IMG/VR virus record: IMGVR_UViG_2506520037_000006
Length of the DNA: 39,680 nt
Source: a virus
Lineage: Duplodnaviria > Heunggongvirae > Uroviricota > Caudoviricetes
Direction: 5' to 3' (one strand)
Part shown: one piece after another, positions 1 through 39,680 of the stretch
How positions within the stretch are numbered: the first letter of the stretch is position 1
Layout of the letters: every line of letters starts with the position of its first letter
The notes under the pieces: generated by a model
Databases searched by the model: none
Told to the model about the DNA's origin: nothing
What the model saw: only the letters and a program-made list of their open reading frames with translations
Translations under genes and position numbers: made by a program

Positions 1-2445
1 ATGCCAACACCAACCATCATCAAAACACTCGCCACCCACCGCGAAAAACCGTTTGTCAGCGTCGTCACGCCAACCTGGAACCGCGGCGCATTCCTGCCGT
101 ACCTGCTCTATATGTACCGCTATCAGGATTACCCGGCAGACCGCCGCGAACTCATCATCCTCGACGATTCCCCACAAAGCCATCAACACATCATCGACCG
201 CCTGACCAATGGCACGCCGGAAGCCTTTAACATCCGCTACATCCATCACCCGGAAAAACTGCCGCTGGGCAAAAAACGCAACATGCTCAACGAACTGGCG
301 CGCGGCGAATACATCCTCTGCATGGATGATGACGACTACTATCCGGCAGATAAAATCTCTTACACCATCGCTATGATGCAAAAACACCGGGCGCTCATCT
401 CCGGTTCCGACCAGATCCCCATCTGGTACAGCCATATCAACCGTATCTTTCAAAGCCGCAGCTTTGGCCCACATAATATCCTCAACGGCACCTTTTGCTA
501 TCACCGTAACTACCTGAAAAAGCACCGTTACGACGATGATTGCAATTTAGGCGAAGAGAAAAGTTTCACCGACAATTTCAGCGTTAACCCGCTGCAACTG
601 CCCGGCGAGCGCACGATTTTGTGTATCTCGCATAGCCACAACACCTTTGATAAAGACTTTATTATCGGGGCCAGCACGCCAGTAAACACGGCGCTTACGG
701 ATATCGTCCGCGATCCGCTGCTGCGCAATGCTTATCTGAGTCTGCATAACGCCACTCATCACCAGGCGATCAACCATCAGGCGATCGATCAGGTGGTCGT
801 CGTGAATCTGGATAAACGCCCGGATCGCTTACAACAGATCCGTGAAGAACTGGCATTGCTGCATATTCCACCCGAGAAGATCACCCGCCTTGCCGCCTGT
901 GAAGATGAAAACGGTCAACGGGGCCGCCGCCTGTCGCACTTGCAGGCGCTGCGACTGGCGCAACAGCATGGCTGGCAAAATTACCTGTTGCTGGAAGATG
1001 ACGCGGTTATTCTCAAGCAGGAAAAACATATTCAGGTGCTGAACACGCTGCTGGCGAGCCTGGCGAAAATTCCCTGGCAGGTGATGATCCTCGGCGGCGA
1101 AATTTCGCAGGGAACGATGCTAAAAAGTTTGCCGGGGCTGGTGCACGCGCGGGACTGCCGCAAAGTGTGCGCTTATCTGGTGAACAGCCGCTACTACCCG
1201 CAACTGGCGCAGCAGTTGAGCAACGATGAGCACTCGCTGGAAGACGTCTGGCAGCCGCTGCTACGCGCCGACAAATGGCTGGCCTGTTACCCGAGCCTTT
1301 GTTACCAGCGACCGGGCTTTAGCGATATCGAGAAAAAAGTGACCGACAACATTAGTCACTATTTCAATAAGTTACCTGTATCCACAAAGCCATCCGCATT
1401 ACCCATCGCCGACACCATCGGCTTTTTTATGGAAACCTCATTCCACTACGCGCTGTATCGTCCAATCATCACCGCTCTACAGGCGCAGGGGAAGAGCTGC
1501 ACACTAGTGATCAATGACCGCGTGTTTAAACCGTTTCTTGATGAGATGCTGGAAACACTGAAAAACATCGACGATCCGCAGCTTAAAGGTATGCGCTTGT
1601 CTGAGATGCAGGCACATAGTCAGCGGGTGAAATGCCTGGTCAGCCCCTACCACACGCCTGCGCTCAATGGCCTTTCACCCGTGAACATCCGCGCCATGTA
1701 CGGCTTAGCTAAAGAGACGTGGAACCATGCAGACTGGAACCGTTTTTATCAGCGTATTTTGTGTTACAGCCACTACAGCCAGCGGGCGCTGGAACATTTC
1801 GGCAATGCAAAAGTGGTTGGCAACCCGCGCTTCGACGCCTGGCATAACGGCACGTTCGACCGCGCTCTGCCGGAAAATATTCAACCCGATTCCTGTAAAC
1901 CTACGGTGCTCTACGCCCCCACGTTTGGCGCATTAAGCTCCCTGCCCCACTGGGCAGAAAAATTGGGCCGCTTAAGCGGTGATGTGAACCTGATTTGCAA
2001 ACTGCACCACGGCACCAGCTCGCGCCCGCAAGAAGCTGCATCGCTGGCCCTGGCGCGCAGGCACTTAAAACAGCTCACCGACTCCGCCCGCCACACGCTG
2101 GCGCTACTGGCAAAGGCCGATTACGTGCTCACCGATAACAGTGGGTTTATTTTCGATGCGATCCACGTTGATAAACGGGTGATCCTGCTCGACTTCCCGG
2201 GCATGACGGAACTGCTCGACGGTGAGAAAAGTTATTCCACGCCGGAGAGCGCCGACCAGCGGATTCGCGAAATATTGCCGGTGGCTCATGAGGTTGCGGA
2301 ACTGCGTTACTTATTGTCAGAGGCGTTTGACTGGGGGTCGGTGCAGGCGCGGCTTACGGAGATTCGCCATCACTATTGCGATGCGTTTATGGATGGCAAG
2401 GCGGGAGAACGGGCGGCGATTGTGATTGTGGAGGCGCTGGGGTAA
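1..2445 (+). CDS. Host multidomain glycosyltransferase: N-terminal GT2-like domain, central GT25-like domain, C-terminal TagB/TagF-like CDP-glycerol glycerophosphotransferase domain
   Basis: 814-aa ORF beginning with ATG at window base 1 (an upstream extension cannot be excluded); DxD-type MDDDD motif in N-terminal third; VLYAPTF and VLTDNSGFIFD motifs typical of TagF-family enzymes in C-terminal third; stop TAA at 2443-2445. Confidence 0.6.
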   Translation: MPTPTIIKTLATHREKPFVSVVTPTWNRGAFLPYLLYMYRYQDYPADRRELIILDDSPQSHQHIIDRLTNGTPEAFNIRYIHHPEKLPLGKKRNMLNELARGEYILCMDDDDYYPADKISYTIAMMQKHRALISGSDQIPIWYSHINRIFQSRSFGPHNILNGTFCYHRNYLKKHRYDDDCNLGEEKSFTDNFSVNPLQLPGERTILCISHSHNTFDKDFIIGASTPVNTALTDIVRDPLLRNAYLSLHNATHHQAINHQAIDQVVVVNLDKRPDRLQQIREELALLHIPPEKITRLAACEDENGQRGRRLSHLQALRLAQQHGWQNYLLLEDDAVILKQEKHIQVLNTLLASLAKIPWQVMILGGEISQGTMLKSLPGLVHARDCRKVCAYLVNSRYYPQLAQQLSNDEHSLEDVWQPLLRADKWLACYPSLCYQRPGFSDIEKKVTDNISHYFNKLPVSTKPSALPIADTIGFFMETSFHYALYRPIITALQAQGKSCTLVINDRVFKPFLDEMLETLKNIDDPQLKGMRLSEMQAHSQRVKCLVSPYHTPALNGLSPVNIRAMYGLAKETWNHADWNRFYQRILCYSHYSQRALEHFGNAKVVGNPRFDAWHNGTFDRALPENIQPDSCKPTVLYAPTFGALSSLPHWAEKLGRLSGDVNLICKLHHGTSSRPQEAASLALARRHLKQLTDSARHTLALLAKADYVLTDNSGFIFDAIHVDKRVILLDFPGMTELLDGEKSYSTPESADQRIREILPVAHEVAELRYLLSEAFDWGSVQARLTEIRHHYCDAFMDGKAGERAAIVIVEALG

Positions 2446-2456
2446 ACCGCGCAACT

Positions 2457-2485
2457 GCCTGATGCGCTTCGCTTATCAGGCCTAC
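2457..2485. repeat. REP (repetitive extragenic palindromic) unit, enterobacterial type
   Basis: gcctgatgcgcttcgcttatcaggcctac, imperfect palindrome immediately 3' of host gene. Confidence 0.7.
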
Positions 2486-2500
2486 GGATCGATCACGTCC

Positions 2501-2528
2501 TGTAGGCCGGATAAGGCGTTTACGCCGC
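2501..2528. repeat. Second REP unit of a BIME, interrupted by the Mu insertion (continues at 39246..39254)
   Basis: tgtaggccggataaggcgtttacgccgc; joined to right flank it reads ...ggcgtttacgccgcatccggca, the classic REP core. Confidence 0.7.
2524..2528. repeat. Left copy of 5-bp target-site duplication (GCCGC)
   Basis: gccgc immediately precedes Mu left terminus; identical pentamer at 39246..39250. Confidence 0.85.
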
Positions 2529-2715
2529 TGTATTGATTCACTTGAAGTACGAAAAAAACCGGGAGGACATTGGATTATTCGGGATCTGATGGGATTAGAT
2601 TTGGTGGGGCTTGCAAGCCTGTAGTGCAAATTTTAGTCGTTAATCAATGAAACGCGAAAGATAGTAAAAAATTGCTTTTGTTTCATTGAAAATACGAAAA
2701 ACAAAAACACTGCAA
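2529..2715 (+). other. Mu attL: MuA end-binding sites L1, L2, L3
   Basis: Repeated MuA-site-like motifs (gaagtacgaaaaa, tgaaacgcgaaag, gaaaatacgaaaaac) within the first ~190 bp. Confidence 0.75.
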
Positions 2716-2866
2716 ATCATTTCAATAACAGCTTCAAAAAACGTTCAAAACCGATAACAACCAAGCTGTCACCAAATGACTCATATCACAAATCAGCTTA
2801 TGCCGTTTAGGTATGTTACATGTGTGATTATGTGAGGTGAAGTATGTTTTAGCTGGTTCATGGTTG

Positions 2867-3457
2867 TTATACGGCTTTTTTTACCTCCTGTGGTTCCTGT
2901 GAAGGTACTACAACACTTTCCTGTTCATGAATCCCATACTTTGACAAAATCTCTTTGCGTTTTTCTTCAGGTAATGCATCTAGCATCATCAACGTCTGAA
3001 TACTTTGCTGTGAAAATCCTATAAAGCTGTAAAGTTTCTGTTCATTAAATACAAGAGGCATTAACGCCAACAACCCCCCTTTACTTAAAAGTTTCAGTGC
3101 CTTGCGTGCTTCATCTGGTTCCAGCTCTTCAATCATATTGATTAAGGTTGTGGTTAATTTGTTTATCAGTTCCGAAGAATCCTGTTTCTCATTGGCTTGA
3201 GCACCAGTATCCGGTGTGGATAACCCCAAGTGCGCAATAACTTGCTCTCGTTCTTTGGTGGGCATCGACATCACATCGTATTCAACAGCTTTCCCCCCCT
3301 TGACACCTTCCTTTTTTCGCTTCGTCCAGCCTTGAACATTTGCTCGATAGTGAACACCAGCAACAGATCCAGGCATACCATCAGCAGCCATAATTTCTTG
3401 CGGCGAACACCAAATTGACTTTTCAGTATTATTCTTTTCTATAAAGTTACTTTTCAA
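2867..3457 (-). CDS. c: Mu repressor c (Repc), 196 aa
   Basis: Translation MKSNFIEKNNTEKSIWCSPQEIMAADG... recognised as Mu c; initiation codon appears to be TTG (3455-3457 on minus strand); residue 47 is Arg. Confidence 0.93.
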   Translation of the reverse strand: MKSNFIEKNNTEKSIWCSPQEIMAADGMPGSVAGVHYRANVQGWTKRKKEGVKGGKAVEYDVMSMPTKEREQVIAHLGLSTPDTGAQANEKQDSSELINKLTTTLINMIEELEPDEARKALKLLSKGGLLALMPLVFNEQKLYSFIGFSQQSIQTLMMLDALPEEKRKEILSKYGIHEQESVVVPSQEPQEVKKAV

Positions 3458-3626
3458 AATTTAAACTCCTTATTTATCAACGCGTTAATCAGTAATCAAA
3501 GGAATTTACCAAAAAGCAGCTTTACAAAAAGCTTTTCAGTAATTATCTTTTTAGTAAGCTAGCTAAGTTTTTACACTTAGTTAAATTGCTAACTTTATAG
3601 ATTACAAAACTTAGGAGGGTTTTTAA
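3458..3626. promoter_or_regulatory. Mu early control region: operators O1-O3, divergent promoters Pe/Pc, IHF site, transposition enhancer (IAS)
   Basis: AT-rich 169-bp divergent intergenic region between c and ner; assignment by position from established Mu biology, individual sites not delimited. Confidence 0.65.
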
Positions 3627-3854
3627 ATGTGTTCCAACGAAAAGGCCCGTGATTGGCATCGTGCGGATGTGATTGCGGGACTTAAGAAAAGAAAGCTCTC
3701 TTTATCAGCTCTTTCCCGGCAGTTTGGTTATGCGCCAACTACATTAGCTAATGCGCTAGAACGACACTGGCCAAAGGGTGAGCAGATTATTGCTAACGCC
3801 TTAGAAACTAAACCGGAAGTAATCTGGCCTAGCCGATATCAAGCAGGTGAATAA
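3627..3854 (+). CDS. ner: Ner, DNA-binding negative regulator of early transcription, 75 aa
   Basis: ATG at 3627 preceded by SD aggaggg; translation [23 protein letters not shown]... matches Mu Ner. Confidence 0.95.
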
Positions 3855-3855
3855 C

Positions 3856-5847
3856 ATGGAACTTTGGGTATCACCGAAAGAGTGTGCGAATCTTCCTGGT
3901 TTGCCGAAAACATCGGCTGGTGTGATTTATGTTGCTAAAAAGCAAGGATGGCAAAACCGCACTAGAGCAGGTGTCAAAGGTGGTAAAGCAATTGAATACA
4001 ATGCGAACTCTTTACCTGTTGAAGCGAAAGCGGCGTTATTGCTGAGACAAGGAGAGATTGAAACAAGCCTGGGGTATTTTGAAATCGCCCGCCCCACGCT
4101 GGAAGCCCATGATTATGATCGTGAGGCACTGTGGAGCAAATGGGATAACGCCAGCGATTCCCAGCGCAGACTTGCTGAAAAATGGTTGCCTGCGGTTCAG
4201 GCTGCAGACGAAATGCTGAACCAGGGGATTTCAACGAAAACGGCTTTTGCGACCGTTGCAGGGCATTACCAGGTCAGCGCATCCACTTTGCGGGACAAGT
4301 ATTACCAGGTACAGAAGTTTGCGAAGCCTGACTGGGCGGCTGCACTTGTTGATGGACGTGGAGCATCCCGTCGCAATGTTCACAAAAGTGAATTTGACGA
4401 GGATGCCTGGCAGTTTCTGATTGCAGATTATCTGCGACCGGAAAAACCCGCTTTCCGCAAATGTTATGAGCGTCTGGAACTGGCAGCCCGCGAGCATGGC
4501 TGGAGTATTCCCTCCCGTGCCACGGCCTTTCGCCGGATTCAGCAACTGGACGAGGCAATGGTTGTTGCCTGTCGTGAAGGTGAACATGCACTGATGCATC
4601 TGATACCGGCACAGCAGCGAACTGTGGAACACCTGGACGCCATGCAGTGGATCAACGGCGACGGTTATCTGCATAACGTCTTTGTACGCTGGTTTAACGG
4701 TGATGTGATCCGTCCGAAAACATGGTTCTGGCAGGATGTGAAAACCCGAAAAATTCTGGGCTGGCGCTGCGATGTGAGCGAGAACATTGATTCAATTCGC
4801 CTCTCGTTCATGGATGTTGTGACTCGCTACGGTATCCCGGAGGATTTTCACATCACCATTGATAACACCCGTGGTGCTGCGAATAAATGGCTGACGGGAG
4901 GCGCGCCCAATCGCTACCGCTTTAAGGTAAAAGAGGACGATCCAAAAGGACTGTTTTTACTGATGGGGGCGAAAATGCACTGGACAAGCGTTGTTGCCGG
5001 TAAAGGCTGGGGCCAGGCAAAACCTGTTGAACGTGCTTTCGGTGTTGGTGGGCTTGAGGAATACGTTGATAAGCATCCGGCACTGGCTGGCGCATATACG
5101 GGGCCAAATCCGCAGGCAAAACCTGATAACTATGGCGACCGCGCTGTTGATGCAGAGCTGTTTCTGAAAACCCTTGCCGAAGGTGTGGCGATGTTCAATG
5201 CCAGAACAGGCCGTGAAACAGAAATGTGCGGGGGCAAACTCTCGTTTGATGATGTTTTCGAGCGTGAATACGCCAGAACGATTGTGCGTAAGCCAACCGA
5301 AGAACAAAAACGGATGCTGTTACTGCCTGCCGAGGCGGTGAACGTTTCACGCAAAGGCGAGTTTACGCTTAAAGTTGGCGGCTCCCTTAAAGGCGCGAAA
5401 AACGTTTATTACAACATGGCATTAATGAATGCCGGCGTGAAAAAAGTTGTGGTCAGGTTTGATCCGCAGCAGCTACACAGCACGGTTTATTGCTACACCC
5501 TGGACGGTCGGTTTATCTGTGAAGCGGAATGTCTGGCACCTGTTGCATTTAATGATGCTGCGGCAGGCCGTGAATATCGCCGCCGCCAGAAACAACTGAA
5601 ATCTGCGACGAAAGCAGCCATTAAGGCGCAGAAACAAATGGACGCGCTGGAAGTTGCTGAACTGCTGCCGCAGATAGCCGAACCAGCAGCACCAGAATCA
5701 CGAATTGTTGGTATTTTCCGGCCTTCCGGTAATACGGAACGGGTGAAGAATCAGGAGCGTGATGATGAATACGAAACTGAGCGTGATGAATATCTGAATC
5801 ATTCGCTGGATATTCTGGAACAGAACAGACGTAAAAAAGCCATTTAA
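3856..5847 (+). CDS. A: MuA DDE transposase, 663 aa
   Basis: ATG at 3856 (track ORF starts 9 nt upstream at GTG); translation [32 protein letters not shown]... matches MuA. Confidence 0.97.
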
Positions 5848-5885
5848 TTAACGTTTAAACAAAATTTAATTACGAGGTTATTCAG

Positions 5886-6824
5886 ATGAATATTTCCGAT
5901 ATTCGCGCAGGACTGCGCACGCTTGTAGAAAATGAAGAAACCACCTTTAAACAAATTGCTCTTGAGAGCGGGCTTTCTACCGGAACTATCAGTAGTTTTA
6001 TCAATGATAAGTACAACGGGGATAACGAGCGTGTTTCACAAATGCTGCAACGCTGGCTGGAAAAATATCATGCAGTGGCAGAACTACCTGAACCGCCCCG
6101 CTTTGTGGAAACGCAGACGGTAAAACAAATCTGGACAAGTATGCGTTTTGCCAGCCTGACTGAAAGTATTGCTGTTGTATGTGGCAATCCTGGTGTGGGC
6201 AAAACCGAAGCGGCCCGTGAATATCGCCGCACCAATAACAATGTCTGGATGATCACCATTACGCCATCCTGTGCCAGCGTTCTGGAATGTCTTACTGAAC
6301 TGGCGTTTGAGCTGGGAATGAATGACGCACCACGCCGTAAAGGGCCGCTCTCCCGCGCCCTGCGACGTCGCCTTGAAGGTACACAGGGGCTGGTTATCAT
6401 CGACGAAGCTGATCATCTTGGTGCCGAAGTTCTGGAAGAACTCCGCCTGTTACAGGAATCAACCCGTATTGGCCTTGTGCTGATGGGAAATCACCGGGTT
6501 TATTCAAATATGACGGGGGGTAACAGAACGGTTGAATTTGCCCGTCTGTTTTCCCGTATTGCAAAGCGCACTGCAATTAATAAAACCAAAAAAGCCGATG
6601 TAAAAGCTATTGCGGATGCCTGGCAGATTAACGGCGAAAAAGAACTGGAGTTATTACAGCAGATTGCGCAGAAACCAGGTGCGCTTCGCATTCTGAATCA
6701 TTCACTTCGCCTTGCAGCCATGACGGCTCACGGTAAAGGTGAGCGTGTTAACGAAGATTATCTGCGTCAGGCTTTCCGTGAATTAGACCTGGACGTTGAT
6801 ATTTCAACGCTGCTGCGTAATTAA
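5886..6824 (+). CDS. B: MuB, ATP-dependent target DNA activator (AAA+), 312 aa
   Basis: Translation MNISDIRAGLRTLVENEETTFKQIALESG...; Walker A GNPGVGKT; SD gagg upstream. Confidence 0.97.
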   Translation: MNISDIRAGLRTLVENEETTFKQIALESGLSTGTISSFINDKYNGDNERVSQMLQRWLEKYHAVAELPEPPRFVETQTVKQIWTSMRFASLTESIAVVCGNPGVGKTEAAREYRRTNNNVWMITITPSCASVLECLTELAFELGMNDAPRRKGPLSRALRRRLEGTQGLVIIDEADHLGAEVLEELRLLQESTRIGLVLMGNHRVYSNMTGGNRTVEFARLFSRIAKRTAINKTKKADVKAIADAWQINGEKELELLQQIAQKPGALRILNHSLRLAAMTAHGKGERVNEDYLRQAFRELDLDVDISTLLRN

Positions 6825-6839
6825 GAAGGAGAAGAAATT

Positions 6840-7067
6840 ATGATGGCCCGAAATATAAAAATGGCAACGGATGCGCAGAACTGGTTACAGGCGCGCGGGA
6901 GTCATGTAAATGAATCATATCTCGGCGTGGCGCGTCCGATTCTTGAAATCACTTACCCACCGGTGGAACTGGTAAAAAACGCGGTCAGAATTATGGAGCA
7001 TAAGTCCGGGGTGGCCCGTTCTGTATGGACGGCCCGTCTTAATGGTTGCCAGATTATCTGGAGATAA
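6840..7067 (+). CDS. kil: Kil, host-killing small early protein, 75 aa
   Basis: First ORF downstream of B with SD aaggagaag; position matches Mu kil. Confidence 0.7.
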
Positions 7068-7069
7068 CG

Positions 7070-7300
7070 ATGTGTATTAAAGCTGAAAAATATATTGAAT
7101 GGGTTAAACACTGTCAGTGCCACGGGGTGCCGCTGACGACATATAAATGCCCCGGATGTGGTGAACAGATTATGACGCAATGCTCACCCGAAAAGGAAAT
7201 TCGGGATTCCCTGACATGTTGTCCGTGGTGCAGCGCAGTTTTCTTTAAACAGGTAAAAGGCGCGAAGGTAAAAGCCAGCGCGGTTATTCAGAATCAATAA
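7070..7300 (+). CDS. Early semi-essential region protein, Cys-rich zinc-ribbon-like, 76 aa
   Basis: ATG at 7070 with SD ggagataacg, 2 nt after kil stop; CxC/CPGC/CCPWC cysteine clusters. Confidence 0.6.
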   Translation: MCIKAEKYIEWVKHCQCHGVPLTTYKCPGCGEQIMTQCSPEKEIRDSLTCCPWCSAVFFKQVKGAKVKASAVIQNQ

Positions 7301-7311
7301 GGTGAAACAAA

Positions 7312-7575
7312 ATGGCAAAAGTAATTATTGAAATTAAAAATACAGTATCTGGAATTAAAGGACGGAATTTGCGCACCAGCATTGCGGTGGACGGTAGTGC
7401 GGAACTGGACGGTGATGAGGGTACACTTGCTGGCATGGTGGCGTTACTGGTGCTTAATAAAAGCCAGAAAATAATTAATGAGTCAGCCCATGAAGCTATT
7501 GAGATTTTGAAAAACGATGGTGTCATCACCAGTGGTCGTGTCACTGAAATGGCTGTTGAAAAAACATGTCACTGA
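7312..7575 (+). CDS. Early semi-essential region hypothetical protein, 87 aa
   Basis: ATG at 7312 with SD aaggtga; same-strand tightly packed operon. Confidence 0.6.
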   Translation: MAKVIIEIKNTVSGIKGRNLRTSIAVDGSAELDGDEGTLAGMVALLVLNKSQKIINESAHEAIEILKNDGVITSGRVTEMAVEKTCH

Positions 7576-8009
7576 AAGGAACGCTGACAATGAATGTCAA
7601 AATCCGAAATGAAATTCAGGCATTAATCCGAATTCAGGAACGCAATAACAACGGTGGTGAATTACGCGAGTTTATTTGTGCGCGTGAAGTTGATGGCTAT
7701 GGTGAAAAAACTTACCTGATTACTTTCGACCATTACAGCATCTGTGCGCGTTATTGCGGCGAAAGCATATCCCGCGCCATTGCGTCTGGCGATGCGTTTA
7801 ACGTGGATTTATGGGAGTACGTCATGGACCGGGAATACATCTGCGCATCAGACCCTGAAGCCCGTGAAATGTGGCAGCGTATCTGGCGCGATTACCGGTT
7901 AATGGCAAAAGGCTGGGCGCGCTGCTGTTATTCCTCGCTTGCCCTGAAAGCGGTTCAGTTATCGCTGCGGCATATTCCGGCATCACTGCGCGAGCCTCTG
8001 CTGTACTGA
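7566..8009 (+). CDS. Early semi-essential region hypothetical protein, 147 aa (alternative start 7590)
   Basis: ORF overlapping upstream gene by 10 nt; second in-frame ATG at 7590 has SD aaagga. Confidence 0.6.
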   Translation: MSLKGTLTMNVKIRNEIQALIRIQERNNNGGELREFICAREVDGYGEKTYLITFDHYSICARYCGESISRAIASGDAFNVDLWEYVMDREYICASDPEAREMWQRIWRDYRLMAKGWARCCYSSLALKAVQLSLRHIPASLREPLLY

Positions 8010-8309
8010 ATGGTGACTGACATGAAGTGTAATCGTAAGCGCTGGTCACGCGAAGACCGGGAATTTATCGAAGCCAACGTCGGGAAAATGACCGTTGAAG
8101 AAATGGCGGAAAAACTGAAAGTCGCCACAACCGCCCTCCGGGCACATGCCAGAAGGCACGGAATATCATTGTGTGTATACCGAATCAGTGAACACGACAA
8201 ATATTTATGTCGTGAACTTTATAAAGAAGGACTGGATATTCATGTTATTGCCCGAAAGATGGAATTAAGCAATCGAGCTGTATCCAGCATTGTATACAGC
8301 GGATATTAA
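8010..8309 (+). CDS. Early semi-essential region protein, possible HTH DNA-binding, 99 aa
   Basis: ATG at 8010 overlapping upstream stop (TGAATG); helix-turn-helix-like segment KMTVEEMAEKLKVATTALRAHARRHG. Confidence 0.55.
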   Translation: MVTDMKCNRKRWSREDREFIEANVGKMTVEEMAEKLKVATTALRAHARRHGISLCVYRISEHDKYLCRELYKEGLDIHVIARKMELSNRAVSSIVYSGY

Positions 8310-8328
8310 TTAACAGGAGCTTTAATTT

Positions 8329-8853
8329 ATGGCTAAACCAGCAAAACGTATCAAGAGTGCCGCAGCGGCTTATGTGCCACAAAACCGCGATGCGGTGATT
8401 ACCGATATTAAACGCATCGGGGATTTACAGCGCGAAGCATCACGTCTGGAAACGGAAATGAATGATGCCATCGCGGAAATTACGGAGAAATTTGCGGCCC
8501 GGATTGCACCGATTAAAACCGATATTGAAACCCTTTCAAAAGGCGTTCAGGGATGGTGTGAAGCGAACCGCGACGAACTGACGAACGGCGGCAAAGTGAA
8601 GACGGCGAATCTTGTCACCGGTGATGTATCGTGGCGGGTCCGTCCACCATCAGTAAGTATTCGTGGTATGGATGCAGTGATGGAAACGCTGGAGCGTCTT
8701 GGCCTGCAACGCTTTATTCGCACGAAGCAGGAAATCAACAAGGAAGCGATTTTACTGGAACCGAAAGCGGTCGCAGGCGTTGCCGGAATTACAGTTAAAT
8801 CAGGCATTGAGGATTTTTCTATTATTCCATTTGAACAGGAAGCCGGTATTTAA
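8329..8853 (+). CDS. gam: Gam, Ku-like DNA-end-binding host-nuclease inhibitor, 174 aa
   Basis: Translation MAKPAKRIKSAAAAYVPQNRDAVITDIKRIGDLQREASRLETEMNDAIAEITEKF... matches Mu Gam; SD caggagc. Confidence 0.92.
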   Translation: MAKPAKRIKSAAAAYVPQNRDAVITDIKRIGDLQREASRLETEMNDAIAEITEKFAARIAPIKTDIETLSKGVQGWCEANRDELTNGGKVKTANLVTGDVSWRVRPPSVSIRGMDAVMETLERLGLQRFIRTKQEINKEAILLEPKAVAGVAGITVKSGIEDFSIIPFEQEAGI

Positions 8854-8951
8854 TACCACCATTAATATTTAATTAATTCACATTCTTTTAATTATGGCGC
8901 GATACGTCAGGAGATTGCTCGCGCCTGAAACAGATTACTGAGGAATAAAAC

Positions 8952-9482
8952 ATGGTTGATGCAAAAATTCTGAATGGTGTCAGCACATTATTACGGGCTT
9001 ACGGACGCCTGACCTGCGGAGTTCTGGCTGAAAAAATGAATATGCTGCCCTCGTCAATGGTGTATTTCCTGCGTGATGCGGTTGATGCCGGAGTGCTCAC
9101 CGAATGCAACGGATTTTATGACGTTCCGCGCCCGCGTCCGACGCCGCCTGTAAGACGAAACGCAACTGAGCAGCCTGCTGTTGATGATGCGGTGTGGTGC
9201 AACTGGCGTCGCTCATTACCCTGGGTGGAAGGTAATACCATCCCCGCGCTGGCAAAAGAGTTTGCGACGGGCGTGCTGACCTGTGAGTCAGTCCACATTG
9301 TTGCTGAGGTGGATAACAGAATGTGCGAACAGGGAATGCCCCGTTTTGTGATGGCTTATATCGATATCCGGCTGGGGCGTTTTATTTGCAGTTCAAGCGT
9401 CTGGAATATCACCGACCATGTACTGCGTTATCTCATTCTTGATTGTTCTCCGGCTCCCGCAGCGGTGCAGGAGGTGGCGTGA
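8952..9482 (+). CDS. Early semi-essential region hypothetical protein, 176 aa
   Basis: ATG at 8952 with SD tgaggaa; translationally coupled to next ORF (TGATG overlap at 9480-9484). Confidence 0.6.
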   Translation: MVDAKILNGVSTLLRAYGRLTCGVLAEKMNMLPSSMVYFLRDAVDAGVLTECNGFYDVPRPRPTPPVRRNATEQPAVDDAVWCNWRRSLPWVEGNTIPALAKEFATGVLTCESVHIVAEVDNRMCEQGMPRFVMAYIDIRLGRFICSSSVWNITDHVLRYLILDCSPAPAAVQEVA

Positions 9483-10012
9483 TGTTTTTTAAAACGTCAA
9501 ATCCCGCAGCACTGCTGGCGTGGGACCAGTTTATGGCGGACTGTCTGAAACTACGCGAAGAAGCCCGCCATCTTGATAAGGTTCTGGGTTGTGGTTGCCG
9601 GTCAGTATTCAGCACAAGTATTGGTGGGCGTTATTTTCATGGTGTGAACTTTCCGGGGAATGAGCGCCCTTTCTCGCGGGAGCTGTGGACCGTACAACGG
9701 CCCGCATCAGGTAACAGTTGCAGGCCCAGAACTTCGCGGATACCTGCTCATCTCAGGGAGCAGGCAAGAGAGCTGGCGAAAATATGGCAGGAGAATATTC
9801 CGGTCACTTACGCCCGCACAGACGCTCTTTTACCCGCACTGGGACTGGATTTCAGCGCAACAATATTCGGGCCGCTCCAGTGGTTCCGTGTTGGTGATGT
9901 GATTTACGTCATGACGGGGATGACACCCGCGCAAGGCCGCATGACTGAAATCCTTTCTGACGAATTTATCCGGGCGCAAAAACAGGCGGAGGTAAACAAT
10001 GGAAAACAATAA
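9482..10012 (+). CDS. Early semi-essential region hypothetical protein, 176 aa
   Basis: ATG at 9482 with SD gcaggaggtg; track ORF begins upstream at TTG 9443. Confidence 0.6.
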   Translation: MFFKTSNPAALLAWDQFMADCLKLREEARHLDKVLGCGCRSVFSTSIGGRYFHGVNFPGNERPFSRELWTVQRPASGNSCRPRTSRIPAHLREQARELAKIWQENIPVTYARTDALLPALGLDFSATIFGPLQWFRVGDVIYVMTGMTPAQGRMTEILSDEFIRAQKQAEVNNGKQ

Positions 10013-10181
10013 AACATCGTATTCGTGGCTGGGGAAATTCACCACGGTGAAACAGGAATGCCCGACCTGCGGTAATGAATCCCCTGAATATCTGAAAGAG
10101 TGCCCTCATTGTGGCGGGCTGAAATGCAACCACTGCGATATGGGCGATGACACAGCGTGCATGAATTGTGAAGGTGAATAA
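9999..10181 (+). CDS. Small zinc-ribbon protein with four CxxC pairs, 60 aa
   Basis: CPTC, CPHC, CNHC, CMNC motifs; SD ggcggagg before ATG 9999. Confidence 0.55.
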   Translation: MENNKTSYSWLGKFTTVKQECPTCGNESPEYLKECPHCGGLKCNHCDMGDDTACMNCEGE

Positions 10182-10182
10182 T

Positions 10183-10485
10183 ATGAATAATGAAACTAAA
10201 TTTACTCCCCTTAATATTGATAACGTCATGGCTGAAAAAGGGATGCTGGAACGTGTTCGCGCTATCGTTGAATATGGTATTAAGCATAATCTCACCGCCA
10301 GAGAAGTCCGTGACATTATCAACCGCGAAATGAATCGTCTGGAAACAGTAGTGGCACTGCAAAATGAAACAGCCCGCGAGGAGTACATCCGCCGCAGGCT
10401 GGGGCTATCAGACCAGGATATTGTTACTGACGCTCATGTGTTTGAGGCTTTTGAGATCCGTCAGCATCTGGGTCTAACGAACTGA
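10183..10485 (+). CDS. Early semi-essential region hypothetical protein, 100 aa
   Basis: ATG at 10183 with SD aaggtga, 1 nt after upstream stop; track ORF starts at GTG 10168. Confidence 0.6.
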   Translation: MNNETKFTPLNIDNVMAEKGMLERVRAIVEYGIKHNLTAREVRDIINREMNRLETVVALQNETAREEYIRRRLGLSDQDIVTDAHVFEAFEIRQHLGLTN

Positions 10486-10690
10486 TAATGTCTTCCATGA
10501 TCTTTGACAGTTGCAGTTTTTCGCGGCGGCTTGTTCTCATTGCAGGCGCATCTTTTAAAATCTCTGCTGAAGAGCTGAAAATGGCTTTGCCCTCTTCTGC
10601 GGTGATGATCGCCTTCTTCACCAGAAGGCGCACCAGTGCTGATGCAATCGCATAACCTGCAACATCATAAGGTTGTACATTATTTTCCAT
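10424..10690 (-). CDS. Candidate leftward-transcribed small protein (88 aa) inside the early region; function unknown
   Basis: ATG at 10688-10690 (minus) preceded by SD agagagga with 5-nt spacer; fills the only gap in rightward coding; overlaps 3' end of upstream rightward gene by 62 nt. Confidence 0.3.
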   Translation of the reverse strand: MENNVQPYDVAGYAIASALVRLLVKKAIITAEEGKAIFSSSAEILKDAPAMRTSRREKLQLSKIMEDIISSLDPDADGSQKPQTHERQ

Positions 10691-10760
10691 AAAATCCTCT
10701 CTGATTGATGTGTAAATTCAGGCGGTGTTGCAGCACCGCCCCCTTTCCGGAGGTACGATC

Positions 10761-11312
10761 ATGAGTCGCACATCCCTGATTAAATTAATCCATGTCGCCC
10801 GTCGGGAGCTACAACTCGACGACGACACTTACCGCGCTTTTCTGATGCAGAAAACGGGCAAAATCAGTTGCCGCGAGCTGACGGTCACGCAACTGGAACA
10901 GGTGCTCGGTGCCATGAAAGAACGCGGCTTTAAGAAGCAGAATAAATACCCCCGTCGCCGCTTTAAGGGGCATGTCACGCCCCGTGAGAAGGTGTATAAA
11001 ATCTGGCAGCAGATGGCAGAAGACGGTTTTATTACCGATGGCGGTGATGTGGCGCTGGATAAATATGTTCAGCGCCTGACCGCGAAACGCAACGGCGGAC
11101 AGGGCGTTTCCACACTGGCGTGGTGTCATGGCGACACGCTGCTGACAGTCCTCGAAACACTCAAGCAGTGGCACATCCGCTGTATTCGTGAAGCCTTTTC
11201 CCGTCACGGGCTTCCATTGCCGGTCAGTCCGTCCGGTCGTGAACTGCGCGGCTATGATGCCATGACGGCGGCTTATGCCCATGCCAGAAAGACACGGAGG
11301 ATGGCACAATGA
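10761..11312 (+). CDS. gemA: GemA, early regulatory protein, 183 aa
   Basis: ATG at 10761 with SD ggaggtacgatc; translation MSRTSLIKLIHVARRELQLDDDTYRAF...; located immediately upstream of mor. Confidence 0.85.
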   Translation: MSRTSLIKLIHVARRELQLDDDTYRAFLMQKTGKISCRELTVTQLEQVLGAMKERGFKKQNKYPRRRFKGHVTPREKVYKIWQQMAEDGFITDGGDVALDKYVQRLTAKRNGGQGVSTLAWCHGDTLLTVLETLKQWHIRCIREAFSRHGLPLPVSPSGRELRGYDAMTAAYAHARKTRRMAQ

Positions 11313-11698
11313 CGGAAGATTTATTTGGTGATTTGCAGGATGACACCATCCTGGCACATCTTGACAATCCCGCCGAGGATACGTCACGCTTTCCGGCACT
11401 GCTGGCGGAGCTGAACGATTTACTGCGCGGGGAATTGTCCCGGCTGGGTGTTGATCCTGCCCATTCACTGGAGATTGTTGTGGCTATCTGTAAGCATCTG
11501 GGCGGCGGTCAGGTCTACATTCCACGCGGTCAGGCTCTGGACTCGCTGATTCGGGATTTGCGTATCTGGAATGATTTTAACGGTCGCAACGTCAGCGAAC
11601 TGACCACCCGTTATGGTGTCACTTTCAATACGGTGTACAAAGCCATTCGCCGGATGCGACGGCTGAAATACCGCCAGTACCAGCCCTCACTTCTGTAA
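11309..11698 (+). CDS. mor: Mor, middle operon transcription activator, 129 aa
   Basis: Translation MTEDLFGDLQDDTILAHLDNPAEDTSRFP... matches Mu Mor; ATGA overlap with gemA stop. Confidence 0.95.
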   Translation: MTEDLFGDLQDDTILAHLDNPAEDTSRFPALLAELNDLLRGELSRLGVDPAHSLEIVVAICKHLGGGQVYIPRGQALDSLIRDLRIWNDFNGRNVSELTTRYGVTFNTVYKAIRRMRRLKYRQYQPSLL

Positions 11699-11703
11699 AC
11701 AGT

Positions 11704-11728
11704 AAAGCCGGTTAATCCGGCTTTTTTT
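11704..11728 (+). terminator. Rho-independent terminator ending the early transcript (Mu t9.2)
   Basis: gccgg-ttaat-ccggc hairpin followed by ttttttt directly after mor stop. Confidence 0.85.
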
Positions 11729-11775
11729 ACGTCCTCAATATCCTGTGATGAATAACCGTACCGGGGAAAATCATC

Positions 11776-11994
11776 ATGGGTAAAGGCTGGAATGCATCCT
11801 TTCATCTTGGCAGACGTGAGCGGCTGCGTCAGGAGGTTTTGCACCGTGTCGCCGGTGGGCCACGTCCTGCGCCCCGCGACTATACCGGTCATGATGGCAC
11901 CCACGGCAGTTATTACATGAAAGGCTGGCAGTCAGTTGATATGCCGGAAATTCTTCATCATTGCCTGCTTTACAGGGAGAAACATTATGTCTGA
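11776..11994 (+). CDS. Middle-operon hypothetical protein, 72 aa
   Basis: ATG at 11776; first ORF after early terminator, upstream of C. Confidence 0.5.
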   Translation: MGKGWNASFHLGRRERLRQEVLHRVAGGPRPAPRDYTGHDGTHGSYYMKGWQSVDMPEILHHCLLYREKHYV

Positions 11995-12349
11995 GCGTTC
12001 TGCTCGTCAGTGGCCTGATTTTTTATCGGTGGTGTTACTGGCGCTGTTATTGTGGATAAGTCTGTTTTGTGGCTGGCGCGCGCTGATGTTTTGCTGTGCC
12101 TCGGTTTTCAGTGTTGCTTTATGTGTTGCCGCTGATTGTCTGGATGCGCTGATAATGAGCTGCCGGGTGCCTGAACATTTTGCCCGGTTCGTCTGGCCTC
12201 TGACCTGGCTGGGGAGTCTGTCCGGGCTGGGATTAGCCGTGATGGCAACGTCTCAACTGAAAACGGGTCCTGAGCATGTCATCTGGGCGCTGGCCGGATT
12301 GCTGACGTTCTGGCTCTCATTTCGTTTTCGCGCTCGTCTGTTCGGGTAA
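11987..12349 (+). CDS. Middle-operon membrane protein (multiple predicted TM helices), 120 aa
   Basis: ATG at 11987 with SD agggaga; hydrophobic segments LSVVLLALLLWISLFCGW, VFSVALCVAADCL, LGLAVMATSQL; track ORF starts upstream at TTG 11936. Confidence 0.55.
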   Translation: MSERSARQWPDFLSVVLLALLLWISLFCGWRALMFCCASVFSVALCVAADCLDALIMSCRVPEHFARFVWPLTWLGSLSGLGLAVMATSQLKTGPEHVIWALAGLLTFWLSFRFRARLFG

Positions 12350-12358
12350 AGGGGCACC

Positions 12359-12478
12359 ATGTACAGAAAATTCAGTGATGAATGTTTCGGGCCGTCCACG
12401 CTGATTAATGCGATAAAAGTGATTGCCCTTGTGGTTCTGATAACCATCAGTGCCGTGGTGTATCTTTCTGTCTGTTAA
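12359..12478 (+). CDS. Small single-pass membrane protein, 39 aa (below the 60-aa cut-off of the ORF track)
   Basis: ATG 12359 with SD aaagggg; translation MYRKFSDECFGPSTLINAIKVIALVVLITISAVVYLSVC; stop TAA 12476-12478. Confidence 0.4.
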   Translation: MYRKFSDECFGPSTLINAIKVIALVVLITISAVVYLSVC

Positions 12479-12490
12479 CCGGGGGAAAAT

Positions 12491-12913
12491 ATGCAGCATG
12501 ATTTATTTGAACACGATCCGGCAATTCGCCAGTTAATCGGACATATTGATAACATCCCGGCCCCGGAACTGGAATCACGCTGGCCCCGTTCGGTGGTTGA
12601 TCTGATTGATGTTCTGGAAAACGAACTGAAACGCCAGAACGTCAGCAATCCCCGTGAACTTGCCCGTAAACAGGCCGTTGCCCTGTCCTGTTTTCTGGGT
12701 GGACGGCAGTTTTACATCCCCTGCGGCGATACGATCCTGACCGCGTTACGCGACGATTTGCTTTACTGCCAGTTTAATGGTCGTAACATGGAAGAACTGC
12801 GTCGCCAGTACCGCCTGTCCCAGCCGCAGATCTACCAGATTATTGCCCGCCAGAGAAAGCTGCATACACGACGTCATCAGCCTGATCTGTTCTCACCTGA
12901 AACCCCAAAATAA
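12491..12913 (+). CDS. C: C, late transcription activator (Mor/C family), 140 aa
   Basis: Translation MQHDLFEHDPAIRQLIGHIDNIPAPELESRW... matches Mu C; SD gggggaaaat. Confidence 0.95.
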   Translation: MQHDLFEHDPAIRQLIGHIDNIPAPELESRWPRSVVDLIDVLENELKRQNVSNPRELARKQAVALSCFLGGRQFYIPCGDTILTALRDDLLYCQFNGRNMEELRRQYRLSQPQIYQIIARQRKLHTRRHQPDLFSPETPK

Positions 12914-12936
12914 CCGGCATCCTGCCGGTTATTTCC
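12914..12936 (+). terminator. Hairpin downstream of C, possible middle-transcript terminator
   Basis: ccggcatcctgccgg stem-loop followed by ttatttcc. Confidence 0.4.
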
Positions 12937-12939
12937 TGT

Positions 12940-13004
12940 CACCATAATCCCGCACCTGCCACCTGATTTTTTAGACTGCCATCAGAGAATTTTTTCAGGG
13001 AAGC
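12940..13004 (+). promoter_or_regulatory. Plys, C-dependent late promoter region
   Basis: Position upstream of lys; motif tcccgcacct at 12948-12957 shared with the G-I intergenic region; candidate -10 tagact 12972-12977. Confidence 0.5.
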
Positions 13005-13523
13005 ATGATGGCGGGGATACCAAAAAAACTGAAAGCCGCACTGCTGGCTGTAACGATTGCCGGTGGCGGAGTGGGTGGTTATCAGGAAATGACCCGTCAG
13101 TCTCTGATCCACCTGGAAAATATCGCTTATATGCCTTACCGCGATATTGCCGGTGTGCTTACGGTCTGTGTGGGACATACCGGGCCGGATATCGAAATGC
13201 GCCGTTACAGCCATGCGGAGTGTATGGCTCTCCTCGACAGTGATTTAAAACCGGTTTATGCGGCAATCGATCGTCTTGTCAGGGTGCCGCTGACGCCATA
13301 TCAGAAAACGGCGCTGGCAACGTTTATTTTCAACACCGGTGTTACCGCATTCAGTAAATCAACGCTGCTGAAAAAACTCAATGCCGGTGATTACGCCGGA
13401 GCGCGTGACCAGATGGCCCGCTGGGTGTTTGCCGCAGGCCATAAATGGAAAGGACTGATGAACCGTCGCGAAGTGGAAATGGCAATCTGGAATATCAGGG
13501 GGGCGGATGACCTTCGCCAGTAA
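13005..13523 (+). CDS. lys: Lys, SAR endolysin (GH24 lysozyme-like), ~171 aa
   Basis: N-terminal Gly/Ala-rich signal-anchor-release segment LKAALLAVTIAGGGVGGY; E-8-D-5-T catalytic spacing in ENIAYMPYRDIAGVLT. Confidence 0.9.
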   Translation: MMAGIPKKLKAALLAVTIAGGGVGGYQEMTRQSLIHLENIAYMPYRDIAGVLTVCVGHTGPDIEMRRYSHAECMALLDSDLKPVYAAIDRLVRVPLTPYQKTALATFIFNTGVTAFSKSTLLKKLNAGDYAGARDQMARWVFAAGHKWKGLMNRREVEMAIWNIRGADDLRQ

Positions 13524-13893
13524 AAGTTTACTACTGGCAGCCGTGTTTACCGCCGTTCTGTCCGGGGGGTTGTGGCACAGGCTGGACAGCACCCGCCACG
13601 ATAACCAGACGCTGCGCCGTGAATTACAGACGGAGCAACAGGCCCGCCACACTGCTGAATGGTTGTTACACGGTCAGGAACAGACGATGCAGGTATTTTC
13701 CGCTATCCGTGCCGCAAATCGTGCCGCACGGCTGGCAGATGAGACAGAACATCATGATGCAAAAGAAAAAATTACAACCGCCATTACTGGTGACAATTGC
13801 AGCACTCGTCCTGTGCCTGCCGTTGCTGCTGACAGGTTGCGGGAACTCGAAAAACGCACCCGTGCCATCGGTGGTGATCCTGCCCGAAATTGA
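13507..13893 (+). CDS. i-spanin (inner-membrane spanin subunit), 128 aa
   Basis: N-terminal TM helix LLLAAVFTAVLSGGLW followed by charged helical periplasmic domain; directly downstream of endolysin. Confidence 0.7.
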   Translation: MTFASKSLLLAAVFTAVLSGGLWHRLDSTRHDNQTLRRELQTEQQARHTAEWLLHGQEQTMQVFSAIRAANRAARLADETEHHDAKEKITTAITGDNCSTRPVPAVAADRLRELEKRTRAIGGDPARN

Positions 13894-14095
13894 TACAGAA
13901 CTGACGGAAGCAACGCCCGTTCCGCCCATGCCACAGCCCCTGACGTGGGGAGCATCCCTTCTCTGGAATGCTGACCTGTTGATGGCGCTCGGGCAGTGCA
14001 ACCGCGACAAGGCATCAGTCCGGGAACAGGAGATCCGAAGGAAAGAAATTTATGAACGAAGACCAGAACCGGGCGGTGGCGCTGCTGCTCGCTGA
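13754..14095 (+). CDS. o-spanin (outer-membrane lipoprotein spanin subunit), 113 aa, overlapping the i-spanin in another frame
   Basis: ATG 13754 inside i-spanin gene; lipoprotein signal with lipobox LLLTGC; Pro-rich mature part. Confidence 0.65.
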   Translation: MMQKKKLQPPLLVTIAALVLCLPLLLTGCGNSKNAPVPSVVILPEIDTELTEATPVPPMPQPLTWGASLLWNADLLMALGQCNRDKASVREQEIRRKEIYERRPEPGGGAAAR

Positions 14096-14246
14096 ACTCT
14101 GGCAGGGGGATACCCGTGATATTCCCCGCCCGGCGGCGTATGACCCGCCTGTATTGTGTGCCGGTTGCGGTCGTGAGCTGCGGCCTGATGTGCTGAGACA
14201 GCAGCCGATGGCGAACTACTGCCACTGGTGCCGTGGAGCAGAATAA
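14052..14246 (+). CDS. Hypothetical small Cys-containing protein, 64 aa
   Basis: ATG 14052 with SD aaggaaag; CAGCG...CHWC motifs. Confidence 0.5.
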   Translation: MNEDQNRAVALLLAELWQGDTRDIPRPAAYDPPVLCAGCGRELRPDVLRQQPMANYCHWCRGAE

Positions 14247-14545
14247 TGGATTTGATTTCAGTTTTAGCGTTATGGCCTTACCTGTTGCCTGTTGTGGCCG
14301 GTGGGGCCGTCTGGGCGATGCGTCGTAGTTTTGCCAGCACCGAGCGTGTGGAGCGTCTTGAAAACCGGATGACCGAAATGGAAACCCGCTACGCCAGCAT
14401 CCCTGGCACAGAAGATGTACACGAAATGCGCCTGCGAATTGCAGAGCTGTCCGGCGATATCCGGGTGCTGTCCCAGCGGGTGCAGTCATTTTCCCATCAA
14501 CTGGAGCTGCTGCTTGAAAACGCAGTAAACCGGAGTAATTCATGA
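14246..14545 (+). CDS. Lysis-region membrane protein (Mu gp25-like, reported releasin), 99 aa
   Basis: ATG 14246 overlapping upstream stop (TAATG); N-terminal TM MDLISVLALWPYLLPVVAGGAVWAM then coiled-coil-like region; track ORF starts at GTG 14228. Confidence 0.6.
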   Translation: MDLISVLALWPYLLPVVAGGAVWAMRRSFASTERVERLENRMTEMETRYASIPGTEDVHEMRLRIAELSGDIRVLSQRVQSFSHQLELLLENAVNRSNS

Positions 14546-14832
14546 TTAACGATATTCTGACCGAAGACCGTCGTCTGGTCATCCTGCGTTCCCTGATGGA
14601 CTGCAATAACGAAGCAAACGAATCCATCCTTCAGGACTGTCTGGATGCATACGGACACAACGTTTCCCGCGATGTGGTTCGCGGCCAGATTGACTGGCTG
14701 GCAGAGCAGCAACTGGTCACCGTGGAAAACCTGCGCGGCTTTTATGTCGTAACGCTGACCTCCCGAGGTCAGGATGTGGCAGAAGGTCGTGCCCGCGTTG
14801 CCGGTGTCAAGCGTCCTCGTCCCCGTGCATGA
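14542..14832 (+). CDS. Hypothetical late protein, 96 aa
   Basis: ATG 14542 with SD ccggagtaa, ATGA overlap with upstream gene. Confidence 0.6.
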   Translation: MINDILTEDRRLVILRSLMDCNNEANESILQDCLDAYGHNVSRDVVRGQIDWLAEQQLVTVENLRGFYVVTLTSRGQDVAEGRARVAGVKRPRPRA

Positions 14833-14843
14833 CAGGAGGCGTG

Positions 14844-15419
14844 ATGGACAGGAAAACACGGGGCCGGGCTTCAAAAGTGGATTTACTGCCGGAAAACGTA
14901 CGTAAAACGCTGCATGAAATGCTGCGTGATAAAGCGATCCCACAGGCCCGCATTCTGGAAGAAATTAACGCACTGATTGAAGACGCAGGCCTGCCGGATG
15001 AGATGAAACTCTCCCGTTCCGGTCTGAATCGTTACGCGACGAACGTCGAGCAGGTAGGCCATAACCTGCGACAGATGCGTGAAATGACGTCAGCACTGAC
15101 CGCAGAACTTGGCGACAAGCCAATGGGAGAAACCACAAAGCTGATTCTGGAAATGGCCCGCAGCCAGCTTTTTAAGGCCATGATGCGGCAAATCGAAAAC
15201 CCGGAATCTGACGTGGATATTGACCTGCTGAAAAATGCCATGCTGGCGGCACAGCGTCTGGAATCCACGGCAATGTCCAGCCACCGGCGCGAGAAAGAAA
15301 TCCGCCAGGCATTCGCAGAAGAAGCGGCAAACGCCGTCAGTGAAGAACTGCGCGGGCAGGATGGCATCAGCGAAGAGCTGGAGCAGCGTATCCGTGATGT
15401 ACTGCTGGGTAAGGCATGA
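14844..15419 (+). CDS. D: D (gp27), DNA-binding small terminase-like protein, ~191 aa (alternative start 14829)
   Basis: ATG 14844 preceded by SD aggagg; position immediately upstream of large terminase. Confidence 0.7.
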   Translation: MDRKTRGRASKVDLLPENVRKTLHEMLRDKAIPQARILEEINALIEDAGLPDEMKLSRSGLNRYATNVEQVGHNLRQMREMTSALTAELGDKPMGETTKLILEMARSQLFKAMMRQIENPESDVDIDLLKNAMLAAQRLESTAMSSHRREKEIRQAFAEEAANAVSEELRGQDGISEELEQRIRDVLLGKA

Positions 15420-15426
15420 GAGGGTT

Positions 15427-17082
15427 ATGAACACCAGAGAAAACAACCTTAAAGCCCTTCATGCGCCCCGCAAAATCAACCTGCGTGAGGAAGCCGGACT
15501 GCTCGGCGTGGATATCGTGACCGATATCGGGGAAGCACAGCCCCGCAATGAACCGGTTTTTCTGGGCTATCAGCGCCGCTGGTTTGAGGATGAAAGCCAG
15601 ATTTGTATTGCTGAAAAATCCCGTCGTACTGGCCTGACGTGGGCCGAAGCAGGCCGCAATGTCATGACGGCAGCGAAGCCGAAGCGTCGCGGTGGTCGCA
15701 ATGTCTTTTATGTGGGTTCCCGTCAGGAAATGGCGCTGGAATACATCGCCGCCTGTGCCCTGTTTGCCCGCGCCTTTAACCAGCTGGCAAAGGCTGATGT
15801 CTGGGAGCAGACCTTCTGGGACAGCGATAAAAAAGAAGAAATCCTCACTTATATGATCCGCTTTCCGAACAGCGGATTTAAGATACAGGCGCTGTCAAGC
15901 CGCCCGTCTAACCTGCGTGGTTTGCAGGGGGACGTGGTGATTGATGAGGCGGCATTCCATGAAGCCCTGGACGAACTCCTGAAAGCGGCCTTTGCACTAA
16001 ACATGTGGGGTGCCAGCGTGCGCATCATATCGACACATAACGGCGTCGATAATTTGTTTAATCAGTACATTCAGGATGCGCGCGAGGGGCGCAAGGATTA
16101 CAGCGTTCACCGCATCACGCTGGATGATGCCATCGCTGACGGGTTATACCGACGTATCTGTTACGTCACGAATCAGCCGTGGTCGCCGGAAGCGGAAAAA
16201 GCCTGGCGTGATGGCCTGTACCGGAATGCGCCGAATAAAGAGAGTGCCGACGAGGAATACGGCTGCATTCCTAAAAAATCCGGGGGCGCTTATCTGTCAC
16301 GCGTGCTGATTGAAGCCGCCATGACGCCAGCGCGGGATATCCCGGTTCTGCGTTTTGAAGCCCCGGACGATTTTGAATCGCTGACACCACAAATGCGCCA
16401 CGGCATCGTTCAGGACTGGTGTGAACAGGAGCTGCTCCCGTTGCTCGATGCGCTGTCGCCGCTCAATAAACACGTACTGGGCGAAGACTTTGCACGCCGT
16501 GGCGACCTGACGGTGTTTGTGCCGCTTGCCATCACGCCTGACTTACGCAAACGCGAATGTTTCCGCGTGGAGCTGCGTAATGTGACCTATGACCAGCAGC
16601 GACAAATCCTTTTATTCATTCTGTCCCGTTTGCCCCGTTTTACCGGCGCTGCATTTGATGCCACCGGTAACGGCGGTTATCTGGCAGAGGCCGCCCGTCT
16701 GATTTATGGCCCGGAGATGATCGACTGCATCAGTCTGACCCCCGCCTGGTATCAGGAGTGGATGCCAAAACTGAAAGGCGAGTTTGAAGCGCAGAACATC
16801 ACGATTGCCAGGCATCAGACCACACTTGATGACCTGCTTCATATCAAGGTGGATAAGGGGATCCCGCAGATTGACAAGGGGCGCACAAAAGATGAAGGCG
16901 GTAAAGGCCGACGACATGGCGACTTTGCCGTGGCGCTCTGTATGGCTGTCAGGGCGTCTTATATGAATGGTTTTGTTATCGACGAGGACAGCATACAGGC
17001 GCTGCCACCACGCCACCGTGGTGATGATGTTGATAACGATGATTTTGATGATTATCACCAGTTTGAACGAGGGGGCTGGTAA
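15427..17082 (+). CDS. E: E (gp28), terminase large subunit, 551 aa
   Basis: ATG 15427 with SD gagaggg; track ORF extends 192 nt upstream, overlapping D; upstream of portal gene. Confidence 0.85.
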   Translation: MNTRENNLKALHAPRKINLREEAGLLGVDIVTDIGEAQPRNEPVFLGYQRRWFEDESQICIAEKSRRTGLTWAEAGRNVMTAAKPKRRGGRNVFYVGSRQEMALEYIAACALFARAFNQLAKADVWEQTFWDSDKKEEILTYMIRFPNSGFKIQALSSRPSNLRGLQGDVVIDEAAFHEALDELLKAAFALNMWGASVRIISTHNGVDNLFNQYIQDAREGRKDYSVHRITLDDAIADGLYRRICYVTNQPWSPEAEKAWRDGLYRNAPNKESADEEYGCIPKKSGGAYLSRVLIEAAMTPARDIPVLRFEAPDDFESLTPQMRHGIVQDWCEQELLPLLDALSPLNKHVLGEDFARRGDLTVFVPLAITPDLRKRECFRVELRNVTYDQQRQILLFILSRLPRFTGAAFDATGNGGYLAEAARLIYGPEMIDCISLTPAWYQEWMPKLKGEFEAQNITIARHQTTLDDLLHIKVDKGIPQIDKGRTKDEGGKGRRHGDFAVALCMAVRASYMNGFVIDEDSIQALPPRHRGDDVDNDDFDDYHQFERGGW

Positions 17083-18620
17083 TGGGCCGTATTCTGGATA
17101 TTTCCGGGCAGCCGTTTGATTTTGACGATGAAATGCAGAGCCGCAGCGATGAGCTGGCAATGGTCATGAAGCGCACGCAGGAGCATCCTTCCAGTGGTGT
17201 GACGCCGAACCGGGCCGCGCAGATGCTGCGTGATGCCGAACGCGGTGATCTGACAGCACAGGCTGACCTGGCCTTTGATATGGAAGAAAAGGACACCCAC
17301 CTTTTTTCCGAACTGAGCAAACGCCGCCTTGCCATTCAGGCGCTGGAATGGCGCATCGCTCCGGCACGTGATGCCAGCGCACAGGAGAAAAAAGACGCCG
17401 ACATGCTGAATGAATATCTGCATGATGCGGCGTGGTTTGAAGATGCCCTGTTTGATGCCGGTGATGCCATTCTCAAGGGCTATTCCATGCAGGAGATTGA
17501 ATGGGGCTGGCTGGGGAAAATGCGCGTGCCGGTGGCGCTGCATCATCGCGATCCGGCGCTGTTCTGCGCGAACCCCGACAATCTGAACGAATTACGCCTG
17601 CGTGATGCGTCTTATCACGGGCTGGAGCTGCAACCGTTCGGCTGGTTTATGCACCGGGCCAAATCCCGCACCGGGTATGTCGGCACCAATGGCCTTGTGC
17701 GCACGCTTATCTGGCCTTTTATTTTTAAAAACTATTCCGTGCGTGATTTTGCAGAGTTTCTGGAAATTTACGGACTCCCCATGCGCGTCGGTAAATATCC
17801 GACCGGCTCAACGAACCGCGAGAAAGCCACGCTGATGCAGGCCGTGATGGATATCGGGCGACGTGCCGGTGGCATTATTCCGATGGGGATGACGCTGGAT
17901 TTTCAGAGCGCCGCAGATGGTCAGTCAGACCCTTTTATGGCGATGATTGGCTGGGCAGAAAAAGCGATTTCAAAAGCCATTCTGGGCGGCACCCTGACCA
18001 CAGAGGCTGGCGATAAAGGTGCGCGGTCGCTGGGTGAAGTGCATGATGAGGTTCGCCGGGAAATCCGTAACGCGGATGTGGGCCAGCTTGCCCGCAGTAT
18101 TAACCGTGACCTGATTTATCCCCTGCTGGCACTGAACAGTGACAGCACCATTGATATTAACCGCCTGCCGGGCATTGTATTTGATACCAGTGAAGCGGGT
18201 GATATTACGGCACTGTCTGACGCCATTCCGAAACTGGCGGCGGGAATGCGTATTCCGGTCTCCTGGATACAGGAAAAACTTCATATTCCACAGCCGGTCG
18301 GTGATGAAGCCGTGTTTACTATACAACCGGTTGTCCCGGATAACGGTTCGCAGAAAGAGGCCGCATTATCCGCTGAAGATATCCCGCAGGAGGATGATAT
18401 CGACCGGATGGGCGTCTCACCGGAAGACTGGCAGCGTTCGGTTGACCCCCTGCTGAAACCCGTCATTTTTTCTGTGCTGAAAGATGGCCCGGAAGCCGCC
18501 ATGAACAAAGCCGCTTCATTATATCCGCAGATGGATGATGCAGAACTTATCGACATGCTGACCCGTGCCATTTTTGTTGCCGATATATGGGGGCGTCTGG
18601 ATGCCGCAGCAGACCATTGA
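17082..18620 (+). CDS. H: H (gp29), portal protein, 512 aa
   Basis: ATG 17082 overlapping terminase stop (TAATG); size and position of Mu portal. Confidence 0.88.
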   Translation: MGRILDISGQPFDFDDEMQSRSDELAMVMKRTQEHPSSGVTPNRAAQMLRDAERGDLTAQADLAFDMEEKDTHLFSELSKRRLAIQALEWRIAPARDASAQEKKDADMLNEYLHDAAWFEDALFDAGDAILKGYSMQEIEWGWLGKMRVPVALHHRDPALFCANPDNLNELRLRDASYHGLELQPFGWFMHRAKSRTGYVGTNGLVRTLIWPFIFKNYSVRDFAEFLEIYGLPMRVGKYPTGSTNREKATLMQAVMDIGRRAGGIIPMGMTLDFQSAADGQSDPFMAMIGWAEKAISKAILGGTLTTEAGDKGARSLGEVHDEVRREIRNADVGQLARSINRDLIYPLLALNSDSTIDINRLPGIVFDTSEAGDITALSDAIPKLAAGMRIPVSWIQEKLHIPQPVGDEAVFTIQPVVPDNGSQKEAALSAEDIPQEDDIDRMGVSPEDWQRSVDPLLKPVIFSVLKDGPEAAMNKAASLYPQMDDAELIDMLTRAIFVADIWGRLDAAADH

Positions 18621-19920
18621 TCTGGCGTATGCCGCGCGCCTCCCGCCAAAGGAGGCTGTCGCGTATTTCCGCGCCAAAGGCTACAACATCACCTGGAACT
18701 GGTACGAACAACTGGCAGACGCGCACGCCCGCGCCTTTACCGTTGCCAAAGCCACCCGGATGGATGTCCTGACCACAATCCGTGAGGAAGTGGAGCGGGC
18801 TGTCAGTGAAGGCATCACCCGTGAGGAATTTACCCGCACACTGGCCCCCCGGCTGCAAAAACTCGGATGGTGGGGAAAACAAATCATCGTGGATGCAGAG
18901 GGAAACGCGAAGGAAATCGAACTGGGCAGTCCGCGTCGTCTGGCAACCATTTATAACGTCAATACCCGTACGGCGTATGGGGCAGGACGTTATGCGCAGA
19001 TGATGAATACCGCCGATTTGTACCCGTACTGGCAGTACGTTGCCGTTATGGATGGCAGAACACGCCCGGAACATGCGCGGCTGCACAATATGGTTTTCCA
19101 GTATGACGACATTTTCTGGCAGACGCATTACCCGCCCAATGGCTGGAACTGCCGCTGTCGCGTCCGGGCGCTGTCTGCGGCCCGCATGAAAGAACTGGGG
19201 CTACAGGTCAGTTATGGTGCGTCATTCATGAATACCCGCGAAGTGGATGCCGGTACGGATGAAAGCACCGGAGAGATTTTCCGCACATCGTCAACCACGT
19301 TTGACAACGGTCGGGTAAAAATGACGCCAGATGTGGGCTGGTCATATAACCCCGGTTCGGCGGCATTTGGTACGGATCAGGCACTGATTCGAAAACTGGT
19401 GGAAGTTCGTGACGCGCAGCTGCGTGAGCAGGTTGTTCAGACGCTGAATAACAGCCGGGAGCGTCAGCTTGCTTTTTCCCTCTGGCTTAAACGCCTGGCA
19501 GGATCACGTCAGACCGGTCATGAAATCCGGGCGCTGGGGTTTATGACGGGATCCGTGGCTGAAGCCGTATATCAGCGCACCGGGAATATGCCAGCCCGTC
19601 TGCTTGTAATGAACGGGAAAAGTCTGGCGACCACTGCTGATGCCGCCCTGAAACCGGAGGATTTACAGCGTCTGCCGTCGCTGATGGCAAAACCACAGGC
19701 GGTATTGTGGGACAGGGAGAACCACCAGTTGCTGTATGTTGTGGCAACCCGTGACGGCACGGCCCGGATTGTGGTCAGAACATCACAGACAGTCGGCAGG
19801 CAGAATGACCGGGCGGATGTGCTGGTCAGTATCAGCCGCGTATCTGCACAGTCGCTTGAAGCCGCGATTGCTGACGGGATGATTGACGTACTGGAGGGGC
19901 ATGTGGAGGTGAATAAGTGA
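18601..19920 (+). CDS. F: F (gp30), head morphogenesis/minor head protein, ~439 aa
   Basis: ATG 18601 with SD ggggg; track ORF starts upstream at GTG 18565. Confidence 0.8.
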   Translation: MPQQTIDLAYAARLPPKEAVAYFRAKGYNITWNWYEQLADAHARAFTVAKATRMDVLTTIREEVERAVSEGITREEFTRTLAPRLQKLGWWGKQIIVDAEGNAKEIELGSPRRLATIYNVNTRTAYGAGRYAQMMNTADLYPYWQYVAVMDGRTRPEHARLHNMVFQYDDIFWQTHYPPNGWNCRCRVRALSAARMKELGLQVSYGASFMNTREVDAGTDESTGEIFRTSSTTFDNGRVKMTPDVGWSYNPGSAAFGTDQALIRKLVEVRDAQLREQVVQTLNNSRERQLAFSLWLKRLAGSRQTGHEIRALGFMTGSVAEAVYQRTGNMPARLLVMNGKSLATTADAALKPEDLQRLPSLMAKPQAVLWDRENHQLLYVVATRDGTARIVVRTSQTVGRQNDRADVLVSISRVSAQSLEAAIADGMIDVLEGHVEVNK

Positions 19921-20387
19921 GTCTTGATATGAACGTTGCCGTGGATGTGCGACGTATTCAGCTTGCGCTGGATGAACTGGGAACCGTCACACGTGACCGC
20001 GCCATTCCCCGAGTGATGGCTGCGGCGCTGCTGTCATCCACGGAACAGGCATTTGAACGGCAGGCAGACCCGGATACAGGGAAAGGCTGGGAAGCGTGGA
20101 GCGATTCGTGGCTGGCATGGCGTCAGGATCATGGTTTTGTTCCGGGCAGTATCCTTACCCTGCATGGCGATCTGGCACGCAGTATTACCACCGATTATGG
20201 ACAGGATTATGCCCTGATTGGTTCGCCAAAAATTTATGCTGCCATTCATCAGTGGGGCGGTACACCCGATATGGCACCCCGCCCGGCAGGCGTTCCTGCG
20301 CGTCCTTATATGGGGCTGGATAAGACCGGGGAACAGGAAATTTTTGATGCCATCAGAAAACGCGTCAGCGCCGCTCTGAGGCAATAA
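19917..20387 (+). CDS. G: G (gp31), virion morphogenesis protein, 156 aa (alternative ATG start 19929)
   Basis: GTG 19917 with SD ggaggtga 7 nt upstream, overlapping F stop. Confidence 0.7.
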   Translation: MSLDMNVAVDVRRIQLALDELGTVTRDRAIPRVMAAALLSSTEQAFERQADPDTGKGWEAWSDSWLAWRQDHGFVPGSILTLHGDLARSITTDYGQDYALIGSPKIYAAIHQWGGTPDMAPRPAGVPARPYMGLDKTGEQEIFDAIRKRVSAALRQ

Positions 20388-20583
20388 ACAGAATCAGGCA
20401 TAAAATCAGCCGCACAGATTTTTTAAAACGCGCCACGGGATTTTTAAACCGGTATTTAACGGTGTATGAATCCCGTTTTATCTTCCTTTCACTTTCTTTC
20501 TCCAGTACTCAAATAGCATAACCCCAGATTTTCCCGCACCTCCCGCAAACTGACTGCTCACAAACCATGATGAGCAGCAGGAC
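20388..20583 (+). promoter_or_regulatory. G-I intergenic region: PI late promoter and the central strong gyrase site (SGS) of Mu
   Basis: 196-bp non-coding gap at the genome centre; motif tcccgcacct at 20532-20541 as in Plys; SGS assignment from established Mu biology by position only. Confidence 0.5.
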
Positions 20584-21669
20584 ATGAAAAAACACGCGAT
20601 TGGCATTGCCGCACTGAATGCGCTGTCCATTGACGATGACGGCTGGTGCCAGCTATTGCCTGCCGGTCATTTCAGTGCCCGTGATGGTCGTCCGTTTGAT
20701 GTGACAGGCGGTCAGGGGTGGTTCATCGACGGTGAGATTGCCGGGCGTCTGGTTGAAGGCGTTCGCGCGCTCAACCAGGACGTGCTGATTGATTACGAGC
20801 ATAACCAGCTACGTAAGGACAAAGGATTACCCCCGGAACAACTCGTCGCGGCTGGCTGGTTTAACGCCGATGAAATGCAGTGGCGTGAAGGTGAAGGGTT
20901 ATTTATCCACCCACGCTGGACGGCGGCGGCCCAGCAGCGCATCGATGACGGCGAATTTGGTTATCTCTCTGCGGTTTTTCCGTATGACACCGCCACCGGT
21001 GCGGTGCTGCAAATCCGCCTTGCTGCGCTGACCAATGACCCCGGTGCCACCGGCATGAAAAAGCTGACCGCACTGGCGGCAGACCTTCCCGACATCCTTC
21101 AACAGGAGAACAAACCCATGAATGAAACGCTGCGCAAGCTGCTTGCGCGTCTTGGGGTGACGGTCCCCGAAAATGCAGACATCACCGATGAACAGGCAAC
21201 AGCGGCACTGACCGCGCTGGACACGCTGGAAATTAATGCCGGGAAAGTGGCGGCGTTGTCTGCCGAACTGGAAAAGGCACAGAAAGCCGCCGTTGACCTG
21301 ACGAAATACGTCCCGGTGGAAAGCTACAACGCCCTGCGTGATGAACTGGCACAGGCGACTGCACAAAGCGCCACAGCCAGCCTGAGCGCCGTTCTGGACA
21401 AGGCGGAACAGGAAGGCCGCATTTTCAAAAGCGAACGCACTTACCTGGAACAGCTTGGCGGTCAGATTGGCGTGGCGGCACTGTCGGCACAGCTTGAGAA
21501 AAAACAGCCCATCGCTGCGTTATCTGCCATGCAGACCACCACAGCGAAAATTCCGTCGCAGGAAAAAACGGCGGTGGCGGTGCTGTCTGCTGATGAACAG
21601 GCAGCAGTGAAGGCGCTCGGCATTACAGAGGCTGAGTATCTGAAAATGAAACAGGAACAAGAAAAATGA
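20584..21669 (+). CDS. I: I (gp32), prohead protease fused to scaffold, 361 aa
   Basis: Translation MKKHAIGIAALNALSIDDDGW...; position upstream of major capsid gene. Confidence 0.88.
   Translation: MKKHAIGIAALNALSIDDDGWCQLLPAGHFSARDGRPFDVTGGQGWFIDGEIAGRLVEGVRALNQDVLIDYEHNQLRKDKGLPPEQLVAAGWFNADEMQWREGEGLFIHPRWTAAAQQRIDDGEFGYLSAVFPYDTATGAVLQIRLAALTNDPGATGMKKLTALAADLPDILQQENKPMNETLRKLLARLGVTVPENADITDEQATAALTALDTLEINAGKVAALSAELEKAQKAAVDLTKYVPVESYNALRDELAQATAQSATASLSAVLDKAEQEGRIFKSERTYLEQLGGQIGVAALSAQLEKKQPIAALSAMQTTTAKIPSQEKTAVAVLSADEQAAVKALGITEAEYLKMKQEQEK
21118..21669 (+). CDS. Z: Z, scaffold protein from in-frame internal start within I (nested gene), ~183 aa
   Basis: In-frame ATG 21118 preceded by strong SD aacaggagaa; Ala/Glu/Leu/Gln-rich helical C-terminal domain. 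Confidence 0.4.
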   Translation: MNETLRKLLARLGVTVPENADITDEQATAALTALDTLEINAGKVAALSAELEKAQKAAVDLTKYVPVESYNALRDELAQATAQSATASLSAVLDKAEQEGRIFKSERTYLEQLGGQIGVAALSAQLEKKQPIAALSAMQTTTAKIPSQEKTAVAVLSADEQAAVKALGITEAEYLKMKQEQEK

Positions 21670-22583
21670 TTGTCACCCCGGCATCCATTAAAGCCCTGAT
21701 GACCTCCTGGCGTAAGGATTTTCAGGGCGGTCTTGAAGACGCCCCGTCGCAGTACAACAAAATTGCAATGGTGGTGAACTCTTCCACCCGCAGTAATACC
21801 TATGGCTGGCTGGGTAAATTCCCGACCCTGAAAGAATGGGTGGGTAAGCGAACCATTCAGCAAATGGAAGCGCATGGCTACTCCATCGCCAATAAAACGT
21901 TTGAAGGCACCGTGGGTATTTCCCGTGATGACTTCGAGGATGACAATCTGGGTATTTATGCGCCGATTTTTCAGGAGATGGGCCGTTCTGCGGCAGTTCA
22001 GCCGGATGAGCTGATTTTTAAACTTCTGAAAGATGGCTTTACCCAGCCCTGCTATGACGGTCAGAACTTCTTCGACAAGGAGCATCCGGTATATCCGAAT
22101 GTGGATGGCACGGGCAGCGCGGTTAATACCTCCAACATCGTTGAGCAGGACAGCTTCAGCGGTCTGCCATTCTATCTGCTGGACTGCTCCCGCGCAGTCA
22201 AACCGCTGATTTTCCAGGAGCGCCGCAAACCGGAACTGGTCGCACGTACCCGTATCGATGACGACCACGTTTTTATGGATAACGAGTTCCTGTTTGGTGC
22301 CAGCACCCGCCGTGCTGCCGGTTACGGCTTCTGGCAGATGGCTGTCGCGGTAAAAGGCGATCTGACGCTGGATAACCTCTGGAAGGGCTGGCAACTGATG
22401 CGCTCTTTTGAAGGTGATGGCGGTAAGAAACTGGGCCTGAAGCCGACGCATATCGTTGTACCGGTCGGGCTGGAAAAAGCCGCAGAGCAACTGCTTAACC
22501 GTGAACTGTTCGCGGATGGCAATACCACCGTCTCCAACGAGATGAAGGGCAAGCTGCAACTGGTTGTCGCTGACTACCTGTAA
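21666..22583 (+). CDS. T: T (gp34), major capsid protein, 305 aa
   Basis: ATGA overlap with I stop; size and position of Mu major head subunit. Confidence 0.88.
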   Translation: MIVTPASIKALMTSWRKDFQGGLEDAPSQYNKIAMVVNSSTRSNTYGWLGKFPTLKEWVGKRTIQQMEAHGYSIANKTFEGTVGISRDDFEDDNLGIYAPIFQEMGRSAAVQPDELIFKLLKDGFTQPCYDGQNFFDKEHPVYPNVDGTGSAVNTSNIVEQDSFSGLPFYLLDCSRAVKPLIFQERRKPELVARTRIDDDHVFMDNEFLFGASTRRAAGYGFWQMAVAVKGDLTLDNLWKGWQLMRSFEGDGGKKLGLKPTHIVVPVGLEKAAEQLLNRELFADGNTTVSNEMKGKLQLVVADYL

Positions 22584-22591
22584 CCGTCATT

Positions 22592-22615
22592 AAAAGGCGG
22601 TTCAGACCGCCTTTT
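22592..22615 (+). terminator. Hairpin immediately downstream of major capsid gene (terminator/attenuator-like)
   Basis: aaaaggcgg-ttcaga-ccgcctttt perfect 9-bp stem with short T-run. Confidence 0.45.
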
Positions 22616-22649
22616 AACCTGATTTAAAGGAAAAGGAGGAGCATGTGTT

Positions 22650-23060
22650 ATGTCAGGCACTTCGCTTAATTCACAACGGCTGGACACTTCTCGCATCACT
22701 TGCACGGCGATTATTAAATGCCTTCGTCCGGTCTACCGCCGCGCCGGAATCGCCTTTACGCGTGGCGAAAACACCGTGGAAGTCACCGAAGAACAACTGG
22801 CGATCATTCGTGCCGACAGCGTGCTGTCTGTGGTATCTGCATCGTCAGCAGAAACGCTCGCTGAGGCTGGGGGGCTGGACGTTCTGGGTGTGGGCGATCT
22901 GAATACCCGTATCCGTGCGACCGTTGCCGGTCTGGATAAGGCAAACCCGGAGCACTTTACCGCAGGGGGAGAACCCAAAGTGAAAGCCGTCAGTGCGGCG
23001 CTGGGGGAACCGGTGAGCAGTGCGCAAATCAAAGCGGCGCTGGCTGAGGCGGATGCATGA
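22650..23060 (+). CDS. Hypothetical head-associated protein (gp35), 136 aa
   Basis: ATG 22650 with SD aaaggagga. Confidence 0.6.
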   Translation: MSGTSLNSQRLDTSRITCTAIIKCLRPVYRRAGIAFTRGENTVEVTEEQLAIIRADSVLSVVSASSAETLAEAGGLDVLGVGDLNTRIRATVAGLDKANPEHFTAGGEPKVKAVSAALGEPVSSAQIKAALAEADA

Positions 23061-23482
23061 ATTACGCGACGGTAAATGACCTGTGCGCCCGCTATACACG
23101 TACGCGGCTGGATATTCTCACCCGCCCTAAAACAGCGGACGGGCAGCCGGATGATGCCGTGGCAGAACAGGCACTGGCAGATGCTTCGGCCTTTATTGAT
23201 GGCTATCTCGCCGCGCGCTTTGTTCTGCCGCTTACCGTCGTCCCCTCACTGCTGAAACGGCAGTGTTGCGTGGTGGCCTGGTTTTATCTGAATGAATCAC
23301 AACCCACCGAGCAGATCACCGCAACTTACAGGGACACGGTGCGCTGGCTGGAACAGGTGCGCGATGGCAAAACAGATCCCGGCGTGGAAAGCAGAACGGC
23401 AGCGTCGCCGGAGGGAGAGGATCTTGTGCAGGTTCAGTCTGATCCGCCTGTTTTTTCACGAAAACAGAAGGGGTTTATCTGA
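23057..23482 (+). CDS. J: J (gp36), head completion/connector-region protein, 141 aa
   Basis: ATGA overlap with upstream gene; synteny. Confidence 0.7.
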   Translation: MNYATVNDLCARYTRTRLDILTRPKTADGQPDDAVAEQALADASAFIDGYLAARFVLPLTVVPSLLKRQCCVVAWFYLNESQPTEQITATYRDTVRWLEQVRDGKTDPGVESRTAASPEGEDLVQVQSDPPVFSRKQKGFI

Positions 23483-24030
23483 TGCTGGAAGAAACCGAAG
23501 CCGCACTGCTGGCGCGCGTTCGTGAGTTGTTTGGGGCAACCCTGCGGCAGGTGGAACCCCTTACCGGCACATGGACTAATGAGGATGTGCACCGTCTCTT
23601 TCTGGCCCCGCCATCGGTATTTCTGGCATGGATGGGCTGTGGTGAGGGGCGTACGCGTCGGGAAGTTGAAAGTCGCTGGGCATTTTTTGTCGTGGCGGAG
23701 TTGCTGAACGGGGAACCGGTAAACCGGCCCGGTATTTATCAGATTGTGGAGCGACTGATTGCCGGTGTTAACGGTCAGACGTTTGGCCCGACCACCGGGA
23801 TGAGGCTGACGCAGGTCAGAAATCTTTGTGACGACAACCGTATCAATGCCGGTGTGGTGCTTTACGGCGTTCTGTTCAGTGGCACAACCCCGCTGCCGTC
23901 CGTAGTGGACCTGGATTCGCTGGATGATTACGAGCGTCACTGGCAGACCTGGAAATTCCCGGACGAAACCCCGGAATTTGCCGCACATATCAATGTGAAT
24001 CAGGAAAAGGATCATGATGCTGAAAATTAA
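23482..24030 (+). CDS. K: K (gp37), tail completion-like protein, 182 aa
   Basis: TGATG overlap with J; synteny. Confidence 0.7.
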   Translation: MLEETEAALLARVRELFGATLRQVEPLTGTWTNEDVHRLFLAPPSVFLAWMGCGEGRTRREVESRWAFFVVAELLNGEPVNRPGIYQIVERLIAGVNGQTFGPTTGMRLTQVRNLCDDNRINAGVVLYGVLFSGTTPLPSVVDLDSLDDYERHWQTWKFPDETPEFAAHINVNQEKDHDAEN

Positions 24031-24220
24031 ACCCGCAGCGGGAAAAGCCATCCGTGACCCGCTCACGATGAAATTACTGGCGTCTGAGGGAGAAGAAAAG
24101 CCCCGTAACAGTTTCTGGATACGTCGCCTTGCAGCCGGTGATGTGGTTGAAGTCGGGAGCACCGAAAACACGGCGGATGATACCGACGCTGCGCCGAAAA
24201 AACGGAGTAAATCGAAATGA
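24014..24220 (+). CDS. Hypothetical protein (gp38), 68 aa
   Basis: Small ORF overlapping K end and L start. Confidence 0.55.
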
Positions 24221-25704
24221 GCGATATTTCATTTAACGCGATCCCGTCAGATGTTCGCGTTCCTCTGACGTATATCGAATTTGATAACAGCAATGCCGTC
24301 AGCGGAACACCGGCTCCCCGTCAGCGCGTGCTGATGTTCGGGCAAAGCGGAAGTAAAGCCAGTGCGGCACCAAACGTGCCTGTCCGTATCCGTTCCGGCT
24401 CACAGGCCAGTGCGGCGTTTGGTCAGGGTTCCATGCTGGCACTGATGGCAGATGCATTCCTGAACGCTAACCGCGTGGCGGAGCTGTGGTGTATTCCGCA
24501 GGGGAACGGCACCGGTAATGCTGCTGTCGGTGAAATTTCACTGTCAGGAACGGCAGGCGAAAACGGCTCGCTTGTGACTTACATTGCCGGTCAGCGACTG
24601 GCGGTATCTGTCGCAGCAGGTGCAACGGGAGCGGCGCTGGCTGACCTGCTGGTTGCCCGAATCAAAGGCCAGCCTGATTTACCGGTGACGGCAGAAGTTC
24701 GCGCAGACAGCGGGGATGATGACACCCATGCAGATGTGGTTCTGAGTGCAAAATTTACGGGTGCATTATCTGCCGTGGACGTGCGCTGGAACTATTACGC
24801 GGGTGAAACGACCCCTTACGGGATTATCACGGCATTCAAAGCCGCCTCCGGGAAAAATGGCAACCCGGATATCAGCGCAAGTATCGCGGGAATGGGCGAT
24901 CTGCAATATAAATATATTGTGATGCCCTATACCGATGAACCGAACCTGAATCTGTTACGCACTGAATTGCAGGAACGCTGGGGACCGGTCAATCAGGCTG
25001 ATGGCTTTGCCGTGACAGTGCTGTCCGGCACGTATGGGGACATTTCCACGTTTGGTGTCAGCCGTAATGACCATCTGATTTCCTGTATGGGGATTGCCGG
25101 TGCACCGGAACCGTCATATCTGTACGCCGCCACACTGTGTGCCGTTGCCAGCCAGGCGCTTTCCATCGACCCGGCGCGTCCACTCCAGACGCTGACGTTG
25201 CCCGGAAGAATGCCGCCTGCGGTGGGGGATCGTTTCACCTGGTCAGAACGTAATGCGCTGCTGTTTGACGGCATCTCCACGTTTAACGTGAATGATGGTG
25301 GTGAAATGCAGATTGAACGCATGATCACGATGTACCGCACAAACAAGTACGGTGACAGTGATCCGTCTTATCTGAACGTGAATACCATCGCCACGCTGAG
25401 TTATCTGCGTTATTCGCTGCGAACCCGCATCACGCAGAAATTCCCGAACTACAAGCTGGCAAGTGATGGCACCCGCTTTGCCACCGGTCAGGCCGTGGTG
25501 ACGCCATCCGTGATCAAAACGGAGCTGCTGGCACTGTTTGAAGAATGGGAAAACGCCGGACTGGTCGAGGATTTCGACACGTTCAAAGAGGAGCTGTATG
25601 TGGCACGTAACAAGGACGACAAAGACCGTCTTGATGTGCTGTGCGGCCCGAATCTGATTAACCAGTTCCGCATTTTCGCGGCACAAGTTCAGTTCATTCT
25701 GTAA
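24217..25704 (+). CDS. L: L (gp39), contractile tail sheath protein, 495 aa
   Basis: Size and position; followed by tube gene. Confidence 0.88.
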
Positions 25705-25713
25705 GGAGCATTT

Positions 25714-26070
25714 ATGGCTGGAAATCAGCGTCAGGGGGTGGCGTTCATCCGTGTCAATGGCATGGAGCTTGAATCAATGGAAGGTGCCTCCTTCACGCCT
25801 TCCGGCATCACCCGTGAAGAAGTGACCGGCTCGCGGGTTTATGGCTGGAAAGGTAAACCTCGTGCCGCAAAAGTGGAATGCAAAATTCCGGGCGGTGGTC
25901 CCATCGGGCTGGATGAAATTATCGACTGGGAAAACATCACCGTCGAATTCCAGGCTGATACCGGTGAAACCTGGATGCTGGCGAATGCCTGGCAGGCGGA
26001 TGAACCGAAAAACGACGGCGGCGAAATTTCGCTGGTACTGATGGCAAAACAAAGCAAACGCATTGCATAA
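25714..26070 (+). CDS. M: M (gp40), tail tube protein, 118 aa
   Basis: SD taaggagca; sheath-tube order. Confidence 0.85.
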   Translation: MAGNQRQGVAFIRVNGMELESMEGASFTPSGITREEVTGSRVYGWKGKPRAAKVECKIPGGGPIGLDEIIDWENITVEFQADTGETWMLANAWQADEPKNDGGEISLVLMAKQSKRIA

Positions 26071-26079
26071 GGGGAAACA

Positions 26080-26514
26080 ATGGACGAAATGAATTTAGGT
26101 CCTGAAGCACAGGAACTGCATGACAGCATTGTGGCAGAAATTCAGTCCGGCGTGCTGAAACTGAAAGACGGCCTGCCGTTCGGCACCGGTGACGAGACTG
26201 AAATGCAGTATGACGTGACGCTGCGTGAACTGACCGCAGGCGATATGATTGATGCACAGGCGGCTGCTGAAAAGCTGGTAATGAGCAAGGAAGGTCCGGT
26301 GCTGGTCAGTTCCCCGTCCCGGATGGGACTGGAAATGCTGCGCCGACAGATTGCCAGCGTGGGCTGCATCAAAGGCCCGTTGTCGATGGCGCTGATTCGT
26401 AAACTGTCTGTCGATGACTTCCAGCGTCTGTCGCTGGCCACAGAAATGTACGACATGGCTGTGGCGGCATCGCTGACACAAGAACGGGGGCGAGTGGCTG
26501 CGGTGCCGGAATGA
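26080..26514 (+). CDS. Y: Y (gp41), tail assembly chaperone-like protein, 144 aa
   Basis: Between tube and tape-measure genes; SD aaggggaaac. Confidence 0.7.
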   Translation: MDEMNLGPEAQELHDSIVAEIQSGVLKLKDGLPFGTGDETEMQYDVTLRELTAGDMIDAQAAAEKLVMSKEGPVLVSSPSRMGLEMLRRQIASVGCIKGPLSMALIRKLSVDDFQRLSLATEMYDMAVAASLTQERGRVAAVPE

Positions 26515-26658
26515 TATTGAGAAAGCGGCGACAGCGATTGGCGTTATTCTGAAAAGTGGCCCGGAATGGGCCTTGTCTCTCCCGCTGTCCCGCTTTTTCC
26601 GGCACTGCCAGCAGGCTAAAACCCTCTCTCAATATCACCGTTAAATCAGGAAATATCT

Positions 26659-28731
26659 ATGACCGGGAAACGCTTAAAGGCGTCTGTCATTATTGATCTT
26701 AATGGCAATCTTTCCCGGCGTTCCCGCCAGTATTCGAACCAGATAAACGCCCTGTCCCGTAGCGGGCAAAGTTCCCTTCGTGCCCTGCGTATGGAGGTTG
26801 TGCGCGTTTCTGGTGCCATTGACAGAATGGGTTCACTGTCAACCCGTACATTCCGAATGCTGTCAGCCGGGGCGCTGGGTATCGCTGGCGTGGGTTACAC
26901 CGCCAATAAACTGTTTATTGGTGCAGCCGCCCAGCGTGAGCAGCAGATCATCGCCATGAACTCGCTGTATCACGGCGATAAGGTCAGAGCGCAGGCCATG
27001 ATGGCCTGGGCGAAGCAGAACGCGAAGGACACCACGTGGGGGCTGAGTGGTGTTCTGGATGAGATCCGTTCGTCGAAAGGCTTCGGCATGACGGATGAAC
27101 AGACGAAACAGTTCATCACCATGTTGCAGGATCAGGGGGCCATGCACGGCTGGGATTTACCCACTGCACAGGGTGCCTCACTGCAACTGAAACAGATGTT
27201 TGCCCGCCAGCAAATCACAGCGGCGGATGCCAACCTGCTGACCGGTTACGGTATCAACGTTTATCAGGCGCTGGCGGATGCAACGGGAACGGACGTTAAA
27301 AAAATCCGTGATCTGGGTACAAAGGGCAAGCTGGGCATGAAATCCATTCTGACGGTATTCAGAACGCTGTCAGAACAGTCAAAAGGTGCACAGGCCAGTG
27401 CGATGAACTCCTGGGACGGGATGTTCGCCCAGATGGAAGCCAACCTGCTTGAATTTCGCATAAAGGTGGCAAACAGCGGCCCCTTTGAAGAAATCAAGAA
27501 CGAGATGCGCCGGGTGCTTAACTGGCACGACATGGCGGATAAATCCGGGGAACTTGACGCACTGGCAGAAAACATTGGTCAGAAATTTCTGACCACGTTC
27601 AGAACGGTAAAAATCTCGGCGCAGGAATTATGGCGCTGGCTGAAACCGGGTAAAGATGCGCTGGCATGGGTTGACCAGAATATTGTCAGCCTGAAAAAAC
27701 TGGCTGCTGTTCTGGTGTCTGTCTGGCTTGCCAATAAAGCCCTGAGAGCAGGCTGGGCCGTGGCAAAACCCTCATGGCAGGTTGCCAGTTATCCGTTTAA
27801 AACCGGGCGTCGTATGTGGCGCTGGATGCGAAACCGCAAACGTGGGCAGGCAGGTCTGCCGGTCCCGGATGCCATGACGTCTGAGACGCTGTTGCAGGGT
27901 ATCGGCATTCAGCGTGTGTTTGTCATCAACTGGCCCCGTGGATTTGGTGACTACGGGAGTGGCGGCGGTCGTCGTGTACGGAGCGGCGGAAGAATGGCCC
28001 CGCTGTTACCCCGCCAGCCGTTATTGCTGTCCGGGCCACAGCCGCTGGCATTACCTGCACCACGCCCTGTACTGGCATTACCCCCACCCGGCGTACCGGT
28101 AACGGCACGGCCTGCACCATTACCTTTACCCGGTAAATCCGGTCTTCTGAGCAGGCTTGCAGGCAGTGCTGCCGGGCAACTGGTTACGGGAACGGTCGGA
28201 AAGCTGGCTGATGCCGGGCGTGCCGTTGGCGGGTGGTTTTCCGGTATCGGAAACAAACTTGCAGGCAGTGCGATCGGTCGGGTTGTGACAAAAGGTGCCG
28301 GGGCGCTGGGCTGGATGGGGAAAGGTGCCGGTCGTGCGTTGTCACGTCTGGGGGGCCCGGTAATGGGGGCACTCCAGCTTGCCCCCGTCCTGATGGATGA
28401 GCAGGCGTCAACCCATGAAAAAGCAGGCGCAATTGGCAGTACAGCCGGTGCATGGCTCGGCGGTGCCGTTGGCAGCCTTGCCGGACCGCTGGGTACGGTT
28501 GCTGGTGCCACGCTGGGCAGTGTCGCCGGGGAGTATCTGGGCGGTTTTGTAACCGACCTGTATCAGAAATGGACGGCCACGGATAAGGAACCGCAGGAAC
28601 AAAAAGTCAATGCGGAAGCCTCGCTGCGCGTCGAACTCGGCGAGGGGTTACGTCTGACCAGTTCCCGCGTCACCGAGGATGGTATGGGGCTGAATATTTA
28701 CGCGGGCGATAACTACATTACGGGCTGGTAA
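26659..28731 (+). CDS. N: N (gp42), tail tape measure protein, 690 aa
   Basis: Large protein with central hydrophobic segment and Gly/Ala-rich C-terminal repeats. Confidence 0.85.
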
Positions 28732-28735
28732 GACC
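28663..28735 (+). promoter_or_regulatory. Candidate PP late promoter embedded in the 3' end of N
   Basis: Variant of the late-promoter motif (tcccgcgtca at 28663-28672) about 65 bp upstream of the P start codon. Confidence 0.35.
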
Positions 28736-30223
28736 ATGTTTGAAGATGCTTTAAATGCCGTTAATGCTGTCCGGGATAAAACCGGTGGAGGCAGGAAAAC
28801 AACCGGCAAAGGCACGTTCCGTAACGTGCCGTTTCTCGTCATCGAGGAGCAAAAACAGGCTGGCGGACGTCGCCTGGTTAAACGCGAGTACCCGTTACGT
28901 GATACCGGCGGCGTCAATGACCTGGGGAAAAAGCTTCGCTCCCGTACATTCAGCGCCTGCATTCTGAACAGCAACGCAGAAACAGCCAGAGATGAAGCGG
29001 GTGCGCTGATGGATGCTCTTGATGCTCCGGGTAGCGGTGAGCTGGTACATCCTGATTTCGGCACTGTGGACGTCATGGTGGATTCATGGGAATGCCGCAC
29101 TAAAGCGGATGAACTGAATTATTACGCGTTCACCGTTACCGTTTATCCGTCGTTGCAGGATACTGCCCCGGACGCAGAGACAGACACCAGTGCAGCCGTA
29201 CCGGCACAGGCCGTTGCTGTAACCGGTTCTCTGGGAGATACGCTGTCCTCTGTCTGGCAAACCGTAAAAGATGGCACTGCGGCGGCAACCGCCGTGATGG
29301 AAGCTGTAACCGGTGTCATCGATGATATCAGTGATGCGGTGGACAATCTGGGGGTTACGCAGACTGTCAGCGGTCTGATGGGATCGCTTTCTGCGATGAA
29401 AGGCTCTGTGACCAGCCTGATTAACCAGCCTGCCATGCTGGCCTCCTCGCTGATGGGGGCGCTGTCCGGCGTTTCATCGTTATGCGATACCCGGACAGCA
29501 TTTTCCACATGGAACCGTCTGGCGCAGCGATTCGAACGTCGCCATGCCGCCACCGCAGGCAGACAGGGGACAATCACAACCTCGTACAACAGTCCGGTTG
29601 CAGAAAAAAATATTGCCACACTGAACTACGTCATGCTGGCAGCGGCGCAGACATACCGGGCAGAAGCTGCCAGCCAGGCACTGACTGCGGCACTGGATTT
29701 CAGTCGCCGGATGGATAATGCCGCCCGTGCACCTGTACTGGATGCCCCGTCCACCACAACCGGCACAGCCAGCGGGGCCAGCAGCACATCTGCTACCGTC
29801 ACACAGGGACAGTTACAGTTAACTGCCATAACCCCGGACGGCGGCTTTTCACAGGTATCCTTTTCAGACAGTGGTACAGCCACGCCCCCGGTATTTGAAA
29901 GTGTGTCCGATATCGAAAAAACCACTGCCATGCTGGGGGCGGCGCTGGATAGCGTCATTCTGACGGCATCTGAGCAGGGTTTTTCGACAGACAGTGTTCA
30001 GCTTACGCAACTGCGTCTGCTGGTTGTTGCCGACCTGGAAAAACGCGGGCTGCAACTGGCGGGTAGTGAATCACACCACCTGCCAGAAACGCTCCCGGCA
30101 ATGGTTGCACTGTACCGGTTCACCGGAAACAGCCGGAACTGGCAACGGCTGGCCCGCAGGAACGGTATCAGCAACCCGTTATTTGTTCCCGGTGGTGTCA
30201 GTATTGAGGTGATTAATGAGTAA
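28736..30223 (+). CDS. P: P (gp43), DNA circularization protein/baseplate component, 495 aa
   Basis: Synteny after tape measure; size. Confidence 0.8.
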
Positions 30224-31355
30224 TACCGTCACACTGCGAGCGGATGGCAGGCTGTTTACCGGCTGGACGTCAGTCTCTGTCACCCGCTCGATTGAATCCG
30301 TAGCCGGATATTTTGAGCTGGGGGTGAACGTGCCACCGGGCACGGATTTATCCGGGCTGGCTCCGGGGAAGAAGTTCACGCTGGAAATCGGGGGGCAGAT
30401 TGTCTGCACCGGTTATATCGATTCACGGCGACGCCAGATGACCGCTGACAGTATGAAAATCACTGTCGCCGGACGTGACAAAACGGCTGACCTGATTGAC
30501 TGTGCTGCCGTTTACAGTGGCGGACAGTGGAAAAACCGCACACTGGAGCAGATTGCGCGTGACCTGTGCGCTCCTTATGGCGTTACCGTTCGCTGGGAGC
30601 TTTCCGATAAGGAAAGTTCGGCAGCTTTTCCCGGCTTCACGCTGGACCATTCAGAAACCGTTTATGAGGCGCTGGTGCGTGCCTCCCGCGCACGCGGTGT
30701 ACTGATGACCAGCAATGCCGCCGGAGAGCTGGTATTCAGCCGGGCTGCCAGCACAGCCACTGATGAGCTGGTTCTCGGAGAAAATCTGCTGACACTGGAT
30801 TTTGAGGAAGACTTCCGCGACCGGTTCAGCGAATACACCGTCAAGGGGTATGCCCGCGCAAATGGTGCTGAGGGTGATGATATTGATGCGAAAAGTATCG
30901 TATCCCGGAAAGGGACCGCCACTGACAGTGATGTGACCCGTTACAGACCGATGATCATCATTGCTGACAGCAAGATTACGGCGAAGGATGCACAGGCCCG
31001 CGCCCTGCGTGAGCAACGCCGCAGACTGGCAAAATCCATCACCTTTGAGGCAGAAATTGACGGATGGACTCGCAAGGACGGGCAACTCTGGATGCCGAAC
31101 CTGCTGGTCACTATTGATGCCTCGAAATATGCCATCAAAACCACGGAATTACTGGTCAGCAAAGTCACCCTGATACTGAATGACCAGGACGGGCTGAAAA
31201 CCCGCGTCAGCCTTGCACCACGCGAAGGCTTTCTGGTGCCGGTTGAAAGCGACCGTAAAAACAGGAAAGGCGGCGACAGTAACGGCGGTATTGATGCGCT
31301 GGTTGAAGATTATTATCGCAGACACCCGGAGAAAACGCCGCCGTGGAAAGAGTAA
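30216..31355 (+). CDS. Q: Q (gp44), baseplate hub protein (P2 gpD-like), 379 aa
   Basis: Synteny and size. Confidence 0.8.
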
Positions 31356-31936
31356 ATGATTCCGCCTTGAACCGCCTGCTGACGCCGCTGATGCGTCGTG
31401 TGCGCCTGATGCTTGCGCGCGCTGTTGTTAACGTGATTAACGACGGGCGAAAGGTTCAGAACCTGCAGGTCGGTCTGCTGGATGATGAGGAATCCGATGA
31501 AGTGGAGCGCCTGCAAAATTACGGGCATTTCAGCGTTCCCCTGCCGGGCGCAGAGGCGCTGATTGCCTGTGTAGGCGCACAACGTGATCAGGGGATTGCT
31601 GTTGTGGTGGAAGACCGCCGCTACCGCCCGACAAATCTTGAACCGGGTGATGCAGGCATTTACCACCACGAGGGGCATCGTATCAGGCTGACAAAGGACG
31701 GACGCTGCATCATTACCTGTAAAACGGTTGAGGTTTACGCTGATGAAAGTATGACCGTTGACACACCCAGAACCACGTTTACCGGCGACGTTGAGATCCA
31801 GAAAGGTCTGGGCGTTAAAGGTAAAAGCCAGTTCGACAGCAATATTACTGCCCCGGATGCCATCATCAATGGCAAATCGACGGATAAGCATATCCACCGT
31901 GGCGACAGCGGCGGAACCACAGGGCCGATGCAATGA
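31343..31936 (+). CDS. V: V (gp45), baseplate central spike protein, up to 197 aa (start uncertain; ATG at 31391 possible)
   Basis: Synteny; track ORF starts at GTG 31343. Confidence 0.72.
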   Translation: MERVNDSALNRLLTPLMRRVRLMLARAVVNVINDGRKVQNLQVGLLDDEESDEVERLQNYGHFSVPLPGAEALIACVGAQRDQGIAVVVEDRRYRPTNLEPGDAGIYHHEGHRIRLTKDGRCIITCKTVEVYADESMTVDTPRTTFTGDVEIQKGLGVKGKSQFDSNITAPDAIINGKSTDKHIHRGDSGGTTGPMQ

Positions 31937-32370
31937 CCGATTTAGCCATTATCTGGACGAACGGACGCGGCGATATTGCGCAGGATGGTATTGATATGCT
32001 GACCGACGACAGCCTGACAACCGATGTGACAATCTCCCTGTTTACCGACCGGCGCGCGCTGGATTCTGACACGCTGCCGGATGGTTCAGATGATCGCCGT
32101 GGATGGTGGGGTGACAGTTACCGCGACCGCCCCATCGGTTCGCGGTTGTGGCTGTTATCACGTGAAAAAGCCACGCCGGATACGCTGGAACGCGCCAGAG
32201 GGTATGCCGAAGAGGCGCTGGAATGGCTGAAAACAGCGGGCCGGGTAAGTGCGATTAACGTCAGAGCGGAACAGTTACATCAGGGCTGGTTATACCTCTA
32301 CATTGCACTGACATTACCGGATGGTTCCGTTATTCCTTATGAGTTTAAAGCAGCATTTAACGGGGTTTAA
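31933..32370 (+). CDS. W: W (gp46), baseplate wedge protein (P2 gpW-like), 145 aa
   Basis: ATGA overlap with V stop; synteny. Confidence 0.8.
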   Translation: MTDLAIIWTNGRGDIAQDGIDMLTDDSLTTDVTISLFTDRRALDSDTLPDGSDDRRGWWGDSYRDRPIGSRLWLLSREKATPDTLERARGYAEEALEWLKTAGRVSAINVRAEQLHQGWLYLYIALTLPDGSVIPYEFKAAFNGV

Positions 32371-33453
32371 ATGGCTTATTCACCACCGACATTATCATCG
32401 CTGATTGCCCGTACAGAACAGAATATTGAACAGCGCCTGCCGGGTAGCTGGCCTCAGGCCCGTGAAAAAACGCTGAGTGCCATTGCTTATGCTCAGGCGG
32501 GCCTTGCTGCCGGTTGTCACGAGCATATTTCATGGGTTGGACGGCAGATTATCCCGTCGACAGCAGATGAAGATGAGTTGCTGGAGCACTGCCGGTTCTG
32601 GGGCGTGCGCCGCAAACAGGCGACAGCCGCCAGCGGCCCGCTGACTGTCACCACATCGGCAGCGACCACCATTCCTGCCGGTACACGCTGGCAGCGTGCT
32701 GATGGTGTGGTTTACAGCCTGGCTGATACCATTGTGATTGACCGTGCAGGAACGACGGAAATTACCGTTACCGCACTGGCTGCCGGTGAAGCAGGAAATA
32801 CCGGTGAGAATACCCTTTTAACGTTGATCACCCCGGTTGCCTGTGTTGTTTCCGATGCCATCACTGTAAAAGGGTTTTCCGGTGGAGCTGATATTGAGAG
32901 TGCAGCGGAGCTGCTGTCACGGCTGGAATATCGTGTCCAGTATCCTCCGTTCGGCGGTAATCAGTTTGATTACGTTCGCTGGGCACGTGAAGTCAGCGGT
33001 GTTACCCGTGCCTGGTGTTTTCCGACATGGAAAGGCGGTGGCACAGTCGGGGTGACGTTTGTTATGGATAACCGGAGCAATATTTTTCCGCAACCGGCAG
33101 ACGTGGAACGCGTGGCGGATTATATCGCCGGTCATACTGACCCGATCACTGGTCTGATTGTCGGACAGCCTGACGGTGTAAATGTCACGGTATTTGCGCC
33201 AAAGGCAAAGCCGGTAAATCCACGGATTTATATATCACCGAAGACAGCCGAACTGAAACAGGCTATTACCAACGCCATTAATACCATGTTTTTTAATGAG
33301 GTGATGCCGGGCGGCGCACTTGCCCCCTCCCGTATTATCCGTGCGGTGGCAGGTGTTACCGGTCTGGATGATTTTGAAGTGCGTTTCCCGACAGAGATCC
33401 AGCGTTCGGAGAATACGGAACTCTTAACAGCGGGGACAATTGAATGGCTGTAA
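32371..33453 (+). CDS. R: R (gp47), baseplate J-like protein, 360 aa
   Basis: Synteny and size. Confidence 0.8.
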   Translation: MAYSPPTLSSLIARTEQNIEQRLPGSWPQAREKTLSAIAYAQAGLAAGCHEHISWVGRQIIPSTADEDELLEHCRFWGVRRKQATAASGPLTVTTSAATTIPAGTRWQRADGVVYSLADTIVIDRAGTTEITVTALAAGEAGNTGENTLLTLITPVACVVSDAITVKGFSGGADIESAAELLSRLEYRVQYPPFGGNQFDYVRWAREVSGVTRAWCFPTWKGGGTVGVTFVMDNRSNIFPQPADVERVADYIAGHTDPITGLIVGQPDGVNVTVFAPKAKPVNPRIYISPKTAELKQAITNAINTMFFNEVMPGGALAPSRIIRAVAGVTGLDDFEVRFPTEIQRSENTELLTAGTIEWL

Positions 33454-33986
33454 CACCCTGGCAGACGGCCTTTCTGCAATTACTGCCGTCAGGGCTTGCC
33501 TGGAATAAAAGCCCCGACAGCAAATTATCTGCGCTGGCGCAGGCCATCAGCGACGTGATTGCCACTGCGGCGGATGATGCGCGGCAAATGCTGCGGGAGC
33601 GTTTCCCGTCCACATCCCGCTGGTATCTGGGGGAGTGGGAATCATTTCTGGGGTTGCCGGACTGTACCAGCGAAAACGGCACCCTGTCCGAACGCCAGCG
33701 GGCTGCCGCGAATAAAATGCGTATGACCGGCAATCTGAGTCGGCGCTTTTATGAATGGCTGGCTGCGCAGTACGGTTTTACCGTCAGGCTGACGGATTCC
33801 ACAGAAGGCCAGTGGGTTACGCAGGTCAATATTTACGGTATTAAAAATTATCGCAACGCAACGGTGCTGGATAATGTTCTGACGCCGTTACGTGTTTATG
33901 AATCGGGTGCGCTGGAATGTTTACTGGAGAAATATAAACCCGCGCATCAGATTTATAAATTTGTTTACCATGACGGAGATAACTAA
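33444..33986 (+). CDS. gp48, baseplate/tail protein (P2 gpI-like), 180 aa
   Basis: Overlaps R end; precedes tail fibre gene. Confidence 0.75.
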   Translation: MAVTPWQTAFLQLLPSGLAWNKSPDSKLSALAQAISDVIATAADDARQMLRERFPSTSRWYLGEWESFLGLPDCTSENGTLSERQRAAANKMRMTGNLSRRFYEWLAAQYGFTVRLTDSTEGQWVTQVNIYGIKNYRNATVLDNVLTPLRVYESGALECLLEKYKPAHQIYKFVYHDGDN

Positions 33987-35500
33987 TGTTTTATATTGAT
34001 AACGACAGCGGCGTAACCGTCATGCCGCCCGTATCCGCCCAGCGTAGTGCTATCGTTCGCTGGTTTTCAGAAGGTGACGGGAATAATGTTATCACATGGC
34101 CCGGCATGGACTGGTTTAATATTGTGCAGGCGGAGTTATTAAACACGCTGGAAGAAGCCGGTATTCAACCGGATAAAACAAAATTAAACCAGCTTGCACT
34201 GTCCATTAAAGCCATTATGAGCAATAACGCGCTGCTGATAAAAAATAACCTCAGCGAAATTAAAACTGCCGGGGCATCAGCACAGCGTACAGCACGTGAA
34301 AATCTGGATATCTATGATGCCAGCCTGAACAAAAAAGGACTCGTTCAGCTAACCAGTGCCACTGACAGCCCCAGTGAAACGCTGGCAGCCACCGCAAAAG
34401 CGGTGAAAATTGCAATGGATAATGCCAATGCCCGTCTGGCAAAAGACCGGAACGGAGCAGATATTCCCAATAAGCCGCTGTTTATCCAAAACCTCGGTTT
34501 ACAGGAAACGGTAAACAGGGCTAGGAACGCCGTGCAAAAGAATGGCGATACCTTGTCCGGTGGGCTTACTTTTGAAAACGACTCAATCCTTGCCTGGATT
34601 CGAAATACTGACTGGGCAAAGATTGGATTTAAAAATGATGCCGACAGCGACACTGATTCATACATGTGGTTTGAAACAGGCGACAACGGCAATGAATATT
34701 TCAAATGGAGAAGCAAACAAAGCACCACAACAAAAGACCTGATGAATCTTAAATGGGATGCTTTGTCTGTTCTTGTCAATGCCATTGTAAATGGCGAAGT
34801 CATATCAAAATCAGCAAACGGCCTCCGTATTGCTTATGGTAATTACGGATTCTTTATTCGTAATGATGGTTCAAATACATACTTCATGTTGACAAACTCC
34901 GGTGACAACATGGGGACTTATAACGGATTAAGGCCATTATGGATTAATAACGCTACTGGCGCTGTTTCGATGGGGCGTGGTCTTAATGTTTCAGGGGATA
35001 CACTTTCAGACCGTTTTGCTATTAACAGCAGTAATGGTATGTGGATTCAGATGCGCGATAACAACGCTATCTTTGGGAAAAATATAGTTAACACTGATAG
35101 CGCTCAGGCGTTGCTTCGCCAGAATCACGCCGACCGCAAATTTATGATTGGCGGTCTGGGAAATAAGCAATTTGGCATCTACATGATTAATAACTCAAGG
35201 ACAGCCAATGGCACCGATGGTCAGGCGTACATGGATAATAACGGAAACTGGTTATGCGGTGCTCAGGTCATTCCGGGAAATTACGCCAACTTTGACTCCC
35301 GCTACGTGCGTGACGTTCGGCTGGGAACTCAGTCACTGACTGGCGGCTTGTCTCGTGATTACAAGGCGCCATCCGGTCATGTTATTACAGGTTTTCATAC
35401 CAATGGCGACTGGGAAATGCAGGGAGGGGATGACAAGGTTTATATCCGTCCGGTTCAGAAGAATATCAACGGTACCTGGTATAATGTAGCGAGCGCCTGA
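33986..35500 (+). CDS. S: S, tail fibre: constant part Sc (33986..34480) fused to variable part Sv inside the G segment, 504 aa
   Basis: ORF crosses the left G inverted repeat in frame (peptide [11 protein letters not shown] encoded by the repeat). Confidence 0.88.
34481..34514. repeat. Left 34-bp inverted repeat of G segment (Gin crossover site gixL)
   Basis: ttatccaaaacctcggtttacaggaaacggtaaa; exact reverse complement at 37532..37565. Confidence 0.9.
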
Positions 35501-35502
35501 TT

Positions 35503-36030
35503 ATGATGCATCTGAAAAACATTAAGTCAGAAAATCCAAAAACTAAAGAGCAATATCAGCTAACAAAGAATTTTGATGTTATCTGGTTATGGTCCGAAGA
35601 CGGGAAAAACTGGTATGAAGAAGTAAATAACTTTCAGGACGACACCATAAAGATTGTATACGACGAAAATAATATTATTGTTGCCATAACCAAAGATGCC
35701 TCAACGCTTAATCCCGAAGGCTTTAGCGTCGTTGAGATTCCAGATATAACAGCCAACCGCCGCGCTGATGATTCAGGAAAGTGGATGTTTAAGGATGGAG
35801 CTGTAGTTAAACGGATTTATACGGCAGACGAACAGCAACAACAAGCCGAATCACAAAAGGCCGCATTGCTTTCCGAAGCTGAATCAGTCATCCAGCCGCT
35901 GGAACGCGCTGTCAGGCTGAATATGGCGACGGATGAGGAACGCGCACGACTGGAGTCATGGGAACGCTACAGTGTTCTGGTCAGCCGTGTGGATACGGCA
36001 AATCCCGAATGGCCACAAAAGCCTGAATAA
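35503..36030 (+). CDS. U: U, tail fibre assembly chaperone, 175 aa
   Basis: Translation [24 protein letters not shown]...; paralogous to U' on the opposite strand. Confidence 0.88.
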
Positions 36031-36035
36031 AAATT

Positions 36036-36055
36036 AAGGCCCGATAGCGGGCCTT
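36036..36055. terminator. Hairpin between convergent U and U' (terminator for either orientation)
   Basis: aaggcccg-atag-cgggcctt stem-loop, T-run on minus strand side. Confidence 0.6.
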
Positions 36056-36058
36056 CTC

Positions 36059-36592
36059 TCATTCTGGTTGTTCTGGAAACGTTACTGGCAGGCTGGAGGT
36101 GTCTGTGGATTCGACCTTCTGCGCGTAGAGCATCCACTCTGTTAATTTTTGTTTATTCTCGTCGGAAATGATGCCCAGCCGTAGCTGTGAGTCCCATAGC
36201 TGTGTTTTATCCCTGACGAGCTGTAGCAGGCTTTGCTTTTCATTTTCCGCTTGTTGCCTCTGCTCTTCCTCGGTATAAGTTCGCTTTATCACTACACCAT
36301 CTTTGAACATCCATTTACCCGAAATATCAGCCCGGCGATTTGCTGTAATATCAGGAACCTCAACGACGTTTGCGCCTTCTGGATTAATTGCTGAAACATC
36401 CTTTTCAATACAAATAATAACGCCGTTGTGGTCATAGACCATTTTCAACGTATCAGGCTGAAAGTTCTTTTGTTCCTCATACCAGTTTTTCCCATCCTCT
36501 GTATAAAGCCATTTGATGTTAAATTGTTTCGTTAGCTGGTATTGCTCTTTTGTTTTAGGGTTGCCAGCAGTAATATTTTTTAAGTGCATCAT
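36059..36592 (-). CDS. U': U', alternative tail fibre assembly chaperone (silent in this orientation), 177 aa
   Basis: Translation [24 protein letters not shown]..., paralogue of U. Confidence 0.88.
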   Translation of the reverse strand: MMHLKNITAGNPKTKEQYQLTKQFNIKWLYTEDGKNWYEEQKNFQPDTLKMVYDHNGVIICIEKDVSAINPEGANVVEVPDITANRRADISGKWMFKDGVVIKRTYTEEEQRQQAENEKQSLLQLVRDKTQLWDSQLRLGIISDENKQKLTEWMLYAQKVESTDTSSLPVTFPEQPE

Positions 36593-36594
36593 AA

Positions 36595-37565
36595 TTAAAT
36601 ACTCCCCGCGTTATACCACGTTCCATTAATGCAATACTGAATTGGCCTTGCCTGAGTTGTATCAATTAATTCATCACGGTTTCCGTTAACTGAACCCGTA
36701 ACGACATAACCTGACCTGTCAGACCAGCCGGGACCATTCCATGTCTGAACAGATGACAGACCGCCAAGACGAATACCTGTAATAAACCTTGAGTTACATT
36801 CTGCCTGCGTATATGCACCAACATCTCCCGCTGATGGCTTACGTGTTGTGGTGTAAATTTCTGACCAGTCAGCTTCGAATCCGTAACCATCACGCGCTGA
36901 ACGATAAAAAATACCGCCGTTCCTGTAATTCACACGGAACTGTACGGCAGGGCAACTCCCCGTATTCATATTGAAGTGGAGGATTAATGTCGATGCGCCA
37001 CCAATATTTGCGTTATAGACCCCGCTATTCCAGTTCCAGCCAACAGCTTTATCATTTCCGACAGTGCTTCCTGTTTGTCCTAAAGCAAATGCAGGCTGCT
37101 GGTTTTTCGTGTTGTAGTCTCGTCGCCAGCCAGGAGCATAAGCATCACCATGATTAATATAAGTGAATTGAGCGTTAGTGATTCCGCCGCCGCTGGACGT
37201 ACTCGGCGTAGTAACGCGTATGGTCATTGCGCCGCGAGTGCCAATAACTTCCACCACAGCACCTGCAAGACAAATATTTCCGCAACCTGTATCTGTAATG
37301 ACCTTATTGTTTGCATAAGCCCATGAGCCTTTGCACATCCAGTAAGGATGGTTAAATGCCCCCTGACTCTCCAGCCACGAAATAAATTGTGCGGTTGTCC
37401 AGACCTGACTATCGCCACCAATATTCAGCCATGCGCTATATGCGCGACAGGCCCCAATATTTTTGGTGAAGGTATCTTTTCCTGGAATATCTGCGCCGTT
37501 CTGGTTTTGCTGTAATGCGCCAGAAGCCTGATTTACCGTTTCCTGTAAACCGAGGTTTTGGATAA
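36595..37565 (-). CDS. S': S'v, promoterless alternative variable part of the tail fibre gene (would fuse to Sc after G inversion)
   Basis: Minus-strand reading frame passes in frame through the right inverted repeat encoding [11 protein letters not shown]; no upstream constant part in this orientation. Confidence 0.8.
37532..37565. repeat. Right 34-bp inverted repeat of G segment (gixR)
   Basis: tttaccgtttcctgtaaaccgaggttttggataa, reverse complement of 34481..34514. Confidence 0.9.
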
Positions 37566-37619
37566 TGGTCGATTTTGGCACGCATGGCATGATTGGCGCT
37601 TTTAAACAGGAGATCCAGA

Positions 37620-38201
37620 GTGCTGATTGGCTATGTAAGGGTATCAACAAATGACCAGAATACAGACCTGCAACGAAACGCTCTTGTTTGTGCAGGATGT
37701 GAACAAATATTTGAAGATAAATTAAGCGGAACAAGGACAGACCGACCGGGATTAAAACGCGCTTTAAAGCGCCTTCAAAAAGGTGACACACTGGTTGTCT
37801 GGAAACTGGATCGCCTCGGGCGAAGCATGAAACATTTGATTTCTCTCGTAGGGGAATTACGAGAGCGAGGGATTAATTTTCGCAGTCTTACTGACAGTAT
37901 TGATACGTCATCTCCAATGGGGCGTTTTTTCTTCCACGTTATGGGTGCCCTGGCTGAAATGGAACGAGAACTAATTATCGAGCGAACGATGGCTGGACTT
38001 GCTGCCGCCAGAAATAAAGGCCGTATTGGTGGGCGACCACCTAAACTAACCAAAGCGGAATGGGAGCAGGCCGGGCGTTTATTAGCACAAGGAATCCCCC
38101 GCAAGCAGGTTGCATTGATCTACGATGTGGCCCTGTCAACTCTGTATAAAAAACACCCCGCGAAACGAGCGCATATAGAAAACGACGATCGAATCAATTA
38201 A
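37620..38201 (+). CDS. gin: Gin, serine site-specific DNA invertase, 193 aa
   Basis: GTG start 37620 after SD aggagatcc; translation (M)LIGYVRVSTNDQNTDLQRNALV... with catalytic Ser in VSTNDQ and C-terminal HTH; track ORF starts upstream at TTG 37593. Confidence 0.95.
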   Translation: MLIGYVRVSTNDQNTDLQRNALVCAGCEQIFEDKLSGTRTDRPGLKRALKRLQKGDTLVVWKLDRLGRSMKHLISLVGELRERGINFRSLTDSIDTSSPMGRFFFHVMGALAEMERELIIERTMAGLAAARNKGRIGGRPPKLTKAEWEQAGRLLAQGIPRKQVALIYDVALSTLYKKHPAKRAHIENDDRIN

Positions 38202-38295
38202 ATCGATCGGTAATACAGATCGATTATGCCCCAATAACCACACTCAACCCATGATGTTTTTTAAGATAGTGGCGAATTGATGCAAAGGAGGTGAG
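38187..38295 (+). promoter_or_regulatory. mom operon control region: three GATC (Dam) sites and the C-activated Pmom
   Basis: GATC at 38187-38190, 38205-38208, 38218-38221 followed by ttatgccccaataaccacactcaaccca and candidate -10 taagat; SD aaggaggtgag before com. Confidence 0.8.
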
Positions 38296-38484
38296 ATGAA
38301 ATCAATTCGCTGTAAAAACTGCAACAAACTGTTATTTAAGGCGGATTCCTTTGATCACATTGAAATCAGGTGTCCGCGTTGCAAACGTCACATCATAATG
38401 CTGAATGCCTGCGAGCATCCCACGGAGAAACATTGTGGGAAAAGAGAAAAAATCACGCATTCTGACGAAACCGTGCGTTATTGA
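38296..38484 (+). CDS. com: Com, zinc-finger translational activator of mom, 62 aa
   Basis: Translation [32 protein letters not shown]... matches Mu Com. Confidence 0.95.
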
Positions 38485-39130
38485 GTATGAAGGCCAGATT
38501 GTTGGCTATGGTTCAAAGGAGCTGCGCGTTGAAACCATATCCTGCTGGCTGGCCCGCACAATTATTCAGACAAAGCACTATTCCCGCCGTTTTGTGAATA
38601 ACTCTTACCTTCACCTGGGGGTATTCAGCGGACGCGATCTGGTTGGCGTTCTCCAGTGGGGATATGCCCTTAACCCCAACTCAGGTCGTCGTGTCGTGCT
38701 TGAAACGGATAACCGGGGCTATATGGAGTTGAACCGCATGTGGCTACACGACGACATGCCCCGCAACTCTGAATCACGGGCCATCAGCTACGCGCTGAAA
38801 GTTATCAGATTACTGTATCCGTCAGTGGAGTGGGTTCAGTCCTTTGCAGATGAACGCTGCGGACGCGCAGGCGTTGTGTATCAGGCGTCGAATTTTGATT
38901 TTATTGGCAGTCATGAAAGTACGTTCTACGAGCTGGATGGTGAGTGGTATCACGAGATAACGATGAACGCGATTAAGCGAGGTGGACAACGAGGCGTGTA
39001 TTTACGGGCTAATAAAGAGCGTGCCGTGGTACACAAATTTAATCAGTATCGCTACATCAGATTCCTGAACAAACGAGCAAGGAAGCGGCTAAATACCAAA
39101 CTATTCAAGGTTCAGCCATACCCTAAGTGA
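38435..39130 (+). CDS. mom: Mom, DNA adenine modification enzyme (anti-restriction), 231 aa from GTG 38435 (in-frame ATG at 38405 would give 241 aa)
   Basis: Overlaps 3' end of com in another frame; translation ...[25 protein letters not shown]...; last gene before right end. Confidence 0.9.
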
Positions 39131-39169
39131 TCCCCATGTAATGAATAAAAAGCAGTAATTAATACATCT

Positions 39170-39245
39170 GTTTCATTTGAAGCGCGAAAGCTAAAGTTTT
39201 CGCATTTATCGTGAAACGCTTTCGCGTTTTTCGTGCGCCGCTTCA
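39170..39245 (+). other. Mu attR: MuA end-binding sites R3, R2, R1
   Basis: Repeats gaagcgcgaaagctaaagttttcgc / cgtgaaacgctttcgcg / tttttcgtgcgccgcttca ending in CA at 39245. Confidence 0.8.
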
Positions 39246-39250
39246 GCCGC
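39246..39250. repeat. Right copy of 5-bp target-site duplication (GCCGC), also the continuation of the interrupted REP unit
   Basis: gccgc followed by atccggca. Confidence 0.85.
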
Positions 39251-39284
39251 ATCCGGCAAGAAAATACATCTCTGTTTTAGTACT

Positions 39285-39680
39285 TTATAAAAGCCCTCTA
39301 ATCACCTCAATAATCCCCGTCGTCGACACCGACGGCGTGCGGGGGAAATAGACCACCTCACAAATATACGCAAAGCTGTCAAACTTCCCTGCCCAGTCAT
39401 CCCCCATCACTAAAATATCCGCACTGTACCCGCGCAAATACTCCGCTTTTTGCTCCAGCGACTCTTCCAGAAATACGCCATCCACGCACGCCAGCCCGGC
39501 GATGATCGCCATGCGGTCATCCTGATGGTAAACCGGTGCCCTGCCCTTTTTGGCGATGTTCAGGGCGTCGGACGATACGCCGACCAGCAGCCGCTCGCCC
39601 AATGCGCGGGCGCGTTGTAAAAGGCGCAGATGACCGACATGAAACACATCGAAGGTGCCGAAGGTGATGACCGTTTTCAT
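39285..39680 (-). CDS. Host glycerol-3-phosphate cytidylyltransferase (TagD-like), 131 aa
   Basis: Translation MKTVITFGTFDVFHVGHLRLLQRARALG... with HxGH nucleotidyltransferase motif and MGDDWAGKFD; strongly resembles Bacillus TagD from memory. Confidence 0.8.
   Translation of the reverse strand: MKTVITFGTFDVFHVGHLRLLQRARALGERLLVGVSSDALNIAKKGRAPVYHQDDRMAIIAGLACVDGVFLEESLEQKAEYLRGYSADILVMGDDWAGKFDSFAYICEVVYFPRTPSVSTTGIIEVIRGLL

Follow-up and report, generated by a model that had tools for sequence, protein, structure and literature searches.

The window analyzed here, a single stretch of 39,680 nucleotides, carries two convergent genes at its ends with a prophage between them. The first gene (1..2445, + strand) is an intact open reading frame with an ATG start, and its 814-amino acid product is identical in sequence to the RefSeq protein WP_001143092.1 of Escherichia coli W, currently labeled 'glycosyltransferase'. 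The second gene (39285..39680, - strand) encodes a TagD-like glycerol-3-phosphate cytidylyltransferase of 131 amino acids (WP_000859525.1). The two are separated by a complete phage Mu prophage of 36,717 bp (2529..39245, + strand). To the left of Mu lies one part of the original convergent spacer (2446..2528), which contains a REP-type palindromic element and ends with GCCGC (2524-2528), and to the right lies the other part (39246..39284), which starts with a second GCCGC (39246-39250). These two copies are the Mu target-site duplication, and the original spacer measured 117 bp. Mu was inserted in this spacer, leaving both the transferase gene and the tagD-like gene uninterrupted, and the prophage has no role in the enzyme system. 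The sequence-only reading had described the tagD-like gene as convergent with the transferase gene; the convergence is correct, but the genes are 36.8 kb apart because of the Mu prophage between them. A natural empty site without Mu is found in CP042969. The 'DH5alpha' genome NZ_CP026085 was rejected as such a site, as its extra 225 bp are an FRT scar with Mu ends on both sides, left where Mu was deleted by engineering from a W background.

The predicted model of the 814-amino acid protein consists of three catalytic-type domains, in the order GT2, GT25-like and TagF-like, which together cover all residues. No transmembrane-like segment is present in the protein (maximal 19-residue Kyte-Doolittle mean of 1.42), nor does it have a Pfam match to the TPR family. 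Within Escherichia, each of the three domains is under purifying selection, with dN/dS values of 0.06-0.17 per domain. The three-domain architecture had been read from the sequence before and is upheld by the intact reading frame, a Pfam GT2 match, an EDD motif with a COLGALT1-like fold, and TagF-like profile and fold matches. The Pfam check itself gave a mixed outcome: GT2 scores above its cutoff, whereas direct Pfam and NCBIfam scans of the protein leave GT25 unsupported and TagF slightly below cutoff. Likewise, when the full-length protein or a profile of the entire family was searched against PDB sequences, only the GT2 domain was recovered. The GT25 and TagF assignments were made through orthologue scans, profile-to-PDB searches and fold searches. 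In the PDB fold search with the whole-protein model, chains of human COLGALT1/GLT25D1 (PDB 9EVJ/9EVK) rank first (E 3e-17 to 1e-15), the top match (E 3e-17) spanning about 540 aligned columns.

The N-terminal GT2 domain has a GT-A fold and comprises about residues 1-250 (1..750, + strand). Its Pfam core at residues 20-134 matches PF00535 (Glycos_transf_2) with 66.7 bits against a cutoff of 23.3 (E 3e-18), and GT2 enzymes in the PDB match the protein with E-values as low as 3e-9. The domain contains the acidic nucleotide-binding motif L-D55-D56-S57 and the DxD metal run D109-D110-D111-D112. Residues D55-D56-S57 and D109-D112 are invariant among about 85 relatives, the lone exception being a degenerate second copy in locus L042.

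The central domain, about residues 255-466 (763..1398, + strand), is a divergent GT25-like GT-A domain. A scan of the full-length protein finds no match to Pfam GT25 (PF01755, Glyco_transf_25) at E<=1, and the isolated domain reaches 15.8 bits over 29 residues, below the cutoff of 24. Relatives score higher: stand-alone paralogues of about 220 amino acids, encoded in flagellar region 1 of other genera, match the central domain by phmmer (E 1e-28 to 1e-31) and exceed the GT25 cutoff with 30.8-34.6 bits, as does a Plesiomonas orthologue with 38% identity (P0085, 26.9 bits). Overall, 5 of the 39 relatives in the alignment have PF01755 at E<=0.01. L-L-E332-D333-D334 corresponds to the unusual EDD motif for metal binding in the catalytic GT25 domain of COLGALT1, where Glu435 and Asp437 belong to the Mn2+ motif (PMC12003778), and G305-x2-G308-R-x2-S312-H313 to the G..GC/R..SH motif of GT25 catalytic domains. 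Relatives, EDD motif and fold thus indirectly support the identification of this domain as a divergent GT25. Of 37 three-domain proteins, 36 keep the EDD motif, whereas 48 of the 49 relatives with two domains have lost it, so that within the family an intact EDD metal site is essentially confined to three-domain proteins.

The C-terminal domain, about residues 467-814 (1399..2442, + strand), is a predicted TagF-like CDP-glycerol glycerophosphotransferase with a GT-B-like fold. Pfam PF04464 (Glyphos_transf) scores 19.4 bits on the whole protein and 21.6 bits on the domain alone, against a cutoff of 22.1. The same family is found at E<=0.01 in 17 orthologues (best 2e-8) and is present in nearly all stand-alone homologues of the domain. 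When a profile of the domain was compared with the PDB, only Cps3D (3e-19), TagF (1e-14) and TarL (1e-14) gave significant matches, and the six top fold matches of the domain model (pLDDT 91.6) are all TagF. The TagF-like motifs are GNPRFD (607-612), YAPTF (638-642), KLHHG (667-671), TDNSG (711-715) and FD (718-719). As had been proposed from the sequence, VLYAPTF and VLTDNSGFIFD are TagF-type motifs, aligning with IMYAPTW and LITDYSSVMFD of TagF. H669 in KLHHGT aligns with the catalytic H584 of TagF (LRMHY) and is invariant in the family alignment (A3) and across all TagD-linked members, essentially all of which also conserve H482, R564, Y567, G568, H576, H670, D712, S714, F718 and D719. The WHG motif of TagF with the catalytic H444, however, is absent from the 814-amino acid protein. 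For the acceptor-side half, MAFFT and HMM approaches that included distant PF04464 members and TagF fragments gave no reliable alignment with TagF. Judged by its position at a strand end, the equivalent of H444 is most likely Tyr567 in RAMYG, a position occupied by His in three orthologues. Because the H444-type histidine appears to be replaced, the catalytic competence of the TagF-like domain is not assured.

The TagD-like gene begins 2 bp past fliJ (lfiJ) and closes the lfiE-lfiJ unit. TIGR01518 (NCBIfam) is the best family for its product, with 115 bits against an equivalog cutoff of 165, and Bacillus subtilis TagD (1COZ) matches over the full length (residues 1-130, E 4e-33). Both the HxGH (FHVGH) and the RTxxxSTT motif are found. 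TagF-like modules co-occur with a gene for a CDP-alcohol synthase: per locus, a TagF-like module and a TagD or IspD gene are both present in 42 cases and both missing in 23, while 16 loci, several of which sit on truncated contigs, have the TagF-like module only and one has TagD only. The pairing with a CDP-glycerol synthase gene suggested by the sequence-only reading is supported by the TagD-like gene itself and by this co-occurrence, which together indirectly suggest that the C-terminal domain would use CDP-glycerol. In six orthologous loci with complete flanks no tagD lies between the transferase gene and fliJ; four of these, from Pseudescherichia genomes (L026, L029-L031), keep intact TagF motifs. 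tagD is also lacking for the two orthologues whose TagF motifs have decayed (L034, L037). Furthermore, the relatives in L004, L050 and L079 are paired with IspD-like instead of TagD enzymes.

The E. coli W annotation places the pair between lfiJ and lfgN, in variable region 1 of the cluster for Flag-2 (lateral flagella). The two genes form the inner ends of two convergent flagellar units, lfgA-lfgM-lfgN-lafV-GT, of which the transferase gene is the final gene, and lfiE...lfiJ-tagD. The transferase gene adjoins the FliB-like gene lafV. Among 82 sampled loci, mostly one per species, FliH/I/J and FlgN/M/A flank 78, and a FliB-like gene is adjacent in 74. Burkholderia oklahomensis encodes the modules separately beside a flagellin gene, in the order GT2+GT25-like, FliB-like, methyltransferase, HAD hydrolase, IspD-like, TagF-like, flagellin and motAB, and the Plesiomonas orthologue has motAB and a sigma factor gene 6 kb away. 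No pseudogene flags occur across the E. coli W Flag-2 cluster, lafA included. Genes for Wzx/Wzy, ABC transporters, lipid carriers, flippases or polymerases were not seen in the region, nor was a kps-type (group 2 capsule) context; the flanking genes are flagellar. The transferase gene is carried by 1278 of 5426 complete E. coli genomes, in agreement with its earlier description as an accessory trait. In the lateral flagellin LafA, Ser and Thr make up 34% of residues 126-225, and no lysine occurs from residue 93 to 233. Collagen-like lysine-linked glycosylation, considered on account of the COLGALT1 fold and the neighboring FliB-like gene for a 'lysine methylase', was down-weighted for this reason, as a hydroxylysine-type acceptor is unlikely when the variable region of LafA is free of lysine.

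We propose, with a probability of roughly 0.6, that the 814-amino acid protein belongs to the Flag-2 flagellin-modification island and works in the cytoplasm as a soluble, trifunctional enzyme that acts in three steps. The GT2 domain would transfer a sugar from a nucleotide sugar to Ser/Thr of LafA before export, starting an O-linked glycan; that this domain initiates the glycan is probable because its catalytic motifs are invariant family-wide. The GT25-like domain would probably add a second, beta-linked hexose. The TagF-like domain would then transfer sn-glycerol-3-phosphate from CDP-glycerol onto the glycan, either as a cap or repeatedly, with the CDP-glycerol presumably supplied by the convergent TagD-like enzyme. 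The model builds on the identities of the domains, their conserved catalytic motifs and the purifying selection on each of them, on the synteny with flagellar genes and on the co-occurrence of TagF and TagD. Because the gene lies inside the Flag-2 cluster, the most likely target is flagellin and not LPS or capsule. The synteny associates the pair with flagella and not with a given acceptor molecule; the flagellin acceptor, the sugars, the step order and the choice between a short glycan and a polymer are parts of the proposal. A variant of the model, which is considered unlikely, is a self-contained polymerase that would alternate sugar and glycerol-phosphate transfer and build a teichoic-acid-like poly(glycosyl-glycerol-phosphate) on lateral flagellin, with the FliB-like LafV as a flagellin-recognition partner and not a lysine methylase. 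Literature searches gave nothing relevant on glycerol-phosphate flagellin glycans or on experimental work on lafV or Flag-2 glycosylation, and no experiment tying the 814-amino acid protein or any Flag-2 region-1 gene to flagellin modification.

The sequence-only reading had instead suggested that the pair decorates LPS or capsule, with the modified polysaccharide not readable from the window and the context beyond it named as a check. That context is a flagellar (lfiJ/lfgN) and not an LPS or capsule locus, and it speaks against this target. In its wider form, the rival holds that the pair works at the inner membrane on a lipid-linked acceptor, like TagB and TagF, and adds glycosyl and glycerol-phosphate residues to LPS, ECA or capsule. 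TagF-family enzymes of known function indeed use lipid-linked or polysaccharide acceptors, capsule polymerases include fusions of GT-A and TagF-like domains, and many GT25 members are LPS enzymes, as the Pfam family name reflects. However, the strict placement between lfiJ and lfgN across genera, the flagellin gene neighbor in Burkholderia and the position of tagD only 2 bp past fliJ all point to flagella, whereas the region lacks transporter, flippase and polymerase genes and a hydrophobic segment is missing from the protein, which makes this rival very unlikely. Somewhat less improbable, though still doubtful, is that the enzyme is flagellar but that its C-terminal domain transfers hexose-1-phosphate or another group, or is weakened by the loss of the H444-type histidine, or that the acceptor is another exported flagellar protein. 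The GT-A/TagF-like polymerases Cps1B and CslB transfer hexose phosphate, and the WHG histidine is not conserved here; the four loci with intact TagF motifs and no nearby tagD, as well as the three with IspD-like partners, fit such a scheme. Against it stand the tight TagD/TagF co-occurrence, the residue set, which TagD-linked members keep but which has decayed at the two tagD-less loci with degenerate motifs, the purifying selection on the TagF-like domain, and the alignment of its donor-binding half with TagF, TarL and Cps3D, enzymes that use CDP-glycerol or CDP-ribitol.

A further alternative, that Flag-2 is unexpressed in E. coli W and that the enzyme is a silent passenger without a current phenotype there, concerns expression and not biochemistry, and is compatible with the flagellin-modification model. 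Literature searches turned up neither Flag-2 expression nor lateral flagella for E. coli W, and roughly three in four complete E. coli genomes lack the cluster. The Flag-2 cluster of W is nevertheless free of pseudogene flags, dN/dS is about 0.1 on the three domains, and the Mu insertion in the spacer left both genes undisrupted; a silent passenger is rather improbable.

The family had been catalogued before as 'GT2-1', with an average length of 828 amino acids, in 222 Enterobacteriaceae strains of eight genera, between lfiJ and lfgN, and TagD in 235 strains (De Maayer, Pillay and Coutinho 2020, BMC Genomics 21:100, PMC6993521). GT2-1 is the same gene family as the 814-amino acid transferase. 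That study independently assigned Flag-2 variable region 1 to flagellin glycosylation, noted genes of teichoic-acid type and proposed teichoic-acid-like glycopolymers as part of the Flag-2 flagellin glycan. GT2-1 was annotated with a GT2 domain only, and TagB-like proteins were listed as separate genes in 65 strains. That description does not cover the further GT25-like and TagF-like domains of GT2-1, the pattern of fusion and fission, or the dead central domain of the relatives of about 470 amino acids (GT2-3). Recognizing the three domains and the shuffling of the modules adds modestly to the existing catalogue entry.

Among characterized systems, the protein resembles the TagF-like capsule polymerases Cps1B, CslB, Ccs2, Cps3D and Cps7D, and Bcs3 of Haemophilus influenzae b (Litschko et al. 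2018, mBio). These also combine a GT-A and a TagF-like phosphotransferase domain in one polypeptide, and both the H584-type histidine and the motifs on the donor side are conserved. By sequence, the closest PDB entry to the C-terminal domain is Cps3D. Those that transfer polyol phosphate have a CDP-alcohol synthase encoded nearby, and here a TagD-like gene accompanies the transferase gene. In contrast, group 2 capsule polymerases are encoded in a kps locus and most have a TPR domain, neither of which applies to the 814-amino acid protein. The protein is also shorter than these polymerases (>1100 amino acids), has a second, GT25-like GT-A domain between the GT2 and TagF-like domains, and appears to have the H444-type histidine replaced, probably by Tyr567. 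Since the context is a flagellar cluster and not a capsule locus, a glycan linked to protein is the probable acceptor. TagF and TarL (PDB 3L7I-M, 8VA1) are the best fold matches for the C-terminal domain (TMq 0.64-0.69) and share with it GxPRxD, YAPT(W/F), the H584 histidine and (T/S)DxS..FD, but identity is about 15% and the acceptor-side half cannot be aligned by sequence. Unlike these enzymes, the C-terminal domain lacks a membrane-binding region at its N-terminus and follows two GT-A domains in the same polypeptide. COLGALT1 shares the tandem arrangement of GT-A and GT25 with the EDD metal motif in the second domain, and it is a protein-glycan enzyme, as is predicted for the 814-amino acid protein. 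Identity is 13-14%, however, and a TagF-like domain is missing from COLGALT1, whose N-terminal GT-A domain has been assigned structural roles and whose GT25 domain is catalytic, whereas in the present family the GT2 motifs are invariant and the GT25-like domain is degenerate in two-domain relatives.

The family represents a natural mix-and-match set of GT2, GT25, TagF and TagD or IspD modules, fused or separate, which is comparable to the capsule polymerases used in the enzymatic synthesis of vaccine antigens. The present labels 'glycosyltransferase' and 'FAD synthase family protein' understate the transferase and the tagD-like gene, and an LPS or capsule reading would direct follow-up at the wrong molecule. 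A teichoic-acid-like flagellin glycan containing glycerol phosphate did not appear in any report found in literature searches. If the proposed model is true, E. coli and many other Enterobacterales would carry such a glycan on their second flagellar filament, and the charge and antigenicity of the filament would be altered, possibly together with its recognition by phages or the immune system.

The window corresponds to positions 292365–332044 of the E. coli W chromosome (NC_017664.1, reverse strand). It opens with the start codon of the gene for an 814-aa 'glycosyltransferase' (WP_001143092.1; 1–2445, + strand) and closes with that of the gene for a 131-aa cytidylyltransferase (WP_000859525.1; 39285–39680, − strand). 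The two genes are separated by a complete phage Mu prophage, exactly 36,717 bp long (2529–39245), which matches the reference Mu genome (AF083977/NC_000929) at 100% identity over its first 24.5 kb and is flanked by the 5-bp target duplication GCCGC (2524–2528 and 39246–39250). In CP042969, a natural unoccupied site, a single GCCGC is found within the 117-bp REP-type spacer of the convergent gene pair. The convergent tagD-like gene put forward by the sequence-only reading is therefore real, and Mu insertion leaves both flanking genes uninterrupted. The Mu junction is common to only nine complete E. coli genomes, of the W lineage (W, LY180, KO11FL, AQ15, SL112, B-766, HBUT-L, hubt-sl). NZ_CP026085.1 ('DH5alpha') was rejected as a natural empty site, as Mu is replaced there by a Datsenko–Wanner-type FRT scar (14527–14745 of its locus, L002: gtgtaggctggagctgcttc...gaagttcctatac...catatg), with about 80 bp of the left and 60 bp of the right Mu end retained; this is an engineered W-type genome and its 'DH5alpha' label is probably wrong.

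The proposed three-domain architecture of the 814-aa protein is borne out as a whole, the GT2 domain being clear and the GT25-like and TagF-like domains being recognized through homologues, profiles and folds. The GT2 domain is unambiguous in Pfam (PF00535, residues 20–134, E 3e-18) and matches GT2 enzymes in the PDB at E down to 3e-9. Its motifs L-D55-D56-S and D109-D112 are kept throughout about 85 relatives, save for a degenerate second copy in locus L042, so that GT2 appears to be the universal catalytic core, with GT25 and TagF activities coming either fused or separate. The protein contains no transmembrane-like segment, and dN/dS values of 0.06–0.17 within Escherichia indicate purifying selection on each of the three domains.

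The central domain (about residues 255–466) fails the direct Pfam test for GT25: PF01755 gives no match at E ≤ 1 in the whole protein, and the domain scanned alone reaches 15.8 bits, under the cutoff of 24. Nevertheless, four independent lines of evidence place it in GT25. PF01755 is matched by five aligned relatives, including the Plesiomonas orthologue (38% identical). Stand-alone proteins of about 220 aa from the same flagellar region of other genera score above the cutoff (30.8–34.6 bits) and match the central domain with phmmer (E 1e-28 to 1e-31). The motif G..GR..SH is followed by L-L-E332-D333-D334, and EDD is the unusual motif that binds Mn2+ in the GT25 catalytic domain of human COLGALT1, where it has proved essential (PMC12003778). 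Furthermore, the best PDB match of the AlphaFold2 whole-protein model (pLDDT 85.9) is COLGALT1 (E 3e-17), the alignment of about 540 columns covering both GT-A domains.

The C-terminal domain (about residues 467–814) likewise falls just under the Pfam cutoff (PF04464; 19.4 and 21.6 bits vs 22.1), while its assignment to the TagF family is upheld by other evidence. PF04464 is matched by 17 orthologues at E ≤ 0.01 and by nearly all stand-alone homologues (350–380 aa, 45–55% identical), which are named CDP-glycerol glycerophosphotransferase. Domain profiles gave significant PDB matches to the TagF family only (Cps3D, 3e-19; TagF, 1e-14; TarL, 1e-14), and the six best fold matches of the domain modelled alone (pLDDT 91.6) are all TagF (TMq 0.64–0.69). 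The invariant His669 (KLHHGT) aligns with the catalytic His584 of TagF. The WHG motif containing TagF His444 is absent from the domain; the likeliest corresponding position is Tyr567 (RAMYG; His in a few orthologues), and the missing motif remains a real caveat on the catalytic competence of the predicted TagF-like domain.

The partner protein WP_000859525.1 is best read as a TagD-type glycerol-3-phosphate cytidylyltransferase. It aligns over its full length with Bacillus subtilis TagD (1COZ, E 4e-33), carries the HxGH and RTxxxSTT motifs, and has TIGR01518 as its best NCBIfam family, at 115 bits vs an equivalog cutoff of 165. Its RefSeq name varies by genome between 'adenylyltransferase/cytidyltransferase family protein' and 'FAD synthase family protein'. 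Since its start codon lies 2 bp past the fliJ stop, tagD is the last gene of the lfiE–lfiJ unit.

By annotation, both genes belong to the Flag-2 lateral-flagella cluster, bounded by yafL/hicAB and dinB, with the order lfhAB, lfiRQPNM, lafK, lfiEFGHIJ, tagD, Mu, transferase, lafV, lfgNMA, lfgB-L, lafW, lafZ, lafA, lafB-U; its E. coli W annotation carries no pseudogene flags. A scan of species-representative genomes yielded 80 loci, whose ORFs were searched with the E. coli W proteins, and 82 loci were tallied. In 78 of the 82, the transferase core lies between FliH/I/J and FlgN/M/A, and in 74 it adjoins a FliB-like gene. In Plesiomonas, motAB and a sigma factor gene are found 6 kb from the orthologue. 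Beyond the Enterobacterales, in Burkholderia oklahomensis, a GT2+GT25-like homologue of 490 aa is the first gene of an operon that continues with genes for a FliB-like protein, a methyltransferase, a HAD hydrolase, an IspD-like cytidylyltransferase, a stand-alone TagF-like protein (377 aa), flagellin and MotAB. De Maayer et al. 2020 (PMC6993521) gave this inter-operon segment of the Flag-2 cluster the name variable region 1, listed the family there as 'GT2-1' (mean 828 aa, 222 strains) alongside TagD (235 strains), and suggested that the glycan on Flag-2 flagellin has teichoic-acid-like components. The flagellar context speaks against the earlier suggestion that the locus decorates LPS or capsule with glycerol phosphate, and the annotated genes surrounding the E. 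coli transferase include no flippase, polymerase or ABC transporter. We assign a probability of about 0.9 to the domain architecture together with the flagellar association.

The E. coli FliB-like gene, lafV (309 aa; 12893–13822 of the E. coli W locus L001, upstream of the window), precedes the transferase gene and matches Lys_methyl_FliB (NCBIfam, E 2e-10) at positions 107–363 only of 373, the N-terminal part of FliB thus being missing. In E. coli W LafA (lafA at 2504–3418 of L006, also E. coli W), lysine is absent between residues 93 and 233. A role for LafV as flagellin lysine methylase is doubtful, and it may be a glycosyltransferase partner. Enterobacterial Flag-2 genes on contigs of a 'Collinsella sp.' MAG (an actinobacterium; L013) and the Bacteroidota isolate 'Chryseobacterium sp. 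18061' (L021), with transferases 95% and 62% identical alongside FlgA/M/N and LafV, are most likely contamination or mis-binning.

The modules occur in two main arrangements. In class A (Escherichia, Citrobacter, Pseudescherichia, Leminorella, Plesiomonas), FlgN, LafV and the three-domain transferase converge on TagD and FliJ, and EDD is kept in 36 of 37 three-domain proteins. In class B (Enterobacter, Pantoea, Erwinia, Cedecea, Kluyvera, Burkholderia and others), FliJ is followed by a two-domain transferase (~470 aa) and LafV, and EDD is lost in 48 of 49 central domains (D-A/S-x or DDR); downstream lies TagD with a stand-alone TagF-like protein, a stand-alone GT25, a GT25+TagF fusion (610–657 aa), TagF with an IspD-like protein, or nothing. 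GT2+TagF fusions of about 511 aa are also present. TagF-like modules co-occur with a CDP-alcohol synthase gene (both, 42 loci; neither, 23; TagD only, 1; TagF only, 16, several of which contain large inserts or lie on truncated contigs), and tagD is missing from both orthologous loci whose TagF motifs have decayed (Leminorella L034, C. freundii L037).

Other combinations in the same flagellar region (L048, 12336–14195; L066, 12209–14179; L069; L054, L055, L078; L050, L079) comprise GT25+TagF-like fusions, GT2+TagF-like fusions and long TagF-like proteins (625–639 aa) with an IspD-like protein instead of TagD, which suggests a different CDP-activated alcohol. Enterobacter sp. CC120223-11 (L042) carries, besides a two-domain GT2+GT25-like gene, a three-domain paralogue in which the GT2 (LDGG/LSDNL) and GT25 (PQG) motifs are destroyed and all TagF-type residues are intact; this paralogue, next to tagD, is a natural scaffold apparently serving only the predicted TagF-like activity. 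Downstream of the Plesiomonas sp. orthologue (L003, 11211–15618), tagD is absent and NTP_transferase, class I glutamine amidotransferase and 1011-aa PEP-utilising (PPDK-like) enzyme genes precede motBA; these genes may supply the same scaffold with an activated substrate by another pathway.

Mechanistically, the enzyme would be cytoplasmic and act on LafA before export. GT2 would start an O-glycan on Ser/Thr of LafA, which has 34% Ser/Thr and no Lys at residues 126–225; the GT25-like domain would add a β-linked hexose, and the TagF-like domain sn-glycerol-3-phosphate, once or repeatedly, from CDP-glycerol supplied by TagD. We regard this overall picture as rather probable; the architecture and flagellar association are held more firmly than the picture as a whole, and flagellin as acceptor and glycerol phosphate as transferred group less firmly. 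A teichoic-acid-like polymer anchored on the flagellin protein of a Gram-negative bacterium is considered unlikely. A literature search found no experimental work on the Flag-2 transferase family or its flagellin glycan.

Among the closest known entities are TagF and TarL, as well as GT-A/TagF-like capsule polymerases, which share the fusion principle but differ from the E. coli W enzyme in context, in having the WHG histidine and, in most members, a TPR domain, and in lacking the extra GT25 domain. COLGALT1 shares the tandem GT-A/GT25 architecture, although the catalytic and structural roles are apparently swapped. The bioinformatically described Flag-2 GT2-1/TagD pair is the same family, of which GT2 alone had been recognised. 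The locus is already known, and the detail added here is the three-domain reading of its transferase and the shuffling of its modules.

Follow-up and report, generated by a model that had tools for sequence, protein, structure and literature searches.

The locus raises the question of why a Mu prophage lies inside a REP, the small palindrome that E. coli carries in many copies between its genes: whether Mu struck this site by chance, was drawn to it, or was kept there since the position was useful, and what its arrival did to the host genes on either side. The window, that is, the whole stretch of 39,680 nucleotides that was analysed (IMG/VR record IMGVR_UViG_2506520037_000006), contains the prophage with a host gene at each flank, and all positions below are window positions. 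A preliminary description of this DNA had claimed that Mu inserted within one REP of a two-REP, BIME-like element between convergent genes, and this central claim is borne out; several of the consequences attached to it are not.

The prophage is 36,717 bp long and lies within the chromosome of E. coli W (ATCC 9637); its coordinates and those of the other features are collected in Table 1. Its left end at 2529 reads TGTATTGATTCAC... (TGTATTGATTCACTTGAAG...) and its right end at 39245 reads ...GCGCCGCTTCA (...GTGCGCCGCTTCA). Both ends (5'-TG...CA-3', attL and attR) are identical to those of reference Mu, AF083977, and the 5-bp target sequence GCCGC is present as a direct repeat at the two borders, as expected of a product of Mu transposition. 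The first 24.5 kb show 100% identity with AF083977/NC_000929, and base-by-base comparison with AF083977 over the full length revealed equal lengths and three substitutions in 36,717 bases, which confirms the identification of the element as inserted Mu. The substitutions lie at positions 3318 (Mu 790), 21800 (Mu 19272) and 32037 (Mu 29509); one gives codon 47 of the c repressor as R in the W prophage and Q in AF083977, and the other two are synonymous (codon 45 of T, the major capsid gene, and codon 35 of gp46). We take Q47 to be the thermosensitive cts62 allele of c, in which case W would have the wild-type c+. Strain W was isolated around 1943 and its prophage is near-identical to laboratory Mu, so one may ask whether W is the strain from which Mu naturally came or acquired the phage by lysogenisation in a laboratory; a literature search judged by titles found nothing relevant on the history of Mu and its connection with E. 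coli W.

Only nine records contain the whole left junction (2300-2900), and each is from W or one of its derivatives (W twice, LY180, KO11FL, AQ15, SL112, B-766, HBUT-L and hubt-sl), and the W junction is identical in NC_017635 and NC_017664. Because the junction is restricted to these nine records, the insertion represents a single event in the W lineage. The prophage and its non-coding location in Flag-2 are already published: in their passages on it, Archer et al. (2011; PMC3032704) describe a Mu prophage, 'WMu', which W has and Crooks does not, in a non-coding part of Flag-2, and place it between the orthologues of EcolC_3376 and EcolC_3377. Those same passages on WMu leave unmentioned the REP as a target, the target duplication and the closeness to reference Mu.

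Table 1. Features of the Mu insertion site in E. coli W, in window coordinates.
Feature	Position	Strand	Description or basis
Left host gene	1..2445	+	814-aa glycosyltransferase, intact, at the end of a Flag-2 operon; ORF; ECW_RS01625 (E. coli W)
Left-gene stop codon	2443-2445	+	Site anatomy
REP1	2457..2485		Short, z1-like, GCCTGATGCGCTTCGCTTATCAGGCCTAC, with CTAC at the + strand 3' end; motif scan and fold
Linker between the inverted REPs	2486..2501		16 bp, GGATCGATCACGTCCT; sequence
REP2, left 27 nt	2502..2528		GTAG, 5' arm GCCGGAT-AA-GGCG, loop TTTA, inner 3' arm CGCC, mismatch GC
Target duplication, left copy	2524..2528		GCCGC; fits the NYSRN core, not the full CYSRG
Prophage Mu ('WMu')	2529..39245	+	From c repressor to mom; G segment in the same orientation as the reference
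Mu c repressor gene	2867..3457	-	ORF and AF083977 annotation; transcribed toward the left end and the host REPs
Target duplication, right copy	39246..39250		GCCGC; direct repeat of 2524-2528
REP2, right remnant	39251..39257		Outer 3' arm ATCCGGC
Gap from REP2 to right-gene stop codon	39258..39284		27 nt; site anatomy
Right host gene	39285..39680	-	131-aa cytidylyltransferase-like, intact, at the end of a Flag-2 fliE-to-fliJ-type operon; ORF
Right-gene stop codon	39285-39287	-	27 nt from REP2

When the target duplication is counted once, the two flanks rebuild a y-type REP, here REP2, from 2502-2528 plus 39251-39257, and the junction reads ...CTGTAGGCCGGATAAGGCGTTTACGCCGC joined directly to ATCCGGCAAG... 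(with a longer left part, ...CCTGTAGGCCGGATAAGGCGTTTACGCCGC joined to ATCCGGCAAG...). The core string given for the REP in the preliminary description, ggataaggcgtttacgccgcatccggca, was right and corresponds to 2509-2528 plus 39251-39258, but the right-hand coordinates supplied with it, 39246-39254, were wrong: that range takes in the second copy of GCCGC and ends 4 nt too early, and literal joining of the earlier coordinates yields ...CGCCGCGCCGCATCC, which contains no REP. The staggered cuts made by Mu bracket 2524-2528, in other words the last three bases of the inner 3' arm (CGCC, 2523-2526) together with the mismatched GC.

E. coli REPs are recognised by an imperfect palindrome whose stem is interrupted by a two-base mismatch, with GTAG preceding the foot on its 5' side (PMC3333891). 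Rebuilt REP2 has GTAG at 2502-2505 and AA (2513-2514) opposite GC (2527-2528) as its stem mismatch, the features of a y-type REP, and its imperfect palindrome, of the 30-40 nt expected for a REP, forms a stem-loop in which a TTTA loop closes a 4-bp inner stem, separated by the 2x2 mismatch from an outer stem of 7 bp. Its computed fold has an energy of -20.9 kcal/mol (z = -5.0), and none of 200 shuffled sequences was equally stable. REP2 is extragenic, located in the 117-bp spacer that separates the two convergent stop codons, and it belongs to a high-copy family: the 39-nt rebuilt element has 40 or more matching sites in every E. coli genome of the 5,426 searched, and the REP count of K-12 is 584 (PMC3333891). 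Searched against Rfam, the empty site returned only a sub-threshold match (41.7 bits, E = 5e-6) to the family naRNA4, itself of REP-cluster origin.

Comparison with uninterrupted relatives had been set as the test of the split REP, to be failed if the empty site lacked one. The 300-nt rebuilt empty site was found by BLAST at 100% identity, and as a single piece, in many E. coli genomes (ATCC 8739, O111, O26 and others), with 571 genomes reaching at least 80% coverage, and the empty site whose flanks are identical to those of the W lineage has an intact REP. Exact-string matching of the W flanks (400 nt on the left and 300 nt on the right) to ATCC 8739 gave no match. The reading of REP2 as a chance palindrome, generated by reading over the junction and corresponding to no genuine repeat, was considered and rejected. 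Nothing speaks for it except the slightly wrong right-hand coordinates mentioned above; the intact, 100% identical empty sites, the copy number across 5,426 genomes and the presence in rebuilt REP2 of every defining REP feature reduce its probability practically to nil.

A second, inverted REP unit had been placed at 2457-2485, and REP1 occupies exactly those positions. It is untouched by Mu, starts 11 nt past the stop codon of the left gene (gap 2446-2456) and folds with an energy of -13.2 kcal/mol (z = -4.1). REPs located no more than about 15 nt from a stop codon are said, after work by Liang, Rudd and Deutscher in 2015, to stall terminating ribosomes and to cut protein yield via trans-translation. 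Our literature search found no paper on ribosome stalling by such stop-proximal REPs; if the effect holds, the left glycosyltransferase gene would be affected with or without Mu.

REP1 is z1-like and REP2 is y; they form one inverse pair with their CTAC and GTAG ends facing one another, which is the REP composition of BIME-1. As described (PMC3333891; Bachellier/Gilson), BIME-1 consists of a z1 REP and a y REP on either side of a long, conserved L linker, in which an IHF site is frequent. The W site resembles it in its inverse z1-like and y REPs, its single copy and its extragenic position, but differs in its linker, which is only 16 bp long, and no match to the IHF consensus (WATCAR-N4-TTR), looked for as a mark of BIME-1 or RIP elements, occurs anywhere in the 117-bp spacer. 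Because of this short linker without an IHF consensus, the W allele reads as an atypical, short-linker variant of BIME-1.

The spacer also varies among strains. With a query made of the flanks only, the 117-bp spacer (a 417-nt span) was recovered in nearly all of about 600 genomes, and this W-type allele, in about 600 genomes, has the arrangement z1 REP, 16 bp, y REP. In the alleles of p4A and NC101, REP1 is unchanged and some 38-47 bp of linker separate it from a y REP, an arrangement that is BIME-1-like; the y REP of NC101 is half-deleted, and the downstream gene of the long-linker allele (NC101/p4A) is a different one. In WL297, the spacer is REP-less, 144 bp long and furnished with short repeats of its own. 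Judged by these sequences, the intergenic site is a variable BIME site with at least three alleles in E. coli.

The claim that no coding sequence was disrupted also stands, as both flanking ORFs are intact, convergent and of full length, with lengths and a 117-bp spacer the same as in ATCC 8739. The product of the left gene has a GT2 domain (Pfam Glycos_transf_2, E = 3e-18) and a weak match to Glyphos_transf (CDP-glycerol glycerophosphotransferase), and that of the right gene matches CTP_transf_like (E = 2e-19). In ATCC 8739 the left gene is likewise 2,445 nt long and closes the order flgA/M/N, hypothetical, glycosyltransferase, and the opposite operon runs fliE...fliJ, cytidylyltransferase; both flanking genes are thus operon-terminal, and the two operons, which belong to Flag-2 (lateral flagella), converge.

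Whether the REP was more than an incidental target depends on how Mu chooses its sites. The Mu target consensus is degenerate (5'-CYSRG), with a roughly 7-fold preference, and insertion is otherwise near-random and shaped by transcription (PMC7350765). The W target, GCCGC, fits the core NYSRN, of which REP2 contains five pentamers, and not CYSRG, which comprises the eight best pentamers and has no occurrence in the 117-bp spacer. Because GCCGC falls outside those eight pentamers and the spacer offers none of them, it is only an average-quality target for Mu.

For comparison, 34 other distinct natural left junctions of Mu or Mu-like prophages were assembled, 23 from contig scans and 11 from annotated E. 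coli genomes; the contig scans covered one-genome-per-species, metagenome and viral contigs for the Mu left end, and viral contigs for the right end. The 150-200 nt next to each junction were searched for the motifs that mark a REP head or tail, a scan that flags both W flanks. No such motif was present at any of the 34 other left junctions (0/34), nor at any of the 18 right junctions (0/18), 12 of which are doubtful, so that the preferential, repeated insertion into REPs that marks a REP-specific mobile element is not seen for Mu. Most of the other left junctions (27/34) fit NYSRN and two of the 34 fit CYSRG. REPs occupy about 0.44% of the genome (584 x ~35 nt); were 35 insertions placed at random, the probability of one or more falling in a REP would be 0.14, and zero of 34 junctions sets a 95% upper bound of about 8% on any REP-directed fraction.

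Two groups of junctions met in these scans merit comment in their own right. Twelve contigs of one IMG/VR metagenome, 3300045125, which supply the doubtful right junctions, have an exact copy of the Mu right end; in the majority, only some 50 nt of the sequence examined precede it, and just one of 12 unrelated flanks fits NYSRN. These matches look less like prophages than like chimeric assemblies or adapters from MuA-transposon libraries. A Mu-like site, ...GGTTAGCGTTTGCCCCAG followed at the junction by TGTATTG and with CCCAG as the duplication, was present in one E. coli genome, one Shigella flexneri genome and several IMG/VR contigs, and this recurrence suggests either inheritance of one prophage within a lineage or repeated use of the site; the S. 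flexneri genome has a second copy at another site.

It could be argued that some structural or protein-bound feature of the BIME, for instance a cruciform, bent DNA or gyrase, attracted Mu, and that a weak target preference lies behind the W insertion. The Mu transpososome does prefer bent targets (PMC7350765), the hotspots of phages Ab30 and 2P1 lie 55-61 bp from a REP-like motif and account for 5% of events (PMC5977238), and the W insertion falls within REP2, 39-43 bp from REP1. The natural Mu junctions described above, on the other hand, are without a nearby REP motif on either side, one insertion in a REP among 35 agrees with random expectation, and a deep-sequencing survey of Mu insertion in E. 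coli describes target choice solely through the 5-bp consensus and effects of transcription, with REP, BIME and palindrome lacking any relevant mention in that paper (PMC7350765). We therefore consider such attraction improbable, and more improbable still the idea that Mu has a weak, unnoticed affinity for REPs or BIMEs, mediated by structure, gyrase or IHF-type architecture, of which the W prophage would be a fossil. A single event is in any case insufficient to tell chance from weak targeting.

Instead, it is very probable that the W prophage records a single, near-random transposition of Mu into an NYSRN pentamer that happened to lie within a REP, and that this insertion, specific to the W lineage, was tolerated. 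MuA transposase joined the Mu ends to target phosphates 5 bp apart at GCCGC, and repair then duplicated the pentamer. The pentamer belongs to the 3' arm of REP2, the y-type REP that comes second in the z1/y pair, and the pair occupies the 117-bp spacer where the 3' ends of two convergent Flag-2 operons meet. The site was presumably struck essentially at random, since REPs are G+C-rich and contain several pentamers that fit the degenerate Mu core. The insertion breaks no gene, and with both flanking genes operon-terminal, polarity on downstream genes is impossible. We infer that the lysogen persisted since the insertion cost it little or nothing.

The consequences for the two host mRNAs are likely to be more limited than first proposed. 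The split palindrome had been regarded as a hairpin terminator shared by the convergent genes; this part of the proposal is not supported in the intrinsic sense, as a consensus scan for intrinsic terminators (a G+C stem followed by a T run) found none on either strand of the empty site. Likewise, no terminator-like sites occur at the REPs of either junction, or on the minus strand between the stop codon of c (2867) and the Mu left end. A REP would at most act as a stabiliser of, or a barrier at, an mRNA 3' end. The related proposal of a shared hairpin that is split holds for REP2, which is indeed divided, but not for a symmetric loss to both genes: REP1 is intact, and the right gene alone is deprived of its nearest REP.

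Given the inverse orientation of the REPs, RNA from the intact site is predicted to form either two hairpins or one long inter-REP hairpin (-44.9 kcal/mol on the plus strand and -45.6 on the minus strand). With Mu in place, the left host transcript, taken as far as the prophage border, has a predicted fold of -36.4 kcal/mol (z = -3.1) that uses the paired tails of both REPs and the retained inner stem of REP2, and the RNA of the right remnant has no significant predicted fold (-8.4 kcal/mol, z = -1.2). Minus-strand RNA over the left junction is predicted to keep a strong hairpin, with -41.7 kcal/mol overall (z = -2.0). By these models, only the 3' region of the right gene loses structure. The molecular consequences would accordingly be small and one-sided: the left gene would still have REP1 next to it and could form another strong hairpin, and the right gene would lose its proximal REP, with its transcripts running into attR and the right end of Mu. 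Transcripts of c may read out past the Mu left end into the remaining REP structure, as the stretch that separates the c stop codon from that end is free of terminator-like sites. At the opposite end of the prophage, directly downstream of mom, two terminator-like hairpins with T runs occur on the plus strand at 39184-39226, in the MuA-binding region of the Mu right end; these might restrict transcription that runs on from mom into the cytidylyltransferase gene of the host.

These predicted folds are also the ground on which a selected position might be proposed, with the hairpin stabilising the c mRNA, and hence lysogeny, or with the loss of REP2 altering expression of the cytidylyltransferase. 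The stretch from the c stop codon to the Mu left end without a terminator-like site, the strong minus-strand hairpin at the left junction and the unstructured 3' remnant of the right gene would all suit such a role, but they consist of predictions, the z-score of the junction fold is modest, and Mu lysogens are found at many sites that have no REP. Moreover, Flag-2 is judged probably non-functional in W in the passages of Archer et al. that deal with this cluster (PMC3032704). A useful split REP is, in our estimation, highly unlikely. The suggestion that this placement explains a phenotypically silent, stable lysogen is not needed either. Eight of the 11 other natural Mu-like prophages in annotated E. 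coli genomes interrupt genes, so an intergenic site is unnecessary for Mu to persist, and in W both neighbours are operon-terminal and belong to a cluster that is probably without function.

Two further records bear the marks of this insertion. NZ_CP026085.1 (1560-1860) and NZ_CM135829 are labelled DH5alpha, yet carry the Flag-2 locus of W, in which the outermost Mu sequences, the first ~100 bp at the left and the last ~70 bp at the right, are joined by an FRT-type recombineering scar (gtgtaggctggagctgcttc...FRT...catatg); the REP is still split and the GCCGC duplication is still present. Both appear to be mislabelled, Mu-deleted derivatives of W. Recombineering deletion of Mu from W thus leaves a split REP behind, as in NZ_CP026085.

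The original observation is accurate, the biology it reveals is ordinary, and its significance is mainly that of tidy annotation: the exact target, GCCGC in a y REP, can now be given for the prophage of an industrial strain. Beyond this, W and ATCC 8739 form a natural pair in which the effect of one REP on the 3' ends of two convergent mRNAs can be compared. A REP bias of Mu, if true, would tie the target choice of a model transposon to the architecture of the chromosome; the present evidence argues against it.

Two known systems invite comparison with the W insertion. The Mu-like phages Ab30 and 2P1 of Pseudomonas aeruginosa (Vergnaud et al. 2018, PMC5977238) are similar in that a transposable phage is associated with a REP or BIME, but their hotspots lie beside the motif, at the distance given above, and recur thousands of times during lytic growth, whereas the Mu of W is one lysogenic insertion within the REP itself that has no recurrence among natural Mu prophages. 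A third Pseudomonas phage, HW12, inserts nearly at random (PMC5977238), and no E. coli Mu hotspot comparable to those of Ab30 and 2P1 is reported in PMC7350765 or evident among the 34 left and 18 right junctions. Insertion into REPs is known for certain insertion sequences (PMC1525189; cited in PMC5977238). With these REP-targeting elements, such as IS621 (Tobes & Pareja 2006, PMC1525189), the W prophage shares the placement of a mobile element in an intergenic REP with no gene broken; they are reported to favour REPs, however, whereas Mu follows a degenerate 5-bp consensus and was without a REP motif at all 34 of its other left junctions. The W case thus resembles the REP-targeting insertion sequences in outcome, not in mechanism.

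Follow-up and report, generated by a model that had tools for sequence, protein, structure and literature searches.

Does this stretch of DNA carry a complete and functional phage Mu, and how did that phage come to lie where it does? To answer this, we compared the window (the whole stretch analysed, 39,680 nt) with the Mu reference genome AF083977 (NC_000929), with empty-site alleles of the same locus, with other copies of Mu and with published accounts. The comparisons indicate that positions 2529-39245 are very probably the entire Mu prophage, with a wild-type (c+) repressor allele, of the laboratory and industrial strain Escherichia coli W.

Identity, ends and gene content of the element

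Position-by-position comparison of the element (2529..39245, plus strand) with AF083977 revealed that the two are collinear and identical at 36,714 of 36,717 bases, with three substitutions and no insertions or deletions; the length, 36,717 bp, is exactly that of the reference, and both halves of the element gave 100% megablast matches. Gene order, ends and G orientation are likewise as in the reference. The left junction (2528/2529) reads ...TTTACGCCGC followed by TGTATTGATTCACTTG..., and the right junction (39245/39246) reads ...GCGCCGCTTCA followed by GCCGCATCC... The termini have the form 5′-TG...CA-3′ (TGTATTGATTCACTTGAAG... on the left and ...CGTGCGCCGCTTCA on the right) and match the reference fully; the left- and right-end sequences of Mu hold the MuA binding sites. 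The earlier note had named the element as Mu with these boundaries and this length, had read the genes from c to mom as uninterrupted and had proposed alignment to the Mu reference as the check. The alignment bears out all of this, with no frameshift or deletion in A, B or the structural genes, and 54 of the 54 annotated Mu coding sequences translate without internal stops in the window. The sequence features that define membership of phage Mu (Muvirus mu) are all present: collinear identity, termini, 5-bp duplication, MuA and MuB, the G segment with Gin, and com-mom. An Rfam scan of the whole window at the gathering thresholds gave no matches.

Gene coordinates were obtained by adding an offset of 2528 to the AF083977 annotation, and all Mu genes listed here but c lie on the plus strand. 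The c repressor gene (2867..3457, minus strand), placed by reference comparison, Pfam and homologue alignment, is followed by ner, the negative regulator of early transcription (3627..3854), which is identical in sequence to the reference. The open frames of A, encoding the MuA DDE transposase (3856..5847), and B, encoding the MuB AAA+ target-DNA activator (5886..6824), are also identical to the reference. Further early and middle genes, including kil, gam, gemA, mor and C, span 6843..12913, and the lysis, terminase and head genes 13008..22583. Within the latter lies the cut position of the central strong gyrase site (SGS; 20407..20408, Mu 17879-17880), again in identical sequence. Connector, tail, baseplate and tail-fibre genes, including S and U, occupy 22650..36030. 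The invertible G segment (34494..37553; reference boundaries Mu 31966 and 35025) shows no inversion and is in the G(+) orientation, and together with gin, the gene for its serine invertase (37620..38201), and the com and mom DNA-modification module (38296..39130) it is identical to the reference.

Insertion site in the Flag-2 locus

The element is flanked on both sides by GCCGC (2524..2528 and 39246..39250), which the earlier note had read as a target-site duplication. A 5-bp match on both flanks would arise by chance about once in 1024 cases. The empty-site alleles are more decisive than this chance argument: the site reconstructed with one GCCGC was found in strains L65, EC43 and EC16 as one ungapped piece of 100% identity. 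In L65, the end of the left flank (locus position 3500) and the start of the right flank (3496) overlap by 5 bp; the empty site of L65 therefore holds a single GCCGC. The proposed duplication is upheld.

To the left of the insertion, positions 2460..2528 consist of host palindromic repeats, taken to be of REP/BIME type, and Mu inserted within one such palindrome, GCCGGATAAGGCGTTTACGCCGC/ATCCGGC. A 930-bp empty-site query had matches in every one of the 5426 genomes, with a median of 26 locations per genome, pointing to a dispersed repeat. GCCGC fits the N-Y-G/C-R-N target preference of Mu. The flanking host genes belong to the Flag-2 locus. On the left, an open reading frame of 814 aa (1..2445, plus strand) is a glycosyltransferase gene according to Pfam and the W-family annotation, with a GT2 domain and a weak CDP-glycerol glycerophosphotransferase-like region; on the right, a cytidylyltransferase-like gene of 131 aa (39285..39680, minus strand) is supported by Pfam PF01467 and genome annotation. 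Mu very probably entered the host chromosome by MuA/MuB-mediated transposition, in which each of the two Mu 3′ ends was attached to one target strand, with a 5-bp stagger at GCCGC, within the REP palindrome between the glycosyltransferase and cytidylyltransferase genes, and repair of the two 5-nt gaps then produced the duplication.

In reverse complement, the window corresponds to positions of approximately 292,365-332,044 on the chromosome of E. coli W (ATCC 9637), in the Flag-2 locus. This prophage is already known and not new: Archer et al. (2011; PMC3032704) reported a Mu prophage in W, located in non-coding DNA of the Flag-2 locus. The passages of that paper at hand give its presence and location, and not the c allele or the base-level relation to the reference. 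The two junctions and a 25-kb internal segment of the window were found at 100% identity in the W records NC_017635 and NC_017664. The chance that the insertion is an assembly artefact or a contamination of the source record is negligible, given that both junctions are 100% identical in nine separate W-family genome records from several laboratories (two of W itself, LY180, KO11FL, AQ15, SL112, B-766, HBUT-L and hubt-sl) and that an engineered derivative has, precisely at the Mu insertion site, an FRT scar flanked by arms from the Mu ends.

A wild-type repressor allele and three reference-private differences

The three substitutions leave the non-coding bases of Mu untouched. At window position 3318 (Mu 790), the window has C and AF083977 has T, which changes residue 47 of the c repressor (Arg in the window, Gln in the reference) and is the sole amino-acid difference between the two. 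The other two are silent: C versus G at 21800 (Mu 19272), in codon 45 of gene T, and C versus T at 32037 (Mu 29509), in codon 35 of gene 46. The Mu copy in the chromosome of the laboratory strain S17-1, also 36,717 bp and c+ (R47), differs from the window by one base, at Mu 32841, and carries the window alleles at three of the three sites where AF083977 differs, so the AF083977 differences are private to the reference. This copy sits at another chromosomal location, with unequal 5-bp flanks (GCCGG and GCGGG); the Mu of strain ST18 is identical to the window over the 25 kb tested. Strains S17-1 and ST18 carry RP4-2-Tc::Mu.

Residue 47 was also compared across homologues of c. Gln47 is carried by AF083977, by the Mu fragment of BW2952 (of lambda-placMu type, with an internal stop in its A gene), by the RK2-derived plasmid pHB101 and by three near-identical database proteins. 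Arg is present in all 20 of the remaining homologues whose alignment covers residue 47, down to 39% identity. Among the homologues aligned, Gln47 was thus seen solely in laboratory-lineage sequences, and this distribution argues that the window carries the wild-type c+ allele and not Mu cts62, in line with the view of the earlier note. That note had also given cts62 as R47Q, which agrees with the Gln47 of AF083977, the BW2952 fragment and the RK2-derived plasmid. Vogel in 1991 and Morgan in 2002 are said to have described cts62 as R47Q and the reference as Mu cts62; a literature search on cts62 as R47Q or Arg47 did not return a published definition, and the assignment of Gln47 to cts62, drawn from allele comparison, fits the data.

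Expected mode of induction and functional competence

In the c product, only PF02316, the Mu DNA-binding domain, scored above the Pfam curated cut-off, and the S24/LexA-type autocleavage (peptidase) domain that marks the repressor of an SOS-inducible (LexA/CI-type) prophage was not found at that cut-off. The Mu repressor differs from LexA-like CI repressors and is degraded by ClpXP (PMC10584840), and temperature does not induce Mu c+ lysogens (PMC3820752). Because c has no LexA-like cleavage domain, mitomycin C, which the earlier note had proposed, is doubtful as an induction test and may fail to induce even a fully functional Mu prophage. Induction by heat or by LexA-like SOS cleavage should accordingly not be expected, as far as the mode of induction can be judged from the repressor.

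The wild-type repressor (R47) would keep the prophage silent, and its coding sequences and cis sites are those of functional laboratory Mu, apart from the absence of the cts62 (Q47) change; loss of the repressor should lead to replicative transposition and phage production. It is very improbable that the prophage, although its frames are open, is cryptic or defective, for instance because of a lesion in regulation or in a cis site. The window differs from a functional, plaque-forming laboratory phage only in the c+ allele and the two synonymous changes, with no non-coding base involved, and the S17-1 copy is identical to it bar one base.

Rearrangements in W derivatives

In the KO11 lineage of W, a left terminus of Mu directly abuts frdA, in an exact junction, with ACCGT on both frdA halves, and this junction is present in two independent assemblies, which suggests that transposase has used Mu ends in a W background. 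The second Mu copy of this lineage is truncated at Mu 2173 and includes 18 unexpectedly oriented nt of the R end; the rearrangement is not a clean product of replicative transposition and is suggestive of activity only, and it is not certain to have arisen in W. The duplicate c gene of KO11FL, HBUT-L and hubt-sl had prompted a model with two full copies of Mu produced by replicative transposition, which we rejected since the records show one full copy and a 2,173-bp left-end duplicate. A literature search on optical mapping or inversion in KO11FL found no relevant paper.

A record labelled "DH5alpha" proved to be a W-type strain in which Mu is replaced by an FRT scar. The 230-bp insert at the Mu site in the "DH5alpha" records was considered as a natural remnant of Mu deletion; this reading was discarded, as the insert consists of an FRT scar left by engineering, with a 70-bp homology arm on each side.

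Origin of the W prophage

Two histories could account for a Mu of this genotype in W. It is possible, at rather less than even chances, that all laboratory Mu goes back to E. coli W as its natural host. The W copy has no private differences, agreeing with AF083977 or the S17-1 copy at every variable site, so that its genotype looks ancestral to laboratory Mu; every sequenced W lineage carries Mu at the same site; and other natural relatives, among the matches listed, are at least 1.4% diverged. A transfer from W to a K-12 stock in the 1950s would explain the ancestral-type genotype, the shared site and the diverged natural relatives together. The discovery of Mu was made in a single K-12 Hfr stock and not in W, in an account that does not give the origin of the prophage of that stock (PMC3562280).

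The second history, to which we likewise give tentative credence, short of an even chance, is that Mu is not native to W: laboratory Mu c+ would have lysogenised a W stock before the split of the culture-collection lines, which would make the insertion a laboratory artefact. The discovery of Mu in K-12 and not in W counts in favour of this. The W Mu is essentially identical to laboratory Mu, with one base different from the S17-1 copy and three from AF083977, whereas natural-isolate relatives, among the matches listed, reach at most 98.6% identity over 25 kb. In near relatives of W whose flanks are identical the site is empty, and the insertion is therefore recent. Against this, the junctions are shared by nine W-lineage records, including B-766 and KO11 derivatives, so any lysogenisation predates the splits between these lines, and the absence of W-private differences is equally expected if W is the source. 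Between W as source and W as recipient, the direction of transfer lies beyond what sequence alone can give.

Significance and comparison with other Mu phages

Whichever way Mu travelled, users of the W, KO11, LY180, SL and HBUT lines work with what appears to be a complete, functional transposing phage that is not induced by heat. Such a prophage can cause insertions, inversions and deletions, and the KO11 frdA rearrangement and the deletion of the prophage by recombineering both point to Mu as a rearrangement risk. The W copy also provides a c+ reference sequence for Mu and shows that the three AF083977 differences are private to that record; both leave the understanding of the Mu mechanism unchanged.

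The genome architecture of D108, SfMu, Mu_3F6, PhiR68_1 and the prophages of wild E. coli is the same as that of the window Mu. These natural relatives show 96-98.6% identity over most of the genome (approximately 1.4-4% nucleotide divergence), with coverage gaps concentrated at the left (early) end, and the near-identity of the W Mu with laboratory Mu is unmatched by any of the natural relatives listed.

The element is a complete Mu genome

Mu occupies window positions 2529–39245, where the left junction reads ...GGCGTTTACGCCGC followed by TGTATTGATTCACTTGAAG... (window 2528/2529) and the right junction ...CGTGCGCCGCTTCA followed by GCCGCATCCGGC... (window 39245/39246), with 36,717 bp between them and GCCGC at both flanks. 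In a megablast search of the phage collection both halves of the element matched Escherichia phage Mu (AF083977 / NC_000929) at 100%, and a position-by-position comparison with AF083977 revealed equal length, no indels and three substitutions. The first, at Mu 790 (window 3318), replaces the T of the reference by C and changes residue 47 of the repressor c from Gln to Arg. The other two are synonymous: G to C at Mu 19272 (window 21800; gene T codon 45) and T to C at Mu 29509 (window 32037; gene 46 codon 35). None of the 54 coding sequences annotated in Mu is broken by an internal stop, and the G segment has the orientation of AF083977. Thus both the junctions and the open frames claimed in the earlier note hold, the former exactly at each end. 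An Rfam scan of the window returned no match.

To predict the empty site, we joined 500 bp from the left side of Mu, GCCGC included, to 430 bp from the right side, without the second GCCGC. Strains L65, EC43 and EC16 of E. coli contain this sequence ungapped and 100% identical, and many further genomes have it at 99.6–99.9% identity. In L65 the alignment of the left flank ends at locus position 3500 and that of the right flank begins at 3496; the proposed target duplication, which called for a single GCCGC in empty-site alleles, survives this comparison, as the flanks overlap by exactly these 5 bp. The Mu target lies within a palindrome, GCCGGATAAGGCGTTTACGCCGC/ATCCGGC (window 2460–2528 and 39246–39256), which we take to be a REP/BIME-type repeat; the genes on its two sides encode an 814-aa glycosyltransferase and a cytidylyltransferase-like protein. 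Because the query contains this short palindromic repeat, it had matches in each of the 5426 E. coli genomes, with a median of 26 sites per genome.

The window is part of the E. coli W chromosome

Both junctions were 100% identical in nine genome records, namely E. coli W (NC_017635, NC_017664), LY180, KO11FL, AQ15, SL112, B-766, HBUT-L and hubt-sl, and the window corresponds to W positions 292,365–332,044 in reverse complement. Because the insertion is common to all W lineages, it is older than their separation. A Mu prophage only in W among four 'safe' E. coli strains is reported by Archer et al. (2011, PMC3032704), and the object was therefore already known. The element is the Mu prophage already recorded for E. 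coli W, with wild-type c and a sequence all but identical to that of laboratory Mu; its description in the earlier note is accurate but ordinary.

Repressor allele and predicted activity

The c allele was assigned by comparing sequences. The AF083977 c gene is identical to c in BW2952 (NC_012759.1), where it lies on a left-end fragment of Mu that adjoins malG and has an internal stop in A, consistent with a lambda placMu element with cts62 and Aam1093. The same c sequence stands on the RK2-derived transfer plasmid pHB101 (NZ_CP178860.1), in a Mu left-end fragment adjoining a truncated aph(3') gene; both c genes, of the cts62-type Gln47 allele, differ from the window at Mu 790 only. Among 24 database homologues of c, Gln47 occurs in three near-identical proteins, one of them (P0001) labelled 'Repressor protein c', and Arg47 in all 20 of the others that align across this position, down to 39% identity. 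Since Gln47 is found in near-identical laboratory-type sequences and Arg in the remaining aligned homologues, Arg47 is the ancestral, wild-type residue and Gln47 a marker of the laboratory lineage, which supports the reading of a c+ lysogen.

In the established Mu mechanism, MuA cuts at the terminal CA of each Mu end, the 3'-OH ends attack the target 5 bp apart at a site chosen by MuB, and gap repair leaves the 5-bp duplication, the early promoter being held off by the c repressor (PMC3562280). The Mu ends, the duplication, intact A and B and wild-type c are all seen in the window. We infer that the prophage is live, because, the c+ residue excepted, all its amino acids and all its non-coding bases are those of functional laboratory Mu.

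The only domain of the c protein above the Pfam curated score cut-off was the Mu DNA-binding domain (PF02316), and an S24 peptidase domain was not found above that cut-off. Published work describes the repressor of Mu as distinct from the LexA type and as inactivated via ClpXP (PMC10584840). For these reasons mitomycin C, suggested in the earlier note for induction, is a doubtful gauge of prophage competence. Heat does not induce Mu c+ lysogens (PMC3820752).

Rearranged and engineered Mu sites in other records

Two 4.83-Mb 'DH5alpha' records (NZ_CP026085.1 3776628–3780787, insert at about 2001–2230 of this region, and NZ_CM135829.1) have the W-type Flag-2 site with a 230-bp insert replacing Mu, in which 70 bp of the Mu left end are followed by a pKD3/pKD4-type FRT scar, then by 70 bp of the Mu right end, and finally by GCCGC. 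The 'DH5alpha' record is a mislabelled W-type strain with an engineered Mu deletion.

A large inversion marks the KO11 lineage, and in KO11FL (NC_017660.1 4753000–4798000, at about 3835–6165 of this region, and 290000–334000, at about 39517) and HBUT-L (NZ_CP104442.1) the original two Mu junctions lie far apart. In both, the full Mu copy retains the cytidylyltransferase junction and at its left terminus abuts frdA precisely at ACCGT. The remaining half of frdA ends ...CCATACCGT, giving ACCGT on each half, the pattern of a Mu target duplication; beyond it come 18 nt of Mu right end, unexpectedly oriented, then Mu 2173 to 1, then the original glycosyltransferase junction. A full second Mu copy at frdA was rejected, as only Mu 1–2173 and the 18 nt of inverted right end are present there. 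The frdA structure is real, because two independent assemblies agree. It suggests Mu-end activity in the KO11 lineage followed by a secondary rearrangement, which accounts for the structure only in part. HBUT-L also carries an IS10-like element 27 bp into the 3' part of frdA. Inside Mu, three bases of KO11FL differ from the window (Mu 2974, 17338 and 21838) and one of HBUT-L; those of KO11FL are either private mutations or errors of an older assembly.

Relation to laboratory Mu and natural relatives

The chromosomal Mu of the laboratory strain S17-1 (NZ_CP040667.1 3029500–3069000) is likewise 36,717 bp long and differs from the window by a single base, C to T at Mu 32841 in the S tail-fibre gene. 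Its 5-bp flanks are unlike each other (GCCGG and GCGGG). Because the S17-1 copy shares the window alleles at Mu 790, 19272 and 29509, the three differences of AF083977 are private to that sequence, and the W prophage carries the apparently ancestral genotype of laboratory Mu. Mu of the laboratory strain ST18 is identical to the window over the 25 kb compared. The best natural-isolate relatives, among the matches listed, reach 96.5–98.6% identity over the same 25 kb, and D108, SfMu, Mu_3F6 and PhiR68_1 96–98%. By its near-identity with laboratory Mu, set against at most 98.6% for the natural relatives listed, W Mu belongs to the same clone as laboratory Mu. The first discovery of Mu was in a single Hfr strain of K-12 from the collection of Adelberg (PMC3562280). 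Either that strain obtained Mu from W, or laboratory Mu lysogenised a W stock, and the sequence gives no choice between the two directions. W is a possible natural source of laboratory Mu.

Follow-up and report, generated by a model that had tools for sequence, protein, structure and literature searches.

The Mu-like phages of Pseudomonas assigned to Casadabanvirus (D3112, DMS3 and JBD30) carry genomic plasticity regions, which are variable slots of small open reading frames (ORFs) located mainly in the left arm. These ORFs are 34–100 codons long and mostly of unknown function (PMC4378225), and some of their products have been shown to inhibit the host or its defences (PMC4378225; PMC12035536). 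The early proteins Tip and Aqs1 remodel the host surface and signalling (PMC12035536), and the known Pseudomonas anti-CRISPR locus lies in a different region, RGP G (PMC4378225). Inhibitors of pili, quorum sensing and CRISPR have come from comparable regions of transposable phages other than Mu. [quoted passage not shown] Eight genes of this early operon have nevertheless stood without a function on record for more than 30 years.

The window analysed here, a stretch of 39,680 nucleotides, represents a Mu prophage from the E. coli W lineage. Within it, positions 6840–10485 are the kil-to-gp14 part of the Mu SEE region: the 3646 nt are 100% identical to Mu positions 4312–7957 in both AF083977 and NC_000929, and they lie on the early strand between B and gemA/mor, as the initial annotation had placed them. 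No sequence relationship was found between the proteins of this block and those of the Casadabanvirus plasticity regions, and, whereas some of the Pseudomonas proteins are proven inhibitors, any targets of the Mu ORFs are so far hypothetical. The region itself is already known and its general picture is unchanged; the observation that started the analysis restates a gap in a textbook region, a genuine gap in knowledge rather than a new discovery. The additions are fold and motif predictions and a survey of cassette occupancy. It is very probable that the block consists of two fixed genes, kil and gam, and eight selected accessory proteins serving early infection.

Gene Layout of the kil–gp14 Block

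The block contains ten genes in the order kil, gp6–gp9, gam and gp11–gp14, flanked by B and gemA; the deposited Mu annotation has these ORFs in the same arrangement.

6843..7067, + strand: kil by annotation (Mup05, 74 aa; in AF083977 also cim, control of immunity)
7070..7300, + strand: gp6 (E5, 76 aa), small and basic, with one conserved four-Cys zinc ribbon predicted
7312..7575, + strand: gp7 (E6, 87 aa), acidic, whose slot can instead carry a deeply diverged second allele
7590..8009, + strand: gp8 (E7, 139 aa), an orphan confined to enterobacterial Mu-type prophages
8010..8309, + strand: gp9 (E8, 99 aa), basic, with two HTH-like segments at approximately residues 22–49 and 66–95
8329..8853, + strand: gam (Mup10, 174 aa), Ku-like protein that binds DNA ends and protects them from exonucleases
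8952..9482, + strand: gp11 (176 aa), predicted N-terminal winged helix, linker and C-terminal beta-rich domain
9482..10012, + strand: gp12 (E13, 176 aa), basic alpha/beta protein by predicted fold
9999..10181, + strand: gp13 (E14, 60 aa, pI 4.8), an eight-Cys module, a portable mini-domain
10183..10485, + strand: gp14 (E15, 100 aa), acidic and helical, phrog_6075

All ten tightly packed same-strand ORFs of 60–176 aa are present where the initial annotation put them, and the coding fraction is 0.959 (96%). Two starts differ between sources: kil begins at 6843 in RefSeq and at 6840 in the initial annotation, and gp9 begins at window position 8022 in AF083977 and otherwise at 8010. The gaps at successive junctions from kil to gp14 are +2, +11, +14, 0, +19, +98, −1, −14 and +1 nt. 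Five of the nine junctions measure at most 2 nt and are of the coupled type, suggesting translational coupling between neighbouring ORFs; another three are short and carry a Shine-Dalgarno sequence, and the remaining one, gam–gp11, is a 98-nt spacer.

It is extremely unlikely that the small ORFs include annotation artefacts, as their shortness and past frameshift errors in the annotation of the region (E10, E11 and E12 have been merged into gp11) might suggest. Against diverged relatives, the median dN/dS is 0.10–0.36 across all ten ORFs, indicating purifying selection and hence genes rather than chance ORFs, and each has a Shine-Dalgarno sequence, a PHROG family and conserved homologues.

Known roles are indeed limited to kil and gam. 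Kil is annotated as a host-killing or division-blocking early protein (phrog_2743, 1e-42; dN/dS 0.10; pI 10.2), and Gam passes PF07352 with 144.1 bits against a gathering cutoff of 28.3 over residues 21–166 of 174 aa. The other eight are named as hypothetical or uncharacterized protein gpN in NCBI, UniProt, Pfam, NCBIfam and PHROGs, and homology assigns no activity to any of gp6–gp9 and gp11–gp14.

Cassette Mosaicism among Relatives

Among 40 distinct B-to-gemA intervals of related Mu-type elements, kil and gam are each present in 40, followed by gp9 (34), the gp7 family (34), gp11 (31), gp8 (29), gp6 (17), gp13 (14), gp14 (13) and gp12, the rarest of the ten (10). Alternative cassettes, all likewise of unknown function, occupy the same slots; for example, a 650-bp cassette encoding a 184-aa ORF (ALT05) lies in the gam–gp11 spacer of eight relatives. 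Of 95 complete E. coli genomes that match the block at all, only 31 carry at least 80% of it. Since the eight genes other than kil and gam are carried or dropped individually, they appear to be accessory rather than core machinery, and the survey indirectly supports the idea that close relatives can dispense with them and exchange them as cassettes. Such a carry-or-drop pattern is typical of host-interface genes, and part of the patchy presence could reflect the sampling of defective prophages. The block bears out the initial suggestion of an early accessory block of a transposable phage, being that of Mu itself.

The gp7 slot is filled by the Mu-type allele (phrog_10252; dN/dS 0.20) in 13 intervals and by an ALT01-type allele (phrog_2230) in 21. 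The two alleles are only 17% identical, and hhalign relates them with a probability of 96% (E 3e-9). Divergence of this kind is common in arms-race proteins and, together with the swapping of small, early, dispensable proteins between close relatives, raises the possibility that one or more of gp6–gp9 and gp11–gp14 block restriction, Gabija, retrons or CBASS by early binding. In agreement with this, genetic interactions link the SEE neighbours Gam and GemA, in a Mu-like phage, to the Gabija system (PMC12407980), and the Pseudomonas Mu-like phages keep inhibitors in their comparable plasticity regions. However, no similarity to characterised inhibitors was found in either sequence or fold: none of their names occurs among the Pfam, NCBIfam and PHROGs matches of the block ORFs, and a PADLOC search for defence proteins returned only noise, for gp9. 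Moreover, the dN/dS values indicate ordinary purifying rather than diversifying selection, and the location of the known anti-CRISPRs in RGP G weakens the parallel. An anti-defence role is therefore possible but rather doubtful.

Single cassettes are also found beyond Mu. The gp13 module and phrog_1229, the C-terminal domain of ALT15, occur in non-Mu temperate phages, pointing to a common pool of accessory cassettes. There they sit among small early genes, beside exonuclease-like and integrase genes, a setting resembling the early-left and accessory regions of lambdoid prophages. Lambdoid prophages differ, however, in their replication and regulatory backbone, and only single cassettes are in common.

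Predicted Nucleic-Acid Binders gp9 and gp11

The initial annotation noted an HTH-like segment in gp9. This protein (pI 9.3) matches phrog_323, "transcriptional regulator, D5-like", at 5e-29, whereas its ten Pfam matches, mostly HTH, are all sub-threshold (E 8e-4 to 0.07; best score 19.8 against 24.1). Several NCBIfam HTH/sigma-70 models also match below cutoff, and there is a weak tandem match to PDB 2lvs (E 0.04). From these matches, gp9 is tentatively predicted to bind DNA.

In gp11, a winged helix (residues 1–58) is followed by a disordered Pro/Arg-rich linker (residues 61–86) and a C-terminal domain with its own Pfam family, Gp11_C (PF25754, 8e-41). The AF2 model is moderately confident overall (pLDDT 70; 75–83 in the winged-helix part) and shows helices at residues 4–17, 22–28 and 33–45 and strands at 50–52 and 55–57. 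Foldseek superposes 54–62 residues of this part on Z-alpha, MarR and FtsK-gamma domains with an rmsd of 1.1–2.0 Å, and the local probability is 1.0 for 4kmf, 4yif, 2rdp and 2pex. The recognition helix is almost invariant. These features of the model predict gp11 to be a nucleic-acid binder. Regulators combining a wHTH with a sensor domain (GntR/HutC, and the defence-island proteins CapW and BrxR) are the highest-ranking whole-chain Foldseek matches and resemble gp11 in having a winged helix and then a separate beta-rich domain, but their probability is only 0.5–0.7 with an rmsd of 18–20 Å, and the winged helix alone superposes. Homologues of gp11 form 224 clusters, and every named one is enterobacterial.

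It is quite conceivable, although short of probable, that the block proteins are phage-internal helpers that stimulate replicative transposition (arm) or fine-tune early and middle transcription, with gp9 and gp11 as DNA-binding regulators of Mu or host DNA. The arm function maps genetically to the SEE region without assignment to an ORF, two of the eight proteins carry DNA-binding folds or motifs, one of them with the conserved recognition helix described above, and gemA and mor, which follow downstream, have regulatory roles. The gp11–gp12–gp13–gp14 set is also kept upstream of gemA–mor in Mu-likes whose Gam is only 53–58% identical, which speaks against treating these genes as disposable cargo and for a longer-lasting, possibly more central role. 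On the other hand, many close relatives without gp12, gp13, gp14 or gp6 nevertheless turn up as prophages or viral contigs.

Cysteine-Rich Proteins gp6 and gp13

Two zinc-ribbon proteins with multiple CxxC pairs had been proposed. There are four such pairs in gp13; gp6 has two, which would form one ribbon rather than multiple zinc sites. The gp6 pairs start at residues 27 and 51, about 20 residues apart. Of its Cys residues only C27, C30, C51 and C54 are conserved, and these do not vary among 13 unique homologues reaching as low as 32% identity, so gp6 appears to have a single four-Cys ribbon. It matches phrog_3786 (unknown function; dN/dS 0.26), and curated zinc-ribbon models stay below threshold (TIGR02605, 18 bits against 31.3; NF047912, 16.8 against 37; PF17848, 15 against 24.5).

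The gp13 module has the pattern CxxCGN-x9-CPxC-x3-KCxxCDMGDDxxCxxC, with all eight Cys residues invariant; its motifs are CPTCGN, CPHCGG, CNHCDMGDD and CMNC, and it probably binds two zinc ions; for gp6 and gp13 alike, zinc binding is suggested by the Cys patterns. No curated Pfam or NCBIfam model matches gp13 above threshold. In 86 representative clusters the module either forms the whole protein or follows unrelated domains at the C-terminus, and it occurs in prophages of both Gamma- and Betaproteobacteria; relatives fuse it to a different 170-aa domain, and no fixed neighbour gene was found.

With its four CxxC knuckles, and with two in gp6, gp13 recalls the DnaJ-type cysteine-rich domain and generic zinc ribbons, but it has a signature of its own, CGN…CPxC…KCxxCDMGDD. 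The DnaJ model PF00684 reaches 18.2 bits against 32.7 over residues 11–40 only, and the CxxCxGxG repeats are missing. Nor do gp6 and gp13 resemble Com, Mu's own zinc-finger translational activator (window position 38296, 62 aa): in BLASTP, gp13 reaches an E value of only 1.1 and gp6 does not align.

A speculative suggestion is that the "CDMGDD" module represents an undescribed family of zinc mini-domains that latches onto a conserved host protein early, with gp12 as a second new type of effector. As a detail of this suggestion, temperate phages of Gamma- and Betaproteobacteria would deploy the module alone or behind interchangeable domains, as a portable warhead for host takeover or anti-defence.

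gp8, gp12 and gp14

The AF2 model of gp12 is confident (pLDDT 90.9, pTM 0.81), and no solved relative of its fold was found in the PDB, where the best match has an E value of 0.13 and a TM of 0.20. In BFVD it matches only uncharacterised phage proteins (TM 0.77–0.82, 21–23% identity). The precomputed family is PF26885, and the PGAP name is "Mu-Gp12 family". Homologues of gp8 (dN/dS 0.16) form only 24 clusters among 5.8 billion proteins, and neither a Pfam domain nor a sequence relative in the PDB was found. No PDB relative was found for gp14 (dN/dS 0.36) either. The final codons of gp13 supply the Shine-Dalgarno sequence of gp14; a junction of −14/−11 nt is also conserved.

Plausible Roles in Early Infection

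The ten early-strand genes, which immediately follow the transposition genes A and B, are probably expressed from a single polycistronic message, with ribosomes often passing from one gene to the next. Kil (cim) stops or kills the host cell and Gam caps DNA ends against RecBCD, while the other eight may tune the first minutes of infection. Among them, gp9, through its tandem HTH, and gp11, through its winged helix and beta domain, most likely bind nucleic acid; gp6 and gp13 may be zinc-stabilised mini-proteins acting through a bound partner, which for the acidic gp13 module is likelier to be a protein than DNA; and gp7, gp8, gp12 and gp14 may be small binders or modulators. A shortlist of starting points comprises gp13, a widespread Cys module without a curated family; gp12, a confident predicted fold without a solved relative; gp11 and gp9, the likely nucleic-acid binders; and gp7, with two deeply diverged alleles in one slot.

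Transcription Signals

Promoter-like sites in the block number 5 against 6.3 expected, none of them upstream of block genes on the + strand, and neither promoter-like nor terminator-like sites exceed those in shuffled sequences. These counts speak against the idea that the genes are morons or superinfection-exclusion genes, expressed from the prophage and protecting or altering the host, for which the cim annotation of Kil and the precedent of Tip and Aqs1 could be cited. The genes also lie within the repressed early operon and, in contrast to typical morons, are on the same strand as A and B and coupled like them, so this idea is improbable.

The two internal hairpins of the block are both weak and lack U tracts, consistent with co-transcription of the ten genes as accessory and fixed members of one early operon. 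Downstream of the block, no convincing terminator occurs before the one just past mor, which is also a TransTermHP feature in AF083977.

8896..8925, + strand: inverted repeat in the 98-nt gam–gp11 spacer, a modest hairpin (−15 kcal/mol, z −2.1) without a U tract, not detected in the terminator scan
11704..11724, + strand: strong intrinsic terminator just 3' of mor, with an 8-bp stem containing 5 G-C pairs, followed by TTTTT

Identity and transcription of the early gene block

The 3646 bases of window 6840-10485 are 100% identical to positions 4312-7957 of phage Mu (AF083977 and NC_000929), and so the window coordinate is the Mu coordinate plus 2528. A glycosyltransferase gene of E. coli W, LY180, KO11FL and a record labelled DH5alpha matches the left flank (window 1-2528) at 100% identity, indicating that the window is the Mu prophage carried by the E. 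coli W lineage. Mu extends over approximately 2529-39245, and by the coordinate offset alone about 435 nt of host sequence are left over at the right end (39246-39680). The block is already known: its annotation dates back to 1991 (M64097), and the complete Mu genome record (AF083977/NC_000929) annotates it as well. The deposited annotations list, in order, kil, gp6 (E5), gp7 (E6), gp8 (E7), gp9 (E8), gam, gp11 (E10-12 merged), gp12 (E13), gp13 (E14) and gp14 (E15), with gemA and mor next; in its current note, AF083977 treats Kil and cim as the same. In agreement with the initial annotation, which assigned roles to kil and gam only, the other eight products (gp6-gp9 and gp11-gp14) are all named 'hypothetical' or 'Uncharacterized protein gpN' in NCBI and UniProt, and the newest PGAP names add only 'Mu-Gp12 family' and 'Kil protein family'. 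The open-access literature searched contains no paper giving a function to any of these eight, and a 2026 study of Mu that deals with MuC and the sliding clamp leaves them aside.

All ten packed rightward ORFs are present as first described and together account for 95.9% of the span. From kil to gp14, the intergenic gaps are +2, +11, +14, 0, +19, +98, -1, -14 and +1 nt. A recognisable Shine-Dalgarno sequence precedes nine of the ten starts, and ten ribosome-binding sites are annotated in AF083977. The tight gaps and Shine-Dalgarno sequences make translational coupling, originally proposed for the whole block, plausible at five junctions.

The early promoter Pe of Mu lies upstream of ner-A-B. 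Promoter-like and terminator-like sites within the block show no excess over shuffled sequence, and none is sensibly placed upstream of the block genes. Two features lie downstream:

Window 10679-10745: 'semi-early' promoter ahead of gemA (AF083977 annotation)
Window 11704-11724: strong intrinsic terminator directly 3' of mor (8-bp stem and T run), the first strong one; AF083977 also annotates a terminator there

These two features suggest that gemA-mor can be expressed separately from the kil-gp14 block. Two hairpins within the block, one at an inverted repeat of the gam-gp11 spacer and the other at the TransTermHP feature that AF083977 places in gp14, show modest folding (z of about -2) without a U tract, and both were missed by the terminator scan; therefore, internal terminators in the block were rejected. 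The spacer repeat is not the terminator annotated in AF083977, since the annotated feature sits within gp14. The early transcript is likely to run through the block.

In the gp14-gemA gap (window 10424-10690), RefSeq places a minus-strand 88-aa gp15 and AF083977 a plus-strand 55-aa Mu_54 (10488-10655). Codon-position variation cannot separate the two, because the third positions of both frames coincide. In a related element, this slot is occupied by a DUF2513 gene on the reverse strand, favouring the minus-strand gp15 reading.

Mosaicism among Mu relatives

Gene occupancy was counted in 40 distinct B-to-gemA intervals with Gam at least 70% identical, derived from 80 Gam-anchored viral contigs. 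Both kil and gam are present in all 40 intervals, followed by gp9 (34), gp11 (31), gp8 (29), gp6 (17), gp13 (14), gp14 and gp7 (13 each) and gp12 (10). In the gp7 slot, the most frequent 'alternative' is a very distant true gp7 homologue (hhalign probability 96%, E 3e-9, 17% identity), and so this slot is filled in 34 of the 40 intervals. Elsewhere the cassettes are unrelated; for example, the gam-gp11 spacer can hold a 184-aa ORF, a 100-aa ORF can separate gp13 from gp14, and a further ORF is NTP-pyrophosphohydrolase-like. A Pfam and PHROGs scan of nine alternative cassettes and a fusion protein found no Pfam family for the cassettes, and the PHROG families of both have no assigned function save one NTP-pyrophosphohydrolase-like hit. 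The 98-nt gam-gp11 spacer (window 8854-8951) is expanded to about 650 nt in eight relatives (for example, L003 7526-8174 and L040 4980-5585), where it contains a 184-201-aa ORF (phrog_2260), suggesting that the spacer is an insertion hot spot. Among 5426 complete E. coli genomes, 95 carry some part of the block and 31 carry at least 80% of it; a 52-kb 'plasmid' record carries a Mu-type element with yet another arrangement.

The conventional account, namely accessory early genes on the transposition operon, is the best-supported one; Kil and Gam would form a fixed core and the other eight would be exchangeable cargo. An anti-defence role for the block ORFs is attractive by analogy with the plasticity regions of Pseudomonas Mu-like phages, Tip and Aqs1, and a genetic link to Gabija exists for Gam and GemA of JBD30. 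However, no result of this analysis supports such a role directly, and selection on the block genes is purifying rather than diversifying. All ten ORFs are genes under purifying selection, the median dN/dS against relatives at 60-98% protein identity being 0.10 for kil, 0.26 for gp6, 0.20 for gp7, 0.16 for gp8, 0.19 for gp9, 0.11 for gam, 0.17 for gp11, 0.17 for gp12, 0.23 for gp13 and 0.36 for gp14. The block described by the initial annotation is real, and its interpretation there, as an early accessory block that might house host-takeover or anti-defence functions, is supported in part.

Predicted properties of the block proteins

Profile-HMM and structure-prediction searches had been proposed for each ORF. 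Across four libraries (Pfam, NCBIfam, PHROGs and PADLOC), the curated thresholds are passed only by Gam (PF07352, 144 bits) and by gp11, the latter through its C-terminal domain (PF25754, 'Phage Mu Gp11 C-terminal domain'), and the PADLOC scan of the block proteins yields nothing meaningful. Sequence and profile searches of gp8, gp9, gp11, gp13, Kil and gp14 against PDB sequences give nothing significant. For gp8, which has 24 clusters in the whole 5.8-billion-protein collection, there is neither a Pfam domain nor a PDB relative.

Multiple CxxC pairs had been ascribed to the products of 7070..7300 (gp6) and 9999..10181 (gp13). In gp13, there are four such pairs, with all eight Cys residues invariant. 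In gp6, only C27, C30, C51 and C54 of nine Cys residues are invariant down to 32% identity, indicating a single zinc ribbon. Neither protein shows similarity to Mu Com, and a relationship with it was rejected. Zinc probably stabilises both gp6 and gp13, which would act as binders. The HTH-like segment noted in the 8010..8309 product (gp9) is matched by ten Pfam and several NCBIfam models, mostly of HTH type, every one of them below threshold; gp9 also matches phrog_323 at 5e-29 and, weakly and in tandem, PDB 2lvs. Distant Mu-like elements (L104-L114 and L117; for example, L104 5110-5661) encode, between gp12 and gp13, a 183-aa gp9-like protein of 29-32% identity and lack the 99-aa gp9 ahead of gam; the HTH gene has moved and enlarged within the region.

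The gp11 family comprises 224 clusters, of which the named ones are all enterobacterial. In its AF2 model (pLDDT 70), residues 1-58 form a winged helix and residues 61-86 a disordered linker, which leads to a beta-rich domain at about 90-165. Superposition of the winged helix on Z-alpha, MarR-type and FtsK-gamma domains gives an rmsd of 1.1-2.0 Å over 54-62 residues, whereas whole-chain resemblance to GntR/HutC, CapW and BrxR is weak (probability 0.5-0.7, rmsd 18-20 Å). It is probable that gp9 and gp11 bind nucleic acid. The gp12 family (55 clusters) gives a confident AF2 model (pLDDT 90.9, pTM 0.81), for which the best PDB match has an E of 0.13 and a TM of 0.20; in BFVD it is resembled only by uncharacterised phage proteins (TM 0.77-0.82, 21-23% identity). 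The modelled gp12 fold has no solved relative. In a metagenomic 212-aa protein (P0186), the gp12 family domain (PF26885) is joined to a Mor-family domain (PF08765), perhaps by natural fusion or perhaps through an artefact of assembly or a frameshift.

Mu-like elements with Gam only 53-58% identical keep the order gp11-gp12-(183-aa gp9-like)-gp13-gp14-gemA-mor. For the DNA-binding members and the gp11-gp14 set, the unassigned 'arm' function, a helper role in Mu replication or regulation, is no less likely than anti-defence, and the conservation of this set in distant relatives argues for it.

The eight-Cys module of gp13

An exhaustive HMMER search of 1.84 billion representatives identified 86 clusters containing the gp13 'CDMGDD' module at E <= 1e-3. 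Except in a few long Cys-repeat proteins, the module of about 42 residues either stands alone in 45-70-aa proteins or is C-terminal in 110-316-aa proteins, whose N-terminal partner domains are unrelated; one of these, at 26.6 bits, falls just short of the cutoff of 27 for 'Phage ProQ C-terminal-like'. Alignment gives the signature CxxCGN-x(8-10)-CPxC-x3-KCxxCDMGDDxxCxxC, which leads into an acidic tail, with eight Cys, one Lys and one Gly invariant. No Pfam or NCBIfam model exceeds threshold for the module, and no PDB sequence is significantly similar to it.

Some close Mu relatives carry the module as an in-frame fusion to another 170-aa domain, which takes the place of gp12 (phrog_6418); in others, gp12 is cleanly deleted and gp13 directly follows gp11. 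The fusion protein, of 231-234 aa, replaces gp12 and gp13 in L011, L014, L018 and L044 (for example, L014 8090-8848; proteins P0077, P0084 and P0090), and its N-terminal domain is unrelated to gp12 and partly phrog_2510. That gp12 and gp13 are a single frameshift product was rejected because these fusions bear an N-terminal domain other than gp12, and because gp13 has its own GGAGG Shine-Dalgarno sequence, occurs without gp12 and has varying neighbours.

In the Mu-like elements with Gam 53-58% identical, the module is 87-92% identical and its neighbours about 50%. It also occurs in non-Mu temperate phages, adjoining DEDD-exonuclease-like and integrase genes, and in genomes of Buttiauxella, Thauera, Methylovulum, Rubrivivax, Hydrogenophaga, Paucibacter and other Gamma- and Betaproteobacteria. 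A protein target is more likely than DNA for the acidic gp13 (pI 4.8). That the module, and perhaps gp12, represents undescribed families of host-targeting effectors is conceivable but rather unlikely.

Among 59 distinct module contexts, there is no constant upstream or downstream partner; the downstream neighbours include gp14-type (14), ALT02-type, an alternative cassette (6), and exonuclease-type (6) genes. These three types share one -14/-11-nt overlap, in which the last codons of the module (…GAAGGTGAATAA) form the Shine-Dalgarno sequence of the next gene. This conserved joint may be a recombination boundary between cassettes. At window 10165-10185 and its equivalents in L003 and L104-L128, the 3' end …TGTGAAGGTGAATAA is fixed before at least three unrelated gene families, all of which start V(K/R)V(N/S)(N/D)M at the joint. 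The 3' end of the gp13-type gene looks like a conserved cassette boundary doubling as a Shine-Dalgarno sequence.

Follow-up and report, generated by a model that had tools for sequence, protein, structure and literature searches.

The leftward open reading frame at 10424..10690 of the window, by which we mean the whole 39,680-nucleotide stretch of DNA that was analysed, is very probably a genuine gene, gp15, organised as a separate short unit of transcription that runs leftward within the rightward early region of phage Mu. The window is prophage Mu, and the region is 100% identical to AF083977.1 and NC_000929.1. The features of the locus are the following.

10183..10485, plus strand: gp14, the convergent partner, annotated in both AF083977.1 and NC_000929.1, overlapping gp15 by 62 nt
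10360..10401, minus strand: predicted intrinsic terminator of the leftward unit, antisense within the gp14 coding sequence, starting 25 nt past the gp15 stop codon
10424..10690, minus strand: gp15 (Mup15) coding sequence, 88 aa (MENNVQPYDVAGYAIASALV...), with the core kept at about residues 8-72 (D9, L23, K26, I29 and I37 among its conserved residues)
10487..10709: present/absent segment of 223 bp, holding gp15 codons 1-68, the Shine-Dalgarno sequence and 7 nt upstream of it
10488..10655, plus strand: Mu_54, a 55-aa open reading frame annotated in AF083977.1 and judged here an antisense shadow of gp15
10695..10702, minus strand: Shine-Dalgarno sequence of gp15 (AGAGAGGA, then TTTT), 4 nt 5' of the ATG
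10721..10740, plus strand: GC-rich stem-loop with a 7-bp stem and a 6-nt loop, ending 20 nt before the gemA ATG
10758..10784, minus strand: weak, putative leftward promoter (-35 TTTAAT at 10779..10784, -10 CATGAT at 10758..10763)
10761..11312, plus strand: gemA, the divergent neighbour (Pfam GemA, E 3.8e-31), with its ATG 70 nt from the gp15 ATG
Mu gp15 family (GP15_BPMU): PHROGs phrog_8747, phrog_38610 and phrog_32893

An earlier note on this DNA had described a leftward 88-aa frame with an ATG and a Shine-Dalgarno sequence, lying between an early gene that ends at 10485 and gemA starting at 10761, and all of these elements were confirmed in the sequence (the ATG of gp15 occupies 10690..10688 on the minus strand). 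The suggestion that this was an overlooked gene did not hold, since gp15 itself is already known and catalogued: the coordinates match Mup15 (7896..8162 complement in NC_000929.1), which dates from the annotation of the 2002 Mu genome and is listed as GP15_BPMU ("uncharacterized protein gp15") in UniProt, as NP_050619.1 in RefSeq and under phrog_8747. For the same reason, the statement that every Mu gene except c points rightward is wrong at this locus, where NC_000929.1 has Mup15 on the minus strand. The frame was also called by PGAP in E. coli W (WP_000431116.1) and in the SfMu record (SfMu_16), and at least 1000 contigs carry the exact protein. E. coli W, KO11FL and LY180 contain this very prophage (NC_017664.1, 321285-321621). 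In its revised form, GenBank record AF083977.1 dropped gp15 and annotated the plus-strand Mu_54 in its place; the annotation conflict at the Mu locus between AF083977.1 and RefSeq, UniProt, PGAP and SfMu is real.

The length of the frame alone is no evidence of a gene here, because minus-strand shadow frames of 140 and 219 aa cover gp13/gp14 and gemA in the same window. The gp15 frame stands above chance because of its homology, synteny, conserved Shine-Dalgarno sequence, terminator and codon usage. Against PHROG profiles, gp15 matched phrog_8747 (E 6.6e-60) and phrog_32893 (E 5.9e-4), and an unannotated minus-strand frame of 119 aa in phage D108 matched phrog_32893 at E 5.4e-7. Direct BLASTP between gp15 and the D108 protein was not significant (E 0.63), and the relationship of the two proteins, which are 23% identical, was visible only via the PHROG profiles and a MAFFT alignment. 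A profile search of 1.84 billion representatives returned 11 matches at E<=1e-3 (1.5e-17 to 3.4e-5), and a second profile search gave about 24 protein clusters from Escherichia, Salmonella, Klebsiella/Raoultella and Citrobacter. Searching 50,697 phage records by tblastn with gp15 and the D108 frame yielded near-identical copies only, and searching viral contigs with the whole family alignment yielded close relatives only.

We then read the contexts of these genes. The same place and orientation beside gemA were found in 16 of 16 loci, which covered six divergent members, and a Klebsiella locus found independently through GemA had the same arrangement. In every context read, the family gene is divergent to gemA at a distance of 65-75 bp, keeps a Shine-Dalgarno sequence and overlaps a convergent gene of the gp14 family; the latter (29-71% identity) was the convergent overlapping neighbour in all eight other distinct gp15-family loci compared. 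In each of the seven aligned loci the Shine-Dalgarno sequence precedes the ATG by 4-8 nt, and an AAGGA/GAGGA/AGGAG motif stands at the same position in the D108, Klebsiella, P0006, P0010 and P0013 loci despite their diverged intergenic DNA. gp15 is a member of a small family that in Mu-type prophages always lies head-to-head with gemA. A GemA-anchored scan found a gp15-family gene in only one of 21 diverse gemA loci, which rules out the family as a general feature of gemA-bearing prophages.

The conservation analysis across D108 and Mu-like prophages that the earlier note had proposed found homologues, with the gp15 frame conserved at the protein level. When all antisense frames were compared with it, the gp15 frame had the best protein-level (BLOSUM) score in 35 of 36 locus pairs. 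Its codon-usage score was 0.244 bits/codon over the whole frame and 0.403 over codons 2-68, compared with 0.368±0.107 for true Mu genes. The 20 C-terminal codons of gp15 overlap the 3' end of gp14.

The leftward unit also appears to have an end of its own. Downstream of gp15, a stem-loop at 10370..10401 (CAGCCTGCGG / TCGCGGGCTG) is joined to a T-rich tail at 10360..10369 (TTTCATTTTG); the predicted hairpin reaches -26.2 kcal/mol on the minus strand versus -20.5 on the plus strand, and the element coincides with the 'TransTermHP terminator' at 7839..7873 of AF083977.1. A hairpin with a T-rich tail, of differing sequence, is found downstream of the gp15 homologue in D108 and in loci L020, L023, L025, L028 and L029. 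Elsewhere, the terminator scan gave six matches in about 170 kb, a background of about 0.005 per 140 nt, and none of the gemA loci without a leftward gene reached the 9-bp stem threshold; G.U pairs were allowed only in the scanned orientation, which biases the comparison of stems between strands, and the T-rich tail is still strand-specific. The segment 10360..10401 is shown to be a terminator-like element and is the predicted terminator of the leftward unit.

The convergent layout raises the reading, unlikely in our estimate, that the leftward unit is mainly a cis-antisense RNA that pairs or collides with Pe mRNA or transcription and limits read-through into gemA-mor, with the frame being secondary. 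The 62 nt of coding overlap and the extension to 10360 would make about 125 nt complementary to gp14 mRNA, the convergent gp14-gp15 layout is kept in all loci, and mor, which switches the phage to middle transcription, follows shortly downstream of the site. However, amino-acid conservation outlasts alignable DNA, the Shine-Dalgarno sequence and ATG are kept, and codon usage is gene-like, which shows that selection acts on the gp15 protein. A non-coding regulator would moreover not need a frame of 80-120 codons in every member. The conservation of amino acids rules out a purely non-coding antisense regulatory unit, the second possibility that had been raised for this frame, as the sole role. 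The gp15 mRNA could nevertheless add an antisense effect on the early transcript, and a dual protein and antisense role would be compatible with these results.

Two further readings concern the plus-strand frame. The earlier note had leaned towards the leftward frame and had called the composition of the rightward 55-aa frame typical of antisense translation; that the leftward frame is the coding one is supported by the lack of conservation, the lack of a Shine-Dalgarno sequence and the poor codon score of the rightward one. No Shine-Dalgarno-like sequence occurs in the upstream CTGGGTCTAACGAACTGATAATG, and the 'RBS' that AF083977.1 gives to Mu_54 is 3 nt long and set about 15 nt upstream. The codon-usage score of Mu_54 was 0.005 bits/codon (typical shadows, -0.19±0.08). 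In distant members of the family (loci L023, L025 and L029) every plus-sense frame is interrupted by stops, which number 3-11 where counted for P0010, P0013 and Salmonella; D108 has no equivalent of Mu_54. In addition, the Mu_54 protein was found on only three contigs versus the much larger number for gp15, it has no significant PHROG match (best E 0.027) and no Pfam match, and substitutions in close relatives are radical in its frame (L>W, S>M) and conservative in that of gp15. A synonymous-site or dN/dS test among close relatives has little power, because the third codon positions of gp15 and Mu_54 coincide (from the coordinates and a per-site table) and only about five sites vary. Selection on gp15 is not universal, since the Salmonella variant is shortened to 43 residues in many genomes and one E. 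coli variant (P0004) is frameshifted. The members of the family were taken from gene-caller output, so that the openness of their frames is partly by construction.

It is quite unlikely that both frames are translated in Mu, with Mu_54 as a young overprinted gene limited to Mu/SfMu-type phages. Both frames are intact in all close relatives examined, the coinciding third codon positions would minimise mutual constraint, and the codon score of Mu_54 is slightly above that of ordinary shadows. Yet open antisense frames are common over real genes here, as the two long shadows illustrate, and Mu_54 lacks a Shine-Dalgarno sequence, is conserved only in near-identical DNA and has a shadow-typical composition. 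Very unlikely is the reading in which Mu_54 is the real gene, its translation coupled to the gp14 stop (TGATAATG), and the leftward frame is its shadow. Mu_54 is the call of the AF083977.1 curators, and PMC9239132 acknowledges the updating of that record. The Mu_54 ATG follows the gp14 stop at a distance of 2 nt, this reading gives the early region a single coding strand, the frame is open in SfMu-type relatives and, with 61 aa, at the P0006 locus, and its codon score exceeds that of typical shadows. Against these points stand the missing Shine-Dalgarno sequence, the stops in distant loci, the absence from D108, the radical substitutions, the calls on few contigs and the lack of significant PHROG or Pfam matches, together with a protein similarity between loci that is always below that of the gp15 frame; this reading also leaves the minus-strand Shine-Dalgarno sequence and terminator unexplained. 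Mu_54 is most likely only an antisense shadow of gp15, judging from these comparisons.

As for the gp15 protein, the HMM and structure searches that had been proposed gave PHROG family matches and a helical model, but no Pfam, NCBIfam, PADLOC or PDB sequence match and no informative fold match. The best sub-threshold match, to the N-terminal domain of T4 MotA, was not significant (E 0.095), and PADLOC defence models gave no families for six members at E<=1. All members of the family are acidic (pI 4.3-6.1), the AF2 models are helical with a pLDDT of 82-89 over residues 11-40, and gp15 had no helix-turn-helix domain signature or fold. We take the product to be small, acidic and soluble, with about three main helices and a disordered tail that is overprinted on gp14. 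Its most likely mode of action is to bind a protein partner and not DNA. Only tentatively would we assign it a role in host, competitor-phage or defence modulation.

On the gemA side, the hairpin between the leftward frame and gemA was confirmed as GGCGGTG-TTGCAG-CACCGCC, and a pyrimidine/T-rich tract follows it. Every Mu-clade locus has this stem-loop 15-21 nt ahead of gemA, and so do, among them, vB_YpM_3 and PhiR68_1, which lack gp15. Among seven distinct sequences, 100% of the cells of the stem pair, four of the seven pairs show compensatory double changes, and none of 500 shuffles reached the observed value; the single G.U pair is possible only in gemA-sense RNA. Rfam gave nothing relevant over 10200..10900. 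A consensus promoter scan of 10150..10950 found no minus-strand promoter, and consensus and PWM scans together found no convincing sigma-70 promoter for the leftward unit. The weak candidate overlaps the gemA start codon, and candidates at the corresponding place in Mu, D108, L020, L025 and L028 score 4-7 bits by PWM. AF083977.1 sets a 'semi-early promoter' at window positions 10679..10745, and a literature search returned no RNA-seq, Ribo-seq or proteomic data on the gp15 locus and nothing usable on Mup15, the semi-early promoter or Pgem. That gp15 is a small DNA-binding regulator with the 10721..10740 palindrome as an operator for the divergent gemA-mor promoter and for itself has the classic layout in its favour (the gene of a small helical protein faces away from an operon, the 70-bp intergenic region contains a perfect inverted repeat, and the annotated semi-early promoter covers the palindrome region), but it is extremely unlikely, given that phages without gp15 still have the palindrome, that Mu and D108 share it unchanged despite their strongly diverged proteins, that it differs between the loci of the similar P0016 and P0021 proteins and changes in an RNA-like manner, and that the family is acidic throughout and without a helix-turn-helix match.

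Comparison of close relatives further suggests that gp15, as a genuine gene, is an accessory one. The 223-bp segment is bounded by the 4-bp repeat TGAT (10483-86 and 10706-09), and vB_YpM_3 reads ...GAACTGATGTGTAAATTCAGGCGG..., with the segment precisely missing. The same partial-coverage pattern was found in vB_YpM_23, where the 223 bp are likewise precisely absent, and in some E. coli genomes, and PhiR68_1 is without both gp14 and gp15. Because the viable phage vB_YpM_3 carries this clean 223-bp deletion, gp15 is shown to be dispensable, an accessory function that plaque formation does not require. Furthermore, the identity of gp15 between phages was uncorrelated with that of GemA (r=0.00), versus r=0.65 with that of gp14, and gp15 identity was down to 25-41% in phages with a GemA identity of 93-96%. 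gp15 is apparently swapped or diversified as a cassette while the adjoining gemA stays nearly identical. Since such fast divergence is typical of genes of host interaction or inter-phage conflict, gp15 is a reasonable candidate for functional screens.

Phage morons are self-contained accessory units, each with a promoter and a terminator, that lie between operon genes, such as HK97 gp15 and lambda bor and lom. Like these, Mu gp15 is a small accessory frame between conserved genes, oriented independently of the operon and with its own Shine-Dalgarno sequence and predicted terminator, and it is precisely absent in close relatives, present as a highly diverged allele in others and dispensable for growth. 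Unlike typical morons, it is confined to one position (gp14-gemA) and one phage clade instead of occurring in unrelated phages, gp14 shares sequence with its 3' end and terminator, and its own promoter is represented by weak candidates only. In the Pseudomonas phage Fc02, the lysogen transcribes olg1/sie1, which are set against gene 10 and bring about superinfection exclusion (PMC9936078). gp15 resembles them in belonging to a Mu-like phage, in being antisense to the early lytic operon and in overlapping an early gene; the Fc02 genes lie beside the repressor, whereas gp15 lies beside gemA. The likeness to olg1 is one of arrangement, and the searches found no similarity of gp15 to any characterised protein. 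A 3'-overlapping convergent cis-antisense arrangement also occurs in type I toxin-antitoxin-like pairs such as txpA/ratA. As in that pair, gp14 and gp15 are convergent, their 3' ends overlap and the terminator of one unit lies inside the other gene; unlike in that pair, the product of the "antisense" partner is a conserved protein, gp14 gives no sign of toxicity, and neither gp14 nor gp15 has a transmembrane segment. The genes listed for Mu proteins with transmembrane domains are only 19, 20, 23 and 25 (PMC9239132).

Read from right to left, the leftward unit would comprise a 5' untranslated region including or abutting the hairpin, the Shine-Dalgarno sequence, the 88-codon frame and the terminator antisense in gp14. 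In the Mu-proper prophages of Enterobacteriaceae, gp14 and gp15 would form a conserved convergent, 3'-overlapping pair that stands directly on the upstream side of gemA, with gp15 facing away from it. We infer that transcription of gp15 does not depend on Pe and probably takes place in the lysogen or when Pe is weak, as with other phage genes that face the lytic operon. Its transcript, complementary to the last ~125 nt of gp14 mRNA, may also reduce the early transcription that runs on into gemA-mor.

Mu is a reference phage whose GenBank record most likely carries the wrong strand here, and the D108 reference records leave the gp15 homologue unannotated. Settling the strand would put a real protein back in the catalogue and define its family as head-to-head with gemA and tail-to-tail with gp14, with an unusual terminator that lies antisense within a protein-coding gene. 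The understanding of Mu is unchanged unless a function of gp15 is found. It is conceivable, if rather doubtful, that gp14-gp15 is an unrecognised two-gene module in which the gp15 transcript both encodes a small, acidic, fast-evolving protein targeting the host, its defences or competitor phages and, because it stops at the terminator within gp14, brakes Pe read-through into gemA-mor by cis-antisense pairing or convergent transcription. If so, the module would add a checkpoint on the passage from early to middle expression, or would steady lysogeny against leaky early transcription.

The interval 10100..10900 of the window is phage Mu: it is 100% identical to 7572..8372 of both AF083977.1 and NC_000929.1, so that adding 2528 to a Mu coordinate gives the window coordinate. 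The Mu prophage carried by E. coli W and by its derivatives is likewise identical. The features at issue are as follows.

10183..10485, plus strand: gp14, convergent neighbour of gp15
10360..10401, minus strand: predicted terminator of the leftward gene
10424..10690, minus strand: gp15 (Mup15), 88 aa
10488..10655, plus strand: Mu_54, 55 aa
10721..10740: 7-6-7 hairpin
10761..11312, plus strand: gemA, divergent neighbour of gp15

The earlier note had described this leftward ORF, its Shine-Dalgarno (SD) sequence (minus-strand AGAGAGGA-TTTT-ATG), the gp14 stop (10485), the gemA ATG (10761), the rightward 55-aa ORF without an SD and the hairpin, all of which are present in the sequence. Its suggestion of an overlooked gene was wrong, since exactly this ORF is Mup15/gp15 on the minus strand of RefSeq NC_000929.1, SfMu_16 in the SfMu record, WP_000431116.1 in the PGAP annotation of E. 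coli W and, as the exact protein, GP15_BPMU in UniProt (on at least 1000 contigs). A minus-strand CDS, 'putative F-134', was already placed at this site in the left-end record of 1991 (M64097). In the revised GenBank record AF083977.1, an annotation update acknowledged by PMC9239132, the plus-strand Mu_54 is annotated instead of gp15; its protein occurs on only 3 contigs in a collection of 15 billion proteins. The annotations thus conflict at a gene that was already known.

Real plus-strand genes close by are covered by minus-strand shadow ORFs (140 and 219 aa), so ORF length alone is weak evidence for gp15. The synonymous-site test that the earlier note proposed is low in power here because third codon positions are common to the gp15 and Mu_54 frames. 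Across nine loci, the gp15 frame gave the top BLOSUM62 local score in 35/36 pairs, the sole exception being near-identical DNA; between Mu and P0013, a divergent family member, it scored 81, and the nine antisense pairings reached 25 at most. All three early-sense frames contain 3-11 stops across the gene in P0013, in P0010 (another divergent member) and in the Salmonella prophage loci, and the longest early-sense ATG ORFs in P0010, P0013 and the Salmonella loci are 17, 46 and 34 aa. Codon usage was scored with a model trained on 23 long Mu genes.

Codon scores (bits/codon)
True Mu genes: 0.368 ± 0.107
Antisense shadows in the same frame relation: -0.19 ± 0.08
gp15, full length: 0.244
gp15, codons 2-68 (outside the gp14 overlap): 0.403
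Mu_54: 0.005

Close relatives show few substitutions; read in the gp15 frame these are conservative changes (K>Q, M>I, K>N, L>M), and read in the Mu_54 frame they are radical (L>W, S>M). Homology, synteny, the SD, frame-specific similarity and codon usage together show that the coding strand at 10424..10690 is the minus strand. Mu_54, the ORF that GenBank currently annotates, is probably a shadow.

A word-seeded search with gp15 returned near-identical relatives only. In D108, the slot between gene 14 and gemA holds an unannotated 119-aa ORF with an SD in the orientation of gp15; the same protein has been called in at least 760 contigs of bacteria. It is 23% identical to gp15 (MAFFT alignment), and both match phrog_32893, a third PHROG, in the same segment (E 5.9e-4 for gp15 and 5.4e-7 for the D108 ORF); the D108 ORF is a distant homologue of gp15.

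D108 (L005) 1122..1481, minus strand (GQ357916.1 / NC_013594.1 7853..8212 complement): gp15 homologue, unannotated
Salmonella prophage loci (L029 / L030) 3001..3204: truncated member, 76 blocks of the collection

When 1.84 billion representatives were searched with a two-sequence profile of gp15 and the D108 ORF, 11 proteins matched at E ≤ 1e-3. A wider profile reached 24 clusters (Escherichia, Klebsiella/Raoultella, Citrobacter and Salmonella), with the common core [YF]D[VIL]AG[YF]x[IL]AxxLxxxLVxKG[IV]I[TD]xxE[GA]xxI. The 16 contexts read, from six divergent members, all have the gene directly upstream of and divergent to gemA, against the whole early operon, with an overlap between its 3' end and the convergent gene upstream; a Klebsiella locus reached independently via GemA is arranged in the same way. 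Furthermore, the SD upstream of the leftward ATG is kept in all aligned loci despite differing surrounding DNA. In many Salmonella genomes, the member is cut to 43 residues, ending at a premature stop that follows the conserved two-helix core; the gene-caller start of this member is extended over the gemA start. In a GemA-anchored scan (one genome per species), only 1 of 21 diverse gemA loci carried the family, which thus belongs to the Mu-proper clade in Enterobacteriaceae. At most of the remaining loci, which include Xenorhabdus, Photorhabdus, Pectobacterium, Dickeya, Vibrio and Aeromonas, a co-oriented gene directly abuts gemA. An unrelated 77-aa leftward ORF, HTH-like by eye only, lies ~135 bp upstream of gemA in a Vibrio scophthalmi Mu-like prophage (L052 / L053 1133..1366, minus strand) and has a terminator-like hairpin of its own, so leftward genes at this junction may have more than one origin.

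Starting 25 nt downstream of the gp15 stop, the minus strand carries a 10-bp G+C-rich stem (10370..10401) followed by the T-rich tail TTTCATTTTG (10360..10369), all within the gp14 coding sequence. The element coincides with the TransTermHP terminator that AF083977.1 places at 10367..10401 inside Mu_14. The folding energy of the stem-loop is -26.2 kcal/mol for the minus strand vs -20.5 for the plus strand, and the U-rich tail is on the minus strand only; because the terminator scan accepted G.U pairs for the scanned orientation alone, its between-strand stem comparison is biased, with the tail unaffected. D108 and four further family loci (L020, L023, L025, L028) have hairpins of different sequence with T-rich tails at the equivalent place, and the Salmonella locus has one where the full-length gene would end. 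The same criteria gave only 6 other hits in ~170 kb (both strands scanned), and none of the gemA loci without a leftward gene reached the 9-bp stem threshold. We interpret 10360..10401 as a predicted intrinsic terminator for the leftward gene, encoded antisense to protein-coding gp14. That the hairpin is kept in homologous loci though nucleotide and amino-acid sequences differ implies a dual constraint on gp14 codons. In Mu, it falls over gp14 residues ...NETAREEYIRRRL.

All Mu-clade loci, with or without gp15, carry the hairpin GGCGGTG-N6-CACCGCC at a distance of 15-21 nt before the gemA ATG. Pairing holds in 49/49 cells over 7 distinct sequences, with compensatory double changes in 4/7 pairs and variable loops, a covariation reached by 0/500 shuffles. 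Only one pair is not Watson-Crick: in gemA-sense RNA it is G.U, and the opposite strand would have A.C there. An operator for gp15 was rejected, given the hairpin's presence in loci without gp15 and its RNA-like compensatory changes; the same observations, with the G.U pair, make it a real structured element tied to gemA. In the gemA sense, a T/pyrimidine-rich tract (in some loci, e.g. TCTTTTTT and TTTTTAAA) follows the stem-loop and precedes the gemA SD. The most likely place of action of the hairpin is the rightward RNA, where it would be an attenuator-like, terminator-like or stabilising stem-loop immediately ahead of the ribosome-binding site of gemA. The same DNA carries a 'semi-early promoter' (10679..10745) in the AF083977.1 annotation. 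A second terminator-like hairpin that coincides with an annotated promoter feature, GCCGG-TTAAT-CCGGC then T7 (11706..11735, just after mor), underlies both the middle-promoter feature and a predicted terminator of that record. In PhiR68_1, the conserved MSRTSLIKLI start of GemA (L007 1430..2062, PV340575.1) is at 1511, after the hairpin and SD; the annotated start is probably 27 codons too far upstream.

The promoter scan found no convincing leftward promoter for gp15; a weak candidate at a conserved position overlaps the gemA start codon. The hairpin may also be within the gp15 5' UTR if the leftward promoter lies to its right. No expression data or functional study of gp15 was found in the literature.

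In every family locus, the convergent overlapping neighbour is a gp14-family gene (29-71% identity), and PhiR68_1 has neither gp14 nor gp15. Between loci, gp15 identity follows gp14 identity (r = 0.65) vs r = 0.00 for GemA identity; among Mu, D108 and L025, GemA is 93-96% identical and gp15 only 25-41%. The region also varies by insertion and deletion.

vB_YpM_3 (L006) about 1283..1295, MT374852.1: deletion junction
SfMu (L004) 884..1192, rightward, KP010268.1: SfMu_14

SfMu_14, an extra 102-aa gene between gp13 and gp14 in SfMu and relatives that is absent from Mu, is another indel in the semi-essential early region. In vB_YpM_3 and vB_YpM_23, Yersinia phages isolated as plaque formers, a stretch of exactly 223 bp (10487..10709) flanked by two TGAT repeats is missing, and with it the SD and gp15 codons 1-68; gp15 is therefore dispensable. 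A few E. coli chromosomes give partial matches like this deletion (hits H64, H65). gp15 is a known but uncharacterised accessory gene, of modest interest unless a function emerges, that has its own SD and predicted terminator and, beside gemA, is paired with gp14 in a conserved convergent arrangement.

Follow-up and report, generated by a model that had tools for sequence, protein, structure and literature searches.

The bacteriophage Mu prophage of Escherichia coli W carries the G segment host-range switch in its G(+) orientation

Introduction

As a textbook model of programmed DNA inversion and of phage host-range switching, the G segment of bacteriophage Mu goes back to about 1980, and solved structures exist for its invertase Gin and for the fibre proteins S and S'. 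Relatives of this switch differ from it in layout and in what they control. In Salmonella enterica the hin gene is located within the invertible segment itself, unlike gin, which is encoded next to its segment. A promoter sits on the Hin segment, whose inversion switches flagellin expression; the Mu G segment has promoterless gene ends and switches the phage fibre. Hin, which is responsible for flagellar phase variation, works by the same mechanism as Gin and acts on two 26-bp sites; its enhancer is 65 bp long, has a Fis site at each end and lies about 100 bp from one of the recombination sites (PMC3798978). Inversion by Gin depends on host Fis and negative supercoiling, according to Kahmann et al. 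1985 and Koch and Kahmann 1986 as these are cited in PMC3575834 and PMC3798978. The P segment of prophage e14, at 1.8 kb, is shorter than G, and its invertase Pin is able to invert the G segment (PMC12529663).

A close counterpart in another phage is the C segment of P1 with its invertase Cin (NC_005856). Its layout follows that of Mu: the S gene is divided, Sv-U and U'-S'v converge on each other, and the gene for the serine invertase contains the enhancer in its 5' part. The cassette DNA of P1 and Mu is about 91% identical across 64% of the query. At about 4.2 kb (annotated at 32225..36480) the invertible segment of P1 exceeds that of Mu in size, and P1 Sc is unrelated to Mu Sc and much longer. 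The invertase genes also point in different directions. P1 cin points at the segment and adjoins cixL with its 3' end, so that its enhancer is separated from the closest site by about 0.5 kb. In Mu, gin points away from its segment, and about 0.1 kb lies between the enhancer and gixR.

Here we analyze a 39,680-nucleotide stretch of DNA (the window, to which coordinates refer unless a reference record is named) in which an earlier reading of the letters alone, the sequence-only reading, had recognized a G-type invertible segment.

Results

Comparison with the Mu reference established what the window contains. Positions 2529-39245 are bacteriophage Mu, with 3 substitutions relative to the 36,717 bases of AF083977. 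The entire window comes from the E. coli W chromosome, and Mu is present in it as an integrated prophage and not as packaged phage DNA. The three substitutions lie elsewhere in the prophage, and no difference falls within the switch: positions 32900-39245 align with AF083977 30372-36717 with 0 mismatches, and the G segment, gin, com and mom are 100% identical to Mu AF083977/NC_000929 (window 33900-38300 corresponds to AF083977 31372-35772), with the same gene order, gix sites and orientation. S, U, U', S'v, gin and both G-segment boundaries are annotated in the reference at exactly matching positions, the boundaries at Mu 31966 and 35025 being window 34494 and 37553. The two reference records also bear out the G(+) orientation assigned by the sequence-only reading, since in their annotation S and U are the genes expressed from the present layout, and the label 'in G(-) phage' is attached to U' and S'v. 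From this directly observed identity and the anatomy described below, we regard it as virtually certain that the locus is the Mu G segment, a host-range inversion switch, and that the Mu prophage of E. coli W carries it here as G(+).

The segment is bounded by perfect 34-bp inverted repeats. Their existence and the right arm (37532-37565, minus strand) are as first described, while the left arm lies on the plus strand at 34482-34515 and not at 34481-34514, where a shift of one base would leave just 16 of 34 positions matching. The arms enclose 3016 bp, and from end to end the segment measures 3084 bp, in place of the 3085 bp originally given. Neither end of the repeat can be extended, even by 1 base. 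The left arm holds the 26-bp gixL (34482-34507) with the crossover dinucleotide TC at 34494-34495, and the right arm holds gixR (37540-37565) with GA at 37552-37553. The window contains exactly two copies of the 26-bp gix core, TTATCCAAAACCTCGGTTTACAGGAA; they are identical, have the central TC/GA and are inverted relative to each other, and 100 shuffles yielded none even at 3 mismatches. Two inverted 26-bp sites with an asymmetric central dinucleotide are the arrangement found in the Gin, Cin, Pin and Hin switches.

The cassettes within and beside the segment had been placed exactly by the sequence-only reading. The constant N-terminal part of the fibre, Sc (33986..34493, plus strand; AF083977 misc_feature 31458..31966), lies outside the invertible segment and continues into Sv (34495..35500, plus strand), the variable C-terminal part expressed in G(+) and identified by its open reading frame, PDB 5yvq and Pfam. 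Together they encode the 504-aa S (33986-35500), which 'Tail fiber protein S' of PDB 5yvq matches over residues 1-504. The paired tail-fibre assembly chaperone U follows at 35503..36030 (plus strand, 175 aa, AF083977 Mu_50; Pfam Caudo_TAP, E = 6.7e-37). On the minus strand, silent in G(+), are the alternative chaperone U' (36059..36592, 177 aa, AF083977 misc_feature 33531..34064; Caudo_TAP, E = 3e-37) and the alternative variable part S'v (36595..37552, with its stop at 36595; AF083977 misc_feature 34067..35024). U and U' had been called paralogues, and they are 56% identical (E = 8e-75) and have in common the N terminus quoted in that reading. Pfam assigns Gp34_trimer and Phage_fiber_2 to S, gp37_C to S'v and Caudo_TAP to both chaperones, which is the composition of a host-range cassette: a fibre with a receptor-binding C-terminal part and a Caudo_TAP-type chaperone. 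RefSeq annotates the silent cassette as a separate gene.

S'v had also been described as lacking a promoter and a constant region. It indeed has no start codon of its own, and a scan of the minus strand inside G found no sigma-70-like site upstream of it. When we inverted the segment in silico, S'v joined Sc in frame to give a 488-aa S' whose first 177 residues are those of S, and U' (177 aa) then started 2 nt past the S' stop. This length agrees with the solved 488-aa S/S' chain of PDB 8ju3. The order Sc, Sv-U / U'-S'v, gin, with in-frame completion after inversion, is that of the Mu G segment.

Just beyond the right end lies gin (37620..38201, plus strand; AF083977 Mu_51), which encodes a 193-aa serine DNA invertase and is unaffected by inversion; the sequence upstream of it is identical in both orientations of the segment when the inversion is made in silico. 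The GTG proposed as its start, at 37620, equals the annotated start, aligns with ATG in 57 of 66 related invertase genes and is preceded by the ribosome-binding site AGGAG at 37608-37612. Between gixR and gin, a simple sigma-70 scan detected nothing resembling a promoter. Of the invertases from viral contigs, at 76-82% amino-acid identity to Gin, we take most to resemble Pin of the cryptic prophage e14. Such Pin-like genes start with ATG, in contrast to the GTG of gin. The protein has the parts of a small serine recombinase, namely a resolvase domain (Pfam Resolvase, E = 6.7e-50), an N-terminal catalytic serine (Ser9, within VRVSTNDQ of the translation) and a C-terminal helix-turn-helix (HTH_7, E = 2.4e-17), and the 'DNA-invertase' entries PDB 3uj3 and 4m6f match it over residues 1-193. 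In Hin, Lys47, basic residues at 48 and 51, Gln151, Arg154 and Leu155 are tied to activation by Fis and the enhancer (PMC3798978). Their equivalents in the Gin translation, Lys46, Arg47, Lys50, Gln150, Arg153 and Leu154 (Hin numbering minus 1), are all present.

The recombinational enhancer had been expected within the first part of gin, and several lines of evidence are consistent with this placement. In P1 the cin enhancer is annotated at nt 19-90 of its gene; this stretch and gin nt 19-90 form a gap-free alignment, and by this homology the predicted Mu enhancer (sis) would occupy gin codons 7-30 (37638..37709). A literature search gave no measured coordinates for the Mu enhancer, so these limits follow the P1 annotation; both the exact limits and Fis binding within gin are inferred. 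The location also fits the title of Kahmann et al. 1985, as it appears in the reference list of PMC3798978. Two candidate Fis sites, 37642-37656 and 37690-37704, have centers 48 bp apart, the nearer being about 96 bp from the center of gixR.

Nucleotide conservation points to the same places. Among the 66 invertase genes, the longest nearly invariant run is 37644-37660, with a second at 37692-37699, and the Pin-like genes have in common with gin the invariant runs TCAACAAATGACCAGAA and GCAGGATG at the candidate Fis sites. Five consecutive codons, 9-13, have virtually no synonymous variation, which 74 of 20,000 permutations matched, a figure that overstates independence because the 66 sequences are interrelated. 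Pooled over gin codons 8-29, synonymous diversity is 0.27, marginally below the 0.34 of the remaining codons (p = 0.06); the signal is local, at both ends of the predicted enhancer. Scanning the window with the Fis consensus GNNYRNNWNNYRNNC was uninformative (70 matches against a chance expectation of 86.6), one of the matches being the candidate site at 37690-37704.

The switch works as follows. The tail-fibre gene is split, with Sc and, we infer, the promoter outside the segment and with Sv-U and S'v-U' placed head to head inside it. Dimers of Gin bind the two 26-bp gix sites within the 34-bp repeats, and a synaptic tetramer forms when these sites meet a Fis-bound enhancer, predicted to lie in the first 90 bp of gin. 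Ser9 then cuts both sites at the central TC/GA dinucleotide, half of the tetramer rotates by 180 degrees and the ends are rejoined, leaving the 3.0-kb segment turned around. In G(+), fibre S (504 aa) and chaperone U allow the phage to adsorb to E. coli K-12; in G(-), S' (488 aa) and U' open up a different set of hosts that includes E. coli C, Enterobacter and Serratia (host ranges from PMC4406740). For the cleavage chemistry and the Fis dependence, as for the host ranges, we rely on the literature.

The only annotated promoter upstream of S on its strand is the Mu late promoter (29815..29881, plus strand; AF083977 'late promoter' 27287..27353 shifted by +2528), which lies inside gene N and outside the invertible segment. 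For this reason we presume that it drives the S/U or S'/U' transcript. The hairpin noticed by the sequence-only reading at 36036-36055, in the gap where U and U' converge, is real and GC-rich, with an 8-bp stem and a 4-nt loop, and folding the 51 nt of 36020-70 gives -19.7 kcal/mol (z = -4.0). It is terminator-like on the minus strand, with the tail AATTTTTATT, and could serve as a terminator for whichever cassette is read. Downstream of the hairpin stands AAUUUUUAUU in the G(-) reading, making a canonical intrinsic terminator, and CUCUCAUUCU in the present G(+) reading. This difference raises the idea, which we consider unlikely, that the hairpin is an asymmetric terminator at which G(+) reading terminates poorly. 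If so, late transcripts would run antisense through U' and S'v and then sense into gin and com/mom, and the orientation of the segment would then govern either how much invertase is made or whether the stored cassette is silenced.

The window shows a single molecule state, G(+). NC_017635.1, an E. coli W assembly, equals the window with 34516-37531 exactly inverted and has 0 mismatches over 39,680 bases, while a second, NC_017664.1, has the orientation of the window and is identical over 29882-39215 (9.3 kb compared). The sequence-only reading had expected both orientations in a population, with an assembly perhaps showing only the majority one, and these two assemblies of the same prophage do differ only by the G inversion over the region compared. 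Across 5,426 complete E. coli genomes, 24 have a G(+) junction and 9 a G(-) junction at a coverage of at least 80%. Strain ST18 has two Mu copies in one genome, one G(+) and one G(-), and hubt-sl, with W-type flanking sequence and a 100%-identical junction, is G(-). The segment is present in both orientations, as in other invertase switches.

Inverted repeats are a classic cause of orientation errors, and this comparison covered finished assemblies rather than reads. The orientation in NC_017635.1 might therefore be an artefact, a short inverted repeat resolved arbitrarily, in which case the comparative evidence for inversion would be void and the element would still be the Mu G segment. We find this very improbable. 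The repeat is shorter than any read type behind finished genomes, and reads span it and fix the orientation because it is only 34 bp long. Furthermore, the inverted form in NC_017635.1 is exact to the base, and the G(-) junction recurs in other, independent genomes and beside a G(+) copy in ST18. Inversion of G in lysogens has long been established (PMC4406740).

The single orientation in the window would also be seen if the segment were a relic with intact anatomy that no longer inverts in the W prophage and is fixed in G(+). There is a precedent of sorts in the related phage SfMu, in which a 1-bp change beside the crossover site has been proposed to block inversion (PMC4406740). This reading is hardly credible here, as not a single base distinguishes gin, the two gix sites or the enhancer region from those of functional laboratory Mu, the two same-strain assemblies share an insertion site and differ by inversion only, and hubt-sl, with its W-type flanks, is G(-). 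A multi-site system that reshuffles more than two fibre ends, either a shufflon (Rci of R64) or a Min-type system as in plasmid p15B, deserves next to no weight: an imperfect 25-nt repeat (34443-34467 in Sc and 37484-37508 in S'v) does duplicate an NGADIP-coding motif by the crossover region and could be the trace of an older site, but its flanking sequence is unlike gix, the window has two gix sites and no third, with no other 26-mer above 17/26 matches, and the recombinase is a serine invertase, not a tyrosine recombinase like the Rci of shufflons. We retain the two-site, Gin-driven G segment as our interpretation, which none of the observations contradicts.

Discussion

The identification of the Mu G segment in this window is correct, and the switch is already known in full; as biology it offers nothing new. 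All interpretations made by the sequence-only reading held, the left-arm position and the span being the only points to correct. Its value is that of a positive control, in which a real invertible switch was recovered from raw sequence alone with near-exact coordinates. It also carries two caveats. G-type differences between assemblies, such as those of the two finished E. coli W genomes, are best interpreted as phase variation and should not be taken for strain divergence or error. Likewise, how automatic pipelines annotate the silent cassette varies with the orientation of the segment: it becomes either a pseudogene or a tail-fibre gene of its own with a false start.

Several minor observations concern the prophage as a whole. 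An Rfam search matched no RNA family anywhere in the window. One of the three substitutions relative to the reference falls in codon 47 of the c repressor, which is Arg in this prophage and Gln in the reference. Gln47 of the reference is presumably cts62, a substitution for which a literature search gave nothing usable. In NZ_CP026085.1 only 225 bp separate the host flanks; this gap at first suggested a Mu-induced deletion and proved to be an engineered removal of the prophage, with an FRT scar between short Mu ends. In the window itself the insertion is clean and lies within a REP element, with a 5-bp target duplication.

The window contains the G segment of bacteriophage Mu

Window positions 2529-39245 correspond to Mu (AF083977/NC_000929) as a single 36,717-bp piece on the plus strand, as identified by megablast against phage records. 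Comparing the two base by base, we found three differences over the entire phage and none in 32900-39245, the stretch that includes the invertible G segment. Judged by its sequence, the element is the Mu G segment itself and not a relative of it, which makes it an already known feature. The observation made in the sequence-only reading was confirmed with a one-base correction, and every part of its interpretation is supported.

Three known switches are most closely related to the Mu element: the C segment of P1 (invertase Cin), the P segment of e14 (Pin) and the H segment of Salmonella (Hin). The C segment has the same cassettes at ~91% identity, but it is larger and cin faces the opposite way to gin. 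Pin and its relatives are related invertases that have the invariant enhancer ends in common with Gin. The H segment uses the same machinery, but a promoter is flipped there instead of gene ends.

Two gix sites bound the segment

A perfect inverted repeat of exactly 34 bp, at 34482-34515 and 37532-37565, spans 3084 bp and encloses 3016 bp. The repeat had been described as perfect with its right arm at 37532-37565, and both points hold; its left arm, however, had been placed one base off-register at 34481-34514, so the earlier span of 3085 bp is too long by one. Within the repeats lie the 26-bp gix sites recognized by Gin, gixL (34482-34507) and gixR (37540-37565). The window has just two copies of this core, and none appeared in 100 shuffled sequences even with three mismatches allowed; no other place in the window scores even 18 of 26 matches. 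The reference record sets the segment boundaries at Mu 31966 and 35025; in the window these are 34494 and 37553, at the TC/GA dinucleotides in the middle of each gix site. The presence of two sites only, together with a serine-type recombinase, rules out a multi-site arrangement such as a shufflon or a Min system.

A second inverted repeat, 25 nt long and imperfect (arms 88% complementary), has one arm in Sc, the constant part of the fibre gene outside the segment (34443-34467), and the other inside it in S'v, the alternative variable part (37484-37508). It encodes an NGADIP motif flanking the crossover region, and the duplicated peptide in S' includes QNGADIPGKDTFTKNIG. This repeat may be left over from an earlier duplication of the crossover region; the DNA beside it no longer bears any resemblance to gix.

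Inversion exchanges the fibre and chaperone genes

The gene coordinates proposed from sequence all agree with a mechanical ORF list and with the reference annotation shifted by +2528. S occupies 33986-35500 and U 35503-36030; U' lies on the minus strand at 36059-36592, and S'v lies between its stop (36595) and the crossover (37552). U and U', both Caudo_TAP chaperones, are clear paralogues (56% identical) with the quoted N-terminus common to both. According to the reference record, U' and S'v are expressed "in G(-) phage", which, together with the boundaries, places the window in the G(+) state, the orientation originally assigned to it.

When we inverted window 34482-37565 in silico, Sc joined S'v in frame, yielding a 488-residue protein that has its first 177 residues in common with S, and U' started 2 nt past the S' stop. 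The sequence upstream of gin was unaltered. S matches structure 5yvq across 504 residues, and 8ju3 is an S/S' chain of 488 residues. With S and U, G(+) particles infect E. coli K-12; G(-) particles, equipped with S' and U', have E. coli C, Enterobacter, Serratia and others as hosts (PMC4406740). Lysates obtained by induction contain both particle types in equal proportions, and those grown by infection contain mostly one type (PMC4406740).

Annotation pipelines handle the silent cassette inconsistently. RefSeq calls the silent S'v an independent tail-fibre CDS that extends beyond gixR as far as a false start (Mup52, WFL_RS01375; minus strand, 36595-37590), and in the G(-) E. coli W assembly the silent Sv is a RefSeq pseudogene with its N-terminus missing. 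The annotations compared were those at L003 6714-7709, L004 6666-7682 and L006 3068-4054 (our locus labels).

The only annotated promoter upstream of S on its strand is the late promoter in gene N (29815-29881), which would drive the fibre operon. A promoter scan of the minus strand inside the segment found no promoter-like site upstream of S'v. Both results fit the proposal that the stored cassette lacks both a promoter and a constant region. The hairpin noted between U and U' at 36036-36055 is real, with an 8-bp GC-rich stem; the surrounding 51 nt fold at -19.7 kcal/mol (z = -4.0), far better than shuffled sequence. It would be expected to terminate the fibre operon in either state. A T-run is found on the minus strand only (AATTTTTATT, 36036-36065), and the plus-strand tail, read in the present G(+) state, is CTCTCATTCT. 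Because the T-run follows the hairpin on one strand only, we offer the speculative reading that termination at this site may differ between the two states of the switch.

Both orientations are present in public genomes

We searched all complete E. coli genomes for the G(+) left junction and its in silico G(-) counterpart, requiring at least 80% coverage. The G(+) junction was found in 24 genomes and the G(-) junction in 9. For inversion of the segment in this prophage, E. coli W supplies direct evidence. Its two finished assemblies, which are independent, show opposite orientations at matching coordinates: across the 9.3 kb compared, NC_017664.1 equals the window, and NC_017635.1 departs from it solely within 34516-37531. 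Once inverted in silico, the window equals NC_017635.1 across all 39,680 bases. Strain ST18 (NZ_CP060709.1) carries two Mu copies, one G(+) at 388731 and the other G(-) at 498718. Public genomes thus bear out the suggestion that either orientation can end up in an assembly, in the E. coli W pair and within ST18 alike. In the conjugation donors S17-1 (NZ_CP040667.1) and ST18, the Mu sequence at the G junction is 100% identical to the window.

Gin and its recombinational enhancer

The gin gene (37620-38201) starts at a GTG preceded by AGGAG at 37608-37612, and its product combines a Resolvase with an HTH_7 domain and matches the solved Gin structures 3uj3 and 4m6f from end to end. Our analysis demonstrates how the switch is built, that inverting it in silico yields an alternative fusion in frame, and that both states occur. 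According to published work on these invertases (PMC3575834, PMC3798978), on supercoiled DNA, Gin dimers at both gix sites would assemble with an enhancer bound by Fis into a synaptic tetramer, in which Ser9 would cut both strands at the central dinucleotide. Half of the tetramer would then turn 180 degrees before the ends are religated, and the asymmetric TC/GA core would ensure that inverted sites yield inversion (PMC3575834, PMC3798978). The translated Gin has Lys46, Arg47, Lys50, Gln150, Arg153 and Leu154, whose counterparts are specific to Fis-dependent invertases (PMC3798978).

Kahmann et al. 1985 (cited in PMC3798978), in their title, place the Mu enhancer "within the invertase gene". 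The enhancer of the related Hin system measures 65 bp, carries 15-bp Fis cores at both ends and is separated by ~100 bp from one of the recombination sites (PMC3798978). A literature search yielded no measured coordinates for Mu, so we tested the position by homology and conservation. In the P1 record, the annotated Cin enhancer occupies cin nt 19-90, a stretch that aligns with gin without gaps and would put the Mu enhancer at 37638-37709; identity there is 76%, compared to 67% across the gene. For conservation, we used 66 distinct invertase genes, namely Mu gin and 65 from viral contigs (76-99% protein identity). Across this set, the longest nearly invariant nucleotide run in the gene is 37644-37660 (TCAACAAATGACCAGAA), and a second covers 37692-37699 (GCAGGATG). 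Codons 9-13 form the longest stretch lacking synonymous variation, which was equalled in 74 of 20,000 permutations. Pooled synonymous diversity over codons 8-29 was marginally low (p = 0.06), and a scan with the bare Fis consensus gave no enrichment.

Both invariant runs fall in candidate 15-bp Fis cores, at 37642-37656 and 37690-37704, whose centres are 48 bp apart, the nearer one lying ~96 bp from the centre of gixR. These core positions are inferred, partly by reference to the hin sequence. The expectation of an enhancer early in gin, voiced in the sequence-only reading, fits the P1 homology and the nucleotide conservation. Among the same 66 genes (loci L009-L088), the start codon is GTG in 9 from the Mu clade and ATG at the same codon in the other 57, which we take to be Pin-like.

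Prophage and host setting

Apart from the G segment, the entire window equals the E. coli W chromosome (reverse complement of NC_017635.1 332044..292365). The prophage starts at 2529 with TGTATTGATTCACTTG... and stops at 39245 with ...CGCCGCTTCA, both canonical Mu ends, and is flanked by a 5-bp target duplication, GCCGC, at 2524-2528 and 39246-39250, within a REP-like palindrome. Mu is inserted in the Flag-2 locus, with a glycosyltransferase gene on one side and a cytidylyltransferase gene on the other; the E. coli W genome paper likewise places this prophage in a non-coding stretch of the locus (PMC3032704). Its near-identity with laboratory Mu is curious, because the latter was first discovered in a K-12 Hfr stock (PMC3562280).

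The three differences from AF083977 are synonymous changes in gene T (21800) and gp46 (32037) and codon 47 of the c repressor (3318), which is Arg here and Gln in the reference. Gln47 is probably the heat-sensitive cts62 allele; the repressor of the E. coli W prophage would then be wild type.

In the mom region (38405-39130), the ORF list, RefSeq NC_000929 (Mup55) and the E. coli W annotation start mom at an ATG at 38405, and the curated AF083977 start is at 38435, 30 nt downstream; this discrepancy is irrelevant to the G segment finding. Finally, a record labeled "DH5alpha" (NZ_CP026085.1; locus L008, 3778400-3779000) has W-type flanks with 225 bp in the prophage's place, consisting of 69 nt of the Mu left end (2529-2597) and ~70 nt of the right end (~39174-39245) around an intervening sequence that we take to be a recombineering FRT scar. 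This strain is an engineered, Mu-deleted derivative of E. coli W, apparently under a wrong label.
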